Source of the DNA: a virus
Virus record (IMG/VR): IMGVR_UViG_3300019458_000022
Direction: 5' to 3' (one strand)
DNA length: 62,812 bases
A program made the position numbers and the translations under genes. A model generated the notes under the pieces. That model was not told the origin of the DNA, ran no database searches, and saw only the letters and a program-made list of their open reading frames with translations. Below are positions 1-62,812 of the stretch, one piece after another. The stretch's first letter is position 1; each line of letters begins with the position of its first letter.

Positions 1-17
1 AAAGGAGGTCACTTGAC

Positions 18-628
18 GTCGCAGGCTCTCAACCCCTGCGCCGGTATTGACACCACAGGGACAATTTCCTCGTGCGGACGGTGCTCGTAGTCGCGAGCAC
101 GAAGCCCCCGCGCTGGCATTGCTGCCGGACCCAGCCGCCCGCCGCTCACGGCACCCGAGATGTCGCGAGCACGAAGCCCCCGCGCTGGCATTGCTCCGAG
201 GGGATGCTGATCGGCAAGTTCCCGGGCCCGAAGTCGCGAGCACGAAGCCCCCGCGCTGGCATTGCTCCCAGGGCAGAGGAACGGCATGTGGTGCGACCTG
301 CCCGTCGCGAGCACGAAGCCCCCGCGCTGGCATTGCTCCCCGGGTGATCGCGGTGAGGTACCACTAGGCGAACTGGTCGCGAGCACGAAGCCCCCGCGCT
401 GGCATTGCTCCCGGACCATCCGAGGACCGACCCCCGCGGCCATGCCATGTCGCGAGCACGAAGCCCCCGCGCTGGCATTGCTCCTGATTCGCCTCCGGAA
501 CTTCGAAGTGCGAACCGGCCTGTCGCGAGCACGAAGCCCCCGCGCTGGCATTGCTCCTAACCGTCGACGAGATTCAGGATCGGCCGAGTAATGTCGCGAG
601 CACGAAGCCCCCGCGCTGGCATTGCTCC
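18..628 (-). CRISPR. CRISPR array: 8 copies of a 36-bp repeat plus 1 divergent trailer repeat, with 8 spacers of 35-37 bp
   Basis: Repeat GTCGCGAGCACGAAGCCCCCGCGCTGGCATTGCTCC at 90 (1 mismatch), 162, 233, 304, 376, 449, 522 and 593. Divergent copy at 18-53 (24/36 identical). The minus-strand form ends in GCGAC, as type V repeats often do. The leader lies on the cas12 side. Confidence 0.97.
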
Positions 629-805
629 TGCTCCTACGAATCCATCTGAGCGAGAAGCATTTATTGAGCGGATTGCGAGCGCCGTCCTTTTCACGCGGCT
701 TTCTGCCCGATTGTCAAAGACCCAAACGTCCCGTAACTGCCTGGCTGTCAACGACCGCGAGCATCCCGTCGCACAACCTGGATCACCGGGGTGCTCGCGG
801 CTCGA
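629..805 (-). promoter_or_regulatory. CRISPR leader containing a 14-bp inverted repeat (755-768 / 787-800)
   Basis: Non-coding gap between the cas12 stop and the first repeat. CCGCGAGCATCCCG...CGGGGTGCTCGCGG, 13/14 complementary. Confidence 0.75.
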
Positions 806-2506
806 TCACGCCCCGATGTTCGTGGCCGCGTTGTCGTCCTGATCCCATTCGGTTCCGCAGGCGGTGCAACGATGCCTGAGGATCTTGCGGTTCCAGGTCT
901 GGATCGACCCGCAGGCGTGGCACTTTGCCGTCGTATTCTTCGCATTGACGAGCACGGTCTCGGCCATGCCCTCCTTGATGCACTTGAGGAGTTCCGAGAG
1001 GCATGCATCGCGGACGTGCTCCTTCAAGGCACCGTCCTTCGGCTCCTGCTCGGCCTCCGGCGTCTCGTGGAAGTCCCGGAGATCCAGCTTCTCGACCCTC
1101 GCCGTGTGGTAGGCCCGCCGCCTCTCCGCGATGAAGTTCCTGAAGATGTCGGTGCGGCGGTTCTGAAGCTGGTCGCGCAGGTTCGACTGGTACTCGCAGA
1201 GGTGCCGATCGTGCTTGCGCCACTCCTCCAGGGTCTTGAAGATCTCGTCGTCTCCCTGGAAGCGGGCATCGCGCCAGCGGATGACGAGCCGGGCAAGCCT
1301 GGCCTGCGACTTCCACTGGGCGACCGTCCTGGCGGCTTCACGGAGCCAGTCGGGCAGGTTCTTCTGGTTCTTGAACCACTCGACGAAATCGGCGCGCATC
1401 TTGTTCATGTTCTTGTCGCGGATCGACTGGATGTCCTCGGTCTTCCTCATCCCCGACATCCAGTGGCCGGGCAGCGCGAGTTCGCCTTCGTTGCCGTCGC
1501 TCCCTTTCCAGTAGGCGACCCGCATCGAGCCGTCCTTGCGCCGCGTCTTGCCGTCGTCCCCGGTCACGCGCCAGCCCACGTCGATCGAGACCGTTCCCTC
1601 GGCCGCGCAGTCCGGCTTGTTCCATCCGATGGCCCTGGAAAGCACGAACTGGACCCGCCATTCGCAGTGCGTGCCGATCCGGCGGCGGACCAGATGCACC
1701 CACTTGATCTTGGCGTCCCAGGGAATGGGACGGTGAAGGACGATGGGAATGACGGCGAAGACGGGCGCGCCGCTTTCGTCGCTTCCGACGCGGAAACGGA
1801 CGCGCGTCCGGAGCCTCGCGGCCTTGCTCAGGCGCGGACCGATGAAGTCCGGGGGTTCCTCGATGGGCAGCGGGTCGATCTGGATTCGCCTATCCCGTCC
1901 GGCAAACGCCTCCTCCGGCGAAATCCCGTGCTGCACCTGGACGGCCAGGTGTCCGCCGCCGTCGCGACGCGAGAATTGGGGCGGCGGACCGCTCCTGTCC
2001 ACCGTGGTCCCGATGAAAAGGCGCGTTCCCCAGTAGAGCCCCATCCGGCCGATCGTGGCGTAGAGCCGCTTCTTCTTTTCCTCCGCGCGGCCGTCGATCT
2101 CGGCGCCGATAGGCTCCCAGGCTTCCGACGCGAATAGCTCCGTTCGGATGGCCTTCCGTTCCTTGCAGAGCCGCTTCAGTTCCGTAGCCGAGGCGCCCGC
2201 GCGCTTGGCGGCCTCGGCCGGGATTACCTTTGTTCGGGCGAACGCGCTCACCTGGTTGATCGTGTTCCTGGCGTGGTTCAGTTCGGCGTTCGTCGCCGTG
2301 ATCGCCGCCTCGATCCTCACAAGGTCGGGCGACATCCTGCAAAGCGCGGCGTCGGTCTTTCTCCGCCGGTCGCGTTCGACCGCCACGAGCGCATTCCGGT
2401 ACCGGCGCGCGAGTTCCATCTGCTGGTCCACGAACTCCGCCGCTTCGACCGGGGGTTTTGCGCCGTAGGAGTAGAATCGGGAGGGCAGGCTGTCATTCCC
2501 AAACAT
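806..2506 (-). CDS. cas12m: Type V-M (V-U1/C2c4) Cas12m-like effector, about 566 aa
   Basis: Adjacent to the array. Cas12m-type motifs GLYWG, RRDGGGHLAVQVQ, LHRPIP, AQWKS. RuvC-I SIDVGWR, RuvC-II VEKLDL, CxxC-CxxC zinc finger, RuvC-III DQDDNAATNI. SD AAGAGGAG upstream of ATG 2506. Confidence 0.9.
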   Translation of the reverse strand: MFGNDSLPSRFYSYGAKPPVEAAEFVDQQMELARRYRNALVAVERDRRRKTDAALCRMSPDLVRIEAAITATNAELNHARNTINQVSAFARTKVIPAEAAKRAGASATELKRLCKERKAIRTELFASEAWEPIGAEIDGRAEEKKKRLYATIGRMGLYWGTRLFIGTTVDRSGPPPQFSRRDGGGHLAVQVQHGISPEEAFAGRDRRIQIDPLPIEEPPDFIGPRLSKAARLRTRVRFRVGSDESGAPVFAVIPIVLHRPIPWDAKIKWVHLVRRRIGTHCEWRVQFVLSRAIGWNKPDCAAEGTVSIDVGWRVTGDDGKTRRKDGSMRVAYWKGSDGNEGELALPGHWMSGMRKTEDIQSIRDKNMNKMRADFVEWFKNQKNLPDWLREAARTVAQWKSQARLARLVIRWRDARFQGDDEIFKTLEEWRKHDRHLCEYQSNLRDQLQNRRTDIFRNFIAERRRAYHTARVEKLDLRDFHETPEAEQEPKDGALKEHVRDACLSELLKCIKEGMAETVLVNAKNTTAKCHACGSIQTWNRKILRHRCTACGTEWDQDDNAATNIGA

Positions 2507-2545
2507 ACGTTCTCCTCTTCTTAGGCAAGACCCATGCCTGTGCAA

Positions 2546-2573
2546 ATGTTAACACTTGTGGACTCGGTGTCAA
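2546..2573 (-). promoter_or_regulatory. sigma70-type promoter of cas12m
   Basis: TTGACA-16 bp-TAACAT with an extended -10 TG. Confidence 0.7.
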
Positions 2574-2815
2574 GGGGATATTTGATCCTCGCGCTTTCCG
2601 GAGCGTCGGCATCCGAGCGCAGACTTGCGACGCTTTTCGCGCCTGATCCTTGCCCACTCCATCTTGGCCGCGAAGGCGATCCTCTGCATGTCCTCGGACG
2701 TGGGCGCGTCTACATCCTCCCCGATGTCGGCCGTGACGATATCGTGCATGACGAGACCGCCTGCTGCGTAGGTCGGCGGTTTCCAACCCACCGAGATGTA
2801 TCGTGCTTTGGTCAT
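2570..2815 (-). CDS. hypothetical protein
   Basis: ORF in an overlapping minus-strand chain. Confidence 0.55.
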   Translation of the reverse strand: MTKARYISVGWKPPTYAAGGLVMHDIVTADIGEDVDAPTSEDMQRIAFAAKMEWARIRREKRRKSALGCRRSGKREDQISP

Positions 2816-3069
2816 ACCTTCCGATCCTCCCCGGAGGGTTGGTCGAGCTTCGCGCTACGAATGTCCTCGACCAACTTCTTCATGGCGCCGACCGCTTTCG
2901 ACTTGCTGGCGTAGACCGGTTGCGTGCTCAGAAGATCGGAATGAAGCTGCCCGTCCCTGTAGAGGGATATCCAGCCGGTCCATTTGCCGCCGACCGGGCC
3001 GCCCGCGAGACACCTGATGTCGTTGTCCGGATTCTGGATCATCAGCGCCGTCAGCATGCTTATACCCAC
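2812..3069 (-). CDS. hypothetical protein
   Basis: ORF with SD GGAGGAG, overlaps the next gene. Confidence 0.6.
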   Translation of the reverse strand: MGISMLTALMIQNPDNDIRCLAGGPVGGKWTGWISLYRDGQLHSDLLSTQPVYASKSKAVGAMKKLVEDIRSAKLDQPSGEDRKV

Positions 3070-3135
3070 GCGATCTCCTCCCCAGGCTAGACGATAGAAA
3101 AGATCCAGTACCGATCGGAGTTCTCCGCGGAACGA

Positions 3136-3354
3136 TCAGGACTCGCTTTTCATCATCGACTTCATGGCCTCGTCCGCGATCCGGACCGCCTCGATCACGC
3201 GAGGCCAGCAGGCCGGGCACCAGATGTTCTTCCAGTGCCCGAGGCAGGCGTTGAGGTCGATGGAGACCTGCTTCTTTTCCCGCTGCACGATTACCTCATC
3301 CCCGCCCTTGTTCCACAGCGGCTCGAAACCCTGTTCCTTGAGGTCGCTCGTCAT
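3136..3354 (-). CDS. hypothetical small protein
   Basis: SD AAGGAG; CPAC motif. Confidence 0.6.
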   Translation of the reverse strand: MTSDLKEQGFEPLWNKGGDEVIVQREKKQVSIDLNACLGHWKNIWCPACWPRVIEAVRIADEAMKSMMKSES

Positions 3355-3364
3355 CGCATTCTCC

Positions 3365-3562
3365 TTACTTTGGCCGGATCTCGACGTAGTCCAGGCCGTT
3401 CACGGTCACGACCTTGGCTCTCGCCGGGATGAGGGCTCCGCATCGGGCGCACTTGAGAGTCCTGTTTGGATACATTAGGAGATCGAGACTCAGATTTGGG
3501 TCGTTCCGGTCGGCCAGCACCGGTTTGCACTTGTGGCCGAGGAAGAAGCATGCGACCTTCAT
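3365..3562 (-). CDS. small Cys/His-rich protein
   Basis: CxxLGH...CxRCG; ATGA-coupled. Confidence 0.5.
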   Translation of the reverse strand: MKVACFFLGHKCKPVLADRNDPNLSLDLLMYPNRTLKCARCGALIPARAKVVTVNGLDYVEIRPK

Positions 3563-3735
3563 GAGAAATCCCTTGCCTGACCGCTGTTGGGCCAGCAGAA
3601 CTCGCAAAGAGGTTCCTTGACGGGAGGGTCCTGGTTCGGCGCCCGATAGCAGTCGAAGTCGCACCGGAAGGGCTTGCCGCAGCCCCCGCAAATATGCTGA
3701 TGTGGTACCGGAAGCCGTTCCTGGACGGTGTTCAT
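3559..3735 (-). CDS. small Zn-binding protein
   Basis: CGGC, CDFDC, CEFC; ATGA-coupled. Confidence 0.5.
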   Translation of the reverse strand: MNTVQERLPVPHQHICGGCGKPFRCDFDCYRAPNQDPPVKEPLCEFCWPNSGQARDFS

Positions 3736-3977
3736 GAGGCGCGTTCCTTCCTTTTCCACTTCCAACCGCCGCCGCGGACCCGTTTCCAGCCGGTGCAGCC
3801 GCAGAACCGCCGGTAGCGGCACCGGGTCTTGACGAGGATCGCCGCGTGCGGACACGTCCGGACGATCTTGCTGTGGAAGGGTCCCCAATGGCCGCAGACG
3901 CACAGCGGGAGCCTGAGCCGCCTGTGCTGCTTCCGAGGCTTCGGCGGACTGCACCGGATGCAGTTGGGGTCCTTCAT
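3732..3977 (-). CDS. small basic Cys-rich protein
   Basis: CxCGHxxxxH...CGC; ATGA-coupled. Confidence 0.5.
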   Translation of the reverse strand: MKDPNCIRCSPPKPRKQHRRLRLPLCVCGHWGPFHSKIVRTCPHAAILVKTRCRYRRFCGCTGWKRVRGGGWKWKRKERAS

Positions 3978-4200
3978 GAGGGACGGTGCTCTTCTCGGCG
4001 ACGAGTTGCCCTTCGCATAAATGGTGTAGGCGCGCTCCACCTGCGGAGCACCCACTCGGAGCAGCTTGGACAGGTGCGCTCATGATCGGAAAACGGTTTC
4101 CGTGATTCCTCCAGCCGGGCTGCCTTATCGTATTTCTTCCCGTATAATTTCCCGAAACCGCTGCGGAACTGTTCGCAGGTCATGCATATTTCCTGACAAG

Positions 4201-5175
4201 TTAGCTCTTCCAGCCTAATTTCTCACGGATCTTGTCGTAATAATCATCTGAAAGAGGGAAGAAATGATCCGAATGGAAGAATTGATCTCCCGAGTTGATG
4301 AGTTCGATGTGTCGTATAACGCCATCATCCAGGGCATATCCGTCCTGAAGGGCTCCCATAAACCGCTGGGTATCAATTGAGGTCTCTTTGCAGCCCTTGT
4401 CTCGCAACAGTTCGATGTGAATCACAACGTCTGCTCCGTGGACTCGGTCATACCATGCGCCCCGGAGCATGATGATTTCTTTGTTCTGATCCAGTTGCTG
4501 CTGTTGATTCTCTATGGTCTTCACGACATCGAGCAAATGGGACGCATCTTCAAAGACCACGGGTCCGCTCCGTGTTGCGAGCAAAATATGATGCCGACCG
4601 ATTCGAGCGATTCCTTGAGAAGGAAGGTAATGGGGAACAAAGATGACGTCGTTGACGGACAAAGGATGAGGAATATCTTCTGAATCTACTTCGCCCTGAC
4701 GATCAGCGCTCCCGTTCAGATTCGATGGCGATTCTTGTGATTCGACCGGGAAGCGATATCCCCCGTGGTGGCAGGCGAGGCCAATCTGAATAGGTTCCTT
4801 TTCGTTCGGCGCATAGAGTTCCATACCTACCCAGAAGTGATAATTGCTCCAGTCCGATTCGGCCATGCCGTGATGATTCACAGCCACAATCACATCAGCC
4901 GTCCATCCAATGGCGATAGCCTGTTTTGTAATCGTGAAAAGACTGTCAGGCGAGCCCGCACCGCCGGTCTCAAATCCCCTCAGAAGGCCGACCCCGACTT
5001 TGTAGGAAAGATCTCCGCAGAGGTATTTCACGAATCGAAGGATCTCGCTCCGTAGGCATTCGTTTCCTGATAATTTGTGTCGTTCGGCATGCGCCGGGTC
5101 GCAAGGGGACTCCAGGCACTCGTATGCCGTGATGCGCTTGTCGTGTTGCATCTTCCGTCGTCCAGGCATCATCAT
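4201..5175 (-). CDS. hypothetical protein in a lower-GC segment
   Basis: 324-aa ORF; visibly more AT-rich than its flanks. Confidence 0.7.
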   Translation of the reverse strand: MMMPGRRKMQHDKRITAYECLESPCDPAHAERHKLSGNECLRSEILRFVKYLCGDLSYKVGVGLLRGFETGGAGSPDSLFTITKQAIAIGWTADVIVAVNHHGMAESDWSNYHFWVGMELYAPNEKEPIQIGLACHHGGYRFPVESQESPSNLNGSADRQGEVDSEDIPHPLSVNDVIFVPHYLPSQGIARIGRHHILLATRSGPVVFEDASHLLDVVKTIENQQQQLDQNKEIIMLRGAWYDRVHGADVVIHIELLRDKGCKETSIDTQRFMGALQDGYALDDGVIRHIELINSGDQFFHSDHFFPLSDDYYDKIREKLGWKS

Positions 5176-5408
5176 TCTCCGAATCTAACTCTGCCGATTA
5201 GTTCGATTTCATTTGGATCGTAGATTCCTTTGGTCCCATTACCAAACCGGACCTCATAGTCCGATCCTCTTTTCGGCTTGCCGGGGTTGCATAGGCGGCA
5301 GTTCGGGTCCTTCGTTGGCCGGATTTCATCGGGAGGACGTAAAGCTCCTCCGGATCGTAGGTCCCCGTGGTCCCGTCATCGAACCGGATGTCATAGCATT
5401 TCGTCATG

Positions 5409-5744
5409 CTACGACATCTCTTCGATGGTTTTCGGAACCTTGACGACAATCTGGTCCGTGTCCTCGCCATGCTGAGGTGAGCCCCACGTTTTGTTCCACA
5501 GGAGCCAAACAAGGTATTGATGGAGGTCTTCCGAGCCTTGGTCTGCTCTACCTTCGTTTCGGAGCACCAAATCGCATTCCTTGTGCAGGACGCGGATAGG
5601 AAGATGCTTGTCTCCGCCCAGTGGCAATACCGGACTGGTTACGTTTGCAAGCTTCCAATCCTCGATTGGCTCATTACAGTGGTCACAGAAGATTTCTGGA
5701 CGATAGCGGCCATCACGGTTAATCATGCAGAAGCCCATCACCAC
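5409..5744 (-). CDS. hypothetical Zn-finger-like protein
   Basis: CDHC...HKEC; SD GGAGGAGG. Confidence 0.6.
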   Translation of the reverse strand: MVMGFCMINRDGRYRPEIFCDHCNEPIEDWKLANVTSPVLPLGGDKHLPIRVLHKECDLVLRNEGRADQGSEDLHQYLVWLLWNKTWGSPQHGEDTDQIVVKVPKTIEEMS

Positions 5745-5765
5745 ACCTCCTCCGAAGCTAACCCC

Positions 5766-6608
5766 TTAGAGGATCGGTTTACCAATTACACGCTGTCGTA
5801 CATGAAACCTGACAAGGCGCTGGAACTGATCCGGGTTGGTCCGCGCAAGCTCGGAGACCGCTGGCATTCGGAGCAGCTTCTCCTCGATCTCGGCCTTATG
5901 CTGTTCGGCCAGGGGAGGGAGATCGCCGCCGGTCTCCCAGTCCTTTACCTCTGGAAGCGACGCCAGTTCGCGGTCAATGGCATTCAGGATCTCCGCGGCC
6001 GAGTCCCTCAATGCGCCCATCGTTTCGACGAGCCCGAAGACCGACCTGCTATTCAAGGCCGAAATGACCGCTCGTAAGACTTCCGCATCCATCGAACCGA
6101 AAACGGCCGAGCCGGAAAGCGACTGTACGGCCGCTCGATAGCCCCGGTCGTAGGCGTCCTTGGCCTTCTGGTCGTCCGGGAAATGGTTCCGGAGGTTGCC
6201 GATAAGCTTCGCCGCCAGACCGCGGCCGATCTTGTCCCTGGTCGTGAGCCGGGACGCCTGGACGACCTTTTCAAGCTTCCGGTCCTGATGGGCAACAAAA
6301 AGCCCCCATCCGGACGGAAGGTCGTTCCATTTGACCACGTTCTCGGCCGCGACCACGTAAAAGTAGTCGCAGAATCCGGCGGTCACAAAGCTCTTCCCGG
6401 GATCTCGGAGTTCGACGAGCCAATCCGGGCGCGTCCTTTTGATCTCGAACCCGATGATCTCCAGGTCGTCCACGAAACGCAGGGCCAGGGCGTCCGGTTC
6501 GACGCCTTCATCCCGGAGAACGGGATGGTCGAGGACGCAGTAGCCCTCGAACTCGCCCTCGATGAGGGCGAGGATCTCGCTCTCGCTAAGAAGCGGCGTC
6601 GCCATCAT
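5766..6608 (-). CDS. MmcB-like PD-(D/E)XK nuclease-domain protein
   Basis: PDALA...GFEIKRTRPDWLVEL.DP.K...CDYFYVV...LPSGWGL. Confidence 0.75.
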   Translation of the reverse strand: MMATPLLSESEILALIEGEFEGYCVLDHPVLRDEGVEPDALALRFVDDLEIIGFEIKRTRPDWLVELRDPGKSFVTAGFCDYFYVVAAENVVKWNDLPSGWGLFVAHQDRKLEKVVQASRLTTRDKIGRGLAAKLIGNLRNHFPDDQKAKDAYDRGYRAAVQSLSGSAVFGSMDAEVLRAVISALNSRSVFGLVETMGALRDSAAEILNAIDRELASLPEVKDWETGGDLPPLAEQHKAEIEEKLLRMPAVSELARTNPDQFQRLVRFHVRQRVIGKPIL

Positions 6609-7056
6609 CGGCGTCCGGTTTCCGGACGATGGTGGGCTTGGAGACATTGCTCTTCCTCTGCTCCTTGATGAACTCCAGGTCGTCTTTTCGCCCGTCCACG
6701 TAGTCCTCGCCCGTCCGCGTGATCCGGTAGAGCCGGGGCTTGGGCCCCTTGACCTTGGCGCCCTGGATCGCCGCGAGCAGCTTGAGCAGCTTCTCGGCAT
6801 CCTCGCCGTCGATGGCGTGCCGGGTCTTGAGCGTCTCGACCTCCCTTTCGGTGAGGATCATGATCATGCCGCTTTTGAGGAGCTTCCGGAGGCGCTCGGA
6901 GACCTCGTGGGCGGGATCGCCGTAGGGGGCGAGGCACTTATGGAAGTGATCGAGGACGTCCCGGGAGGTGAAGGCCGACTGCTTGGCCGCCCACGCGAGG
7001 ATCTCGATGGTGTGCAGGCTGGCGGTCTCGTTGTAGAAGCCCGGCCGGTTGCCCAC
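6586..7056 (-). CDS. winged-helix DNA-binding protein (leaderless)
   Basis: VSERLRKLLKSGMI and RLYRITRTG wing motif; GTG 7 nt after the -10 box. Confidence 0.6.
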   Translation of the reverse strand: MGNRPGFYNETASLHTIEILAWAAKQSAFTSRDVLDHFHKCLAPYGDPAHEVSERLRKLLKSGMIMILTEREVETLKTRHAIDGEDAEKLLKLLAAIQGAKVKGPKPRLYRITRTGEDYVDGRKDDLEFIKEQRKSNVSKPTIVRKPDADDGDAAS

Positions 7057-7063
7057 GGAGAAA

Positions 7064-7092
7064 AGACTACCCGAAGGACCCGGCGATGTCAA
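7064..7092 (-). promoter_or_regulatory. sigma70 promoter
   Basis: TTGACA-17 bp-TAGTCT. Confidence 0.7.
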
Positions 7093-7152
7093 GCACTACC
7101 CCATACCTGTGGGGTATAATACCCCCCAATTGTGGGGAGTTTCGACTTGGGC

Positions 7153-7180
7153 ACTATCCTAAATAGCCATTTAAGTCACT
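7153..7180. other. putative dif-like tyrosine-recombinase site
   Basis: 11-6-11 layout ACTATCCTAAA-TAGCCA-TTTAAGTCACT with inverted TAAA/TTTA cores, 25 bp from the recombinase stop. Confidence 0.45.
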
Positions 7181-7204
7181 GGGCTTTCGGAGGATGCAGA
7201 GCCT

Positions 7205-8398
7205 CTACCGGCGCTTCGGAGGACGCGCTGGCTGGCCCGCGGGCGCGCTGGACGTGGGGGGACCTTCTCCCAATAGATCGGCCAGGGGATCGTCGTCCCT
7301 GGGCGCTTCCTGGCCATCCCCGAGGATCAGGCGCTCCAGGGCCTCCATGCCCTCGGTCGAGATCCGCTTCATCGACCCCAGGTAGATGTCGGTCGTGTTG
7401 AGGTTCTTGTGGCCGAGCTTCTCCTTGATCTTCTTCACGTCCATTCCCATCTGGTGGAGGGTCCGCGCGGCTAGATGCCGGATGCCGTGGACGTGGAGGT
7501 GGACCTCGGTCTCGTCTATCCCGGCCTGGCGCCCGCGGCTTTTGACCATCTGGTCGAGCGCCGAGGGCGCGAGCGGCCCTTCGCCGTCCCGGCGGTGGAG
7601 CCCCCGGGCCTGGACCAGGTACTTCCCGGCGTCGGTCGTGGCGACGAAAACCGGGCTCTCCCGGGTCATCTTCCGACCGCTCGCCTTCCAGTAGTCGAGG
7701 ATCGCCTCCCAGACGATCGACGTAAGCTCGACCTTCTGCTCGTCCCCGCCCTTCATGATGAATCGGATGTAGGGCTTCCCGCCGTCCCGGCTGAAGTCGG
7801 CGATCCGGAGGTTCATGATCTCCTTGCGGCGCCTGGTCGTGTAGAGGATGAGCCAGAGGATCGCGTAATCGCGCTTTCCGAGGAGGGTCTTACGGTCGCA
7901 GGTGTCGAGAATCTTTTTGAATTCGTCCTTGTTCATCTCCCGGAGGTCGCCCGACTTCTGGTAGGGCTGGATGGTCGGGAGGCGCTCCTTCACGGTCCGG
8001 AACGGGTTCGATTGGATGAGCGACTGGCCCTTGGTGTCCTTGGGCCGGGTCATAAAATCGAAGAAGGAACTGCATGCGGCAATGTAGTTGATGATCGTCC
8101 GGGGCTTCTTCCCCTCAGATTCGAGGTACGCGATGTAGGAGGTTATGTGGGTGGTTGTCACGTCCTGGGGCGACAGCACCGGCGGCTGGAGCCGCGCCAG
8201 GAAGTCGAAGAAGTCCCGGAGCGCGACCTCGTAGGTCGCCCAGGTCTGGGGTTTGCAGGTGGACTTGAAGTCGTAAAGGGCCATGGCCTCCGGCCGCGGG
8301 AAGAAGATCTCGGTGCTTCCCCGTGGGTCCCGGAGGACGAGCGTCAGTTTCTCCGGCTTGACCAGAGCCGGGAGGCTCGACGCCTTGTGAGGCTTCAC
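7205..8398 (-). CDS. XerC/D-like tyrosine recombinase
   Basis: SAM-like N-terminus; RDYAIL.LILYTTRR, HGIRH, LGHKNLNTTDIY catalytic motifs. Confidence 0.93.
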   Translation of the reverse strand: MKPHKASSLPALVKPEKLTLVLRDPRGSTEIFFPRPEAMALYDFKSTCKPQTWATYEVALRDFFDFLARLQPPVLSPQDVTTTHITSYIAYLESEGKKPRTIINYIAACSSFFDFMTRPKDTKGQSLIQSNPFRTVKERLPTIQPYQKSGDLREMNKDEFKKILDTCDRKTLLGKRDYAILWLILYTTRRRKEIMNLRIADFSRDGGKPYIRFIMKGGDEQKVELTSIVWEAILDYWKASGRKMTRESPVFVATTDAGKYLVQARGLHRRDGEGPLAPSALDQMVKSRGRQAGIDETEVHLHVHGIRHLAARTLHQMGMDVKKIKEKLGHKNLNTTDIYLGSMKRISTEGMEALERLILGDGQEAPRDDDPLADLLGEGPPTSSAPAGQPARPPKRR

Positions 8399-8462
8399 GG
8401 AGTCAATCTTACTGTGTTCCTCGGGCCAATGGAACTGGTGTCGGATGGGACCTATTTCACCC

Positions 8463-8682
8463 CTCCGGACCCAGGGTTGGAAGCGCTGGAAGCGCGGTTC
8501 CGGAGGATCTATGATCTACCCGTGGCGAAACGCGCGCCGTGCCTGGCCTATCACCGCGTCCGGAGCGGCCCCAAGGGCGTGCAGCCGACACTCCGGAAGG
8601 GCGCCAAGGTCTAACCGATCACTCGGTCCAACTCCTCCACCTGCCCCTCCAGGATCGTCTCGATGTCGCACCGCAGGGCCTT
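8463..8682. repeat. about 220-bp direct repeat, copy 1 (divergent promoter + leader peptide + 3' end of the 9251-9616 gene)
   Basis: Near-identical to 9103-9322. Confidence 0.92.
8522..8614 (+). CDS. 30-aa basic leaderless peptide (AKRAPCLAYHRVRSGPK...), copy 1
   Basis: GTG 6 nt after TATGAT; conserved in 3 copies. Confidence 0.5.
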   Translation: MAKRAPCLAYHRVRSGPKGVQPTLRKGAKV

Positions 8683-8714
8683 GGAAACGTCTGGCTGTTC
8701 GTCTACGATGGTCC

Positions 8715-9071
8715 TTAGCAGATCCACCAGGCGCCATCCCATTCGATCTCCGGCATACCTTCGATGGCTTTTATGACAACGGCTTGGCCGAATTCCGGGT
8801 CGTCCGTCTGGTGGTAGATCAACCCGAATTCCGTGGAACCCTCAGCTTGCCATTCACCGCCTCCAAGAAGGAGGCGTGAGATCGACAGCTTCAATTGCAG
8901 GAGTTTTGATCTGAGTAATCTTGCGGTTCTCGGCTTGGCCCGGTGAAGAGCCTTTACCCAGATGAACCATGTATGGAAGTATTGGTCGTCGTACTTGATC
9001 CTCACCTCGATCTCGTTCCCCTGGTAGAAAAGTGAGGTCGCTATACATGTCAGCGCATTCTTGGTCGGCAT
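8715..9071 (-). CDS. hypothetical cargo protein
   Basis: 118-aa, lower-GC ORF between the repeat copies. Confidence 0.6.
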   Translation of the reverse strand: MPTKNALTCIATSLFYQGNEIEVRIKYDDQYFHTWFIWVKALHRAKPRTARLLRSKLLQLKLSISRLLLGGGEWQAEGSTEFGLIYHQTDDPEFGQAVVIKAIEGMPEIEWDGAWWIC

Positions 9072-9102
9072 TTTTCAAGCCTCACGGAAGGCCAATTTAC
9101 CA

Positions 9103-9322
9103 CTCCGGACCACGGGTTGGAAGCGCTGGAAGCGGGGTTCCCGAGGATCTATGATCTACCCGTGGCGAAACGTGCGCCGTGCCTGGCCTATCACCGCGTC
9201 CGGAGCGGCCCCAAGGGCGTGCAGCCGACACTCCGGAAGGGCGCCAAGGTCTAACCGATCACCCGGTCCAACTCCTCCACCTGCCCCTCCAGGATCGTCT
9301 CGATGTCGCACCGCAGGGCCTT
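9103..9322. repeat. about 220-bp direct repeat, copy 2 (includes peptide ORF 9162-9254)
   Basis: Near-identical to 8463-8682. Confidence 0.92.
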
Positions 9323-9616
9323 CGCCGCGTCGGGCTCCTCCCTGTAGGCGTACTTCTCCATCTTCCGCCCCTGGACCCAGAGGACCGGATCGAAGATGCG
9401 TCCTTCGATATCGAGCCACGAGTGGAGGAAGCCCCTCAGCTTCCCGTACCGGGCGACCCCGTAGACCGGCCGGACCGCGTAGCCCTTGGTCTGGAGCCAC
9501 GCGGCGATGATCTCGGAGACGTCGGAGCAGCCGCCGATGACGAACTCCGGGTCGGTCTGGTAGAGGTAGATCGTCGCGCGCTTGGCGAGCGCCAGCGCCT
9601 CGGACTGCGTGCTCAC
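9251..9616 (-). CDS. transglutaminase/papain-like protein
   Basis: GGC...HSWLDIEGRIFD (C-H-D triad). Confidence 0.65.
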   Translation of the reverse strand: MSTQSEALALAKRATIYLYQTDPEFVIGGCSDVSEIIAAWLQTKGYAVRPVYGVARYGKLRGFLHSWLDIEGRIFDPVLWVQGRKMEKYAYREEPDAAKALRCDIETILEGQVEELDRVIG

Positions 9617-9687
9617 GGAAGGCCATTTTACCCATCCGGACCCCGGGTTGAAAGCGCTTGAGGCCAGTCGCGGAAGATCCTAGAATC
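9611..9687. promoter_or_regulatory. divergent promoter module
   Basis: Minus strand TTTCAA-17-TAAAAT; plus strand TTGAGG-17-TAGAAT; similar to the modules at about 8455, 9085 and 12120. Confidence 0.65.
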
Positions 9688-9777
9688 GTTCATCCGGATG
9701 GCGCGCCAGGAGTGCCGGTCAAGGATCGCCTGAAGAAGCTCAAGAAGTAGGCGCGCAGAAGGCTTGATTGGTGAGGG

Positions 9778-10227
9778 ATGCTCATATCCGCTTTCGGTGG
9801 AACGTTGCTGAGGCTTGCGGATGGATCGTGGGAATGGTCGGACGGAACGCCGGAGCCGCGTGTCAGGACGACGCCGCTCGGCTGGTGGGCACCAAACTTT
9901 CGGGTTGTCAATATAAGAGGGCGGAATTGGGTAGAGATCCCAGAGCAATGGAGGGAACTCTACCATTGGGACCAGTCGCCTCAAGTTGAAGAAGCGGTTA
10001 CCTCTCTTGTCGAACGCCATGGAGAACGCTATGGGGTCTACGCCGAAGGGCGCGCCGAAGAGGAAGACGATCCGAGGGCAACGCGCCCAGGATGGCTCGT
10101 GCCTGCCGAAGAATGGGACGTGATCATGAGCGAACCGGCAGGTATTACCTGGGATAAGGTGCATGAAGAGGACATTCTGAATAAGGCGCAACACCTTGGG
10201 TGGACCGGCGCGGGACAGTTGGGATGA
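9778..10227 (+). CDS. hypothetical protein
   Basis: 149-aa ORF with SD GAGGG. Confidence 0.6.
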   Translation: MLISAFGGTLLRLADGSWEWSDGTPEPRVRTTPLGWWAPNFRVVNIRGRNWVEIPEQWRELYHWDQSPQVEEAVTSLVERHGERYGVYAEGRAEEEDDPRATRPGWLVPAEEWDVIMSEPAGITWDKVHEEDILNKAQHLGWTGAGQLG

Positions 10228-10252
10228 TTCACTGAAGACTTGAAAGGCGCGT

Positions 10253-10468
10253 ATGAAACGTATCCGACTTGATGAGGCGCTTCTACTGGCCCAGGATGCG
10301 CTATATCACCAGTTAGTCGGACGCCCAGAAGATCTTGAGCATGCCAGGGTGATCGAGGCGGCGATGACGAAGATCGGCGCCGAACTCCGGTCTTATGGAT
10401 ACAAGACTAGGGACGTGACCGTCACTACGACTCTAGGAAAGTTCACGGTGCCCGACGTCGCACGATAG
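10253..10468 (+). CDS. hypothetical protein
   Basis: ORF with SD AAGG. Confidence 0.55.
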   Translation: MKRIRLDEALLLAQDALYHQLVGRPEDLEHARVIEAAMTKIGAELRSYGYKTRDVTVTTTLGKFTVPDVAR

Positions 10469-10526
10469 CCTTGAAAGATGCCTGCGAAAGTGGATCGAGA
10501 AGTCCATGGACTGGTAGGGCCATCGG

Positions 10527-10940
10527 ATGATCCTCTACCGTGGAACACCGCAGCCGGAAAGCGTTGCCAGACCGAGGGAGTACGCCTGCGCATTCTTCTC
10601 ACCGGATTTCGAGTACGCGGCCCAATACGGCCGCTATGTTCAGAAATATAAGGTCGATCGCCAGCGGCTTCTCGATTTCCGGGATGAGGACGCACATCGG
10701 CTTACGTTTGAATTCACCGGTCATCGACCGGCGCGCCACATGAATGACCCGGTCATGCTCGACCTTTTCTGGCACCCGACCCGAAGTTGGGTAGAATTCG
10801 TTTCGGCGTCCGGTTATACAGGGACGTCCATGGGCTGGAACGTGTGCATTTTCGACCTGGCCGGATTGAAACTCCTTGGGCGCTGGAGCGTGGAATGGCC
10901 GAAGGGCCGGGTGCGCGCGGTACGGCTTCCGTTACTATAG
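10527..10940 (+). CDS. ADP-ribosyltransferase-like protein
   Basis: LYRGT...FFSPDFEYAAQYG. Confidence 0.55.
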   Translation: MILYRGTPQPESVARPREYACAFFSPDFEYAAQYGRYVQKYKVDRQRLLDFRDEDAHRLTFEFTGHRPARHMNDPVMLDLFWHPTRSWVEFVSASGYTGTSMGWNVCIFDLAGLKLLGRWSVEWPKGRVRAVRLPLL

Positions 10941-10971
10941 ATAGCTATGGACACGTTAGAGCGACCCCGTC

Positions 10972-11442
10972 TCACCGATCCAGGATCAGCCATTCTGCCT
11001 GCATGCCCGGATATTGGCTTTCGTCACGGAGGCGCATGCGCCAGGTCTCAATCCCCTCGATCGAAACGGCCTTGACCGGTCTCGCAAGGACGCAGATGAC
11101 GCCGTCCCGGCCGTAATCCCGGGCGAACTCCCCCGCAATACTCCTGTTCGAGGTCCAAGAGCGGAAGCCCATGGGTCCAGGAAGACAATCGCTCTTTTGC
11201 CCCCGGTAGAATACACCGAACCATGGGCGGAACGGCTTGATGCGGAGAAGGATCTCGATGAGCCGCTCCAGAACGTCGGCTGACGTCATGAAGACGTCGG
11301 GGTCCCGGGCCGTATAGAGCGCGACGGCGTTGAAAAGTTCATCGTCGTCGGCAATGAGCGCCTCAGCCTCTTCCGAAGCGATCGCCTTCCTCGAAACCCT
11401 GAGCTTGGGCAGTCGTCGGATCAGCGTCTCGATCTCGTCCAC
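10972..11442 (-). CDS. R-S-E ADP-ribosyltransferase-like protein
   Basis: FYRGQ...SWTSNRSIAGEFA...QAEWLI. Confidence 0.65.
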   Translation of the reverse strand: MDEIETLIRRLPKLRVSRKAIASEEAEALIADDDELFNAVALYTARDPDVFMTSADVLERLIEILLRIKPFRPWFGVFYRGQKSDCLPGPMGFRSWTSNRSIAGEFARDYGRDGVICVLARPVKAVSIEGIETWRMRLRDESQYPGMQAEWLILDR

Positions 11443-11455
11443 GCGGTACCACCGG

Positions 11456-12124
11456 CTAAAGAACCATCGGCTCCACGGCTTCCGGATCGCTCCAGATTTC
11501 CCGAACTAGGCCGCTGTTGCCCTCGATCGGGGGCGTAATCGGGACCCCATCCAGATGCGTCACGAGGACGGGCACGTTCGGCAGCAGGCTGACCTCCCAT
11601 TGGTCCTCGCCGTAGTACATGAAGGACGTGAAGCCGTACTCCCAGTCCACGTCCGACGCCTTGACGAGGCCCGTCATGACGACGTCGCGCGTTTCCACGC
11701 TGCTATGGGGCACGACACCGAAGACGCCCGCGCCGCGCGGGTCCTTCGACCACGCCTTGCCCAGATCGTCGAAGTGGACGACCGGGTTTCCTTCGGAATC
11801 CAAGGGGACCCGCACGGCCCGGTAGATCGTCACCGCTCCATCCCGATAGACGTCACGAGCGAAATCGCTGTAAATCTCAGCGCGTTCCCCGTAGAACTCG
11901 TCGCCGAGACCGCGGTGCTGCTCGTTCATCTCCTCGACATAGGACTCCAAGTCGCCGACGTGCCGTAGTGCCCACCGGAAGGCCGTGGCGCCGTCGCGCA
12001 GGAAGGATGGGACCTTCCGGTGCTTCATGGTCCAGGCCATTGTACGGAACAATTGGTGGGCGGGGAAGGACTGGAACCTCCGGCCTCCACCGGCTTTCGC
12101 CAGCGCCTCGGACTGCCCGCTCAC
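11456..12124 (-). CDS. ADP-ribosyltransferase-like protein
   Basis: IYRAV...LGKAWS...EDQWEVSL; related to 41487-42071. Confidence 0.55.
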   Translation of the reverse strand: MSGQSEALAKAGGGRRFQSFPAHQLFRTMAWTMKHRKVPSFLRDGATAFRWALRHVGDLESYVEEMNEQHRGLGDEFYGERAEIYSDFARDVYRDGAVTIYRAVRVPLDSEGNPVVHFDDLGKAWSKDPRGAGVFGVVPHSSVETRDVVMTGLVKASDVDWEYGFTSFMYYGEDQWEVSLLPNVPVLVTHLDGVPITPPIEGNSGLVREIWSDPEAVEPMVL

Positions 12125-12280
12125 GGAAGACCGTTTCACCCCTCCACACCCGGGTGGAAAGCGCTGGAAGCGGGGTTCCCTGAGATCTATGATCTACCCG
12201 TGGCAAAACGCGCGTCTTGCCTGGCCTATCATCGCGTCCGGAACGGCCCCAAGGCAGTGACGCCACACTGGAACCAATGA
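12119..12280. repeat. divergent promoter module + peptide ORF 12200-12280 (copy 3)
   Basis: Diverged copy of the 9081-9254 module; peptide stop overlaps ATG 12277. Confidence 0.85.
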
Positions 12281-12936
12281 CGCTCGAAGCACGACACTTC
12301 GTCGCCGGAGGCCCCGCGGTGGTGGACCGGATTAGCGCCGCCGGGGTAATCCTCCCCTCCGCCGAACGGATGTACAGGTCCGACGCCATCCAGGCATGTG
12401 ACGTCTGGTGGTACAACAATGTGATGCTGGACTTACCATTTTATGCCGGAAAAAGGACTATCAAAGACCGATGGCGTTCGGCGCTTCTTGATATTGTCTG
12501 GGAACGCATTGACGAGCTACCGGAGGAGCCTGCTGGAAAACGCCTGCCGACTATGATTGGCTGTCTCGATATTATGGCGGGAGACCACGAGAATGTCTTT
12601 CTGGCGGTTGATGCCTGGGTGAGTTATCCACGAAACGGCTTCGTTTTCGACGCCTTCGAACTCGTTGCAAAAGGCGCGGGCATCCGGCTTGACGATTTCC
12701 GGGATGGTTACCGGCTCGCACTCACGAAAACGGGCCGGGCAAAGAGCGTCGGCGCGATGAGGGATGCTATTCTGCGTGCGATTGGAACGGTTAAGCGCCA
12801 CGAACTTCACGGACGCGAAGCGAAGGAGGCGCTTTTGAGATTCCGCCACGGGGAATATACCGAGGTCGTCTGGCCTGGACCGCTTCCCGTAGAATGGGCG
12901 ATGGCCGTTTGGAAGCAAGATTCACAGGTGGCCTAA
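12277..12936 (+). CDS. hypothetical protein, possibly ART-fold
   Basis: RH...GVILP...VFL...GFVFD...EVVWPGPLP. Confidence 0.55.
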   Translation: MTLEARHFVAGGPAVVDRISAAGVILPSAERMYRSDAIQACDVWWYNNVMLDLPFYAGKRTIKDRWRSALLDIVWERIDELPEEPAGKRLPTMIGCLDIMAGDHENVFLAVDAWVSYPRNGFVFDAFELVAKGAGIRLDDFRDGYRLALTKTGRAKSVGAMRDAILRAIGTVKRHELHGREAKEALLRFRHGEYTEVVWPGPLPVEWAMAVWKQDSQVA

Positions 12937-12997
12937 CGTAGACGACACTCCCCGGCTTGATACGCAGAATCCGCTGCGTGTGACATCTTAAATTCGG

Positions 12998-13075
12998 TGG
13001 CGGGCAGGGAAGGACTTGAACCTCCGACCTCCACCGGCCTAAGCCAGCGGCGCTCTTTCTCTGAGCTACCTGCCC
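12998..13075 (-). ncRNA. tRNA-like RNA 2: the anticodon arm is an 8-bp stem with a UUAG tetraloop
   Basis: GGGCAGG/CCTGCCC acceptor, GCTC/GAGC D stem, GGAGG-TTCAAGT-CCTTC T arm, encoded G-CCA; CCGCTGGC-TTAG-GCCGGTGG replaces the 7-nt anticodon loop. Confidence 0.8.
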
Positions 13076-13079
13076 ACAA

Positions 13080-13152
13080 TGGTGGGGAGGCCACGGCGCG
13101 ACCCGTGGACTTCCGGACCGAAGCCCGGCGTGCCGCTTGACACCACCTCCCC
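13080..13152 (-). ncRNA. tRNA-like RNA 1: the anticodon arm is a 6-bp stem with a UUCG tetraloop
   Basis: GGGGAGG/CCTCCCC acceptor, A-CCA end, D-like stem GTGTC/GGCAC, CCGGGC-TTCG-GTCCGG, T-like stem CCACGG/CCGTGG with a non-canonical loop. Confidence 0.7.
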
Positions 13153-13158
13153 GCGCGA

Positions 13159-13509
13159 TCAGTTCGAGACCTCCTCGTGTTCCGGACTCCAAAGAGGGAA
13201 CTTCTTGAACGCCTTGCGCGCGTCGCCCGAGATGGGCTCCGTCGCGAACGCGGTCGCCTGGTCTCCGAAGTCGTCCTCGACCCAGAGGTAGTGGCGGATT
13301 CCGCGGAGCGAGCAGTTGGCGGCGGCTACGCGGAGCGCGGCCTCGTCAGGGACGGTGCAGAACACGATCGAGGAAATGTCGCGTGGGTTTCCGAATCTGA
13401 TGCCGCACTCGTGGGCGGCGTGGAGAGCCTGAACGGCCTGGTGGACGGCGGGAATGTCCGAACGGACGACGACGTAAATGTAGCCCTTGGCTTCCTACGT
13501 GTCCTTCAC
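13159..13509 (-). CDS. Pth2-like peptidyl-tRNA hydrolase with an in-frame UAG (13495-13497)
   Basis: SD AAGGAGGT, then GTG AAG GAC ACG TAG GAA...; YVVVRSDI....QAVQALHAA...EDD..DQATAFATEP pattern of the PTH2 family. Confidence 0.8.
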
Positions 13510-13577
13510 GGCAACCTCCTTCTTCTGGTTCGAGAAGACTTCGTTCGCTTTCATCAGCAGCAGTTTCAACGATAGAA

Positions 13578-13606
13578 AGACTATCCTGCAATCCCCCATG
13601 TGTCAA
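13578..13606 (-). promoter_or_regulatory. sigma70 promoter of the pth2 / tRNA-like operon
   Basis: TTGACA-17 bp-TAGTCT. Confidence 0.75.
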
Positions 13607-13615
13607 GAAAAAAAT

Positions 13616-13689
13616 TGGTGCTCCCGCCGAGACTTGAACTCGGCTGCGGGCTTTTAGAGAGCCCTGGCCATCCGCTGGCCCACGGGAGC
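13616..13689 (-). tRNA. amber suppressor tRNA, anticodon CUA
   Basis: GCTCCCG/CGGGAGC acceptor, GGCC/GGCC D stem, GGGCT-CTCTAAA-AGCCC anticodon arm, CCGAG-TTCAAGT-CTCGG T arm, A-CCA. Confidence 0.92.
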
Positions 13690-13707
13690 GGGATCGTCCA
13701 CTCACCG

Positions 13708-13736
13708 ATTCTAACCCACGAACCCCACATTTGTAA
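13708..13736 (-). promoter_or_regulatory. promoter of the suppressor tRNA (-35 partly supplied by the IS right end)
   Basis: TTACAA-17 bp-TAGAAT. Confidence 0.6.
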
Positions 13737-14990
13737 CGATCCCCAGCCCTAAAGGGCGGGGCTTTTGACTGAGCTATGAGGACGACCGAAGAAGTCCAGA
13801 AGCTCGCCAATACGGGTGGCGTTACGATCACCGCGTATCTCTCGCGGTTCCACCCCGCCCGCGGCGACGTTCACGGAGGCGTTCGCATCCGCGTCCATCC
13901 TCCCGCAGGTTGCGCAAAGAAACTTCGCCCCGTCCCGTCGTCCGATCTTGGAGCATTTGTGGCAGGTCACGCTTGTGCGGAACGGGTTGACGTGCTCCGT
14001 CACGAGCCCGACGCGGAGTGCCTTGTATTCGGAGAACGTCTGGCACTCCCGAAAGGCCCACCCAGCAACCATCCGGTTGAGATGGGGGTTGCGCGTCCGG
14101 GTGCGCTTCCGGATTCCTTTCAAATCCTCGAACCGGATGACGCCGAACCCACCCCTGAGAGCTTCCTCCACGATGGACTTCGAGACGTTGTGGTTCACCC
14201 ATGCCTTCCAGCGCCGCTCCCTGCCGCTCAAGCGTCTCAGGGCGCGCTTGGCGCCCCGAGTGCCTTTGCTCTGAAGCGACGCCCGGACACGGGCAAACTC
14301 CGCTTTCTTGGCCTGAACTGCTACACCAGATATTGTCTTGCCGCTCGACATCGTGGCGATGTTGTGGATGCCGAGGTCAATCCCGAGAGGCGGGCCTCCG
14401 CGCTTCGGAGGTTCTGTTTCTTCAATAGCGATGTGGATGTCCCAGTTCTTGCCGTTCCGAACCACACGAGCACAGGTAGGTTGTTTCCCGACAAGTTGCT
14501 CCCTTTGGAACCCGCCGATCTTGAGCGGGATGTGGAGCCTTCCTTTGAGCGTAGTCACGGAGACTGTCTCGTCCGTCTCTCGGTAGTCGAAGATTCGAGC
14601 ATCGTAGTCGATGCTCGTTGGACGAAACTCGGAAACGCGCTTTCCGCGCTTGGCGGCGATCTTGACGGCGTAGGCGACCCGAGCGATGGCACGGATGGCG
14701 AGGTTGGCGGAGAGGCCGAAGTCCTTCCGTATCTCCCGGTAGCAAGCGCGCTGGAGCTTGACCTTGTTGGAGGTCTTGAGCCTACGGGAATGGCCGAGGA
14801 CGGCGTTGCAGGCATTGGCGAACGCCTTGGTTGTTTCGAAGAGCGCCTGTTCCATAATTGGCGTGGGAGCCATCCTGCATTTGACGGTACGTTGCATTAA
14901 GAAGAAGCTATCACATATGGTTTTTGATGTCAAAGAGGGCGGCGCTTCCTCCCCACGGCTGAAGCCGGGGGCTTCCGCGCCGTCCAATTC
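13733..14990 (-). mobile_element. IS200/IS605-family (IS1341-like, TnpB-only) element
   Basis: Left-end hairpin GAAG-CCCCCGGCTTCAGCCGTGGGG after target TCAC; right-end hairpin AAAG-CCCCGCCCTTTAGGGCTGGGG ending in TTAC; no tnpA. Confidence 0.85.
13749..14897 (-). CDS. tnpB: RNA-guided endonuclease TnpB
   Basis: LGIDLG, FEDLKGIR, TSVTCHKC...CATC, DADANASVNV; own promoter TTGACA at about 14927. Confidence 0.93.
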   Translation of the reverse strand: MQRTVKCRMAPTPIMEQALFETTKAFANACNAVLGHSRRLKTSNKVKLQRACYREIRKDFGLSANLAIRAIARVAYAVKIAAKRGKRVSEFRPTSIDYDARIFDYRETDETVSVTTLKGRLHIPLKIGGFQREQLVGKQPTCARVVRNGKNWDIHIAIEETEPPKRGGPPLGIDLGIHNIATMSSGKTISGVAVQAKKAEFARVRASLQSKGTRGAKRALRRLSGRERRWKAWVNHNVSKSIVEEALRGGFGVIRFEDLKGIRKRTRTRNPHLNRMVAGWAFRECQTFSEYKALRVGLVTEHVNPFRTSVTCHKCSKIGRRDGAKFLCATCGRMDADANASVNVAAGGVEPREIRGDRNATRIGELLDFFGRPHSSVKSPAL

Positions 14991-15032
14991 GTGAACATGG
15001 AAAGGGTTCCCCGAGGGCGGTAGAATAACCGG

Positions 15033-15488
15033 ATGGGACGTCGCATCACGGAGGCTGAGTTCCAAAGCGTCCTCGCGGAGGTCCGCGACAGGATTCTTGA
15101 TCGGATGGCCGAGACGGGCTTCTGGAACGAAGGCGTCCTGCGTCGCGACGCCACCACCTGGGACATCAACAACGGTTGCTGCGAGGAATTCGCCGACGAA
15201 GTGATCCTAGAACTCGCCCAAAGGTACGGCCAGGGCTTCCCCGGCGAACATTACGAGACTTTCGCCTACCGCGCAACCGGCGCCGAAGCCATCGAACTTC
15301 CCGATCCCGACGACCCCGACGATTTGCTAGGTCATGCCGTTGTCATTTGGAGAGGGCGGTACTACGACGCGGAGTGCATCACCGGCGTAAAGGACTGGAA
15401 GACGCTTCCACTTGTCAAGAATCGTGATCTTAGCCGCCAGGAGATGCTCCTCAAGCGCCGAGGAGACGCGCGTTGGAGTAGGTGCTGA
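15033..15488 (+). CDS. papain-like fold protein (leaderless)
   Basis: INNGCCEEFA...GHAVV..RGRYYDAE; ATG 6 nt after TAGAAT. Confidence 0.65.
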   Translation: MGRRITEAEFQSVLAEVRDRILDRMAETGFWNEGVLRRDATTWDINNGCCEEFADEVILELAQRYGQGFPGEHYETFAYRATGAEAIELPDPDDPDDLLGHAVVIWRGRYYDAECITGVKDWKTLPLVKNRDLSRQEMLLKRRGDARWSRC

Positions 15489-15794
15489 ATGGGTTGGGCC
15501 ACTCACGCAGTTGAGGCTCTTCTGGCTGGTCAAAGCGTCCAGGTCCGGCCGCGCGGCCACTCGATGCGCCCGCGGATCTGCGACGGAGACCTCGTCACCC
15601 TCATTCCCTGCGATCCCGACGCCGTCGTCGTGGGCGACGTCGTCCTCGTACGCATGCGGGGAAACTGGCTCCTTCACAAGGTCACGGCGATCGACGACTC
15701 GCGCTTCCAAATCGGCAACAATCATGGGAAGATCAACGGTTGGGCAGGCCGCGCCAGCCTCCTGGGGAGAGTCACGGAGGTCCGAAGGGCCTGA
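15489..15794 (+). CDS. S24/S26 family peptidase
   Basis: GHSMRPRI.DGDLV...GDVVL...LLHKV. Confidence 0.8.
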   Translation: MGWATHAVEALLAGQSVQVRPRGHSMRPRICDGDLVTLIPCDPDAVVVGDVVLVRMRGNWLLHKVTAIDDSRFQIGNNHGKINGWAGRASLLGRVTEVRRA

Positions 15795-15805
15795 AAGGGC
15801 AGCCG

Positions 15806-16342
15806 ATGGGCGATCCGCACAATCCGAACCGGGCCGGAGAATGCTGGGACCAGCGCCGGATCGACCTCCAACTGGAGGAATTGGCGGCGGTCCAGGATCT
15901 CGTGGTCGTCTCCGGCGGCTGGGCGTGGCATTTCATGTCTCCGCCCGGCCACGCGGAGGTCAAAACCCAGCACGACCACAAGGACATCGACGTCTTCGTC
16001 CGGCCGACCGACTTCGGGGACTTGAGAAGCGCGCTCATGGCCCGCGGATACCAGCGCGCGCGCACCCAGTACGACGATCCGTCCGGCAACTTCTACAGGT
16101 TCACGAAGTTCTTCTCCATCGGCAAGGTCGTCTTCGACGTTTTCCTGGACGAAGTGCCCTCGATCGAGGTCGGCGGCTTCCGGATCGTCGAACCGGGGCG
16201 CCTCCTCTCGTTCTACGGCGTGAAGCACACGAGCGAGGAGTGCCTGGCGGTCCAGGAAGCGCGCAAGTTGGTCGCCCGGGGCGAGAGCCCGGTCGGGAAA
16301 TCAGAACTCGTCTACGGTTCAGAGAAATTGATGGATGCATAA
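15806..16342 (+). CDS. nucleotidyltransferase (ANT(2'')/Lnu-like fold)
   Basis: VSGGWAWH...HDHKDIDVFV. Confidence 0.7.
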   Translation: MGDPHNPNRAGECWDQRRIDLQLEELAAVQDLVVVSGGWAWHFMSPPGHAEVKTQHDHKDIDVFVRPTDFGDLRSALMARGYQRARTQYDDPSGNFYRFTKFFSIGKVVFDVFLDEVPSIEVGGFRIVEPGRLLSFYGVKHTSEECLAVQEARKLVARGESPVGKSELVYGSEKLMDA

Positions 16343-16351
16343 AACCTAGCT

Positions 16352-16687
16352 ATGCTTTATACAAAAATAGCACCAGACCCGACGTATTGGGGAGCTTCCA
16401 CTTATGATCAAGCTACGCGCTTTTCTAAAGCTGTCGAACGCGCACTCCTTCGTGCCGGATTTGAAGCGGCTGGCGTGCAAAGTGAGGGAACGACTGATGA
16501 GCACTGGATTTATGTGGTTGATGATGGGTCGGATGTTGAAGAACAATGGGAATGGTTTGATGTTTGGGCAAGCGGAGGTGCTCGGGCGGTTTATGCTGCG
16601 GCTCGGAAAGTAGTCAAACACGCACACACGGCCAAAACTCGTAGTCTACCACATGGCCGAAAGCGATGGATGCCGAAGGAAGGGTAA
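16352..16687 (+). CDS. hypothetical protein, C-terminal RKRW
   Basis: ORF ends GRKRWMPKEG. Confidence 0.6.
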   Translation: MLYTKIAPDPTYWGASTYDQATRFSKAVERALLRAGFEAAGVQSEGTTDEHWIYVVDDGSDVEEQWEWFDVWASGGARAVYAAARKVVKHAHTAKTRSLPHGRKRWMPKEG

Positions 16688-16747
16688 TGGCCATCAAGCA
16701 CCTTGGCGAGGCGTTCTTTATCGGTTAAGGACGACGAATCCGGAGCC

Positions 16748-17281
16748 ATGAAGGACCGAAGACTTCTCGATCACCAGAAATACTCCGAGTGCCAACTCGT
16801 CGCCGTCGTCAACGCGGCGGCCTACCTCGGAGAACCGCTGGTTGATCCGGATTCCGAGGAATACGAGCGCCTGATCGACCTCGTCGGTGCGCGTCATGGG
16901 AGCGCCATCTCGATCCGGCTGGCTGTCAACTACCTCAGGCTCCGTTGCCACGAGATCGAGCCGCTCAGTCTGGAGAACGTGAAGGAGTTTACGCTGTCCG
17001 GGAAGCCCGTTTCCGTGAGCATCCGGCATCCCGATCCCGGGCTCCATCAGGTCTTGCTCACGGATGGGGATTCTGCGGCCGTCCGGGCTTGGAATCTTAG
17101 AATCAAGGACTGTCCGGACGGCCGCTTGACCTGGCCCCGCCTTGGTGAACTGATGGCCGCGGTCGCGCCCCACCTCCGGAAAGCCGAATGGTACGAGCTT
17201 GACCCCATGAAGGTACGTAAGAAGGATGGTGAAGGAGGAGGAGACCATGCTGTCCGTTCCACGTCTTCGCTACGCCGATGA
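16748..17281 (+). CDS. C39/papain-like peptidase-fold protein
   Basis: Q...EC.LVA..NA...LHQVL. Confidence 0.5.
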   Translation: MKDRRLLDHQKYSECQLVAVVNAAAYLGEPLVDPDSEEYERLIDLVGARHGSAISIRLAVNYLRLRCHEIEPLSLENVKEFTLSGKPVSVSIRHPDPGLHQVLLTDGDSAAVRAWNLRIKDCPDGRLTWPRLGELMAAVAPHLRKAEWYELDPMKVRKKDGEGGGDHAVRSTSSLRR

Positions 17282-17873
17282 GTTCGACCCCCTGACGAGC
17301 GACGAGGTCGTCGATCTCGTCTTCCCGCGCCGTGGTATGCACGCGGGGCGGGAGCGCATCCACCGGATTCCGCTCGTCACGGTCGAGTTCCCGAAGTCGA
17401 AGCGCATGGACGTCCATTCCAAGAAGGGCGTCCTCGGGCTCACCCAGGACCAGGTCGATTGGGTCCTTGGCTGGAAGTGCGCGATGCCGTGGGCCGACAT
17501 CCCGTCGATCGAGTTCCTCTTCTCGGAGGCTCAGCACCTGTGGGGGCATCCGCTTCTCGACCGGTTCGATACGGCCATCCGGGATTCGATGGCCCAGGTC
17601 GCGGTCGAAGCCGTCTACCAGGCGTTCTATCTCCTCTCGGACTTGCTCTACGATCCCAAGACCAAGTACCGCCCCGAGCACGACGATAGCCTCCTCTGGC
17701 ACCGGATGGCCACGTACTACTACTGGGCCGTAAGCGAACAAGTCGGTTCCGGCCTTCCGGGTTTCTTCGCCAAAATGGACAGGATGAACCGCTGGACGTC
17801 GGCCAGGGTCCGGAAGACCTTGAACGAGATCATGGAGCGCGGCCGGATCGTGCCGAAGAGGAAGGCCAGGTAG
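17247..17873 (+). CDS. hypothetical protein
   Basis: Strong SD GGAGGAGG. Confidence 0.7.
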   Translation: MLSVPRLRYADEFDPLTSDEVVDLVFPRRGMHAGRERIHRIPLVTVEFPKSKRMDVHSKKGVLGLTQDQVDWVLGWKCAMPWADIPSIEFLFSEAQHLWGHPLLDRFDTAIRDSMAQVAVEAVYQAFYLLSDLLYDPKTKYRPEHDDSLLWHRMATYYYWAVSEQVGSGLPGFFAKMDRMNRWTSARVRKTLNEIMERGRIVPKRKAR

Positions 17874-17874
17874 C

Positions 17875-18561
17875 TCAGGACTCGCTCTCTTCCCACAGGT
17901 ACCGCTGGCCCATCCGGCGCTCGGCTTCCCGGCGCGCCTCCCTCGCCAGGTGATCGAGGGCGTCCCGAACGAAGTCCGGTAGAAGTTCCGGCCGGTCAAT
18001 AAGGCCGAGTTGCTCGTACGCCCAGAGCAGGCCGCCTTCCAAGGTCTCGTTGTAGCGAAGGAACTGGGTCGTCCGATCGGCCTCGTCCGGGTCCCCTGTC
18101 TCCTGGGAGACCATAAACGACGTGAAGTCGCCGAGCCAGACCTCGTAGTCACTCCGGCCAGTCCACAGGATCGCGGCCCCTTCGATCCGTCCCGGAAGCC
18201 GGAAGTGCGTGAACTCGAAGTCCTCCCCCATGAAACCGTCCATCCCGCGCGTTCTGCCTTCGCCCCATTCGGCGAGTTTTCCGTCCTTGGCCTTCAACCA
18301 GTCGAGCGCGGGTTCGTCGCCCTCGTACGGGAAGTTGTAGAGGCTCGCCGTAAGAGCCCTGTCAAACCACATGTTCTCGCCGATCCAGTTCCGCGAGTGG
18401 AGTCTCACCCAGTAATCGCCGTCCGACGACACCTCGACGCGCATCAGGGGGTTGTCCATCACGATGCTTTCCGGGGTCGCCGTGACGACGATCGTATGGT
18501 TAGCACCCGGAACCTTGACTCCCGGATACCAGCGTTTCCGGATGAGTGGGATTCGCGCCAT
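17875..18561 (-). CDS. hypothetical protein, N-terminal RKRW
   Basis: MARIPLIRKRWYPG. Confidence 0.7.
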   Translation of the reverse strand: MARIPLIRKRWYPGVKVPGANHTIVVTATPESIVMDNPLMRVEVSSDGDYWVRLHSRNWIGENMWFDRALTASLYNFPYEGDEPALDWLKAKDGKLAEWGEGRTRGMDGFMGEDFEFTHFRLPGRIEGAAILWTGRSDYEVWLGDFTSFMVSQETGDPDEADRTTQFLRYNETLEGGLLWAYEQLGLIDRPELLPDFVRDALDHLAREARREAERRMGQRYLWEESES

Positions 18562-18563
18562 CC

Positions 18564-18911
18564 CTAGTCCCACCAGAGCCGGAGCACCGCCCGGCCAGGT
18601 TCCCCGTAGATGGGCTCGAAGTGCTGGTGGTGTCCCAAGCCTTCCCAGACGATCTCCGAAGGCTCCCAGGAACGCGCGAGCGCCAGGAGTTCCGATTCAC
18701 CGCCCGGCGACGGAAGGATGAAGAGCGTGTCGGCGTAGTGCTCCCCGTGCGGGAGCGCCTGAAGGATGCCTCCGGGATTCATGTGGGTCACGAATGCGGC
18801 CTGCCAAAGCCCCCGGTGGCGATCCAGATCCCGAGCGACGCGGCGCCCATCCAGGGCATTCCACCGGACGGTGCCGAGAAGATCCAGTTGGAGCTTCTGG
18901 ACGCGGTTCAT
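18564..18911 (-). CDS. hypothetical protein
   Basis: ORF in a chain; ends LRLWWD. Confidence 0.65.
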   Translation of the reverse strand: MNRVQKLQLDLLGTVRWNALDGRRVARDLDRHRGLWQAAFVTHMNPGGILQALPHGEHYADTLFILPSPGGESELLALARSWEPSEIVWEGLGHHQHFEPIYGEPGRAVLRLWWD

Positions 18912-18916
18912 GACCC

Positions 18917-19357
18917 TCAGAGGACTCGCCGAACGTCCGAGACCTTGAGCCAGAACGGCCACGGCTTCTCGTAGCGCGGCTCCCCGACCAGGAAGGTCAC
19001 GTTCTCGGCGTCCACCTTCACCGCGACCGGAAGCCGTTCGATCTTGTTTTCGGGCGACCGGATGCCGAGCAGGATCGCGCCCGGACCGTGGTCCATGATC
19101 TCCCTCATGCTCGTGAGCGGGGCTTCGGCGATCGCGTCCCGGCCTCGCTCGACGAACACGCGGATACGGAAGAGGTCGCGGTCCCCGTCCGAAAGGAGCG
19201 TGCCCGGGAAAACGATCGGGTCGTCCGTCAGGAAGTACGTCCGGATCTCGACCGGCCCGTGACGCCGGATCGCGCGGGATGCCGACACGCCCACGATCGC
19301 GCCCGCGGCTAGGACCGAACCCGAACCGATGAACGCGCGCCTGCTCAGCGTCTCCAT
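18917..19357 (-). CDS. protein with a twin-arginine-like signal peptide
   Basis: LSRRAFIG followed by a hydrophobic segment. Confidence 0.6.
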   Translation of the reverse strand: METLSRRAFIGSGSVLAAGAIVGVSASRAIRRHGPVEIRTYFLTDDPIVFPGTLLSDGDRDLFRIRVFVERGRDAIAEAPLTSMREIMDHGPGAILLGIRSPENKIERLPVAVKVDAENVTFLVGEPRYEKPWPFWLKVSDVRRVL

Positions 19358-19518
19358 TGCTCCTCTTCTCCTAAAGAAGCACTCTCCGTGGATTCTACCC
19401 CTTCTGGCGCCCGGTTGGAAGCATGGAAGGGATGCCCCGGGCCAGGTACAATCCCAGGATGGCCCGCTACCGGTCCGGAGACTATCGCGCCGAGGTCCCG
19501 GCGCGCTCGAAGAAGTAG

Positions 19519-19815
19519 ATGATCACCTGGAGAAAGCGCTGGGGCGTGGATAATGTGGTTCTGATCGTAGATAGCATGCAGGTTGACCCGGAAACGGGCG
19601 AGAATTACTACTCCGCGGGCGTCTACCATTGGCCCTACCCGAAGGAATACTTCAAGGACTCCGACGTTAGGCAGCCTTGGCTTCGTGACCTGACTCGAAG
19701 GGGAAAAGCGCTGGGACGCAGCCCATTTTCCGGGACTCGCACGGCAGCTTTCCGAGCAGCCGAACGAAAAATAAAGGACCGATTCTCAATCGTGGCCAAG
19801 ATAGCATTATTCTAA
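19519..19815 (+). CDS. hypothetical protein, N-terminal WRKRW
   Basis: MITWRKRWG. Confidence 0.65.
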   Translation: MITWRKRWGVDNVVLIVDSMQVDPETGENYYSAGVYHWPYPKEYFKDSDVRQPWLRDLTRRGKALGRSPFSGTRTAAFRAAERKIKDRFSIVAKIALF

Positions 19816-19819
19816 AGCC

Positions 19820-20218
19820 ATGGTCACCTGGAGAAAGCGCTGGCCGCTGCGCCCGCCTCCCAAGCCGGAGGAACTGGACAAGTTCACCAGGTCGTACATC
19901 GAGACCGCGCTTTGGTCCTCAACCGATGAAGTTGGAGTTCCGCTCGATGAGAATTACGACATCCACGACATCGCCCCCGAAACGCTCCGCAAGATGGCCG
20001 AGGACACGGCTGCCTTCCAGGAATCTAACTGGGACGACATCAAGTTCGCGCTCGAACGGGCCGGTCACGATTTCTGGTTGACCCGAAACAGGCACGGCGC
20101 TGGATTCTGGGATGGAGATTGGCCGAGGGACGTCGGCAGGCGCCTGACCGAGGAATCACATCCCTACGGCACCTTCGACCTCTACGTCGGGGATGACGGA
20201 AAAATCCACGGCCAGTAG
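19820..20218 (+). CDS. conserved phage-type protein (GHDFWLTRNxHGAGFWD), N-terminal WRKRW
   Basis: Motif recalled from phage hypothetical proteins; starts MVTWRKRWP. Confidence 0.7.
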   Translation: MVTWRKRWPLRPPPKPEELDKFTRSYIETALWSSTDEVGVPLDENYDIHDIAPETLRKMAEDTAAFQESNWDDIKFALERAGHDFWLTRNRHGAGFWDGDWPRDVGRRLTEESHPYGTFDLYVGDDGKIHGQ

Positions 20219-20246
20219 AGCATGCATACGCGGTACAATCCCTCTG

Positions 20247-20444
20247 ATGAGAAGGAAACGAGAAAGCCTCGGGGACTTCCATAGGCGCATGTACCGATGC
20301 GTCCTTCGCCTCGAATACGACCCGCCCAAGAAAAGGCGCCTCAGGCAGCGCGCGATCGAGGAGTGCCTGAACACCCACGGCATAGGATGCGCCTGCTGGA
20401 AGGAGAAGCTAAACCGTCCGACCGAGAAGAACCGGAAAGCCTGA
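20247..20444 (+). CDS. small basic protein (leaderless)
   Basis: TACAAT 7 nt before the ATG. Confidence 0.55.
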   Translation: MRRKRESLGDFHRRMYRCVLRLEYDPPKKRRLRQRAIEECLNTHGIGCACWKEKLNRPTEKNRKA

Positions 20445-20448
20445 GCGT

Positions 20449-21033
20449 TCAGTTCATCCCCAAAGGGGGCGGCCTCCTCAACTCTTCCGGCAGGAGGGTC
20501 GAGTCCGGCCCGAGGTCTCCCCAGTGGCCTTGGTCGCACACCACCCGATACCACCCTCGCGTCCTGGAATCCGGACTGTAGAGCTTTGCAGTTCTTCGGC
20601 ACGAAGGGCACGGGATTTCCGCAACGAGAGCGCCCTCGGCCAATGACGGAAGATCTTCCGGATGAACTTCGCCCGTCGCGATCTCGAACTGGTGACCGCA
20701 GGCGGGACAGGCTTCTAGGGATACCGGAGGCACGCGGATCTTGCAGTTCGGACACTCGACCTCCGGCGGTAGGACAAACGCGGGGAGGTCCGCATCATCA
20801 TGGGACTCGCATGCCCTGCGCGCGCGGAAGCGCCTCAGCATATCGAAGATGACCCACGGCCAGATGAACGCGCCGAAGAGTAAGGCGAAAACGTAGACGA
20901 GGGGCATCGTCTCCATGGCCTCCGAGAACACCTTCCGTCTGCGCTCGTCGAATCGAAGCGAAACGCGGACCACGAGGAGGCCGATCGCGATGTAAACGCA
21001 AGCAACAAGCGCAACGATCGCCGACGTCGCCAA
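20449..21033 (-). CDS. membrane protein with Zn-ribbons
   Basis: Two hydrophobic helices and several CxxC pairs. Confidence 0.65.
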   Translation of the reverse strand: MATSAIVALVACVYIAIGLLVVRVSLRFDERRRKVFSEAMETMPLVYVFALLFGAFIWPWVIFDMLRRFRARRACESHDDADLPAFVLPPEVECPNCKIRVPPVSLEACPACGHQFEIATGEVHPEDLPSLAEGALVAEIPCPSCRRTAKLYSPDSRTRGWYRVVCDQGHWGDLGPDSTLLPEELRRPPPLGMN

Positions 21034-21044
21034 TGGTCGGACCT

Positions 21045-21359
21045 TTACCGCGGCGTCGGACTGGGCGACGGACTGACCGACGACGGCGGCGCGGGCGGCG
21101 GTTGAGGCCGTGGCGCGGGAACGGTGCGCTGAGGAGGAGGCGACGGAGGCGCGACCGCCGGAGCCGGGGGAGGGGGCGGCGGGGAAGGCGCGGGCGCAGG
21201 TGCGGCCGTCACCGGGGCCGGAGGCGGCGCAGGTGGGGGAGAGGGCTTCACCGTCTCCGCCTGAGGCGCGGGTGCCGGAGCCGGAGGCGCAGGTTCGGGT
21301 TTCGATCGGGACTTCGGCTTCGAGGGCGCCTTGGACGTCTTCTTCTTCTTCTCCACCAT
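21045..21359 (-). CDS. Lys/Pro-rich low-complexity protein
   Basis: SD GAGGGGAGG; poly-Pro tracts. Confidence 0.55.
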   Translation of the reverse strand: MVEKKKKTSKAPSKPKSRSKPEPAPPAPAPAPQAETVKPSPPPAPPPAPVTAAPAPAPSPPPPPPAPAVAPPSPPPQRTVPAPRPQPPPAPPSSVSPSPSPTPR

Positions 21360-21447
21360 CAGAACCTCCCCTCTTCCGTGCAAATTCCCCTAAATTCTAC
21401 ACCACGGAGGTTCGATCTGTCCAAGAAGAACGACTAGAATCCATCGT

Positions 21448-21983
21448 CGGAACGGAATTATCCCTTTGAGTCAGCCCAGCCCATGATACCCCAATCGGTA
21501 GTGGCGGACCAGATTGAGCAAGCTGAACTCGAACGCCGTCCTGTACATGGATGATGCGATGCTGTAGAATGGTGGCCGTCGATCTGCGACCGGAGGTTCA
21601 GAATGGCAAAGACGTCAGTCTCGGAGAAGATGCTGTATTTGTCTGGCCTGTACCTGAACCGGATGGAGCGCAACCCCCGCGAAGAACGCCCTGAGGTAGC
21701 TGCTTTCTGGGCAACTATGATCCATAGCCAGTTCGCCCTTGCTCGATCTATGGCGGCGGATGGGCAGATGCACAAGGATGTCTTCGACGAACTAAACAAG
21801 CACGACGATAGGGCGATGAAGGTTATCCAGCGGCTAGGCCCCCAGGAGCTAGAAGGGCTCGGCTCTGCGGATGCCGACGCTTGCGCTGGCGCTGTTCTTG
21901 ATGCCTACGAACAGTTCCGGGAAGAAGGCGAGCGGATTGGCGTACTGTAGGTTACTTCGAACTGACTCAAAGGGATAATTCCG
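21448..21983. mobile_element. non-autonomous TIR-bounded cargo element
   Basis: Perfect 22-bp inverted repeats CGGAATTATCCCTTTGAGTCAG (21453-21474 / 21962-21983), flanked by direct repeat TCCATCGT (21440-21447 / 21984-21991); no transposase. Confidence 0.75.
21603..21950 (+). CDS. hypothetical cargo protein of the TIR element
   Basis: SD GGAGG; 115 aa. Confidence 0.7.
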   Translation: MAKTSVSEKMLYLSGLYLNRMERNPREERPEVAAFWATMIHSQFALARSMAADGQMHKDVFDELNKHDDRAMKVIQRLGPQELEGLGSADADACAGAVLDAYEQFREEGERIGVL

Positions 21984-22060
21984 TCCATCGTTTCCACGAA
22001 GACGACGCCTGCACGGACGAACTTCGCGAGCGCCCCGTCCGATCACCTCCGCTCGGGAGG

Positions 22061-22444
22061 CTACCACCAACCACATTCGCCCTGGATTCGCATCTCCGGA
22101 TAGGGAATCCGGATGAAGATATTCCCGGCCAGGGTGTAATCCAAACGGCCGCCGGTCGGCTCGTAGACGTAGATGTCCATAAGATCGCCTGGGAGGATGT
22201 ACTTCCGGACGTTCGTCAAGGAGTCGAAATCGCCGCCCCACGGAAAGCCTTCGACTTGATCTCCCTGATAGACGCCCGATTTCGATCGCTCCCCGCCTAC
22301 GGCCACGTCGAGCTTCATTCCCCGAACGTCAAGCCGCCGCAGGCATTCAGTGATGAATTCATTGATCTCCCGCCGGGTCATCCCAGGAGGCGGCGCCCAT
22401 CGTTTCCGCCATCTGATCGTGGTCGGCCTGGCCATGGTCGTCAT
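22061..22444 (-). CDS. hypothetical protein, N-terminal WRKRW
   Basis: TIRWRKRWAPPP. Confidence 0.65.
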   Translation of the reverse strand: MTTMARPTTIRWRKRWAPPPGMTRREINEFITECLRRLDVRGMKLDVAVGGERSKSGVYQGDQVEGFPWGGDFDSLTNVRKYILPGDLMDIYVYEPTGGRLDYTLAGNIFIRIPYPEMRIQGECGWW

Positions 22445-22445
22445 T

Positions 22446-22874
22446 CTACGGAAGAGGCCACGGTCCGTAAACCGCCGAGAATCTCCGCGCTTCGATCGAC
22501 GGCCTCGGAATCCAGAAAAGAACGCCCGCGGCATCCCCTTCGTAGAGCAGTCGGGCGTCCCGCGGGAGATCGACCTCGAAACAGGCCGACCCGTACCAGA
22601 ATCTGGGCTCCTCGGCCACCCAGATCGGGGTCCCGCGGCCGTAGATGCGCCTCCAGGACTCTTCGAGGCGCCGGACGGCCGCTTCCGGGATGTCCTTTGG
22701 CGACCGGTAGTCACCGGCGAGCGCGTCGATCATCCGGATTTCCGGCGGGGGAAGCGTCTCGATGTAGAGGTCGAAGAACTCGCGGAATGCCCAGGAAGGG
22801 ACCGTCCAGCGGAAGCCTTCGCTCAGGATGCGTTCCGCTTCCTGGGGGTGCGCGCAGTGGTACCAGCGCGGCAT
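22446..22874 (-). CDS. ADP-ribosyltransferase-like protein
   Basis: WYHC....A..IL.EGF...IWVA....YG.ACFEVDL. Confidence 0.55.
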   Translation of the reverse strand: MPRWYHCAHPQEAERILSEGFRWTVPSWAFREFFDLYIETLPPPEIRMIDALAGDYRSPKDIPEAAVRRLEESWRRIYGRGTPIWVAEEPRFWYGSACFEVDLPRDARLLYEGDAAGVLFWIPRPSIEARRFSAVYGPWPLP

Positions 22875-22879
22875 GGCCG

Positions 22880-23413
22880 TTAGACGTAGAGTTCCCGGCT
22901 CGTGATCAGGATCACCCGGGCGGCGCGGGCCGCCTCTTCCGGCGTTTCCACCCGGACCACGGCATCGAAGAACGCATCTCCCGAGGGCCCTGTCGCGACC
23001 TCGTAGAGTCCGATCTCGCGGAGCCGGTAGGCCAGGACATCGAGGAGCGTCGCCATCGCGAGATCCACGCGCTTCTTCGAGATCTCCCTGCGCTCCTTCT
23101 TGGCCTCGATCTCGCTGATGAAGCTGCGTCCCACGTAGAATCGCCATTGACCCCCGATGAACGTGCCTCGGACCCACGAGAGGTTTGGGTCTTTGCTATC
23201 GACCGCGGCATCAAACTGCTGCCAGGCGGCGATGAACTCCTTGAGTTCCGGACGGTGGCGGTAAATCCAGCCCGGCGCGCTTTCCACGTCCAGGTGCTTG
23301 ACGTCGGAATGGACAAGGCGCCATTCCCGCTTAGGCACCCGCTGCCTTTCGAAGAGTTGGCCTCCCGCTTCGATCCGGTAGTCCTGTAACATGGCTATCT
23401 CGGCATCGGCCAA
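22880..23413 (-). CDS. hypothetical protein
   Basis: ORF in a chain. Confidence 0.6.
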   Translation of the reverse strand: MADAEIAMLQDYRIEAGGQLFERQRVPKREWRLVHSDVKHLDVESAPGWIYRHRPELKEFIAAWQQFDAAVDSKDPNLSWVRGTFIGGQWRFYVGRSFISEIEAKKERREISKKRVDLAMATLLDVLAYRLREIGLYEVATGPSGDAFFDAVVRVETPEEAARAARVILITSRELYV

Positions 23414-23973
23414 AGGAGCGCGGGATCGACCTCCACCTTGACCCAGTCGCGGTACTGCCCCACGAAGACCGTGGGCATGTCGCTCGCGTCAAGATAGCGG
23501 CGCTCTCGCCTCCAGTCCGGGAGTAGTTCTTCCTCGTAATAGACCGCGTGCCCGGTCGGGTCGATCAGTTCGATGGCCACCCACATGAGCGCGTTTGGGT
23601 CTTCGCGCCAGAGCGCGCCCGCGCGGTGTCGGCCCTCGTGACGGGTAATCCGGCCGGTCTCCAGGTCCACGCCGAGGAAAGGCGCGACCACGATTTCCCC
23701 GGAGAGCGCAAGGTCGTTATAGAAGTCGAGCGTCTCCTTCGGGCCTTTTACATCCGGATCGGGGCTGAGGATCGCGTTGACATCGAGTTCGCTTGCGGTC
23801 GTAAGGCGGATGACATCGACCGGGTCCATCGGCAGGAAACCGATGGCCTTGTTCCCCTGCGCCACCCAGACCTGGTCCGAAGTGACGATCAGGTGATCGT
23901 CCTGAAGCGGTGGAGGTACAGGGAAGAGGGGTCCCCGCCGGGCTTCCGTACGCCTCCGGCGCCTCGTCTTCAC
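23395..23973 (-). CDS. ParB/Srx-like domain protein
   Basis: PFL...HEGRHRA; leaderless after TACAAT. Confidence 0.55.
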   Translation of the reverse strand: MKTRRRRRTEARRGPLFPVPPPLQDDHLIVTSDQVWVAQGNKAIGFLPMDPVDVIRLTTASELDVNAILSPDPDVKGPKETLDFYNDLALSGEIVVAPFLGVDLETGRITRHEGRHRAGALWREDPNALMWVAIELIDPTGHAVYYEEELLPDWRRERRYLDASDMPTVFVGQYRDWVKVEVDPALLWPMPR

Positions 23974-24079
23974 GACTCCACATTGTAACAGGCGAGGGTG
24001 CCCCATTGAAGTGCTGGTGAGTCATGGAGAAACCTGTATACTTAGATGGGGGGAAAGCCGATAGGACGAGGGCTGAACG

Positions 24080-24517
24080 ATGCCGGTCTACCTGAGCAAG
24101 AAGGACATGTCCGATCTTCTCGTCACCGCATGGGAGGGAGGGTCGAACTACTGGATCGAGCACGCCGACTACGTGCCCCCCAAGGGCATGTCGATCGAGA
24201 ACCTGAGGGCCCTGGCGTGGGAAGCCGCCCCGCCGGAGGAACATGAACTGTGGCGACGCGAGGGACCCAAAGGCCGCTGGCCCCTCTACGCCTTCCTTCC
24301 GTTGCTGCCCCCGAGCGTGAAGTGGAAAATCAAGTTCAAGCCGATCGAGGACGAGCCCGCGGTCTTCCTGACGCCCGAGAACATGCGCGAGGCCGCTCCC
24401 AAGCTCGTGGACACCCATCCCAAGATCTTCGGGCGCATCAAGAGCGGCGATTTCGACGCAGGGGATGCCGACGCCTGGCTCCAGACGGCCGTCTTCGACG
24501 AAATCATCTTCGGATAG
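24080..24517 (+). CDS. conserved phage-type hypothetical protein
   Basis: TAWEGGSNYW...DAGDADAWLQ.AVF.EIIFG. Confidence 0.7.
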   Translation: MPVYLSKKDMSDLLVTAWEGGSNYWIEHADYVPPKGMSIENLRALAWEAAPPEEHELWRREGPKGRWPLYAFLPLLPPSVKWKIKFKPIEDEPAVFLTPENMREAAPKLVDTHPKIFGRIKSGDFDAGDADAWLQTAVFDEIIFG

Positions 24518-24526
24518 GACCGGCCG

Positions 24527-25267
24527 ATGATCCGGCCGCCCATCCTCCGAGACGAGCCCGATTACGGCCTCGGTCGGCTCGGAACAGCCGCGCGCCGCGC
24601 AGGGAATCCCGAACTCCAGGCGCTCATGGAGGAGTACGCCGAGGACGTTGGCCTCCCCCCGCTGAGAAGCACTCCTCAGGTCGAATGGGACCCGGAACGC
24701 TGTCGCGAGATCGCCCAGGAATTCGGCGCGCTTCCTTTTCGCGAACGAGGCGCCCCCGTCCGTGAAGCCTACCGGGCGCTCGCGGACGAAATCGGACGGC
24801 AGTTCGACTTCCTGTCGCGTTTCTACGCCTTCGACTGGTACGGGGATGGAGATCCCGTGCCGTACCGGGACTCGAAGGACATGATGGAGGACGTCCGGCG
24901 GAATCGCCACTTGTGGGTCTACACCGGAGGCGCGCCGCACTCGATCTGGTCGGACGAGGAGAACCTGAGGTTCAGGGCCGTCCACGACCTCTTCGGCCAT
25001 GCGGCGCAGGGCTGGACGTTCGGTCCCCATGGCGAGGAGAATGCCTGGGTCGAGCACTCGAAGCTGTTCTCGCCGATCGCGCGCGCGGCGCTCGCGACTG
25101 AGACCCGCGGGCAGAATTCCTGGTTCAACTGCGGCCCCCATGCGCACCTTCCGGTCGCCGAGCGCCCTTATGCCGAGCAGAAGGGGGCCCTCCTTCCGGA
25201 AGATCGCTGGACCCATCCTGTCCTCGAAGAAGCCTATCGGGACATCCCAGAATTCGTGTATCTTTAG
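24527..25267 (+). CDS. zincin-like (HDxxGH...E) domain protein
   Basis: FRAVHDLFGH...GEENAW...ETRGQNSW. Confidence 0.65.
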   Translation: MIRPPILRDEPDYGLGRLGTAARRAGNPELQALMEEYAEDVGLPPLRSTPQVEWDPERCREIAQEFGALPFRERGAPVREAYRALADEIGRQFDFLSRFYAFDWYGDGDPVPYRDSKDMMEDVRRNRHLWVYTGGAPHSIWSDEENLRFRAVHDLFGHAAQGWTFGPHGEENAWVEHSKLFSPIARAALATETRGQNSWFNCGPHAHLPVAERPYAEQKGALLPEDRWTHPVLEEAYRDIPEFVYL

Positions 25268-25702
25268 GTGAGCTTCATGAACCTCGTCTGCACGGCGCCT
25301 TTCGGCTGCACGAACAGGAACGTCCGCCACGAGACGGACGATCTCAAGGAACTCCACGGTTCTCCGGAGAAGCCGATCCCGGTCGAGGAGCGGGACGTCA
25401 ACAAGTTCGTGAAGTGGGAATGGGAGCACATCGGCCGCTCGGTCGTGCCCTTCAACCGCTGCCAGCAGAGCCTCCACGAGGAGAACGACCGCTGGTTCGA
25501 CCGGATCGTCGTCCGGGACTCCGGCGGGAAGCACCACGTCTTCTGGTTCGAGATCACCGACCAGTACAAGGAGCGTTCGCAGGCGATGAAGCAGGCGTTC
25601 GAGGACTACAAGGCCGGTAAAGCGATCCCCGAAGAAGCCCGCAAGGCCATCCTCAAGGCGGAGAAGGCCCAGAAGACGAACAGCCGCATCGTCCGACTCT
25701 AG
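25268..25702 (+). CDS. hypothetical protein
   Basis: ORF in a chain; strong GC3 bias. Confidence 0.65.
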   Translation: MSFMNLVCTAPFGCTNRNVRHETDDLKELHGSPEKPIPVEERDVNKFVKWEWEHIGRSVVPFNRCQQSLHEENDRWFDRIVVRDSGGKHHVFWFEITDQYKERSQAMKQAFEDYKAGKAIPEEARKAILKAEKAQKTNSRIVRL

Positions 25703-25710
25703 GAGAGTTC

Positions 25711-25944
25711 GTGAAAGGGAACGCTCCGATCTACCGGGAAGACCTGGACCGGTCCGTCTGCGAGGGCTGCGGAAAGCGCCCGGAGGATCACACGTTCCAG
25801 ATAAACCCGGTCTGCCACGACGATGCCGGTGTCGTCGCCGAATACCGGGTGGGCGAAGGCACGCTCCGTCTCTACTGCAACGTCTGCAACGACCTCGTCA
25901 TGGTCCTCCAGGTCGCGCGGAGATCCATCGTCGGCGTGAACTGA
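25711..25944 (+). CDS. small Zn-binding protein
   Basis: CEGC, CH, CNVC. Confidence 0.6.
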   Translation: MKGNAPIYREDLDRSVCEGCGKRPEDHTFQINPVCHDDAGVVAEYRVGEGTLRLYCNVCNDLVMVLQVARRSIVGVN

Positions 25945-25952
25945 GTGTCCCG

Positions 25953-26381
25953 ATGTCCAAAAATCGCTCGCTCACGGTACTTCCGGCCCGGAACTCGCTC
26001 ATCCCGAGGAAATCGGTTGCATTCATCGGCGGACCCAAGATCGAGCGCCTGAAGGGGGTTCCGAAGAAGACCATCTACGAGTGGATGGATGAACCCATCG
26101 GGAGCGGCATCTTGAAGGGCGTTTCAAGGAAGTCTGTCCTCATGAGCGCGGGGATCGCGCTCGGAGGGCTCATCCATTATCTCTCCTGCGACGAGAAGGA
26201 CCACCGGAACTGCAAGATCTCGATGGAGATCATGGAAACCGACGATCCCAGGATCGCGAAGGCGTGGCACGACCGGTTCTGGAACGACTTCTTCGGGGAC
26301 CCGGAAGACCCGCTGGGCCGGATGATGCGCGACGTCCTTGCCGGAACCGATGATCGGCGTACCCCATCGAGGCGCCCGTAG
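25953..26381 (+). CDS. hypothetical protein
   Basis: ORF in a chain. Confidence 0.6.
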   Translation: MSKNRSLTVLPARNSLIPRKSVAFIGGPKIERLKGVPKKTIYEWMDEPIGSGILKGVSRKSVLMSAGIALGGLIHYLSCDEKDHRNCKISMEIMETDDPRIAKAWHDRFWNDFFGDPEDPLGRMMRDVLAGTDDRRTPSRRP

Positions 26382-26383
26382 CG

Positions 26384-26701
26384 ATGGACGTTCGCGACCC
26401 CTTCAAGGAAAAGGTCAGGAACATCATCCTCGACAGGCTCCAAACGAACCTGAACATGGCCAAGGAGGAGGCCGAGCGGATCTCCGACATCCTTTGGGAG
26501 CCGATCTGGAGGCTCGGGGTCCAGGAGTACATCCACGGCGCGCGGGAATCGTCGCACCTCTACCAGGCGATCAAGAAGGGCCTCAAGGCCGAGGCAGAAA
26601 TCGACGTGATCGAGGAGATCCTCAAGCTGCCGCTCTGCGCTCCGTGCCGGAGGATGATCGAGGCGCCGGAGCTTCCCGGTGAACAGCAGATGCCGCCATG
26701 A
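26384..26701 (+). CDS. hypothetical protein
   Basis: ATGA-coupled to the next gene. Confidence 0.65.
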   Translation: MDVRDPFKEKVRNIILDRLQTNLNMAKEEAERISDILWEPIWRLGVQEYIHGARESSHLYQAIKKGLKAEAEIDVIEEILKLPLCAPCRRMIEAPELPGEQQMPP

Positions 26702-27177
26702 GAACCGCGCTCGAACGCCAGGCTTCCTACTACGCGAAGCTATTCGCCGACTTCATGATCGGGGACGCCCATCTGGCCACCCAGAAAATCTGGCGGCTGC
26801 TCGAACGGGAAACCTTCTTCCTCTTCGCTAAACTGGGCGACAAGGAATACGAAGCCTTGTACGCAAAGCTCGTAGCGGCCATGGAAAGGACGATTTTCGA
26901 CTTCTTCGACCCGCTCGGCATCGGTTCCGGGGATGAAGTGCGCCGCTACGCTTCCGAGCACGCGAAACTCTTCGCGTTTACGCTCATCGGCGACGACGAG
27001 GTCTCAGCCTTCGTGGCTTTCGGAAATCTCGCCGAGAAGATGTACCTCGGTCTTCCGAAGCCCTTGATGGAGAGCTTCGACGAGCACCATGACCGGTTGA
27101 GGGAGGCGCTTTACGAAACAATCGTAGGCGTCGTCCATGGCGCCGGTTACGGTGGACGCAAGAGGTGGAAGCCGTGA
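26698..27177 (+). CDS. hypothetical protein, C-terminal RKRW
   Basis: Ends GGRKRWKP. Confidence 0.65.
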   Translation: MRTALERQASYYAKLFADFMIGDAHLATQKIWRLLERETFFLFAKLGDKEYEALYAKLVAAMERTIFDFFDPLGIGSGDEVRRYASEHAKLFAFTLIGDDEVSAFVAFGNLAEKMYLGLPKPLMESFDEHHDRLREALYETIVGVVHGAGYGGRKRWKP

Positions 27178-27198
27178 AGCGGTTCGGCGAGTGATTCC

Positions 27199-27801
27199 TC
27201 AGGACGCCGTAACCTTCTTCAGGTGCTTCCCGGCCCAGTCCCACCTCTTCCGGAACCGCTCGATCACGCGCTTACGGATCTCGGGAAAGGAACCGCGCTG
27301 GGCGATCCGTTCATAGAGATCGGACCTCGGCTTTCCGGAGAGCCCTTCGGATGCGCCGATCGACTCCAGGTACTCATAGGCTTCGGCCCTCCAGAGGAGC
27401 ATGGAAAGGGCCAGGATGTCGGGCGACGGGTTCCGGACGGCTTTCCGGTGCGGGACAAGCCGGACGGCCCTTGGGCCCGTCTCGGCGACCGTGATTCCCC
27501 ACCATCCGGGCACGAGCTTTGAGGCGCGTTCCAGGTGGTTTCGGGTCAGGACGATGCTCACCCGGTCGCAGACGCGGCTGTAGACCTCGGCCTGGTCAGG
27601 GAGCCTCCCGAGGTCGTCGGTCTCGCCCTTGATCTCGTAGCCGTGCAGGTAGCGGCTGGCGACCAGGAGGTCGATCCGCGTTTCCCCGTGCAGAAGGCCG
27701 ACCTCGTCCAGGACGAGCGCGGTGTCCACGCGACGCCGCAGGATCGACTTGCGCAGGACCGAGCGGATCTTCTGGTCGAGCAGCCGCTTAGGCTTCGGCA
27801 C
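27199..27801 (-). CDS. sce7726-family PD-(D/E)XK protein, C-terminal RKRW
   Basis: DEVG...RIDL....LHGYEIK.E.D.L.RL..Q..VY. Confidence 0.75.
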   Translation of the reverse strand: MPKPKRLLDQKIRSVLRKSILRRRVDTALVLDEVGLLHGETRIDLLVASRYLHGYEIKGETDDLGRLPDQAEVYSRVCDRVSIVLTRNHLERASKLVPGWWGITVAETGPRAVRLVPHRKAVRNPSPDILALSMLLWRAEAYEYLESIGASEGLSGKPRSDLYERIAQRGSFPEIRKRVIERFRKRWDWAGKHLKKVTAS

Positions 27802-28109
27802 GCAGGCGCTCCATCGCCGGAGGCCAGCAGGTCCGGCAGTAGTTCTGGTTGCAAAAGACGCGGCCGATGTCCTTCCGCGGGAATCGCCGCTTGCAGCCGT
27901 TGCAGGTGTACTGCCTTCTCCTCTTCCTGGTCACCGGTCACTCCTCGATCCTGAGCCGAACAGCGCGTTTTGGACGCCATCGCTTCGAGCGCGGCTTGAG
28001 CGGGACGATCCAGACGTGGGCATAGTAGTCCTCGTCGCCCTCGTGCTTCGGAGGACCCCCGAGAACGTCGATGCAGTTCCTGGGCTCGCCGCTCACCAGA
28101 GTATTCCAT

Positions 28110-28331
28110 GAACGCCATCGAGAGCTTGAACTTCCAGGCTTGTTCAACGCGGTCCCCCCTGATGATTCTGCGTTGTGCTTCCCGTACGTCCGCGTCCCTT
28201 ACGTCATTGGAGCCATCAAGCCTTGCGTACATGTTGGCCTGGTGGATAAGGGCTTCCTTGAACAGCGCCCCTACTTCGTCACGCTCCTTGTTCGCATTCT
28301 CAGACCATTTAGGAAGTGGGGCGTCGGTCAT
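28110..28331 (-). CDS. histone-fold-like protein (3' end probably truncated at the insertion boundary)
   Basis: LIHQANMYARLDGSNDVRDADVREA resembles histone-fold alpha2-L2-alpha3. Confidence 0.4.
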
Positions 28332-28337
28332 GGTGGC

Positions 28338-28634
28338 CTAGACGGCTCCCATGCTTGCAAGTAGTTCGCGCAGATTCGTTAAAATGTTGTCCCTGGACAA
28401 AACCTCTTCCTTTGGACGATCTCTCCGCGATTCTGCCAGTTTCTTTCCCAACTCAAGCATCGCAGCCTCAATGGCAGCGGCGACATCCTTCTCGGAGATC
28501 ACAGGGTTGTCCGTTTCGACAGCGTGCTTTCGAGCAATCCCCTTCACAAGTTTGACGAATGCATCCCCAACAGAATCGCTCAGAGTCAATGCCTGCAAGT
28601 CCCAACGCAAATCACTAGTCGTCAACGTGTTCAT
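28338..28634 (-). CDS. histone-fold-like protein
   Basis: LVKGIARKHAVETDNPVISEKDVAAAI. Confidence 0.4.
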   Translation of the reverse strand: MNTLTTSDLRWDLQALTLSDSVGDAFVKLVKGIARKHAVETDNPVISEKDVAAAIEAAMLELGKKLAESRRDRPKEEVLSRDNILTNLRELLASMGAV

Positions 28635-28993
28635 GGCTCGCACACCCGTTCGTGGTAACATGGCCCGGTATACATGGCGTTAGGTTCAGCCACTCTAACC
28701 ATTGAACTGAACTTCTTGCCCTTCCAATCCATCTTCCGGGCGCCTCCTGAGGTGCGCTGTTGGTTGGGCGTGGACAACCATATCTACAACCTTCACAAAC
28801 ACACCCTCCGGGAAAAAGCAAGGTAGCCCTTCTGGCATTTGCCGCATCTGTTCGCGGATCTCGTGTTCGCGTGCCATGGCGCTCCTCCACTGCTCGTTGC
28901 ACATATGTTAACATCTGCTCAAGGTTTCCGCAAAGCCGTTTCGCCAGAGAGTCCCCTCGCCCGTTCCTACCCATTGTGGTACTATGGGTTGAA

Positions 28994-29019
28994 CTGACTC
29001 AAAGGGATAATTCCGTTCC
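28994..29019. repeat. third copy of the TIR
   Basis: CTGACTCAAAGGGATAATTCCGTTCC is the reverse complement of 21449-21474. Confidence 0.85.
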
Positions 29020-29278
29020 TTGAAAGCCTCGACACGAATCCTCCATCCTCCGCTTCCGATCAGGGTTCGCGGATCGACCGCAACAAGCGGGATCGGTTCC
29101 CCGTTTTCCAGGGCCGCGGCGGCGTGTTGAGGGTGGACTTCCAGCTTTCGGGACAGGCAATCGGCAAGGTCGATCTGGGTCCAGCGCTCCAGGTTCTGAT
29201 AGGGAATGGCAGCGACATCGCGTTTCCGGAAAGGACGCATCGGTTTCGCCGGATACCAGAGGAGGACGTCCTCCGCGC

Positions 29279-29809
29279 TCATCTTCCCGCCTCCTCTTCT
29301 AGATCCTCCTCGGTGAGGACATAAAGCGACTCTCCCGGAATCCGCCGTCCGACCGTGATGAGCCCCCAGCCGTAGGCGTGGTCCGGGAACATGAAACCGG
29401 ACATCTTCTCGACGTCCTCCAGACGGATCTCGATGACGACGCCTCCGAAGTCGAGCGCCCCTTTCACCTCTTCCGAGACCCAGGTCATGTATGCGTTCGG
29501 ATACTGGTCCTTGAACGCCGCAAGAACCCCGTCGTCCCAGCCCATCGGGATGCGCATGTAGGGCGGCCTCCCGAAACGCTCCATCACCGCTTCCTGGTGC
29601 GCGTCGTCGAGAAGGCAGAAGAGATACCAGGTGTGGTGCTCGTAGCCGCCCAAGGCCATCCACTTCGAGACGTGTTCTCCAAGCCCGTCTTTCTTGATCG
29701 AGGCGATCTGCCGCGGAGACGTCCCGTGGTAGGCGATGAAGCCTATGATGTCGGTGAGTCTGGAGAGCGGCCAGACGTCGGAGGCGCAGTCGGGATGCAC
29801 TAGAACCAC
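29279..29809 (-). CDS. ADP-ribosyltransferase-like protein
   Basis: AYHGTS...SIKKDGL...ALDFGGVVIEI. Confidence 0.55.
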   Translation of the reverse strand: MVLVHPDCASDVWPLSRLTDIIGFIAYHGTSPRQIASIKKDGLGEHVSKWMALGGYEHHTWYLFCLLDDAHQEAVMERFGRPPYMRIPMGWDDGVLAAFKDQYPNAYMTWVSEEVKGALDFGGVVIEIRLEDVEKMSGFMFPDHAYGWGLITVGRRIPGESLYVLTEEDLEEEAGR

Positions 29810-30060
29810 CTCTTCCGGAACATCCGGAACTCCTCGGGATGGTTCTCGCGGACCTCGTCCAGGAATTCGCGGAACTCGTAGACGAGTTCGCCGACCGGAG
29901 TCATATCGAAACTCGCGACGCGACCCGCTTTTTCGGCCTCTCCGAGGAAACCGCGGACTCTCTGGACTTCTTCCCGGTCCATGTTCACGAAGTAGTTCGT
30001 CGTGTACCTTCTCCCTTCGAAGGTCCAGGTGACATCGACGAAGTAGACCATCGGTTCCAT
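29800..30060 (-). CDS. hypothetical protein, C-terminal RKRW
   Basis: Ends FRKRWF. Confidence 0.65.
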   Translation of the reverse strand: MEPMVYFVDVTWTFEGRRYTTNYFVNMDREEVQRVRGFLGEAEKAGRVASFDMTPVGELVYEFREFLDEVRENHPEEFRMFRKRWF

Positions 30061-30307
30061 CGTCAGGCGTCCTTCTTCCTGATGTCCGATTGCATGAATC
30101 GGGAGATGCAAGGCACGGGAAAAGGGCCGTATCTGGAGTCCGCGGGGTCCGGGAGCACCGCGACCACCGCGATCTCCGTGACGCACTCGATCATGAGGAA
30201 TTCCTCAGGATGAAGTTGCCCGTCGATCCCCAAGCCTCCTCGGCAACGATGCCATTCGCCGCAGTACGGGCATCGTACGAGATCCCCCTCGGATACGTCC
30301 ACATAGT

Positions 30308-30715
30308 TCATGCTCGAAGAACGACATTCTTTCGGTACCTCGGGAGATCCCGGTACCTCCCGACGACGACCGCCGGGAGCCTTTCATCGACCTCATCCGA
30401 GAACTGATCCGCCGTGATGTCGAGAAGGAAGCCTTCGGCCTCGACCCAGTAGTGGAGCGGATGGTAGATCGCGAACTCCATCGCCTCGGGGCTCTTGAAA
30501 TCCGATGGGTCCCATTCGTCGTAGAACTCCCAGTTCGGGTTGTCGATCGCAAACGTACCCCGGATCACCTTCGCCCTGTAGCCTTTCTGGGCCAGCCGCT
30601 CGGAGAGGGCCTTGGACACCTCCAAGCATTGTGCGCAGAGGTCGCCTTCCTTTCTGAGAAGCTCGTTACGGACGCTCCGAGCGATCCTGACCAGGCGTTC
30701 GTGAAGCGACGGCAC
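30308..30715 (-). CDS. transglutaminase/papain-like protein
   Basis: QCLEVS...HYWVE....LDITADQF. Confidence 0.65.
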   Translation of the reverse strand: MPSLHERLVRIARSVRNELLRKEGDLCAQCLEVSKALSERLAQKGYRAKVIRGTFAIDNPNWEFYDEWDPSDFKSPEAMEFAIYHPLHYWVEAEGFLLDITADQFSDEVDERLPAVVVGRYRDLPRYRKNVVLRA

Positions 30716-30727
30716 ACCGGCTTCCTC

Positions 30728-31207
30728 TCATCTTCCGAGAAATCTCAGGACCACGAGCGCATCCTGGGGCGCCTCCTTCGGATCTTCCTCGATCATATGG
30801 AAGTCCATGCGGTCGCCGACCGCCTGCTCGACCCAGGCGATCCACTGGTCGCGAAGGAATCGGCCGGTGTCCGGCGCCATGCCGATCGGCACCTGGAAGC
30901 TCACGAGAACGCGCCCTTGGCGTTCCCAATCGGGCTGCGCGCGCCCCCATCTCTTCCTCGATCCCATGACCGGAACGTGGCGATCCCTCATCACTCCGGT
31001 GACGGTAAATACCCGGCCAGGATCGACCTCGCGCACGGCCGGGGCGATCTTCTTCCAAAGCTCGACGATACTCTGTTCTTCTGGAGTCAGGTTCTTGACC
31101 ACCCCCCGCTGGTGCGCGTAACCGAGGAGGAACCTCTCAAACCCCGCGTCGGTGTCAGTCGTGATCATCGCGCCTTCCGGACTTACGATAAATTCGTAAA
31201 GGGACAC
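30728..31207 (-). CDS. hypothetical protein, internal RKRW
   Basis: MGSRKRWG; SD AAGGA. Confidence 0.6.
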   Translation of the reverse strand: MSLYEFIVSPEGAMITTDTDAGFERFLLGYAHQRGVVKNLTPEEQSIVELWKKIAPAVREVDPGRVFTVTGVMRDRHVPVMGSRKRWGRAQPDWERQGRVLVSFQVPIGMAPDTGRFLRDQWIAWVEQAVGDRMDFHMIEEDPKEAPQDALVVLRFLGR

Positions 31208-31470
31208 GGCTGGTTCCTTACGCCGTCCGGCTCGTCTTCCGCTTAATGGCGGCGAAGACCGCGGAACCCGCCATGCTTCCACCGGCTCCGATCAGGAAGC
31301 TCTTCAGGGCTCCTTCCTTCAGGAAAATGGCCGACGTGATGGCGAGCGTCGTGCCTCCGACAAGGCCCAGGATCTCCTCGATCGTGGCAAGCGGGATCGC
31401 GCCGACCTCGGCCTGTGAGAGGGTCCGCGTGGTCCTGCGTTCGGAGATGTCGTAGATCATGAGGACCACC

Positions 31471-31923
31471 TCATTCTCTCATGCCGGAAAGACTGCACCA
31501 GGCCGATTCAATGAGATCCTCAACGCGCTCTATTTCAGACTCCAGTTCGGGACTTCCAACCTCTCCAAAGAACGTCACAGCGTCCGTTCCACTAAGAGCA
31601 TCATTCCCGTCTGTACGACGAACCCGCGCGGAACCTCCTTCATCAGTGTCCACCCAGGAAAGGAGATTGTGTCTTGACGTTATCCCGGAGCCGTCAAGGA
31701 ACGTTCCGTTATGAAGCAAGGCGACGTGGTAGTACATGTGCGCGGCGTATTTTGCCTCCATTCGTGGATTATATGCGCCCATGAAGACTCTTTGATCGTC
31801 GCGACCCCCAAGAAACCGATTCAAGGCCACGGCGAAGATCGCGCAGCCTTCGTCGAAACACTCGATTTTTCCGCTCTCACATACGGCGACAATGGCCTGG
31901 AGCAACCGGTGATCTATTGTCAT
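31471..31923 (-). CDS. papain-like fold protein
   Basis: GCAIFAVAL...HVAL....FLDGSG. Confidence 0.6.
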   Translation of the reverse strand: MTIDHRLLQAIVAVCESGKIECFDEGCAIFAVALNRFLGGRDDQRVFMGAYNPRMEAKYAAHMYYHVALLHNGTFLDGSGITSRHNLLSWVDTDEGGSARVRRTDGNDALSGTDAVTFFGEVGSPELESEIERVEDLIESAWCSLSGMRE

Positions 31924-32363
31924 ATCTTGCGTATCGTCTCTCGTACGTTCGGATGAAGCGGCTCGGGAAGATCATCGGGATCGAACCAGCCCCAGTCATC
32001 GTTCTCCCAGTTGAGCTTTGGACGCCATTTCTGAGCGTTTGTCGTGCTCATCCGGACGATGAAGGTCCAGTATTCGAATCCGCCCGAACGGTAGACGTCG
32101 TGCGCGACGGCCTTGACCGGAGGCAGCGACCCCATTTCCTCGACGGTCTCGGCGATTGCCGCATCGAGCGGGTCCTCGCCGGGCTCGATCCGTCCTCCTG
32201 GGACGCCCCAGACGCCCGGGTCCAGCACCTCCTCGGAGCGCTTGGCGAGAAGGATCTTCCCGTCGCCGCGCACGATGAGAAGCCCGGCGGCGCGCCGCCC
32301 CCAGCGAACGCGCCCGGCCGCGTCCACCGATAGCTCCTCATCTGGACCGGAGAAATACGGCAT
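31920..32363 (-). CDS. NUDIX hydrolase
   Basis: WGVPGGRIEPGE...AAIAETVEEMG Nudix box. Confidence 0.88.
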   Translation of the reverse strand: MPYFSGPDEELSVDAAGRVRWGRRAAGLLIVRGDGKILLAKRSEEVLDPGVWGVPGGRIEPGEDPLDAAIAETVEEMGSLPPVKAVAHDVYRSGGFEYWTFIVRMSTTNAQKWRPKLNWENDDWGWFDPDDLPEPLHPNVRETIRKI

Positions 32364-32364
32364 C

Positions 32365-32943
32365 CTAGAGGAACCTCCCCTCGATCTGGTGGCCGCGGTT
32401 GAGGAGTTCCCAGTCGATGGTCTCGGGGTCCATCTCGGCGATCACCGGTACGATGCCACGTTCATTCGGAGGCGCCAGCCACGCGCGTTCCGGGACCATC
32501 TCAGCCCTGAAAAAGACTTTCGCCCGCAGCCATCCGTCCTCGCCGACGCGGAGGTCTGGGGTGTGCTCGGGACCGACCGTAAGCCCGGAGGCCGAAGCCT
32601 GTTCCCCGGCGATGTAGTAGGCGTTCGGCTCGAAGAAGCTTTCGCCCCAGACGAAGGGAAGCAGGAACCGGTATCCGGCGTTGACCGCGCGGACGACATC
32701 CTCCGGGGTCCACATCTCCGGCCGGGGGATGTTCGGGGGCAGCGGCACATCCGGAAGAGCGCCGAGGCCAGCTTGTTCAAAGACCTCGCCCGTTTGGAGG
32801 TCGATGCCGAAACCATCCCTCGTCACGGAACCGGCCGGGAATCGGGTCCTCGGAAAGTGCTCGCCCTTCCACTCCCAAAGGCCGTAGGATCTTCCGAAGG
32901 GTTTTTTGATGTAAAGAGGACGCGCGTGTCCGATTTTTATCAT
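32365..32943 (-). CDS. hypothetical protein
   Basis: 192-aa ORF in a chain. Confidence 0.6.
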   Translation of the reverse strand: MIKIGHARPLYIKKPFGRSYGLWEWKGEHFPRTRFPAGSVTRDGFGIDLQTGEVFEQAGLGALPDVPLPPNIPRPEMWTPEDVVRAVNAGYRFLLPFVWGESFFEPNAYYIAGEQASASGLTVGPEHTPDLRVGEDGWLRAKVFFRAEMVPERAWLAPPNERGIVPVIAEMDPETIDWELLNRGHQIEGRFL

Positions 32944-32961
32944 CGCTCTATTCCTTCACCC

Positions 32962-33372
32962 TCAAGCCTCCGGCCACCAACGCTTTCGGGCAAGCACTTC
33001 CTCGTACTCCTTGAAATTCTCACCCGTTGTCAGACTCTCCCAGAGATCCCACGAGCCGTCCTGTTCTTCTTCCAGATCGTAGAAGATCCGGACGGTCCCA
33101 TATGGACCACGTCCAAAAAGCCCTGAGTCCGCAAGCCTATCCTCGAAACGCTCACGCCAAAGAGCGGCTTCTCTCGGAGTTCTTACGTACCTCCTGAAGA
33201 CGATGGTCTGCTCTTGCAGTCCCTCCACCTCACGATGCGACGCTTCGTCGTCGTCGATGCCATACTCAACTTCGTCCCAGAGTCCAGGTCCGAGTACAGA
33301 TGAGATCCGACGATCGAAAGCCGCCGGGTCGCCTACACCGCTCACTCCGTAGATGATCCGCAACCTGCCCAT
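32962..33372 (-). CDS. hypothetical protein, C-terminal RKRW
   Basis: Ends LARKRWWPEA. Confidence 0.65.
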   Translation of the reverse strand: MGRLRIIYGVSGVGDPAAFDRRISSVLGPGLWDEVEYGIDDDEASHREVEGLQEQTIVFRRYVRTPREAALWRERFEDRLADSGLFGRGPYGTVRIFYDLEEEQDGSWDLWESLTTGENFKEYEEVLARKRWWPEA

Positions 33373-33378
33373 GCCCTG

Positions 33379-33690
33379 CTACTCCCGGAGCGTTTCCATG
33401 TAGTGCTCGGCCAATTCGATCCAGTCGATTTCCTCGAACGCGGAGTTGAGGAGGGACGACCACGGACCCTCAAGTTCCGGCATTTCCTCCTCGAACCACT
33501 CCTTGAGCGCGTCGGCCGTGGCAAGCTTCGCCTCGGTGATGCCGCTCTCATCCCAGCGTTTCCTAGCGCCGCGGACTCCCCGAATGGCCTCCTGGACCGT
33601 GGAAAGTGCAGTCTCGTAGTAGTTCCGGTCGTTGTCGATGAAGAGGGCCATCGAGAACGTCTCGTAGTTCTTCCAACCCTGGTAGCTCAT
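33379..33690 (-). CDS. conserved phage-type acidic protein (YxGWxNYET), internal RKRW
   Basis: MSYQGWKNYET...IDND...IDW.ELAEH. Confidence 0.7.
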   Translation of the reverse strand: MSYQGWKNYETFSMALFIDNDRNYYETALSTVQEAIRGVRGARKRWDESGITEAKLATADALKEWFEEEMPELEGPWSSLLNSAFEEIDWIELAEHYMETLRE

Positions 33691-34469
33691 GCCGACTTCT
33701 CCAGTTGCTCTGCGCTCACGGTCGCCAGGAGGTCCCGGGTCAGCACCGACTCGACCGGGATGATCGCCCCCGCCACGAGCGGGCGGTAGGTCTCGTGGAC
33801 CGGGACCTTTTCCATTTCGAGGTCCCACTGCCGCTCGACTCCTTGAAGGCCGTAGACGTCGATCCCGAGGAGCTTGGGCGCCACGAATTCCCCTCCCTGG
33901 AAGACGTCCGGATAGTAGAGCGCCTTGTAACCGAGGTTCACGGCGGCACGCTGGACGGCCGGGGCGTCGGCGAAGATGAAGGTGTCGGCTATCAGACGAT
34001 CGGCCTCCTGCTCCACTTCTTTCTTGTCGGAGATCCCTTCCAGTTCCCACTTCAACTCGCTGATGGCCATCTTCGGGTCCATGAGGCTGAAGGGGATGTC
34101 CTCCTCTTCGATGCCTTCTACCCTGTACGAGAATTCGCCGCCCTTGGCGCGGCCGATCAGGCGGTTGTGGAGATATTGGAGGATCTTGAGCATTTCGTCG
34201 TGGTCGAGGCCGCCCCGTACCCCGTATTTCAGCGCCCGGAGGATCTGGAGGAAGGAGTCGTGGTTGTCGCTCGAAAGCTCCAGGATCTTATCGGTATTGA
34301 GCCTGGCGATGTGGACCGTCGAGGTCGGGAGAAATGAGGCTTCCCGCTGGCCCCAGACGTCAGGAGGCCGGAACGACCAGATGATCGCGACGGGAAGCGA
34401 CGGCGTGTACGAGACGCTCTTCCGAACGCCCTTCACTTCTTCCCTCCGGGTCCCGCGGTAAAGTTCCAT
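33687..34469 (-). CDS. ADP-ribosyltransferase-like protein
   Basis: LYRGT...SYTPS..VA. Confidence 0.5.
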   Translation of the reverse strand: MELYRGTRREEVKGVRKSVSYTPSLPVAIIWSFRPPDVWGQREASFLPTSTVHIARLNTDKILELSSDNHDSFLQILRALKYGVRGGLDHDEMLKILQYLHNRLIGRAKGGEFSYRVEGIEEEDIPFSLMDPKMAISELKWELEGISDKKEVEQEADRLIADTFIFADAPAVQRAAVNLGYKALYYPDVFQGGEFVAPKLLGIDVYGLQGVERQWDLEMEKVPVHETYRPLVAGAIIPVESVLTRDLLATVSAEQLEKSA

Positions 34470-34481
34470 AGATGGTATGGT

Positions 34482-34919
34482 CTATTCTCCCACCTCCGAC
34501 ACCCATTCCTCGCTGCCTCCATGATAGGCGAGGTAGGCGATCGCCGCGTCCTTCACGGCTTCCCAGATGTCGTGGCGCCCCATCTTGATCAGGTCTTCAA
34601 GGCTCACCCCAATGTCCCCGGAATACGATTGGCGGTGCTTGGCTTTTGGGTCCATGACGTCCCTGAGATCGACTGAGGCCCCTATCTTGAGGACCGGATT
34701 CTCCTTCCAGTCCTCCAGATAAGCCTCGTCGTCCGGGGGTTCCGTCATGTCCCACTGCACGATCGTGACTTCCCCGCCGGACAGCTTGATGCCGAGACCG
34801 TGTTCCGGGTCCTTGTCCTGGTCCTCCCCGTAATAGGAGAACTCCAGGTCCGAGATGAACTCGTCCATGTCCTCGCGCGGGATCTCTCCCTCGGGCCACC
34901 AGCGCTTCTTCCAGATCAC
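34482..34919 (-). CDS. hypothetical protein, N-terminal WKKRWW
   Basis: MIWKKRWWPEG. Confidence 0.65.
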   Translation of the reverse strand: MIWKKRWWPEGEIPREDMDEFISDLEFSYYGEDQDKDPEHGLGIKLSGGEVTIVQWDMTEPPDDEAYLEDWKENPVLKIGASVDLRDVMDPKAKHRQSYSGDIGVSLEDLIKMGRHDIWEAVKDAAIAYLAYHGGSEEWVSEVGE

Positions 34920-35555
34920 TTAGAGGAAACTCCCGTCTTCGTCGAACTCGTATTCGTTCGCGATGATGTTTTCGGTAATATCCTGGTCGCTCTCCCTGTA
35001 GTCGATGTTCTCGTAACCGGATTTTTCCAGTCGCTTCGAAACGTCCTTCACCTGATCCTGGAGATGGGCCATTAGCTCTCGCGCCATCCGTTCGATCGCG
35101 ACCGGCCCGAGGCGGATGGGCCAGCGTTTCCTGCCGCCGACACGGGGTTCCCCGTAAGTGTCCACCTCCGCGGTGACGACCATGGTGTTCCAGTGGTCAT
35201 ACATGTGGAATGCCTGCCGTTTTTCGATCGCGATCTCAATCCTGGCTTCATCGTTCTCGATCGCGGTAATGATCGGCTCGAATTTTGTGAGCGAGTTCTT
35301 CTGGATATAGTCTGCAAGGTCCACCTTCCCATAGAAGGCGACGCCGTCCCCAGAGCTATAGTCCAGGCGCCAGCGAATGTCCTCGGTCGGTAGGCCGAGC
35401 GCCTCCAGTTCCTCAGCGAAGAATTCACTGAGCATCTTGCTGTCTGCCTCGTCCCATGCCCAGCCTCGATCGCGATACTCCCGGATGGCCCTCTCCTTGG
35501 CTTCCGGAGAGAGTTCCGCGAACGTGTAGATCTCGATTTCTTCCTTTCTCGGCAT
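34920..35555 (-). CDS. conserved phage/ICE acidic protein, internal RKRW
   Basis: YTFAELSPEAKERAI...SGDGVAF...IIANEYEFDEDG. Confidence 0.7.
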   Translation of the reverse strand: MPRKEEIEIYTFAELSPEAKERAIREYRDRGWAWDEADSKMLSEFFAEELEALGLPTEDIRWRLDYSSGDGVAFYGKVDLADYIQKNSLTKFEPIITAIENDEARIEIAIEKRQAFHMYDHWNTMVVTAEVDTYGEPRVGGRKRWPIRLGPVAIERMARELMAHLQDQVKDVSKRLEKSGYENIDYRESDQDITENIIANEYEFDEDGSFL

Positions 35556-35809
35556 CAGGACGGGCGCCAGCGCTTGCCGCGACCGGTTCTCCGTTTGTGG
35601 ATTTTCCAGGCCCCCTGCTCGGTCGTCCATGTCCATTCTTCAAGGCGACGTTTCCAGCTATCCTCCTTCTCCACGTCGGCGACCATGGCGCCGGTGAGAC
35701 CGTGGATTCCGGTCTCTCCCTGGATTCCGGTCGCACCCTGAAGACCGGTGGCGCCTTGAGGTCCCGGTCCGATCGGAGGCGTGTACAGGAAGTCGCTCCT
35801 TCTCACCAT
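35555..35809 (-). CDS. short collagen-like repeat protein
   Basis: GPQGATGLQGATGIQGETGIHGLTGA; ends GKRWRPS. Confidence 0.55.
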   Translation of the reverse strand: MVRRSDFLYTPPIGPGPQGATGLQGATGIQGETGIHGLTGAMVADVEKEDSWKRRLEEWTWTTEQGAWKIHKRRTGRGKRWRPS

Positions 35810-35816
35810 CGCAGTC

Positions 35817-36275
35817 CTAGAAAAGATACTTCACAATCTCGTCCACGATCTGGCGCGCCTGGTACCTCGGAAGACCGCTGGTATTCGAGACCATCGCCAC
35901 AGTCTCGTCGTAATCCCGCCACGCCATGGCGTTCACCGTCTCTGTTTCCTCTAGAGAAACCTCGTGGTGGTCGATCCCTTCTCCGCGCTCGCCTCGGCCG
36001 AGCGCGACGACGGGGATGACGGCCACCCCTCGGTCCTCATCGACTTCCATCTCCTCCTTGAGAAGCGCCTTCGTGATCGAGAACACCTCCGGAACCTGGT
36101 AACGGAGCGGCGTCAATTCCCCGAGTTTCGCCATCGCCGACTCCAGTCCTTCCTCGGCCAGGGCCGACACGATGGTCCTGGCCAAGTCCGGCGTCACCGC
36201 ACGTTCGCTCACGAACGGCTCGATCACCCCATTCTTTTTCTCGAACGTGACGATCTTGAAGAGGATGTCGGCCAT
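35817..36275 (-). CDS. hypothetical protein
   Basis: 152-aa ORF with SD GGAG. Confidence 0.65.
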   Translation of the reverse strand: MADILFKIVTFEKKNGVIEPFVSERAVTPDLARTIVSALAEEGLESAMAKLGELTPLRYQVPEVFSITKALLKEEMEVDEDRGVAVIPVVALGRGERGEGIDHHEVSLEETETVNAMAWRDYDETVAMVSNTSGLPRYQARQIVDEIVKYLF

Positions 36276-36390
36276 TCATGAATGCTCCGCCTTCGAGTTT
36301 AGATGAAAGACTCCTGAGAATGAAAGCACCGTTAGACGACCGAACACGTCCCCGGCTTTCACATGTCTTCTGGCGTGCATAGGCGTTTTA

Positions 36391-36999
36391 CTACTCCTCT
36401 TCGTCTATGTCGCAGATATCGCGCCGCCTTTCCCGCGGACCTTTCACACCTCTTCTCGGTTCTTCCCCTTTCTTTCGTGCAGCCAGACTCCTGTCTTCCG
36501 GCAAATGATAAGGCAGTCCCAAGTAATCGAAGAAATCCTCTTCGTATGGAGATTGAAATACGAGTTTCCCGCTACGCCAAAAACCGTACTGGTCCAATTT
36601 TTCTCCTCTGCGTTTTGCGATTGATCGGGTGGCGACATTCCAAATCCAGTCGCCCGTGTACATGAGAATTAAACCGCCGAGTTCGTCAGGGTCATGTGCT
36701 AGATAAAGCTCAACCTTGACGCCGTCAATCCACGACCAGAGCTTCCGGTCTCCGCCCAGGTAACCCTCTTCCCGCATGATCTCGACGAAGTCGTCCACGT
36801 CCTTCGGCAGGACCACAAGCTCGATGTCGGCCGTCTCCGGTCGCTTTCTCCGGATGGAGCCCACGACCATGCTGAAATCGACGAGCGGGCGGACGGCCCG
36901 GCAGATCCGGGTCGCCAGGCGCCTGGCGCGCGCGAGCGGAATCCGCTTCTTCGGCCGGACTTCGCCGAGCATTCCCCGTTCCATCTCGTCTTCGAACAT
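36391..36999 (-). CDS. minimal DNA polymerase X (palm + thumb only)
   Basis: VGSIRR....ADIE...YTG...N...R..A...G.KL.QYG...EEDFF..LGL. Confidence 0.85.
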   Translation of the reverse strand: MFEDEMERGMLGEVRPKKRIPLARARRLATRICRAVRPLVDFSMVVGSIRRKRPETADIELVVLPKDVDDFVEIMREEGYLGGDRKLWSWIDGVKVELYLAHDPDELGGLILMYTGDWIWNVATRSIAKRRGEKLDQYGFWRSGKLVFQSPYEEDFFDYLGLPYHLPEDRSLAARKKGEEPRRGVKGPRERRRDICDIDEEE

Positions 37000-37005
37000 G
37001 GTGTC

Positions 37006-37356
37006 CTAGAATCTGTCCAGGATCTTCTCGATACTGTCCTTCGAGAGCATCTCCAGGGTGATCCCGCGCTTCTGGAGCTTCTCGATGATCCGGAAAACGA
37101 GATTCTCGTGCTTGTCCTGGAGCGCGACCGCGTCCCATTTCAGCCTCTGGGGGTCTATACCGGTCGCGCGCTTCACGTCGGCCGGGGGCGCAAGGTCGAG
37201 GAGGAGTTCGGCGAGCGCCACCGCGTAGCCGTTGTGCCTGGCGGCCACGACCGGGTTCTTGTCCTGGAGGCTCGCGTAGTGGTACCGCTGGACGGCTCCG
37301 ACTATGTGCCGGATGCCATCATCTGTCAGGAGTTTCTCGGCCGCTCCCAGGTACAC
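37006..37356 (-). CDS. hypothetical protein, paralog of 37804-38154
   Basis: ASLQD.N....HNGYA...ATG.D...QD. Confidence 0.75.
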   Translation of the reverse strand: MYLGAAEKLLTDDGIRHIVGAVQRYHYASLQDKNPVVAARHNGYAVALAELLLDLAPPADVKRATGIDPQRLKWDAVALQDKHENLVFRIIEKLQKRGITLEMLSKDSIEKILDRF

Positions 37357-37389
37357 CGCGCGTAGCCTCCCGTTCTTGGCCGCCGGTCA

Positions 37390-37794
37390 TCAGTACCAGT
37401 AAAGGATGACTGGCGTCGTCTTTTTCAGCGCTTTCAGGCGACGTATCGCGCCCCTCAAATCCTTCCAGACGAAGGGCGTATCCCTCCGTAGGGCCGAACG
37501 CGCCTCCGGGCCCGCCTCCATCACCGCGTCGTCGAGCACCTCGTAGAGCCGTCCGGCGGGCAGGTAGGAGAGCCAATCTCCGTAGGGCCCGATCTGGATG
37601 CATTCGGGCTTCTCGTCGTACTCGTGGACGAAGAACACCCGTTTCGGGATCGGTTTCGGGCTCTGTGCCTGGATCAGGTCATAGATCGCATACATTCTCG
37701 GGAATCGGATGGGATCGCTGTCCCAGTGCTGGACCTGGCCCTTCTCCGGCCAGCGCGACCTGTGGAATGGATAGAACGTCAGGTCAACTCCCAT
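37390..37794 (-). CDS. hypothetical protein
   Basis: MGVDL...PYG...VILYW. Confidence 0.65.
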   Translation of the reverse strand: MGVDLTFYPFHRSRWPEKGQVQHWDSDPIRFPRMYAIYDLIQAQSPKPIPKRVFFVHEYDEKPECIQIGPYGDWLSYLPAGRLYEVLDDAVMEAGPEARSALRRDTPFVWKDLRGAIRRLKALKKTTPVILYWY

Positions 37795-37803
37795 GTCCGG
37801 TTC

Positions 37804-38154
37804 CTAAAGATGAGAGAGCAGCTTCTCGAAAGACTCCTTGCTGATCCCGGTCAGGTCGATCCCCTTGGCCTTCAGCTTCTCCATGATCTTGAGCGCCTTT
37901 CCTTCGTGCTCGTCCTGGACGCGCATGATCTCGTCCTTGAGCGTGTTCACGTCCTCTCCGGTCGCGGCGAGAACCTGGTCAGGGGACGCCAAATCCTGGA
38001 GCTTCCAGATGATGGCGGCGGCGTAGCCGTTGTGCTTGGCGGAGACGTAGAGGTTGTCGTCCTGGAGGCTGGCGAGATGGTAGCGCTTGGCAGCCCGCAT
38101 CATCTTGCGGATGCCTTCGTCTTCGATCAGTCTCAGGTCATCGCTGAGATACAT
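37804..38154 (-). CDS. hypothetical protein, paralog of 37006-37356
   Basis: Same motif set. Confidence 0.75.
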   Translation of the reverse strand: MYLSDDLRLIEDEGIRKMMRAAKRYHLASLQDDNLYVSAKHNGYAAAIIWKLQDLASPDQVLAATGEDVNTLKDEIMRVQDEHEGKALKIMEKLKAKGIDLTGISKESFEKLLSHL

Positions 38155-38172
38155 GCTTTCCCTGGATCTCGC

Positions 38173-38736
38173 CTATGCGTAATGCCATTTGGCCACATGC
38201 TTGAGGAGCGAGACCTTCTCGCCCAGGCTCAGGCCCGTGCCGCTGATCATGGCGGCAGCCTGGTCCCACTTCCGGAGCGGAATCGTGTTCAGGTGCCAAT
38301 CTCCGGTATCGAGCGCCCGCCGGATTCGGTCGGGAGGCGCCGGAATCAGGGTCGCGACGAAGTCGATCCCGACCTCTCTCGCAAGCGCCTCGTACTTGGC
38401 AGCGTGCTCGACATCGGAAGGGGTCATCGCAGGCCGCGCAACGGGAGCACGGGGACGTTCGACGACCTCCTGGATCGCTTCCTCGCGGTAGTCGGCAAAC
38501 TCCTCCATCATCTGGTCCCTGGCCTCACGGATCTCGTCGAGCGTGTAGCGGCCTTCCACGCCCGCCATGGACTGGATCTCCTCGGCGAAACGTCTGGCGA
38601 GCGCCAGAGCCTCGCGCCTGGCCGGGACTTCGCCCCAGGCATCGCCTTCTTCTATCCAGTCGTCGAAAAGCTCCATTTTCGCGTTGTAGAGGCCCTCGAT
38701 GTTATTCACCACGTCCATGATCGTGTCGTCCGGCAT
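38173..38736 (-). CDS. hypothetical protein
   Basis: HLNTIPL.KWD...SL.E.VSLLKH. Confidence 0.65.
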   Translation of the reverse strand: MPDDTIMDVVNNIEGLYNAKMELFDDWIEEGDAWGEVPARREALALARRFAEEIQSMAGVEGRYTLDEIREARDQMMEEFADYREEAIQEVVERPRAPVARPAMTPSDVEHAAKYEALAREVGIDFVATLIPAPPDRIRRALDTGDWHLNTIPLRKWDQAAAMISGTGLSLGEKVSLLKHVAKWHYA

Positions 38737-38750
38737 ATCGCTACGCTCGC

Positions 38751-39170
38751 CTAACCGTGAAGGCCAGCGACCTTCCCCCGGCGCCGCTTGACCTCTTCCT
38801 TCGGCATCCAGACTTCCTTTGGAACGAATTCCCTGAGGAGTCCACGCGCGCCGCAGACCGGCCAGAACTCCCGGAGTTTCATGTCGGTCTCTTCGGCGGT
38901 TTTCGTCTTGAGCAACTTCCTCGCCCGGCGGATAAGATCGTCGCGGTCTCCTTGCAGGAGTTCGAGACTCGTGCATTGGCCAGCGGCGGTAAACTCAAGC
39001 TCGTCGAGACGGCGCTTCCGTTCCGCGCGTCCCATCCGCTTGTCCGTGCAGATCTTCTCGGCCTCCTCCTCCAACCTGTCGAGGCTGAACCGCGTCCAGT
39101 ACAGGTTCTCCAGCGTCAGCCACCACCAACTGGCGACCTGGCAGACCTCTTCCCAGTGGCCGCGCTTCAT
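38751..39170 (-). CDS. hypothetical protein
   Basis: SD GGAGG. Confidence 0.6.
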   Translation of the reverse strand: MKRGHWEEVCQVASWWWLTLENLYWTRFSLDRLEEEAEKICTDKRMGRAERKRRLDELEFTAAGQCTSLELLQGDRDDLIRRARKLLKTKTAEETDMKLREFWPVCGARGLLREFVPKEVWMPKEEVKRRRGKVAGLHG

Positions 39171-39181
39171 GGTCCTCCAGG

Positions 39182-39412
39182 CTAGTCCAGGAACTCCACC
39201 CGCTGGTCTCGGAACTCCTCGCCGATCACCTCCACTTCGCGCCCGAGGACGACGCCGCCTTCGGCCTCGTACATGTTCCAGAACTGCCGGTGGTCGAAGT
39301 TGACGACGATGATCGGTCGCTTCCGGCGCTTGGTCTTGACGAACATCTGGACGATCGTCCCGTGATCGACGATGTCGGTTACCTTGCCCGTGATCCTCGC
39401 GGGTCGGGCCAT
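39182..39412 (-). CDS. small beta-barrel-like protein
   Basis: SD GAGG. Confidence 0.6.
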   Translation of the reverse strand: MARPARITGKVTDIVDHGTIVQMFVKTKRRKRPIIVVNFDHRQFWNMYEAEGGVVLGREVEVIGEEFRDQRVEFLD

Positions 39413-39415
39413 CGG

Positions 39416-40594
39416 TTACCTCGTCCTCAGGAGATGGCTGCCTCCGAAGAACTGGTCGATGTATCCCATCGACCGCCCCATCGGGCTCACAAGCCCGGCG
39501 ACCTGGAGGCGCAGGCCCTTGGCGACGGCATGGGGCGGAGGACCCGGAGGGCGTGGAGGCGCGGTGATGAAGGGAGGAGGCGTCTCCCCTTCCTCGGTCA
39601 TGATCGAGATGATGAGCGCGTTCTGCTGCGCTTCCGACATCGCCAGGAACTTCTCGGGCGTGAGGCCGTGTTCGTGGAGGTTTTCGTTGTAATCGACCAC
39701 GAACTCCTGGATGAACTCCTGGCGCTCCTCCAGTTGCTCCTGGTGCGCCTCCAGGGACTCCTCATAGGCTTCCTCGGCCGCTTCCTCGGCCGGGCTGACC
39801 GCGGGCGCGGCCGGGGCCGCGGGCGGTGGCGGAGCGGCTGGTGGCGCCGCGGGCGGCTTGGGCGAGATGTACGCGGTCGGGATCGGCTGTGGGGAGACCA
39901 TGACCCGGCCCATCCCGTGGAAATAGGCCGCGTCGATCGCGCCCATCATGCGACCGCGGGAGTTGTTGCCGTAGATGTTCCCGACCTCGCGCATGAGTCC
40001 CTTCACCTGGGGCGGCGGCTGCGGTACCGGCTTCACGGTGCCGGGTGGAGGCGCCACGATGAAGGGCGGAATCGGGTCCTTATACTCGCTCATGAGCGCG
40101 ATGATGACCGCGTTTTGTTCCGGCTCGGTCATCGCCAGGAACTGGTCCTTCGTGATCCCGCGGTCCGTGAGATCTTCGCCGTACTCCTGGAGAAATTCCT
40201 GGATGAACTCCGCGCGCATTTCGCGTAGCTCCTCCAGTTGCTCGGCGGTGACGCCGGGAGGGGCGCCCGGAGGAGGCGGAGCCTCGGGCTCCTCGTCCTT
40301 CGCTTCCGGAGGAGGCGCGCCTGGAGGGGGAGGCGCGCCGGGCGCTCCAGGAGCGCCCGGAACGCGGCCCATGACGTCCTCTTCCGGCATCTCCTCATCC
40401 TCTTCGTCTTCCTCCTCGCCGGGGAGGAGCCCCGGGGCTCCCGGGGCCGCCTTCGCTGCCAGATCGACGGCTCGCTTCCGGAGGAAGAAGTAGGCACCGG
40501 TTCCGATCGCGGCGACCCCTGCGCCCATGGCGATCCATCCCCAGGTGGGGATGCCCTTGGACTTCCCGGCGCCCTTTCCGTTCGTCTTGCTCAT
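39416..40594 (-). CDS. membrane-anchored Pro/Glu-rich protein with a duplicated domain
   Basis: N-terminal TM helix; two copies of EFIQEF...G.T...FLAM.E..QNA.II. Confidence 0.75.
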   Translation of the reverse strand: MSKTNGKGAGKSKGIPTWGWIAMGAGVAAIGTGAYFFLRKRAVDLAAKAAPGAPGLLPGEEEDEEDEEMPEEDVMGRVPGAPGAPGAPPPPGAPPPEAKDEEPEAPPPPGAPPGVTAEQLEELREMRAEFIQEFLQEYGEDLTDRGITKDQFLAMTEPEQNAVIIALMSEYKDPIPPFIVAPPPGTVKPVPQPPPQVKGLMREVGNIYGNNSRGRMMGAIDAAYFHGMGRVMVSPQPIPTAYISPKPPAAPPAAPPPPAAPAAPAVSPAEEAAEEAYEESLEAHQEQLEERQEFIQEFVVDYNENLHEHGLTPEKFLAMSEAQQNALIISIMTEEGETPPPFITAPPRPPGPPPHAVAKGLRLQVAGLVSPMGRSMGYIDQFFGGSHLLRTR

Positions 40595-40606
40595 AGCGGC
40601 TCCCAG

Positions 40607-41419
40607 TCACATTTCGTCGATCGCAACCTGATAGGTCCCGGCGAAGTAGTCGGCCAGATCCTCCCGCATCGGACGGAAGGCGCCGGGTTCTCGCGTGTCG
40701 ATGGGGATGATCCAGAGAAGGACGCCCTGGTAGAGGCATCCGGGTTCGTTCGGGAAATGCTTGTCGCAGAAGATCCGGAACTCCTCAAGCGGTATGGGCT
40801 GGGCCAGAATCCATTCGTACTTGTCGTCCGACCAGCGCCCCTGCGGGAACGTGGCCGGATCTCGCCGTTTCCAGGCTTCGGCCGTGTCGAGACCGACCGC
40901 GACGACCGTGGGCTCGTAGAAGCCCTTTTGGATCTTCCTGTAGTCGATGGCCTCCGGCGCCCGCATGAAGGTGATCGGCTCGAAGACTTCCATGAGGATG
41001 ATGTCGCCCTCGATCCCGACGATCTTCCCTGGGAAGTTCTTGATCGCCATGACGTGCTCGGGATCGTCCTCGGTGTACTCCGTGAGCCTGCCCCGCTTGG
41101 GCATGATCTCCAGGTCACGCCAGTAGGCCCAGAGGCATTGGATCTTCCCATCCATGTCGAGGCAGTTGTCGGCGATCATCTGCTCGTAGAGCGCGCTCGT
41201 CTTCTCCTTGTCGAGGCCAAGACGGCGGGCGTGCTCCTCGAACGATACGGGCTCGTCGAGCTTGACGAAGAAGACCGCCCCCGGGCCGACACCGCCTTGG
41301 CGGGCGATCTTCCCGGTATAGTTCAGGCCGTGGAACGTCCAGGTGACCGGCATCCCCGCGGGCGTATAGCCCCGGAGCGCCTCGATCACCTTCCTGATCC
41401 TGGCTTTTTCAGACGCCAT
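40607..41419 (-). CDS. hypothetical protein
   Basis: SD GGAGG; strong GC3 bias. Confidence 0.7.
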   Translation of the reverse strand: MASEKARIRKVIEALRGYTPAGMPVTWTFHGLNYTGKIARQGGVGPGAVFFVKLDEPVSFEEHARRLGLDKEKTSALYEQMIADNCLDMDGKIQCLWAYWRDLEIMPKRGRLTEYTEDDPEHVMAIKNFPGKIVGIEGDIILMEVFEPITFMRAPEAIDYRKIQKGFYEPTVVAVGLDTAEAWKRRDPATFPQGRWSDDKYEWILAQPIPLEEFRIFCDKHFPNEPGCLYQGVLLWIIPIDTREPGAFRPMREDLADYFAGTYQVAIDEM

Positions 41420-41486
41420 AGGGACGGACTCCTCCTTGGTAATTGTAATAATTTTCTCATTTAAGGCCAACGGAAAAGTAGAGCCG

Positions 41487-42071
41487 TCAGGCCGTGACCG
41501 CCATCGGACGGTCCACTCCCCTTTCGATCCATTCGACCTCTCCGATCTTCTTGATCCCGATGGCCAGGATCTCGACTGGGGCGCCTTTCTTGAGAAGGAT
41601 CTCCGCTTCCTCTTCCCCGAGGCCGGGATCTAGGTTCTTGAGGAGCGTCTCGGGGATGTCGATCGCGCTCAGGCGGACACGGCCTTTCACGAGCACCTCC
41701 TGGGGGCCCTCTCCCCAGTGGCATTCGGCCAGGTCTTGGTTCCAGGCCCAGAATATGCCGATTCCAGCATATTTCGGGTCCGTGACGCCGCTCGCGACCA
41801 TGAACGCGAACTCGTACGGATCGACGATCCCGAGGCAGCGGTAGACGACGAGCTTCCCATCCTCTTCCTCGGCGTTCTCGAAGAAGTCCCTCTCGAAGGT
41901 CGGCCACCGCTCGTCAAGCCACGTTTCGATGAGTTCGCGGTCCGAAAGCTCCCCATACGCTTCCGGAAATTCACGGAGATGGGCGAGCACATCTCCTGCC
42001 ATGAGTTCCCTTTCGATCGTCCGCTCGCTCACCCGCGTGAACGCATCCCATAGCTCTACGACGGCGCCCAT
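41487..42071 (-). CDS. ADP-ribosyltransferase-like protein
   Basis: VYRC...GIGIFWAW...EEEAEILL. Confidence 0.55.
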   Translation of the reverse strand: MGAVVELWDAFTRVSERTIERELMAGDVLAHLREFPEAYGELSDRELIETWLDERWPTFERDFFENAEEEDGKLVVYRCLGIVDPYEFAFMVASGVTDPKYAGIGIFWAWNQDLAECHWGEGPQEVLVKGRVRLSAIDIPETLLKNLDPGLGEEEAEILLKKGAPVEILAIGIKKIGEVEWIERGVDRPMAVTA

Positions 42072-42230
42072 GGACCTCCCACCTCTACAAGCGCCGACCG
42101 AGGATGATCCAGCCGAACGGCGTCCGCGCAAGCCAGAAGAGCGCCTCCACGAAATGGATGCGCCACTGATAGCCCTGGCGGCTCGTCGTGCGCCGGATGT
42201 GCGCATGGACCTCGTAAAAGGGAGTCCTCC

Positions 42231-43055
42231 TCATGCGCCCTCCTCGATGAGCGTCTTTGCGGTGAAATCCAGGAGTTCACGGAGGATCTCGCCCTTCCGC
42301 TCTTCTCGAACGATTTCCCAGTGTTTCCGCCACTTGGCGCGGTTGGCCCAATCCACGTTTTCGTGAATCTTCTGGAGCGCCAGAAGGACGTCGTAGACGA
42401 AGTCGCCCGCGATCCCGCCAAGGTCCGTCCGGAGCGCCTCATCGACCTCCTTGGCCGATGGAGGCCCATTCTCAGAATGCTCTGAGAGCCAGCTTAGAAG
42501 CTGCCTGGCTGCCGGGACCTCATTCCACGAGAGGACGATGTAGCGGTCGTACCAGCCGGGTTTACGGTGGTAGATCTTCGAGAACGGTTTCCCGACGACC
42601 TGGGCGGCTACTTCATCGGCATCCATGCCGGTCGCGTCGAGGAAGCCCTCCCAGAGGAAACCGAGGTGGTTCCCGTAACGGTTGTCCTGGGCGAACTCGA
42701 CAGCCCGCTCGATGTCTCGGTCGGTGGGCGTCCCCGCTTCCTCGTACATGTACTGCATCGCATCAACGAACGCCTGGCGGGTCGATTCGAGCGTCGGATC
42801 TCCCTTTTTCGCGGCCTCGGCCGCGCGGCCGAGATCCTCCTGCGTGAGGACTCCCCACCGTTTCCTGGCCATCCGACCGCGGGCGGGCTTGACGATCTCT
42901 GCGAGATAGTCCATGACGTCGTCGGCCTTGAGCGATGCCCAGTCGTTCCAAACGGCATCCGCGACGAGTTCCCCGAATCTCTCCTCGTACGACCAGGGCT
43001 TCCAACCCTCTTCCTCGACGAGGTTGACCCTGATCGTCGGCAGGCGTTTGGCCAT
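42231..43055 (-). CDS. hypothetical protein, internal RKRW
   Basis: RMARKRWG. Confidence 0.7.
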   Translation of the reverse strand: MAKRLPTIRVNLVEEEGWKPWSYEERFGELVADAVWNDWASLKADDVMDYLAEIVKPARGRMARKRWGVLTQEDLGRAAEAAKKGDPTLESTRQAFVDAMQYMYEEAGTPTDRDIERAVEFAQDNRYGNHLGFLWEGFLDATGMDADEVAAQVVGKPFSKIYHRKPGWYDRYIVLSWNEVPAARQLLSWLSEHSENGPPSAKEVDEALRTDLGGIAGDFVYDVLLALQKIHENVDWANRAKWRKHWEIVREERKGEILRELLDFTAKTLIEEGA

Positions 43056-43058
43056 CGC

Positions 43059-43529
43059 TCACCGCTGGGCCAAATACTCCGGGAGAGCATCTCTCGTTCC
43101 GTCCGCGTGGATAAGCTCCTGGGAGACCGGTTCGCCCATCCTGTCGAAAATGGTCCTGATCGTCGTGTAGGCCACGGGTCCGCCGGGCGGGAACGAGATC
43201 CTTAGAATGTATTCCTGGCCGAATTCGGCCCCGAGGATCATGCCGAGCCAGAGCACCTTGTCCGAAAACCGGTGCCAGAGCCTCACGGTCGGACAGCAGT
43301 TGATAAGAACGATAGCGAGCGTCGGTTCAGGCTCATCAAACCATCGCCCGTGGACCGGCACCGCCGAATAGCTGTCGAAAAGCGTATCGACGAAGGCCAT
43401 GACCTCCTCCTCGGAGGCCAGGTGGTCCTTCACCTGGGACGCGCGGGAGACGAGGAGGATCTCCATCCCCTCCTGGTTCTTGAGCGAGCCAAGAAGGCCG
43501 TCCACGAGACCGTCCAGGAGAGCGCTCAT
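43059..43529 (-). CDS. hypothetical protein
   Basis: ATGA-coupled. Confidence 0.6.
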   Translation of the reverse strand: MSALLDGLVDGLLGSLKNQEGMEILLVSRASQVKDHLASEEEVMAFVDTLFDSYSAVPVHGRWFDEPEPTLAIVLINCCPTVRLWHRFSDKVLWLGMILGAEFGQEYILRISFPPGGPVAYTTIRTIFDRMGEPVSQELIHADGTRDALPEYLAQR

Positions 43530-43912
43530 GGGGCCGCTTTCCGCTCGCGGCGCCACCGGCCGCCGCCCACGAACGCGGCCTCGGCTTCCCGGTCCTCCGG
43601 GGGAACCCACCGGTGGAACCGCATTCCCGGGCCGATCTCCAGGATCTGGTGGCGCCGGAAGAAATAGCGGTCCGCCTCCTCGTGGCTCAGGTGCTCGACG
43701 GCCTCGCATTCCCAGCCCTCAAGACCCAGGCCGTAGCCCGGATAATCCGGGTTGGGAACGGCCGAGAACTTCGAGGCGCCCGACAGGATCTCCCGGCGGA
43801 TCTTGAGCCGTTCTTCCCGGGTGAACTCCGGGATGCGCCGGAGCCTGTCGCGCTCCTCCTCGGAGAGACCTTCCAGCCTCTCCATGAGACGCCTGAAGAC
43901 GGCCTCGCTCAT
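43526..43912 (-). CDS. hypothetical protein (leaderless)
   Basis: ATG 8 nt after the -10 box. Confidence 0.6.
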   Translation of the reverse strand: MSEAVFRRLMERLEGLSEEERDRLRRIPEFTREERLKIRREILSGASKFSAVPNPDYPGYGLGLEGWECEAVEHLSHEEADRYFFRRHQILEIGPGMRFHRWVPPEDREAEAAFVGGGRWRRERKAAP

Positions 43913-43920
43913 ACCATCAT

Positions 43921-43948
43921 ATGATAACACTTGTTCACATATTGTCAA
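43921..43948 (-). promoter_or_regulatory. sigma70 promoter sharing ACAAGTGTTA with the cas12m promoter
   Basis: TTGACA-16 bp-TATCAT. Confidence 0.7.
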
Positions 43949-44174
43949 CGCTGGCGCTCCCGGAGGACGCTGGCGGCGGCGGATGCGGGCATGATGGCCT
44001 CGCATCCCTTCAGGTACTCCCCTTCCAGGAAGCGGACGCCGAAGACCTCGCGTTCCGGGTCGAAGAAGACCTCGACCGGCCACTGCTGGGCCGGGTTACC
44101 CTGGGCGTCGTTCAGGACGAGCGCGGTCGGCTCGACCACCGGTTTCAGGCTGTTCATCCTCTCCTCCTTCCAGG

Positions 44175-44933
44175 CTATCCGACCCTGAGGTCCAGGTAGT
44201 CCGCGAGCGCGTCGAGCGTCTTCGCCGCGTGGGCGACCTTCGCCTTGAAGTCGGGGTTGTCGATCTTCTTCCTCATGTCGTCGAAGAACTTCGCGACCTC
44301 CCGGAACTGGGCGACGCCGTCCCCGAAGCTGTCCTTGAACGAGGCCAGCCCATGGAGCGCCTGCTGGAGGTCCCCGTTCTTCCCGATCGCTTTTTCGATC
44401 TCGGTAAGCGCGTGCTCGACCTTGCTGAAGTCGCGTTCCTTGAAGGCCGAGACGATCTCCTTCATGTCGGCGAAGACCTGCTTCACGTCCTCGATGAAGG
44501 GCTTGAGATCCTTGGCGTCCGTGATCAGGCCCTTGAGTTCCAGGATCATCGGCTTGAGTTCCCTATCGGCCCATTCCTTGGCGTCCTGCATCCCCTTCTG
44601 CATCTTGTAGGTGAGCCGGAGGCCCTCGATGTTGAGGAGCTTCATCGGCCAGACGAAGACGAGCGTGAAGATGCACGCCCAGAGGAGGCCACCGATGATG
44701 ACGACCGAGCCGTTCATGGTCGTCAGCCGGTGGATGCCCTCGACCGAAAGCACCCGCCAGATGAAGTAGGTCTCGATGACGATGAAGTTGAGCGCGAAGA
44801 CGAAGAGGATGGTCAGGGTCTTCTTGACCGGGACCTTGGAAAGGATGGCCTCGACCTGGCGGTCTTCCTCGGTCTTCGTTTCCTGGTCCTGGACGATCTT
44901 CTTCTCTTCCATCGTTTCCGTCTCCTCTTCCAA
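44175..44933 (-). CDS. two-TM coiled-coil membrane protein
   Basis: Two hydrophobic helices and an amphipathic heptad region. Confidence 0.7.
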   Translation of the reverse strand: MEEETETMEEKKIVQDQETKTEEDRQVEAILSKVPVKKTLTILFVFALNFIVIETYFIWRVLSVEGIHRLTTMNGSVVIIGGLLWACIFTLVFVWPMKLLNIEGLRLTYKMQKGMQDAKEWADRELKPMILELKGLITDAKDLKPFIEDVKQVFADMKEIVSAFKERDFSKVEHALTEIEKAIGKNGDLQQALHGLASFKDSFGDGVAQFREVAKFFDDMRKKIDNPDFKAKVAHAAKTLDALADYLDLRVG

Positions 44934-44961
44934 TATCCGCCGGACTCGCCCGCCCGGCGCC

Positions 44962-45288
44962 CTAGACCTTCCGGAACAATTCCTGCGTGACCCCCTTGAC
45001 GAGTCCGTCGCCCTTCATCTGCCCGCAGAACGGGCACTTCCCCGCGACCGAACGGAGCGCCTCGATCTCCTTCCGGGTCGCCAGGCGCTCCTCGTCGCGC
45101 GACTCGACGTACTTCGACCCGGCCTGCGTGAGCAGATGCCTCACGAAGAGCGGATCGGCCTCAAGCTGGTCGGGCTTGGTCACGAGCCGCCATTCGCCGC
45201 TGTCCGGGTTGTAATAGATCCGGATCTCGACGTAGTACTCGAACTCCTCGCCGTCTTCAAGGACGACGACGGTCGGAGGTTTATCCAT
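44962..45288 (-). CDS. hypothetical protein
   Basis: SD AGGAG. Confidence 0.6.
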   Translation of the reverse strand: MDKPPTVVVLEDGEEFEYYVEIRIYYNPDSGEWRLVTKPDQLEADPLFVRHLLTQAGSKYVESRDEERLATRKEIEALRSVAGKCPFCGQMKGDGLVKGVTQELFRKV

Positions 45289-45315
45289 CCGTTTTCTCCT
45301 CTTCCTTCCGGATGC

Positions 45316-45663
45316 CTATCGCCAACCGCCCAGACGCCCCATCGGCGTTACAAGGCCCATGCGCCCGAAGCCCTTGACCGTGCTCGGCGCGATCTTCTCC
45401 TGCTCCTTCGTCCCCTTCGCCTTCGCCTCCTCCTCGGCGCGGCGGCGGAGGCCCACGGCCTTACCCTTGATCCTCTCCAGCCGCACCGGATCGAGCGCTC
45501 TTGAGACCTTCTCCTGCTTCTCGGCCGGAAGCTCGACCATGGCCTCGGCCAGGGCGTCTTCGAGCTTCTCCTCGCGCTTCTTGGCGATCCCGTGGGCGAC
45601 GGCCGCGCCTCCCACCGCCGATGCCACGGCGATTCCCGCGGGGATCAAAAAGGGGATGACCAT
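45316..45663 (-). CDS. membrane-anchored small protein
   Basis: N-terminal hydrophobic helix; GFGRMG/MGRLG tail. Confidence 0.65.
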   Translation of the reverse strand: MVIPFLIPAGIAVASAVGGAAVAHGIAKKREEKLEDALAEAMVELPAEKQEKVSRALDPVRLERIKGKAVGLRRRAEEEAKAKGTKEQEKIAPSTVKGFGRMGLVTPMGRLGGWR

Positions 45664-45679
45664 GGTGACGCCTCCGCAA

Positions 45680-46177
45680 TCAGCCAGCAAAATAGAAGCC
45701 CAGACGAAGCGTATCCGGGCTCGTCCGAAGCTGCTCGATGTACTTCAGGATCTCGGTGAGCCGACGCTTGGAGTCGTCGGGTTTTCCGGGCTCGAAGGTC
45801 GGGACCAGGATGTAGCGGTGCCCGAAACCGTCCTGTTCAGCCTGGAGCTTGAATGCGGGCTCGTTGTCGATCAGGACGTCGCCGTTCACGCGGTATATGT
45901 TCTTGAAAAAGCGGGGATAACCGCGCGCCCGGTCGATCGCCGGAAGCGTGTCGTCGGTGTAGATCTCCCGGAAGAAGGACATGAGGGCCGGAAAGTGCCC
46001 ACGTACCGTCCGCACCCAGGCCGCGTTCGCGGCCGTCCATAGGACCAGGCGATGGCCCCGGCGCGAGAGTTTTTCCAGGAACTCATGGATGCCCGGCCGC
46101 GGACGGACGTAGACCTCCCCATTCGGGGCCAGGCGTTCCCCGATCAGCGTCCCGTCCAGGTCGCAGACGATCCTCAT
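45680..46177 (-). CDS. HAD-superfamily (FCP1/NIF-like) phosphatase
   Basis: DLDGTLI...RPG...LWTAA...K...LIDN. Confidence 0.85.
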   Translation of the reverse strand: MRIVCDLDGTLIGERLAPNGEVYVRPRPGIHEFLEKLSRRGHRLVLWTAANAAWVRTVRGHFPALMSFFREIYTDDTLPAIDRARGYPRFFKNIYRVNGDVLIDNEPAFKLQAEQDGFGHRYILVPTFEPGKPDDSKRRLTEILKYIEQLRTSPDTLRLGFYFAG

Positions 46178-47067
46178 TTAGACGGCACCAGCACTTTCGT
46201 GAGGACCCACGCCAGACCGAGCGATCCGGCGACGATGCCCGCGGGGACCGCATAGGGCTTAATGGTTTCCCAGACCTGGGCGACCGCGCCTCCGATCTCC
46301 TCGCCGCGGATGATCGCGAGGTATTTGGCGGTTCCGACCCGGCCCCCGATCCCCGGATACCGCGCGTTGATCCGGGCGGTCGTGTCGGCGACCCGGTGGC
46401 GAGCGAGCGGATGGGACCGCAGGTAGTATTCGATCCCGCTCGGCTCTTTCCCCTTTTCCATCGACTGGAACTTCCCCATGACGCCGACGATGCCGTGCGG
46501 GTCGTACCCGGCGCGGGCCGAAAGATCGACGCCGTCCTCGTCGGCTTCGGATTCGTGGCCGCGGGAGAACCCGTTCACGGCCAGGTTGAAGCCGAGGTCC
46601 GTCGCCTTGGTGAGCGTCTCCTGGTTTTCGGCGCTCAGGCGCTTCCCGACCAGGGCCTTGGCAAGCTCTGCGAGCGCCGTGAATCCGAGCCGTTCCTCGA
46701 TCGACTTGTTGATGTGGCGCTTGTTGACGTGCCCGACCTCGTGGCCGAGGACGCCCGCCAGTTCCGCCTCGTTCTCAAGGACGTCGAGGATCGCCCGCGT
46801 GACGAAGATCTGCCCGTTGCCGAGCGCGAAGGCGTTCACGACCTTGTCGTCGGCGAGGACCGTGAACTTGTACGGGATGTCCTGGCGCTTGGCTTTGACC
46901 GCGACCGCCTTCCCGACCTCGGTCACGTAGTCATTGACCGATTTCCCGGGATAGACGCCGCCGAACTCCTTCACCATCTCCGGGGCTAGTTGGTCGCCGG
47001 TCGTCTTCGCGATCGGATCGGTAAGGAAGGTCGGAAGGATCTGCCCCAGGCCCGCGTTCGTGTACAT
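46174..47067 (-). CDS. M48 family metallopeptidase with a C-terminal TM helix
   Basis: NAFA.G.GQIFV...LGHEVGH...FSR..E.EAD..G...SHP. Confidence 0.9.
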   Translation of the reverse strand: MYTNAGLGQILPTFLTDPIAKTTGDQLAPEMVKEFGGVYPGKSVNDYVTEVGKAVAVKAKRQDIPYKFTVLADDKVVNAFALGNGQIFVTRAILDVLENEAELAGVLGHEVGHVNKRHINKSIEERLGFTALAELAKALVGKRLSAENQETLTKATDLGFNLAVNGFSRGHESEADEDGVDLSARAGYDPHGIVGVMGKFQSMEKGKEPSGIEYYLRSHPLARHRVADTTARINARYPGIGGRVGTAKYLAIIRGEEIGGAVAQVWETIKPYAVPAGIVAGSLGLAWVLTKVLVPSK

Positions 47068-47069
47068 GG

Positions 47070-47645
47070 CTAAACCAGCGCCTTCATCAGGGGGTCGGGC
47101 ACCCGGGCCCGTTCGGTGACGATGTTCCAGTCCACGTTTACGAGCACCGCATCGAGATAGGCGCCTTTGTCGATCCCGTAGTCGCTCATGTAGGAATGCT
47201 CGTAGCAGTCGATGACGAGGAGCGGAACCGCGAGGGCAACGAACCCGTGCGCGTGGCTCGACATCGTGAAATCGAAGAGGCGGCCGGTCGCAAGATCCAT
47301 CGCGCGGATCACCCAGCCGGTCGAGGCAAGCGCAGCCTTGTGGAAGCGGTCCTCCCATCGGACGTACATCTCGTCGTCGCCAACGACGTCAAACGGGTCC
47401 CCGGCGCCTCCGGGCGTCAGGTTCTCGAAGTATAGTTCGTGGAGCCGGACCGCGTTCCGGAGCATCCCTTCCTCGGCCAGAAGTCTCCCGTATTCGAAGG
47501 GATCGCCCGGCGGAGCGTCTTGCAGCCGGTGGTGGAGTTCATCCCAACGGTCCAGGTACCTGAGATAGAGGCCGTAATGGGCCTCCAGGAGCTTCTTGGA
47601 AAGCCCCGGAAGGCTCTCGTACGGCAGTTCCATCGGCTGCCACAT
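47070..47645 (-). CDS. Fe/Mn superoxide dismutase family protein
   Basis: HY.LY...LHELYF...LVIDCYEHSY..DYG...YL....NVDW. Confidence 0.85.
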   Translation of the reverse strand: MWQPMELPYESLPGLSKKLLEAHYGLYLRYLDRWDELHHRLQDAPPGDPFEYGRLLAEEGMLRNAVRLHELYFENLTPGGAGDPFDVVGDDEMYVRWEDRFHKAALASTGWVIRAMDLATGRLFDFTMSSHAHGFVALAVPLLVIDCYEHSYMSDYGIDKGAYLDAVLVNVDWNIVTERARVPDPLMKALV

Positions 47646-47658
47646 GGAGAATCCCCGT

Positions 47659-47922
47659 TCAGCGCTTGCTCGGACGGAAGAAGAGCCAGTCCACGAACTC
47701 GATGTCGCTGTCGTGCTCCTTCTGGTAGTTCCTCCAGGTCCGGATCGCCCAGTAGGTCCCCAGGCCGATGCCCCCCAGGATGACGCCGACCAGGATCTTC
47801 TTCTTCATCGTCGGATTGGGAGCCAGGATCTCGGCCGCGTTCGTGAGCGTCTTCGAGACCTCGCCCAATTCCATCTTCCGCAGGAGTTCCGGGGCGATCT
47901 TGAGGAGGTCGTGGTCGTTCAT
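47659..47922 (-). CDS. small membrane protein
   Basis: ILVGVILGGIGLGTYWAI TM segment. Confidence 0.6.
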   Translation of the reverse strand: MNDHDLLKIAPELLRKMELGEVSKTLTNAAEILAPNPTMKKKILVGVILGGIGLGTYWAIRTWRNYQKEHDSDIEFVDWLFFRPSKR

Positions 47923-48257
47923 ACGCTGCCGAGGAGCTTTTCGCTCCACCCCACGAGGAACCGCCCCAGGATCTCGGTCGCCGTGACCACGCGCGCCTCG
48001 ACTTCAAGCGCGGCCTGGTAGTTCAAGCGCTTGTAGCGCCCCTTCACCTGGGCGACCAGTTCCTTCAGGTTCTCCAGGTGCTCTTCGCGCTCGTCCTCGG
48101 GCGCGTTCACGGACTTCCACTTCTCCTTCGCGTAGTCCTCGGCGACCGCCTTCAGGAAGTCGGCGATCGGCCCGGCGTTGGTGTCGGCCAGGTTCTTGAG
48201 GCCGTCCTTGAAGGTCCCGAGGATCTCGTCCTTGAGCGCTGCCCAGGGTTCTGACAT
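47919..48257 (-). CDS. hypothetical helical protein
   Basis: SD GGAGG; coupled to the next gene. Confidence 0.65.
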   Translation of the reverse strand: MSEPWAALKDEILGTFKDGLKNLADTNAGPIADFLKAVAEDYAKEKWKSVNAPEDEREEHLENLKELVAQVKGRYKRLNYQAALEVEARVVTATEILGRFLVGWSEKLLGSV

Positions 48258-48260
48258 CGG

Positions 48261-48683
48261 CTAATCCTCCACCGCTTTCTTGCCGTCCGCCACGAACGCG
48301 GCCCACTCGTCCGCTGTCCTCGTCCGGATCTTCTTGGTGTCGTCCTTGAGCGAGGATGCGGCCACGTACGCCTTGTACTTCGGGATGATCTCCCCGGTAT
48401 AGGCGACCATCTTCCGGACGAACTCCTTGTGGTCGGCGTCCTTCCCGCGGGCGATGTCGGCCTGACAGTCGTCGGCGGTCTTCTTGAGCTTGTCTCGGGC
48501 GGCAGCGTCGTTCTTGAGCGCGGGATCGTCGTCCAGGAACTTCCGGTACTTCGGGAGGATCTGCTCCGCGTAGATCTCCATCCCCTCGACGAACTCCTTG
48601 TGCCGGAACTCCTTGACCGTCCGGCAGGAGGTCGCCAGAAGCGCGAAAACGAGGAAAACGGAGGTTCCGAGACGCTGCCTCAT
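48261..48683 (-). CDS. putative lipoprotein with an internal repeat
   Basis: Lipobox-like LATSC; HKEFV...I.PKY occurs twice. Confidence 0.65.
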   Translation of the reverse strand: MRQRLGTSVFLVFALLATSCRTVKEFRHKEFVEGMEIYAEQILPKYRKFLDDDPALKNDAAARDKLKKTADDCQADIARGKDADHKEFVRKMVAYTGEIIPKYKAYVAASSLKDDTKKIRTRTADEWAAFVADGKKAVED

Positions 48684-48830
48684 CGGCTCTCTCCTTCGAT
48701 CGCCGCAACCTACAAAAAAAGACGCCTCCTCCGGGCAGAGCGAGAGCGTCCGCGCCAACCCCTATCTTCTCTTCGCCTCTATCATAGGCGATGGGGAAGA
48801 CCGGCGGCAAGCGTTTTCGCAAGGCGGGGT

Positions 48831-49694
48831 CTATAGAGCGGCCGTGAGCACCGTTTGGGCCCGATGGACCGAAAGGTGCCGTTCCAGGCATGCCGTCCGG
48901 GCTGCGTCGCCGATCGCGGCGGCCTTCTCGGGGTGTTCGAGCAGGCTGACGAGGGCCGCCTCGAAATCGGCCGTAGAGCCCCAGAAAACGGCTTCTTCGC
49001 CGTCCCGGAAGTTGTCCGGGATCAGGATCGGGAGCCGCTGCGAAAGGAGCGCGCAGCCGAAATAAGCGGTCTCCCAGTACCGGTAGGTGTCGTACCCGGC
49101 CCCCGGGACGGAGACGCCGACCAGGGACGCGGCCAGGGCCGCGTTATAGTCCTCCTTGGGGATGCCGGATTGACTCACCTTGAAGCCCCTGTGAGTCAGG
49201 ATCTTGGCGACCTCGGCCCGCATGGGATGGCGGTGATGGAGGCCGCGGAAATAGACGCCGCGCCGCGGTTTGATCTCCGGAGGAAGCGCCTCCGGGATCG
49301 CGCCGAAGGGCAGCGGGCACACGTTCATCCGGTATTTCCGATCGGCCAAGTATTCGCGCTTGAAGTAGACGTGCGCGATCTCGCGGTAGGGTTCCTTGAT
49401 TTGGTCATCGTCGTCTCCATCCAGGACCACGAACCGTCCCCGGGTTTTCTTGATCCATGATTCGGCCAGTTCCATCGTCCCTCGAACCGACGCGACGAGG
49501 ATGTCCGCCTCCTCGATCGGGAACTCATTTGGCCCCTCGAATCCGATGAAGAGTTGCCGGGTCGTCAGGTCCCGGACCGGCGGGATCGAATAGGCCAGGT
49601 GGAGATTGGACCGGCCGAGCATCCGGACGAGCCCATCGGTGACGATGTCCACGAGGTAATCCGGGCTCGAACGGGAGTAGACGGCGATCCTCAT
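48831..49694 (-). CDS. glycosyltransferase (GT-B; exostosin/CgeB-like)
   Basis: YFKRE...Y...L..S...VSVPGAGYDTYRYWE...AAAIG.AAR. Confidence 0.75.
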   Translation of the reverse strand: MRIAVYSRSSPDYLVDIVTDGLVRMLGRSNLHLAYSIPPVRDLTTRQLFIGFEGPNEFPIEEADILVASVRGTMELAESWIKKTRGRFVVLDGDDDDQIKEPYREIAHVYFKREYLADRKYRMNVCPLPFGAIPEALPPEIKPRRGVYFRGLHHRHPMRAEVAKILTHRGFKVSQSGIPKEDYNAALAASLVGVSVPGAGYDTYRYWETAYFGCALLSQRLPILIPDNFRDGEEAVFWGSTADFEAALVSLLEHPEKAAAIGDAARTACLERHLSVHRAQTVLTAAL

Positions 49695-50133
49695 GGGCTT
49701 GCGTCCCTTCCGCAGGGACACCAGACGGGGTTCTCGCAGGGCCCGTCATGATAGGAGCATGACCCGGGATGAAAGAAGTGGCGTCCCTCGGGCTTGCCGG
49801 TCCCGCAGCCCCGGGGACAGTAGAGGTCTCCGAAGCACTTTGGGCAGATGACACCCTGGAACGGCCCCTTCCAGCCGCACGACTCGCAGGATGCCTCGGT
49901 CACTTCCTCCGCCACAGGAACTCCGCCAAGCGGTCGGTCTCCTTTCGAGTGAGGGATATCGAGAGGATCTTTCCTCGCGCATCGACAAACCTGAGACTGA
50001 GCGCTCCGTCGAGATCAGTGCGCCAAAGGGGTTCGATTCCTACGCGGACGGGTGCCTGCCCTGGTTTTCCAAGCTCCTCATCCGTTTCATGCCAATCGTG
50101 AATGTTCGCCATTCCGAATTCCTCGCGAAGGGA

Positions 50134-50535
50134 TTAGGCCAGCACCCAGACCACGGGCACCCTGAAGGATGGCCCGAATCGTTGCCAGTACCAGTGGAAT
50201 CGGTGATATCCATCCTCGATCACGTAGATCTTCCCGAAGTCATCCTCCTCGTAGGGGCCTCCGACCGGCCCCTTCAGGATGAGAGCCAAGACCGAATCCG
50301 GATCTGTCCTGGTCCAGTCGGGCTTCCGGTGGCTCCGGACAAACCACCGGTGGTAATCCTCGAAAGACTTGAAGTCGGCCCGCATGTCCGGGGACGTCCG
50401 CCACATCTCCTGGGCAACGGACGCGAGCGGGACCTCCGCATATCCCCATTGGAGGCGTCTGGGATCGGTGCCCCCGCTCCGGAAGTACTCCCAGAGGGCA
50501 GATCTTGCGGGACTGGGCAGTTTACCGTACTTCAT
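50134..50535 (-). CDS. ParB/Srx-like domain protein
   Basis: IEDGYHRF. Confidence 0.55.
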   Translation of the reverse strand: MKYGKLPSPARSALWEYFRSGGTDPRRLQWGYAEVPLASVAQEMWRTSPDMRADFKSFEDYHRWFVRSHRKPDWTRTDPDSVLALILKGPVGGPYEEDDFGKIYVIEDGYHRFHWYWQRFGPSFRVPVVWVLA

Positions 50536-51026
50536 CAGGCTCGTTCGGCCTTCGCTCGTCCGCTTTCCCAGACCGAGATGACTAGGCGCACGGTCTCCTC
50601 GAACGACAGCGCGCCGCGGTTCTCGCGCCACCACGCCTTTGGGCCACGGGTATGGCGCCCACCGATGCGGCTGCACACCCATCGAAGATCCCGTTCGGTG
50701 GGGATGACGCATTCGACCTTGGAGGATCGACCGTAATCCTTGACGGGAGCCTTCCGCTTGGATCTCGCGAGGGAGCCGCAGGATTCCACGGTACACGGCG
50801 CATTGGGCCCGTATTGTGTTGCCTCAGGTGGCGCATGTCCGTGGCGCATCCACCAGAGGCTCCTAAAGCGCTCGTTTTTGCGTTTTCGGACGCGCTGGGT
50901 GCATCGTTCGCATCGTACGAAGAGGCCCAAGCCCTTTGATCGCCGGTCCACGTAGTCCCGGCTGATCGCGGCTCCGCAGCCAAAACATCTTGGCGGAACG
51001 AGCCTGCCCTTGGATTTCGTGGTCAT
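50535..51026 (-). CDS. basic Cys-rich hypothetical protein
   Basis: Several CxxC pairs. Confidence 0.5.
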   Translation of the reverse strand: MTTKSKGRLVPPRCFGCGAAISRDYVDRRSKGLGLFVRCERCTQRVRKRKNERFRSLWWMRHGHAPPEATQYGPNAPCTVESCGSLARSKRKAPVKDYGRSSKVECVIPTERDLRWVCSRIGGRHTRGPKAWWRENRGALSFEETVRLVISVWESGRAKAERA

Positions 51027-51541
51027 AACGCCTGTCGCTAATCAAGAAGTTGGAGGTCTATCCTCTCACCGGCGGGAAGAGGCTCGCTCGACCAGGGCCA
51101 TGAGAGCCGTACCCGCTTCCCAGTCATGGATTGTGCGGCTTCTTCTCCACCCGGCCACGCATCGACGACGATGTGGACTTCCCCTCCACCGTCCTCCTGG
51201 ATTCGGACCGATCGCGTCGAACGTGGCGCAAAGGCCGGACCGGTCCAGAAGACGCCAGCGACCCGGCCGTTGAAGACGACGACCCTATTCCCTACCTGGC
51301 TTTCACGATGATCCGTCATCGGGAACCTCCTTGGCGCTCAGCTATCGGATGTCCGTATGCCGCACGCTTTCAAGGTACCCGGCCTCGGATTGGACGTTCA
51401 CGTAGACGCCCTCCTTCCGCACGATCGGGTCCCCTACAACGAAGCCGCGCACCCATTCACCTGGTCCGATCCGGACCTCAACTTCATCTCGGTTCCCGAG
51501 CGTGGCAGCATATCGTCTTTCCATACCGAGTACTCCTTGTC

Positions 51542-51817
51542 TCAGGCGACTTCTTCACCCTCGCTTTCCGTGTCGAAGTATGTCTCGTCGATCGAATCAA
51601 GGGCGGTCTTCAACTCCTCCTCAAGATGCTCGATCGCCTCCGTCCGGGCCTCCTCGTCCTCGATCGGTCCCCCGGCCTTCTCCTCCATGTTCCGGAAGGC
51701 ACGGCGCGCGAAAAACTTGAAGAGCACGTTGAACGCCCGTTCGCGCCCAAGGGCCTTGAATCCGACCGCGTAGGTCTCGGTCAGGCTCTTCGCGAAACCG
51801 TTGACGTCCATCTTCAT
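51542..51817 (-). CDS. hypothetical protein
   Basis: Coupled ORF. Confidence 0.6.
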   Translation of the reverse strand: MKMDVNGFAKSLTETYAVGFKALGRERAFNVLFKFFARRAFRNMEEKAGGPIEDEEARTEAIEHLEEELKTALDSIDETYFDTESEGEEVA

Positions 51818-52063
51818 CTCCGAAGGATCTCGCGCATCGACCGGACATTATCCGCGTCTTCGAGGGGCAGTGGTAGCACGGCGCGGTTTCCGGTGACGAC
51901 CGCGCCGTGCTCGTGGATCGAAACCCTGAGTTCCCTGCATCCGGCCTTGACGAGAGACCCGATGGCGCTTCTCACGTCGTCCAGGAAGCGCGGGAGCTTC
52001 GTATCACCCACGATCTGGACGGAGACGTCTACGTGATCCGTGCCGATGCCGTAGCCCATGGCG

Positions 52064-52771
52064 CTACCGATTGACGACCTTTCTCCGCTCCTTGGCGCCG
52101 GGGAGCACCCGGAATCCCTTCCGGGCGACTTTCGGCGGCTGGATGCTCACCGTCGTGCCCTCCTTGACCGCGGACTGGATCATGTCGAGAAGCGCCTTCG
52201 GCTTCATCTCCTTGAGCATGTCGGACGGGATCACCATGGTCGCTGACACCGGGCCCTTCTGCTTCGGACGCGCCCCCTCCAGTTCCTTTTCGGTGGGGGC
52301 GTGCGCGCGCTTCCCGAGGACCCAGTCCTGGACCAGCCTCGGGACGTGCTCCCACTTGACGTCGAGGCCGTAATCGCCCATCGACCCGGCGAGATCGTCG
52401 GTGGGGGTCCAGTTCCGGGGCCAAGGCTGGCAGGAGAGGCGGATCTGGTACTTCGCGGGCTTGTTCTCCGCGTTCTTCCCGACCGCGCGCACACAGACCG
52501 CGGGCGCGCCGAGATCGCCCGGGTCGATCCGGTTCTTCATCTTCTTGGCGATCTTCTTCCGGACGGCCGGAGGAAGCCCCTTCCGCTTCCGGAGATCCAT
52601 CGCCAGATCCTTGGCCCACTTGGGAAGCCGGTCCTTCGCCCACTTCGGGTTCTTGACCGGCATCGGCGCGTCGGACCACTTGATCTGCTCGCCCTCGGCG
52701 TACGCCATGCACTTGTCGTCCTTGCAGCGCCCGGCCCAGAGCGCGCGCTCGGCCACGCACACGTCGCACAT
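52064..52771 (-). CDS. basic hypothetical protein
   Basis: SD AGGAGG; strong GC3 bias. Confidence 0.7.
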   Translation of the reverse strand: MCDVCVAERALWAGRCKDDKCMAYAEGEQIKWSDAPMPVKNPKWAKDRLPKWAKDLAMDLRKRKGLPPAVRKKIAKKMKNRIDPGDLGAPAVCVRAVGKNAENKPAKYQIRLSCQPWPRNWTPTDDLAGSMGDYGLDVKWEHVPRLVQDWVLGKRAHAPTEKELEGARPKQKGPVSATMVIPSDMLKEMKPKALLDMIQSAVKEGTTVSIQPPKVARKGFRVLPGAKERRKVVNR

Positions 52772-53940
52772 AAGCCCTCCTACGCCTGCCTGGCAGGCTT
52801 CGAGATCACCATCTTCCGGGTGTCCCCGACGATCTCCCGGTCGAAGTCCCGGACCACCGGGACCATGAACCTTTTCTTTCAGTTCTCGCAGCGGGCCTTG
52901 AGGCGCACGATCCCGGCCACGTTCTGCCAGAACGTTCCGGAGACACTGAAGAGATGGCCCGCCTTTCCCTGGCAGCTAGGCGATCTCCTCGTCTTCCGGG
53001 ACATCCGGCCCTTCGAGCGGGCCGGTGGCCTCTTCTTCGCCGTAGTCCGCCGCGATTTCCCCACAAAGCTCTCCGATCTCCTCCTTCGACATCGCGATCG
53101 AGACCTTGATTCCCGCCTTGTCCAGCTTCACGACGTTCCCGTGGAGCAGCCTCTTCAACTGCTCGGCATCAAGCTCCACGAGCCTAAGATTCGCTTTATC
53201 GGGCATGCGCCAGTCCCCCTCGGCAATTCTACCCCGGGTTGCTCCTCGCATGGAACTCCGGACGAGGCTTGACCTGACGGTCCGTGAACGTCGGTTCCCT
53301 CTGTCCGCGCTTGACGAACTTTCTCCAGAACGCCTCGCGTTCGCACTGCCTGACGAAGCGGTCGTCCTCCAGGCTGACACGGGTCGGTCCCGGATCATAA
53401 AGGAAGGGATTCGTGCTCGTCCCGGCGTACGCCGGATACCTGAAAGGAGCGAAAACCATCATTTCACCGTCGCTTTCAGGCTACGTCTTCCTTCGGGTCC
53501 TCATCCTCGACATACTCAACGGCCTTCCAGATAATTTCATGAAGCTGCTTCTGGGCGGCTGCGGGATCTCCCTGGCCCTGACCAACGATGTCCCGGATGA
53601 GCATCCGTGGATCGACCCACCGGTTCCACCCGCATCGAGGGCAGCGCGCCTCCGGCTGGTTGTCGTAGAGATAGATCCGCGCGCACCGGACGCACATGAC
53701 CCCGAGTCTGAGCGCCATCTCCGTCAACCTCACCTAATCCGGCCACGCCCTCTCGATCATGACGAGGAGCGACGTCAGTAGATCGGCCACCGCATGGGGA
53801 CTAGGGGCTTGGTACCCGCTGTTTAGGGCCCCGCGGAGGGTCCTGATCGCCTCGACCGCCTTGTCCTTGTCGCCGTCCTCGATCGCCATGACGACGGCTT
53901 GGGCGAGCTTGGTCGGATACGAGTGCCGAATCGCCATTCC

Positions 53941-54420
53941 TTACCCCATGACCACGTCGAGCTTGTCCTCGGTTTCCTTCCAGGCGATCGGGAGGACGCC
54001 GCCCACGTCCCCGAAACCCGGCACGAACTGGGACCGGGTCGTCTCGGTCGTCTCCCCCCAAAGCCCCCGTTCCAGGAGCATCCGGAAGATCTCCACGTAG
54101 TCCTTGCAGGAGGTCTTGAACGGATTCGCCTGCGCGAGGCCGTCGAGAATCCACGATTCGATCTTGACCTTGAACTCGGGGACCGTCCGGGCGGAATTCA
54201 CCGCCATCCAGTTCGGGTCGAGGTCGTACTTCTCCTTGGCGATGTCGGCGTCCTGGATGGCCGGACGGAGCTTGTCGATCTGCCGGGCCGATTCCATCGT
54301 GAGCGCTCGGGCGAGGAGTTCGTCGAAGGCGTTGCCCATGTCGGGCATGCGGTAGCGGCGCTGGAGTTTCGTCAGAAGCGGACGAGACATCCGGACGACG
54401 AACGGAATGCGGACGGACAT
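53941..54420 (-). CDS. hypothetical protein, possible N-terminal ribbon-helix-helix
   Basis: SD GGAGG. Confidence 0.6.
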   Translation of the reverse strand: MSVRIPFVVRMSRPLLTKLQRRYRMPDMGNAFDELLARALTMESARQIDKLRPAIQDADIAKEKYDLDPNWMAVNSARTVPEFKVKIESWILDGLAQANPFKTSCKDYVEIFRMLLERGLWGETTETTRSQFVPGFGDVGGVLPIAWKETEDKLDVVMG

Positions 54421-54449
54421 GTTCCCCGACCCTCCAAAACGCGGTCTAT

Positions 54450-54881
54450 CTATAGAGCCCCAAGTTGACTCTTTTTCGTCCTTGTCGGCCAGAAGTCGAG
54501 AATCGCATAAACCCACGGTCTTTGGGACGGCTCCCATCCCATGGGCACGAAAAACGGCCGCTTTTCCTTCATCCTGTAGATGGCGAAGAGCGTGTCGTAG
54601 TAGGGCGAGGCCGAGAGGAGCCCGTGCCACTGGTGCGGGTACTCCGCCTTCAGGCGCTCGGGCGAGAGCGTCCCTTCGCGCTCGACCTTGAACTCCAGGG
54701 CGAGATGCACGACCGGATGCGGCGCCGGAAAGTCGGTCTCGTCCAGCCGCACGGCCGCGACCGAATCGAACGGCCGGAATCCGCCGTATTTCCCGGTCGG
54801 GATCTTGTAGAACCAGGCCCGCCGCTTGTAGCGGTCGAGGAGGAGATCCCGCCATTTCTCGACGAACTTCTTTTCGAGCAC
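54450..54881 (-). CDS. Holliday-junction resolvase-like PD-(D/E)XK nuclease
   Basis: LEKKF...YKIP......PFD...ALEFK. Confidence 0.65.
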   Translation of the reverse strand: MLEKKFVEKWRDLLLDRYKRRAWFYKIPTGKYGGFRPFDSVAAVRLDETDFPAPHPVVHLALEFKVEREGTLSPERLKAEYPHQWHGLLSASPYYDTLFAIYRMKEKRPFFVPMGWEPSQRPWVYAILDFWPTRTKKSQLGAL

Positions 54882-54895
54882 CCTTTCTCTCCCGG

Positions 54896-55081
54896 CTAAG
54901 CCTCGTCCCGCGTGGCCTCGGCCGCCAGCTTCCTCTTCACGGTCGCGTGCGTCCGGTTGTCCCGGCACCAGCCGCATCCTCCGTGGTTCCGGCAGGACCC
55001 GTCGAAGTCGCGGCTGTCGCGATAGCGGTGCATCCGCTTCCTCGCGTCCTTCGACTTCGGGTATCGCTTGTCGAATCCCAC
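54896..55081 (-). CDS. small phage-type protein (SCRNHGxCxWC)
   Basis: Motif. Confidence 0.6.
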   Translation of the reverse strand: MGFDKRYPKSKDARKRMHRYRDSRDFDGSCRNHGGCGWCRDNRTHATVKRKLAAEATRDEA

Positions 55082-55082
55082 G

Positions 55083-55745
55083 TCAGGACCCGAGCCAGAG
55101 GTCCACGACCCCGTCCTTCTTGATGTAGACGCCCTCGAAGTTGAGGTCGTCGAGCCCGTGGCCCCAGACGCCGTACTTCTCGTGCTCCTTGTAGATCCGC
55201 TCGTACTCCTTCGCGAGCGTCCAGAGGAGGTATCCTGGGCTCATCTCGACGCGCTTGGAAACGGGATGATCCTCGCCGCACGCCTTGCAGGCTTTGGCCT
55301 CGCGGACGAGAGGTTTCACGCAGAGGCGGACGCCGCGATTGAGCGGGTATGTGATGTCCACCCAGAGGGTACGCGGCTCGTAGAGAATCCAGTTCTCCAG
55401 GTGATCCGGGTGCCTGGTCCGCCCGTCAAGGCTGCACGCGAGAACGAGTTGGTCGGCCTGCTCAAGCGTGATCGAGGCCACCGCCTGGACCGGATACCAC
55501 ATACTCCATTTGCCCGAAAGCAACGGCTTCTTCCGTTCCCTCCGGCGCCGAAGGAGGCGCTTCGGAGGCTGAACGTCCGGCATCTCGTCCTTCTGGAGGC
55601 TCTCGATCATGCTTTTCTCGGCGACCGCGACCTCCCTCTGCTTCGGCGCGGGCAGATCCTTCCGAGATACGCTCGTGATCACGTCCCACTCGTGCGCGTG
55701 CGGATTCGGGCCCCTCGAAGGGGGCCAGTTCATGAGCCCAGGCAT
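55083..55745 (-). CDS. hypothetical protein
   Basis: YERIY.E...YGVWGH...DL..E. Confidence 0.65.
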   Translation of the reverse strand: MPGLMNWPPSRGPNPHAHEWDVITSVSRKDLPAPKQREVAVAEKSMIESLQKDEMPDVQPPKRLLRRRRERKKPLLSGKWSMWYPVQAVASITLEQADQLVLACSLDGRTRHPDHLENWILYEPRTLWVDITYPLNRGVRLCVKPLVREAKACKACGEDHPVSKRVEMSPGYLLWTLAKEYERIYKEHEKYGVWGHGLDDLNFEGVYIKKDGVVDLWLGS

Positions 55746-55835
55746 CGTCTCTCTCCTTCTTCGATTATGCAACCTCGATTGTCACTTTTCTACCGTTGCC
55801 AGAGGAACTCTTCCACCCACCGCGTTGTTGAGAAG

Positions 55836-56366
55836 CTACGTCGCACCAATCGTCTGCATGGGAATGGCGTCACAAGCGGGACAAACCGGTCGTATCCCAA
55901 TTGCTCCCAGCCCCATCCCCGCAACCGTCCTTTTCTTGCAGAACCGGCAGACTTCCCCGATCCCGGCGACCCAGGTGTACGCGCGATCGCTCATGATGTC
56001 GCGCGCCCGGACTTCGTCATGCCGTCCTCTCGAAAGCTCCCCCAGGATGACCACATCGTATTCACCGACAGTGAGGGCCGAGAGCGCCTTCCGGATGCGT
56101 TCGAGCGTCCATTCGTCCAGCCGCCAGTACTGGAAGTGGTATTCGTTCGTCACCCGCAAACGAATCCAGTCTCGCCGGAGCACCTCCGAGAGGAGTTCCT
56201 GGCGAAGTTCGGCCTTCGGCTTCTTCTTCGAAACCCCGAAAAACCGCTTGATCTGGGCCGGTGTGAAGCCGAACATCTCCGGATGTTCTCGGACGAACTC
56301 GAAGTGATCCCAGACCTCGATGAGTTCCCCCATCGGGCCGATGAAATATCCTTCCCCGACCGGCAT
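55836..56366 (-). CDS. hypothetical protein
   Basis: GYFI.P.G...H...P..FG...WIR.R. Confidence 0.65.
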   Translation of the reverse strand: MPVGEGYFIGPMGELIEVWDHFEFVREHPEMFGFTPAQIKRFFGVSKKKPKAELRQELLSEVLRRDWIRLRVTNEYHFQYWRLDEWTLERIRKALSALTVGEYDVVILGELSRGRHDEVRARDIMSDRAYTWVAGIGEVCRFCKKRTVAGMGLGAIGIRPVCPACDAIPMQTIGAT

Positions 56367-57118
56367 CAGCGGGTCCTCCAGGAGATCGGGACCACGTTAC
56401 GCGACCCGCGGCCGTCGATGTACGAGATCCTGCCGTGCTTGAATCCGTAGAAATAGAGGTCGCGTTCCAGTTCCACGTCGTTCCGGCAGTAACCGATGAC
56501 CTGGTGCCGGTTCCTCTTGCCCCATTCTACGGGGGCGAGGATTCCGTTCATAGTCTTCTTCCGGCCAAGCGTGGGCCCGGTGATGAGTTCCAGCTTGACC
56601 CTGAATCCGAGCCATTCGTACACGTCCGCGAGCATGTCCACGGTCTTCCCCGCGAGCGCCTCCTCGACCCATCGGGGGATATCCTGCGGGGAGTCCGCGG
56701 GGTGAAGCGTCCGGGCGACCTTCCGGATGAGCGCGAGATCCCCGTCGATCACCCGGTAATCGAAGGCAAGCGTGTTGAATCCGACGACCCGATCGAACGA
56801 AGCCAAGTAGAGAAGGAGATCCTCGCTCTCCCCCGCGAACCAGTCCTTGAAGCCCTCTTTATCGTCCCAGGTGACGGCGACGGCCATCCCGGTCTGCCAG
56901 CACCGCTCCCATGTGTAGGGCGGCGCGATCTCCGTCCGGATCTCGACATCGAGAAAGGTCGCGCGCGGTCGCTTCTGGGCGGGCTCGACCGGCGCGGACA
57001 CGGGGTCCCCGACGTTCGTATCCGAGAGCGCGCTCGTCGAGGACCCGCCCGAGATTTGGATCGGCGAGGACGTGGCCTCGTGGGGTCGCTCAATGATTTT
57101 CGTCGTCATGTACGTCAC
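56366..57118 (-). CDS. RNase H-like (DEDD/YprB-like) exonuclease
   Basis: FLDVE...VVGFN...FD...YC.NDV. Confidence 0.8.
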   Translation of the reverse strand: MTYMTTKIIERPHEATSSPIQISGGSSTSALSDTNVGDPVSAPVEPAQKRPRATFLDVEIRTEIAPPYTWERCWQTGMAVAVTWDDKEGFKDWFAGESEDLLLYLASFDRVVGFNTLAFDYRVIDGDLALIRKVARTLHPADSPQDIPRWVEEALAGKTVDMLADVYEWLGFRVKLELITGPTLGRKKTMNGILAPVEWGKRNRHQVIGYCRNDVELERDLYFYGFKHGRISYIDGRGSRNVVPISWRTR

Positions 57119-57618
57119 CGGGCTCCTCGGACAACCGGGAGAAGACCTCTAGCTGTTCGGCCGTGAGCTTCGCACGGTTCCTGAGGACGATTTCCAGCGC
57201 CCGGAGGAACTGCGGCTGCGTGCAAAGCTCGTGCTTTTGTAGATAGACGCCGACGTCCTCGACGGCCTTCGCAAGCTCGTAGGAAAGGAGCGCGGCTACG
57301 GAGGGCGACACGAATTGTTCGCTCAGTTCGCGCTCGATCTCCTTTCTATACTTATCGGCGATCTCCCGCGCCTTCACGTTCGCCTCGTCGTAGTTCATGG
57401 AGCCGCCCTTTTTCATCTCAGGACAACGGAGCGGTGCTGCCGGATCTCGACCCGGGCCTTGCGCCACTCCTGGTCCGGTACGTACCAGATCCACCACTTG
57501 AGAGCTTCGCGCTCGCCAAACGCGCCAGCGCAGGTCAAGGTGCAGAAGACATTCCTCCAGATAGCACGGCGACCCTTGCAGTTCAGGCACACGGGGCGCG
57601 TCGTCGTTCGTGCCACGG

Positions 57619-58074
57619 CTAGTCCCCGTAGAGCAGCCGATGGGCGAGTTCCAGGGTCTGGTCGTTCGTGGCCTCGACTTCGATCACGGTTCGTCCGGTG
57701 TCCGTTTCCCGGACCTTGCAGACCCTCGAATCCGTGACCCGCGGATTCTTCCGGAGGCCCTTGACCGAGCATGCCACGATGAGCGACTCCTCTTCCAAGT
57801 GGACCAGGAACCCGCGCTGCGAGAACCGGCCGAGCACGGTCTGGAAGTTGTCCAGAAGCCTCAGGAACCAGCGATCACCCAGGCGCTTCACGAATTTCGT
57901 CCGGTCGAAGACGTAGACCCATCGGCGGTCCTTCGACCGGAACCAGCAGTACCAGGGCGCCTTTCCGCGCTTCAGGAAACGCTGGACGTAACGGTCGAAG
58001 AGCGCCTGGAGGGGCTCCTCCTCCGGATGGATCTGTACCTGGACGAACACGTCCCCAAGGCTGAAATCCTGCAC
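57619..58074 (-). CDS. hypothetical protein
   Basis: 151-aa ORF. Confidence 0.6.
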   Translation of the reverse strand: MQDFSLGDVFVQVQIHPEEEPLQALFDRYVQRFLKRGKAPWYCWFRSKDRRWVYVFDRTKFVKRLGDRWFLRLLDNFQTVLGRFSQRGFLVHLEEESLIVACSVKGLRKNPRVTDSRVCKVRETDTGRTVIEVEATNDQTLELAHRLLYGD

Positions 58075-58095
58075 GTTTCGCCGCTTTTCCTCGCG

Positions 58096-58566
58096 TCACA
58101 CCCTGAGCAAGTCCGAGATCGCGCGCGTGACATGCCGGTCGCGGTCCTCGGAGGCGTACTCGAACGCCTTCAACTGGCTCTTGACGATGATCTGGACGAG
58201 TTCCGACATGTTCATGTCGCAGTAGTCGGCCCCGTTCCGGAGCGCCTTCTTCTCCTTCTCGTGGAAGAAGACGGGGATGCGGTCGCGGTTCTCGTACCGC
58301 TGATTCCGTTCCCATCCCTTTTGTCGGACGCGCTCGGGGCGCGGCAGGAGATCCTTCATGACCCTGGGGACGGTCGTCCCGCGCTCGGCCGCGATCTTGC
58401 GGAAGGTCTCGAAGACGTTCTTGACCATCTCGCGAACGGTCTTGGCGACGCTGTCGTCGTTCCGTTCCGAGATCTTCCGGAGGGCCTCCTTGTCGGTCTC
58501 GTCGAGCGAGAAGATGAACCGGGCGCCTTCCGTCAGGACTCCGCCGTTTTCTTCTTCCTTGACCAT
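58096..58566 (-). CDS. tandem ribbon-helix-helix DNA-binding protein
   Basis: Repeated beta-helix-helix pattern (FSLDE...SVAKTVRE; VFFHE...NMSELV). Confidence 0.55.
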   Translation of the reverse strand: MVKEEENGGVLTEGARFIFSLDETDKEALRKISERNDDSVAKTVREMVKNVFETFRKIAAERGTTVPRVMKDLLPRPERVRQKGWERNQRYENRDRIPVFFHEKEKKALRNGADYCDMNMSELVQIIVKSQLKAFEYASEDRDRHVTRAISDLLRV

Positions 58567-58576
58567 GGCTCGTTTT

Positions 58577-59203
58577 CTAAGAAACCTCCACAGTGGGAAC
58601 GTGGCCGCGAAGACGCGCGTAGGACACGAGGAGCCTGCCGGGTCCTGAGACTTCCGCGTAATACTCCAGCCCGTCGTCCCGGAAATGCCAGCCTTCGAAG
58701 CCCTCCTCGAACCCGCGCGCCAGTTCGGGGAGCCTTCCGTCAAGGTCCGCCAGCACCGCATCGACCACGGCCTCGTCGTACCAGGCCGGAAAATCGACGG
58801 TGATGCCCTCATCCTCCAGGTCGCCCACGCCGGAAACCGTGACCACGAACTCGTCCGGCTGGCGGAGCAGCTTCTGGGCCTTCTTGTTGATGACGGTCTT
58901 GGCGATGAGAGCGAAGTCCGACTCCGGCTCGTTCTTGATCCAGACGGACGGGATCGAGATGTCGAGCGACCGCGACGTCACCGTGGCCTGGAAGGAGGCG
59001 ACGCGCTTCCGCTTCCACCGGCCGTAGAGGACGGGCAGCGCCTCGGTCATCTTCTGGATGACGAGATCCTCGGCGATCCCGCGCTGCTCCGGGAGCGCCC
59101 TCCAGGCCGCCTCCCGGGTGAGGACGAGACGGACCACCTTCCGGTCGGGCATGACCACTTCCGCGATCACGCTCCCGCCGGGTTTGATCGGGACATCCGC
59201 CAT
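58577..59203 (-). CDS. hypothetical protein
   Basis: MADVPIK..., strong GC3 bias. Confidence 0.65.
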   Translation of the reverse strand: MADVPIKPGGSVIAEVVMPDRKVVRLVLTREAAWRALPEQRGIAEDLVIQKMTEALPVLYGRWKRKRVASFQATVTSRSLDISIPSVWIKNEPESDFALIAKTVINKKAQKLLRQPDEFVVTVSGVGDLEDEGITVDFPAWYDEAVVDAVLADLDGRLPELARGFEEGFEGWHFRDDGLEYYAEVSGPGRLLVSYARLRGHVPTVEVS

Positions 59204-59249
59204 CCGTGACTCCTCGCGACTCAAAACGTGTGCCTTGTGAGTCACTGTA

Positions 59250-60173
59250 TCAGGTTTCCTCCGCGGACACAAGCATCGCCTGGACGCATTTGCCTTCCGG
59301 GTGGGGCTGGAACCTGGCGATCCTCTTGCCCTTGAAATCGGAGAATTTGAAGCAGGAGACCATCGGGTACTTCGTCTCAAGCTTCCAAAGGTCGATGAGC
59401 CTGACCTCCTTCCCCTTGGCGGGCAGGTACTTCCAGTTCTGGTAATAGGGCACCGTTTGGAGGTTCAGGCGCTCCCGGAACTCCTTCATCTCTTCCGGGC
59501 TGAAATGAGACTCCCCCATGAGTTCGAGGTAGAACCGGAGATCCCCGAGCACCGTGAGCGACCGGATCTGGCTCGGCATGATCCGGCCGATATGGGCGCA
59601 GCAGCCGTACTCCTCCAGCGCGTCCTGCCAGGTGACCTTGACGCGCTCGCTCAGGCCGGTCGGTCCTCCGGAAACGTCGATCCTGGCGTCCGGATAGCGC
59701 ATGTCCACGCCGATCCGGATCATGCCGTCCGCGGCCACCCGGAGCTTCTTCGTGGCCTCGTGGATGCGCTGGATCACCCGGCGCCCGTTGTGGACGTAGT
59801 CCTCGTCGGGGGCCAGGTTCTCGACCCGGACCTCGACCTCAAGGACGATGGGCGCGACCGACCAGGTCTTGTACCATTCGGGGTCCGCGCCCATGGCCGC
59901 GTTGAACGCGAAGAAGTAGTGCCAGAGGTCGGTGAGATAGACCCGGTCCGGGATCGACTCGATCGGCCGCTGGTATCCGAACTGGGTCGGGATCGTCTCC
60001 GCGTGCTTCCAGTTGGAGTTTTCGGTCGCCTTCCGCGGAAGAATGCCCTTCTCCTGGATCTCGGCCAGGTACTTGGTCGTCGTCCCGTGGAAGAGGAGGA
60101 TCTTCCCGTCCTTTGGAACGCCGATCCCGGTCTCCTTCGAATCGGACGCGAAGCCCGTGCGCCGGAAGTCCAC
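59250..60173 (-). CDS. ADP-ribosyltransferase/KptA-fold protein
   Basis: LFHGT....L..I...GI.PR...VYLT...A...IVLEV...L.PDED. Confidence 0.65.
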   Translation of the reverse strand: MDFRRTGFASDSKETGIGVPKDGKILLFHGTTTKYLAEIQEKGILPRKATENSNWKHAETIPTQFGYQRPIESIPDRVYLTDLWHYFFAFNAAMGADPEWYKTWSVAPIVLEVEVRVENLAPDEDYVHNGRRVIQRIHEATKKLRVAADGMIRIGVDMRYPDARIDVSGGPTGLSERVKVTWQDALEEYGCCAHIGRIMPSQIRSLTVLGDLRFYLELMGESHFSPEEMKEFRERLNLQTVPYYQNWKYLPAKGKEVRLIDLWKLETKYPMVSCFKFSDFKGKRIARFQPHPEGKCVQAMLVSAEET

Positions 60174-60178
60174 GGCGG

Positions 60179-60853
60179 CTACTCCTTCCCCTTGGGCGCC
60201 GGGAGGAGCGCCTGGGCGCCCCTCTGCGCGATCGAGAGGAGCATCTCGTCGAGCTTCCCCTGGTCGAGGAGCGCGTTCACCCGCTCGTTCAGGCTCTTGA
60301 TGAGGAGCGAGATCGTCCGGAGCGCGCTCCATCGTTCCGGCGTGTAGGGGAGTAGCAGGCTGTCCTTGGCCCGGCGAGGCTCGACCGCGGCCACGACCTC
60401 GCTCACGAACCCGAAGGGCTGTCCGCACGGCCGTCCCGGCTGGCCCTTGACCTCATCGCTTTCGGCCGTGTTGAGATGCGTGTCCCCGGCCTTCGCGAAC
60501 TCCTTCCAGAGGTAGGTACCGTCCTTCCTCTTGGCGCGGTAGTAGCGCTTGTAGTTCAGGTTGATCGTCTCCTCGCTCGCGTGCCGGTAGCCCCCGATGG
60601 ACTCGGAGCCCCGGATGATGATGACGGCCTCCCAGTCGAGGACGGCGTTGTCCCGGAGCCAGGCGAGCGTCTCGTCGCGCACCTGCTGGAGGTCGTTCCC
60701 GCGGAAGACCGCAAGCGTCCGGTAATCGCTCTCGTGATCGGGGATCTCCACCCGGAATTCGCCGTTTTCCTTGTTGACGGCGATCGTGTACTTCGTCCCG
60801 TCTTCCCACACGATCTCGTCGATCTTCTTGTAGCCGCGTTCCATGCGCGCCAT
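60179..60853 (-). CDS. hypothetical protein
   Basis: SD GGAGG. Confidence 0.7.
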   Translation of the reverse strand: MARMERGYKKIDEIVWEDGTKYTIAVNKENGEFRVEIPDHESDYRTLAVFRGNDLQQVRDETLAWLRDNAVLDWEAVIIIRGSESIGGYRHASEETINLNYKRYYRAKRKDGTYLWKEFAKAGDTHLNTAESDEVKGQPGRPCGQPFGFVSEVVAAVEPRRAKDSLLLPYTPERWSALRTISLLIKSLNERVNALLDQGKLDEMLLSIAQRGAQALLPAPKGKE

Positions 60854-61806
60854 CGTGCGACCTCCGATTCACTGTGTACAGGTTCCGGCTTCCCCGTGCG
60901 CGAATTCGCTACCGTAGACCCCCTCGCCGGTCGCGCGCAATCTCTCGTTCCTCCTCGCAAAGCGCAAAGGCCATCGCCAGGGACTTGAGGAAGCCGCGCT
61001 CGCTCTCGTCTCCGCGGTCGATCGGGGCGTGCTCCCACCAGTGGAAGCCGTTCAACTCGATGTCCCTGGTTGGAGCGACGTACCGGTCGATCGGCGCGAA
61101 GGGCAGCGCCCTCTCGACGTCCTCGTGGTCGTCGATCGCCTCGGCGAGCTTCCAGATCTCGGACTCCAGCTTCCGAATCTTGAATGCCAGATCCCGGATC
61201 GACCGCACCTTTTTGACGAGATCCGGGTGCTTTCCGAGGAACCGGAGCCACTTCGCCTGCCGAAGCTCCTGGTCGGTCTTCTTCACGGCCTGACGACCTC
61301 CAGCCCGATATCGCGCCAGATGCGCTTGACTTCCTCGTACTTCACGAACTCGCTCTTCTTCCGGATCGCGATCTCGGGTAGGACACTGCCTCCGGGGTCT
61401 CGGCCGATCGAGAAGACGGGCCCGAACTCGCCCATGTCGTCCCTGCGGATGGCCAGCTTCTCCTTGAGCGCGAGGCCCAGGGCGACTCGGGACGTCCCGA
61501 GGTCGATCAAATCGGAGCGTCCGCCGCAGGGACCCGAAAGCCCCACGGTCCCGAGCGGCGTCCAGAGCGCGTAGCACGGGTTCCCGTAGTAGAACTCAAG
61601 GCCGATCCCGCCGTTCGCCTCGATCTGCTCGTGGCACGGATTGGGCCCGCTCAGGACCGGGAGCCCGCGGAGCAGCTTCTCGCGCCGTGGGCCGTCCTCC
61701 TCGACGGCCTGCCACATCGTCTCGGAGATGAAGATCGCGATCGCCCGGCAGCGCTCGAAGTACGCCCGCAGTTCCTCGATCGAGTTCACGGCGATCCTCC
61801 TTGAGA

Positions 61807-62601
61807 TCAGGCTACCTGGACACGTCCGGTGCCGCCGCAGGTCTCGCACATCCGGGGCCTGAAGCAGTGCCAGTTCTCCTTCGTCGTGTTCGGAAGCGAG
61901 AAGTAGATGCTCCGGACCGGCTCCCGAAGATGCTCGACGGGCACGCAGTCGGCGCTGCATGCGATGTTGAAGCCCACCGAATGGCCGCTTCTTGCCTCGA
62001 TCCGGGTGCCGTCGCAGTCCCGGCAGAGCGTCGGATCGTGGACCCACCGGTAGTGCTTGCACAACTTCTCCGGGTTCGTTCGGCAGGGCAGGTACTCGAC
62101 GTCCTCCCAGTCCGGCTCCTGGCCGTCGAGCGCGAGGGTGCCGCAGTCGAACCAGTTGGCCTTCCCGCCGGTCGCGAAGAGGACCGTCATCGTCCGCGCG
62201 GACTCGTCGAGGACGTACCCCCATTCGCGGTCGCTGCACGGCATGCTTTTCGTGATCGTCCAGCCTTCCTCGTTCCGGTCGCCGTGACAGAAGCACTGCG
62301 CGCGCACGATCCGCTCCCGGATGCCGCCCCAGCGCTTGCGTACCATGCCGCCGCGCTTGAGCAGATGACGATCCTCCGTGAAGCCGGGCTGGATCGAGAG
62401 GTCGTGTCCCAGGATGCTGTCCCACCCGGCGGGATGTTCGTCGATCAGGATCTTGAGCATCGCCCGGAGATCGCCCTTGAAGTTCTCCCGGAGTTGGCGC
62501 CAGAGTTCGGCGCCCAGGCCGGTCGGGTACCCGTCGCAGTGGTGGTACCGTCCCGACCATCCGCGGGCGGTCTTCCGGGCGATGACGGCTCTCGTGCTCA
62601 C
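61807..62601 (-). CDS. conserved phage-type protein (YxHxDGYP) with Zn fingers, internal RKRW
   Basis: MSTRAVI...YHHCDGYP.GLG; SD GAGGAGG. Confidence 0.7.
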   Translation of the reverse strand: MSTRAVIARKTARGWSGRYHHCDGYPTGLGAELWRQLRENFKGDLRAMLKILIDEHPAGWDSILGHDLSIQPGFTEDRHLLKRGGMVRKRWGGIRERIVRAQCFCHGDRNEEGWTITKSMPCSDREWGYVLDESARTMTVLFATGGKANWFDCGTLALDGQEPDWEDVEYLPCRTNPEKLCKHYRWVHDPTLCRDCDGTRIEARSGHSVGFNIACSADCVPVEHLREPVRSIYFSLPNTTKENWHCFRPRMCETCGGTGRVQVA

Positions 62602-62812
62602 GCCAACTCCTCCTCGTAGACCCCGAGCGCCGAGAGCACGGTCGCCTTCTGGCCCCGGACGCCGTCCGCGTGCCCGAGGTCGTAGAATTCGAGCGCGGCC
62701 GTGCCGTAGGCGAACCGGAGTACCATCTCGGTCTCGAACGTCATCTTGTGGCCGAGCTTCTCCATCTCGGCCTTCTGTCCGGCGATGAACCGGTCCTCGC
62801 GCTCCCTGAACA

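Follow-up and report, generated by a model that had tools for sequence, protein, structure and literature searches.

RKRW copies across the window

The stretch of viral DNA analysed here (IMG/VR record IMGVR_UViG_3300019458_000022; 62,812 nt, hereafter the window) encodes on both strands proteins that carry the tetrapeptide Arg-Lys-Arg-Trp (RKRW) or a close variant of it. All 14 RKRW coordinates given by a previous sequence-only reading proved exact, as did that of KKRW at 34899, and the SKRW and GKRW variants were placed at 27977 and 35567, respectively. N-terminal copies occupy residues 8-11 of an independently called 228-aa protein (17875-18561; RKRW at 18529..18540, minus strand), residues 5-8 of a 132-aa phrog_1915 protein (19820-20218; 19832..19843, plus strand), where a Pro-rich linker follows, and, as KKRW, residues 4-7 of a called 145-aa protein (34482-34919; 34899..34910, minus strand). 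Another copy near an N-terminus (22397..22408, minus strand) belongs to the gene ending at 22061 and lies upstream of its database start (22318); translation of this gene probably begins at ATG 22435 or 22444. A TAGAAT -10 box at 22448-22443 directly precedes the ATG, and over its N-terminal 22 residues the gene product resembles the 34482-34919 protein (BLASTP, E = 4e-4).

Towards the other end of the protein, RKRW takes up residues 154-157 of 159 in the called protein 26698-27177 (27157..27168, plus strand), and, all on the minus strand, residues 184-187 of 200 in a sce7726/P4-cII-like protein (27199-27801; 27241..27252), 82-85 of 86 in the called protein 29800-30060 (29806..29817) and 129-132 of 136 in the called protein 32962-33372 (32977..32988), while GKRW (35567..35578) lies near the C-terminus of an 84-aa gene product (35555-35809; gene called in L003 and L119). 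The internal copies, likewise on the minus strand, are those of a called 159-aa protein (30728-31207; 30947..30958), a called 103-aa DUF7249-like protein (33379-33690; residues 43-46, 33553..33564), a 211-aa PHROG 5162 protein (34920-35555; 35121..35132, within an insertion of ~18 residues), a 274-aa protein (42231-43055; residues 64-67, 42855..42866) and a 264-aa Cys-rich protein (61807-62601; residues 88-91, 62329..62340, gene called in L106). Altogether, we count five internal copies and five or six at the C-terminus. The proposal that the motif is confined to the very ends of proteins or to inserted loops was supported.

The remaining copies are less secure. One RKRW (19531..19542, plus strand) would form residues 5-8 of a possible 98-aa product of 19519-19815, an uncertain gene missed by the independent caller and with a coding score of ~0. 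SKRW (27977..27988, minus strand) falls in a likewise uncertain 52-aa gene (27938-28096) that scored well in our own caller, the database calling an opposite-strand gene instead. The codons at 16658..16669 (plus strand) are probably untranslated, the surrounding ORF (16352-16687) having a coding score of -31 at a GC3 of 0.38. Of the at least 14 tagged proteins originally claimed, we therefore retained 11 RKRW copies whose frames are confidently coding, together with KKRW and GKRW, the others being doubtful or non-coding.

The tagged genes lie mainly within a mosaic accessory region (16.6-35.2 kb), which holds 13 of 15 tag copies. AcrVA2-like genes are found further along the contig, and the element also encodes an M48 peptidase, a GNAT acetyltransferase, two HATPase_c proteins and a YukD-type ubiquitin-like fusion.

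Enrichment in coding frames and in one residue order

A six-frame search of the window returned 17 RKRW matches against ~1.2 expected, among them copies in non-coding frames at 44909, 48269 and 57974. The corresponding DNA pattern, MGNAARMGNTGG, also occurs 17 times, compared with 1.19 ± 1.14 (largest value, 5) in dinucleotide-preserving shuffles; the six-frame expectation from amino acid composition is 1.17, and Markov-3 simulations gave a mean of 1.42 and a maximum of 6. In the predicted proteome (17,900 aa) we counted 13 RKRW against 0.19 expected, and 2000 within-protein shuffles, a check put forward with the original claim, yielded 0.21 on average and never more than 3. At least 11 copies reside inside independently called genes (expected, 0.19), and the motif is not equally common in non-coding frames, the five of which contain only 3-4 copies combined. 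No coding-strand RKRW was evident in the 27 kb of contig beyond the window (contig read to 90 kb). A six-frame peptide enrichment of RWHC/EQCQ turned out to reflect a CRISPR repeat and nothing more.

Enrichment was confined to a single residue order. KKRW occurs once in the predicted proteome, and RRRW, RRKW, RKKW, KRRW and KRKW, as well as the aromatic variants RKRF and RKRY, do not occur at all. The last three residues (Lys, Arg and Trp) are invariant, the first position also taking S, G, K or E. Gly, Ala or Ser often stands before the tag, but Trp, Phe, Ile or Pro is frequent there too, and the residues following the tag differ (Gly, x-Pro and others). All-against-all BLASTP of the tagged proteins aligned the motif alone; this agrees with the earlier statement that they share no further similarity and rejects hidden paralogy.

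A signal at the protein level

We then considered whether the enriched pattern could be a nucleic acid signal, such as a ribosome-binding site, a promoter element or a recombination or nuclease site, that reads as RKRW by chance, or a functionless start-plus-tag cassette spread by recombination. A few copies have features of this kind: three use the Shine-Dalgarno-like codons AAGAGGTGG, which in 29800-30060 sit 6-7 nt ahead of the GTG at which the following gene starts; a 9-bp inverted repeat is made by the convergent pair at 27157 and 27241; and the genes at 19519 and 19820 have near-identical first 24 nt. However, codons vary throughout the motif, as had been noted before, and do so at background usage (p = 0.15-0.42 for Arg and Lys codons), with five kinds of Arg codon at the first position, six at the third and both Lys codons in use. 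None of the 34 MGN codons of the motif is a Ser AGY, the enrichment is limited to coding frames, and orthologs keep the peptide with changed codons. A Shine-Dalgarno by-product would account for one or two copies at most, and the sigma-54 promoter consensus is absent from the window. Codon diversity, frame specificity and the missing AGY codons led us to reject a DNA-level motif, and we regard this whole family of explanations as extremely improbable. Judged from codon diversity, the lack of AGY and the recoded orthologs, selection acts on the protein sequence, as was initially proposed.

An alternative genetic code, raised by a tRNA(CUA) at 13616-13689, was also dismissed, and the standard code kept, because the in-frame stops seen where ORFs abut simply end one gene, with the start of another behind them.

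Addition of the motif to known families

Alignment with homologs placed the motif as a lineage-specific addition in four families, in line with the initial proposal. Orthologs of the 228-aa protein (P0073-P0078) retain [RS]KRW.PG inside the first 10 residues, and more than 60 distant homologs begin at PQIPWA, without the N-terminal tag; a word-based homolog search for 17875-18561 retrieved only the query itself. For the phrog_1915 protein, the PHROG match begins only at residue 16, those phage matches that were listed, out of 284 records, align from query residue 20-22 onward, and three aligned phage homologs are devoid of RKRW. Among 25 homologs aligned with the PHROG 5162 protein, only the 7 nearest share the loop insertion that bears the motif. 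The sce7726/P4-cII-like protein (NCBIfam NF033832, 1.3e-38) has phage homologs with [KS].R..W where the tag sits, so its RKRW arose by substitutions. These alignments identify (R)KRW as an addition to pre-existing families.

Once present, the motif is retained. KRW is invariant in three ortholog sets with a mean column identity of 0.35-0.63, and the codons differ between orthologs. RKRW is invariant, with differing codons, in 6 homologs of the 274-aa protein that are ~50% identical; a 341-kb relative has EKRW at this position. The tag of this family is internal and lies in a conserved stretch, and could serve the protein's own fold or function. A short homolog of the DUF7249-like protein in the related contig L002 (303-608) begins with Met and three residues, followed by RKRW at the aligned place, and KKRWWP N-termini matching that of 34482-34919 occur in L002 and L010. 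Internal start codons ahead of the internal tags were rejected, as the preceding Met is Tyr in one ortholog.

The enrichment is restricted to one clade and one region. Related short metagenome contigs (L001, L002 and L010) contain 6, 3 and 4 RKRW copies, respectively, within 4.7-11.7 kb, and distant phages of similar GC (56-62%; L006, L007, L088, L091 and L092; loci of 12.6-20.6 kb) contain none. A 6.8-Mb Planctomycetia genome, which may not be that of the host, gave 207 pattern matches versus 192 for a control pattern, and the lack of enrichment in this one genome led us to reject RKRW as a general trait of planctomycete proteomes. The system may be narrow or decaying, since the 341-kb relative keeps EKRW or SKRW alone, with no clear enrichment across 20.7 kb. 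Neither megablast against phages nor IMG/VR scans with three queries returned a match.

Tag segments and properties of the tagged proteins

AlphaFold2 (AF2) models of two tagged proteins are confident except exactly at the tag, where pLDDT falls below 50: at residues 1-9 of the 228-aa protein and, in the PHROG 5162 protein, at residues 138-145, which separate a strand from a helix. These models indicate that the tag segments are probably disordered. The motif is short, with a core conserved among orthologs, a disordered or exposed position and flanks that drift in orthologs, as generally expected of a linear motif. Searches for PDB folds with both models, for the conserved 270-aa neighbor in the ESM Atlas and for Pfam domains in the long homologs gave no match.

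The tagged proteins are mostly acidic, small and soluble. None has a transmembrane segment or a 19-residue window with a mean hydropathy above 1.6, which makes membrane insertion unlikely. A signal peptide (twin-arginine or Sec) and a membrane anchor were rejected for want of a hydrophobic segment or h-region, and an AT-hook because the core here is Lys-Arg-Trp, with no Gly-Arg-Pro, an AT-hook needing an Arg-Gly-Arg-Pro core with basic flanks. A peptide that is both cationic and aromatic, carried by mostly acidic proteins, could instead act as a physicochemical anchor, its basic residues and Trp adhering to DNA or RNA, to polyanions or to the surface of an anionic membrane with no dedicated reader. 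A literature search returned RKRW only in Arg/Trp-rich antimicrobial peptides that act on membranes, which fits such an anchor, and no description of an RKRW tag. Nevertheless, a generic anchor would tolerate the other residue orders and the Phe/Tyr versions, which, one KKRW apart, are absent, and four residues alone would provide little affinity. We consider this reading distinctly unlikely.

A putative common partner

The reading that we favor, with moderate confidence, is that (R)KRW is a clade-specific short linear tag of large phage-like elements, carried by at least 12 unrelated accessory proteins and read by a putative common partner. Soluble, mostly acidic accessory proteins have acquired the motif at a flexible N- or C-terminus or in a surface loop, where a single partner, possibly a pocket in a protein of the element or its host, would recognize the exact order of its residues. 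The tag would thereby gather these proteins at one place or pass them as a group to one machine. Its order specificity, its conservation in orthologs and its placement in disordered segments were established above, and from the whole we infer the common reader. Counting against such a reader, four residues are few for specific recognition, and in the sce7726 case two or three substitutions in an existing K.R..W would suffice to generate the tag; the possible own role of the internal copy in the 274-aa family and the lack of clear enrichment in the 341-kb relative weigh on the same side. Domain scans of the first 90 kb of the contig did not reveal a candidate partner.

As to what the reader does, we would guess first at docking or sorting, such as particle loading or gathering at incoming or replicating DNA; a role of the tag as a degron or as a site of cleavage or modification ranks next. 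These latter functions also underlie a rival reading in which RKRW is recognized by an enzyme: either the Lys (or Arg/Trp) would be an acceptor, for instance acylated or joined to the element's ubiquitin-like protein, or the tag would be a cleavage site or degron for a protease such as the M48 peptidase of the element or a host AAA+ enzyme. The invariance of Lys, the second Arg and Trp next to a first position that accepts S, G, K or E would suit an enzyme site, as would the exposed ends and loops in which acceptor motifs and degrons typically lie, the frequent Gly, Ala or Ser before the tag, and the M48, GNAT, HATPase_c and YukD-type genes of the element. On the other hand, no enzyme gene adjoins the tagged ones or is known to co-occur with them, domain scans of the first 90 kb found neither a radical-SAM enzyme nor a dedicated protease, trimming of 2-8 end residues has no obvious use, and Trp, Phe, Ile or Pro also often precede the tag. 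Overall, recognition by an enzyme seems improbable to us.

A more ambitious form of the common-partner reading is a hitherto undescribed virus-encoded sorting system in which a position-independent four-residue address delivers a set of unrelated accessory or anti-defence proteins to a single destination, the particle for co-injection or a replication compartment, cargo joining by gaining the tag; we advance it only tentatively, as a somewhat doubtful possibility. An address of this sort, gained by small insertions or few substitutions, would show how mobile elements enrol captured genes. If one reader serves all copies, the tag brings genes devoid of annotation together as one functional group and offers a handle for finding the reader and studying how large phages organize their accessory proteins. 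Even without a mechanism, it cleanly marks a clade of elements associated with planctomycetes.

Comparison with known systems

Capsid loading with co-ejection, named along with scaffold or membrane docking and protease processing among the uses first proposed, is a special case of the common-reader reading, in which the tag would bind a component of the head interior and early-acting accessory or anti-defence proteins would enter the head and be injected together with the DNA. It has precedents in the capsid-targeting sequence of T4, the Dar proteins of P1 and the cargo-loading peptides of encapsulins, and the tagged proteins would suit it, being small, acidic, soluble and encoded among accessory genes, with AcrVA2-like genes further along the contig. 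The T4 sequence, found on the internal proteins IPI-III, is, like RKRW, a short portable address on otherwise unrelated phage proteins. However, it spans ~10 residues, is strictly N-terminal and precedes a prohead-protease site, and its carriers are late genes beside head genes, whereas RKRW, of four residues, breaks the N-terminal-only rule by occupying either terminus or a loop, in products of an accessory region that no recognizable head gene adjoins; the varied flanks showed no conserved prohead-protease site after the tag. Encapsulin cargo peptides resemble RKRW in being terminal, disordered and borne by unrelated proteins, and dock on one shell protein; they exceed RKRW in length and are hydrophobic, containing Gly (GSL-type), and their cargo genes lie beside the shell gene. 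Pfam and PHROGs scans of the window proteins detected no capsid or encapsulin shell family. On these grounds we judge capsid loading unlikely.

Closer in size are hub-binding motifs and terminal degrons, such as clamp-binding peptides and the N- and C-motifs of ClpX, including the basic tail of MuA, which comprise 4-6 residues, some of them basic, and engage one pocket. Like RKRW, they occupy flexible ends or loops of unrelated proteins, and to our knowledge none has the sequence RKRW. Their hubs are universal cellular proteins, whereas the RKRW enrichment is limited to one element clade and absent from the planctomycete genome. Finally, a published account of selective protein sorting by a large phage reports no conserved signal sequence and recognition of folded surfaces; RKRW is by contrast a clear linear motif.

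Overrepresentation of RKRW in coding frames

Each RKRW (Arg-Lys-Arg-Trp) coordinate listed in the sequence-only reading proved exact. The degenerate DNA pattern of the tetrapeptide occurs 17 times in the window, as compared with 1.19 ± 1.14 (largest 5) in dinucleotide-preserving shuffles, 1.17 expected from six-frame composition and a mean of 1.42 (largest 6) in Markov-3 simulations. Enrichment over shuffled proteins was likewise confirmed, with 13 copies against 0.19 expected in a predicted proteome of 17,900 residues, derived from a home-made gene map that was trained on the window and compared with independent calls for 16.7-37.2 kb and >50 kb only. Within-protein shuffles (n = 2000) never yielded more than 3 copies. 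The copies at 44909, 48269 and 57974 fall in wrong frames, and the RKRW excess thus belongs to the coding frames.

The proposal of at least 14 tagged proteins held in part. Database gene calls (16.7-37.2 kb and 50-63 kb) contain 11 RKRW copies, along with KKRW at 34899 and GKRW at 35567, whereas three further copies are less certain. The gene holding the copy at 19531 is absent from the independent calls and has a coding score of ~0; the copy at 22397 precedes the called start, yet follows immediately on a TAGAAT box and an ATG; and the ORF holding the copy at 16658 is probably not coding, judging by its GC3 (0.38) and coding score (−31). A promoter-like TTTACG-17-TAGAAT at 22443-22471 (−), a few bases ahead of the ATG of a tagged gene, suggests a leaderless transcript.

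The unit under selection is the protein, not the DNA, as had been claimed. Arg/Lys codon usage in the motif equals that of the rest of the same genes (p = 0.18, 0.42, 0.15); serine AGY codons, which an MGN pattern would admit, appear at 0 of 34 positions; and orthologs in related contigs encode the same peptide with different codons. This codon evidence disfavours a nucleic-acid signal. Residue order also matters: the proteome lacks RRRW, RRKW, RKKW, KRRW, KRKW, RKRF and RKRY altogether and has a single KKRW. Such order specificity speaks against a generic polyanion or membrane anchor, which we likewise disfavour.

Placement of the tag in unrelated carrier proteins

The tag is N-terminal (residues 4-13) at 18529, 19832 and 34899, and probably at 22397 and 19531; C-terminal (last 17 residues) at 27157, 27241, 29806, 32977, 35567 and possibly 27977; and internal at 30947, 33553, 35121, 42855 and 62329. 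It is usually followed by Gly, x-Pro or Pro. The tagged proteins, most of them acidic and none with a hydrophobic segment, are mutually unrelated, as proposed: all-against-all BLASTP aligned the motif alone, the one weak exception being that the genes at 22061 and 34482 resemble each other over 22 N-terminal residues. Capsid loading with co-injection is a possible role for which precedents exist, but the tag is position-independent, unlike known capsid signals. At 27157-27252, the two convergent C-terminal tags are encoded by identical codons; with 21 bp separating their genes, they make up an inverted repeat of 9 bp (AAGAGGTGG / CCACCTCTT). The 111-nt stretch there folds with z = −2.3, and the repeat could act as a bidirectional terminator or be coincidental.

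Lineage-specific addition of the tag could be assessed in four families, three of which revealed an insertion or extension. In the PHROG 5162 protein (34920-35555), an ~18-residue insertion holding [RGS]KRWP is present only in the seven nearest homologs (58-65% identical) and absent from eighteen more distant ones. The AF2 model (mean pLDDT 88) places the tag between a strand and a helix, in the sole segment below 50 (residues 138-145). A paralog on the related short contig L001, 36% identical, has an RKRW of its own in the equivalent position, flanked by different residues. Profile searching of 1.84 billion representatives with the 228-aa protein (17875-18561) retrieved 76 relatives; the seven nearest, the window's own protein included, have [RS]KRW.PG within their first ten residues, while the remaining ones start at a conserved PQIPWA and lack the tag. 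Its AF2 model (mean pLDDT 90.5) falls below 50 at residues 1-9. The phrog_1915 protein (19820-20218) matches its profile from residue 16 on, the phage matches listed among 284 records start at query residue 20-22, and none of three aligned phage homologs contains RKRW. In the fourth family, of sce7726 type, homologs carry [KS].R..W at the tag site, and RKRW therefore arose there by a few substitutions. Fold searches with two modelled carrier proteins returned no function.

Conservation and range of the tag

Across three ortholog sets (mean column identity 0.60, 0.63 and 0.35), the K, R and W columns are invariant, and the first position, with scores of 0.39-1.0, is R, S or G. RKRW is frequent in related short metagenome contigs, with 6 copies in 11.7 kb (L001), 4 in 4.7 kb (L010), and 3 plus 2 variants in 11 kb (L002), all on the coding strand. 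A 341-kb relative (JGI 3300031949, Ga0214473_10000007) has the SOD-like/M48/NIF gene order in common with the window; two orthologous tag sites read EKRW and SKRW in place of RKRW, which was not found across 20.7 kb. Neither was it found in loci of more distant phages with the same PHROG 5162 gene, among them some of 56-62% GC (L006, L007, L088, L091, L092). A 6.8-Mb Planctomycetia genome, which may not be the host's, matched the pattern 207 times and the reversed control pattern 192 times, a density roughly one-tenth that of the window. Searches of IMG/VR returned no relative.

The interval 16.6-35.2 kb accounts for 13 of the element's 15 copies, and roughly 12 of the ~42 genes called there are tagged. 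There is none at 1-16 kb, nor on the coding strand in the 27 kb following the window (contig examined to 90 of ~175 kb).

Gene content of the element

The window (~62% GC) spans the leftmost 63 kb of a metagenomic contig that exists in two versions, of 168,645 and 175,429 bp. A CRISPR array (78-630; eight 36-nt repeats spaced 71-73 nt) adjoins a 566-aa protein with a Cas12f1-like TNB domain (806-2506, −); together they look like a compact type V-like CRISPR locus borne by the element. Farther along lie genes for a tyrosine integrase and for an IS605 OrfB/TnpB. One of two tRNA-like genes (13616-13689, −) has the anticodon CUA of amber suppressors, and for the other (12998-13075, −) ARAGORN gives a two-base anticodon only. 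Despite the CUA tRNA, TAG is an ordinary stop at gene ends, and the standard code applies, since the in-frame stops where ORFs abut mark the end of one gene ahead of the start of the next. Most remaining proteins lack Pfam or PHROG matches, the exceptions being an M48 peptidase, a glycosyltransferase, a SOD_Fe_C-like protein, a NIF phosphatase, a DNA polymerase beta thumb domain, a NUDIX protein and an sce7726/P4-cII-like protein. At 8414-9616, genes 8414-8614 and 9117-9254 end in an identical peptide, and 8611-8742 and 9251-9616 in a second one, which points to a duplicated cassette. Past the window, the contig encodes two AcrVA2-like proteins (L107 3716-4903 and L108 1084-2247; contig ~76-89 kb), a GNAT, an HD_4 protein, two HATPase_c proteins and a YukD-type ubiquitin-like fusion (L106 429-1142).

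A role of the tag as an enzyme site, whether degron, cleavage or modification site, is as possible as capsid loading: its Lys is invariant, and among the proteins of the element are an M48 peptidase, a GNAT acetyltransferase and a ubiquitin-like fusion.

RKRW as a putative docking or sorting motif

A fixed-order four-residue core under purifying selection, predicted-disordered segments, unrelated carriers and confinement to one clade of elements are together the hallmarks of a short linear motif. We consider it somewhat probable that RKRW is such a motif, read by one partner in a docking or sorting sense; that partner would recognise the core on all carriers. A 392-aa protein (39416-40594, −) combines an acidic block with a long Pro/Gly/Ala-rich low-complexity region that contains PGAP and APPP repeats; L001 and L002 retain it, next to a 270-aa protein that is itself well conserved. 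With its resemblance to a scaffold or hub, it would be a candidate partner for the basic tag.

A paper on phage-nucleus import reports that no linear signal was found in that system. Our full-text literature search for RKRW returned only papers on synthetic antimicrobial peptides and irrelevant strings. Address or docking peptides shared by unrelated viral proteins are a known general kind, exemplified by the T4 capsid-targeting sequence, encapsulin cargo peptides, and hub motifs and degrons. RKRW differs from these in its sequence, its brevity and its placement at either end or in loops, where it would work equally as a tag; these features are what is new.
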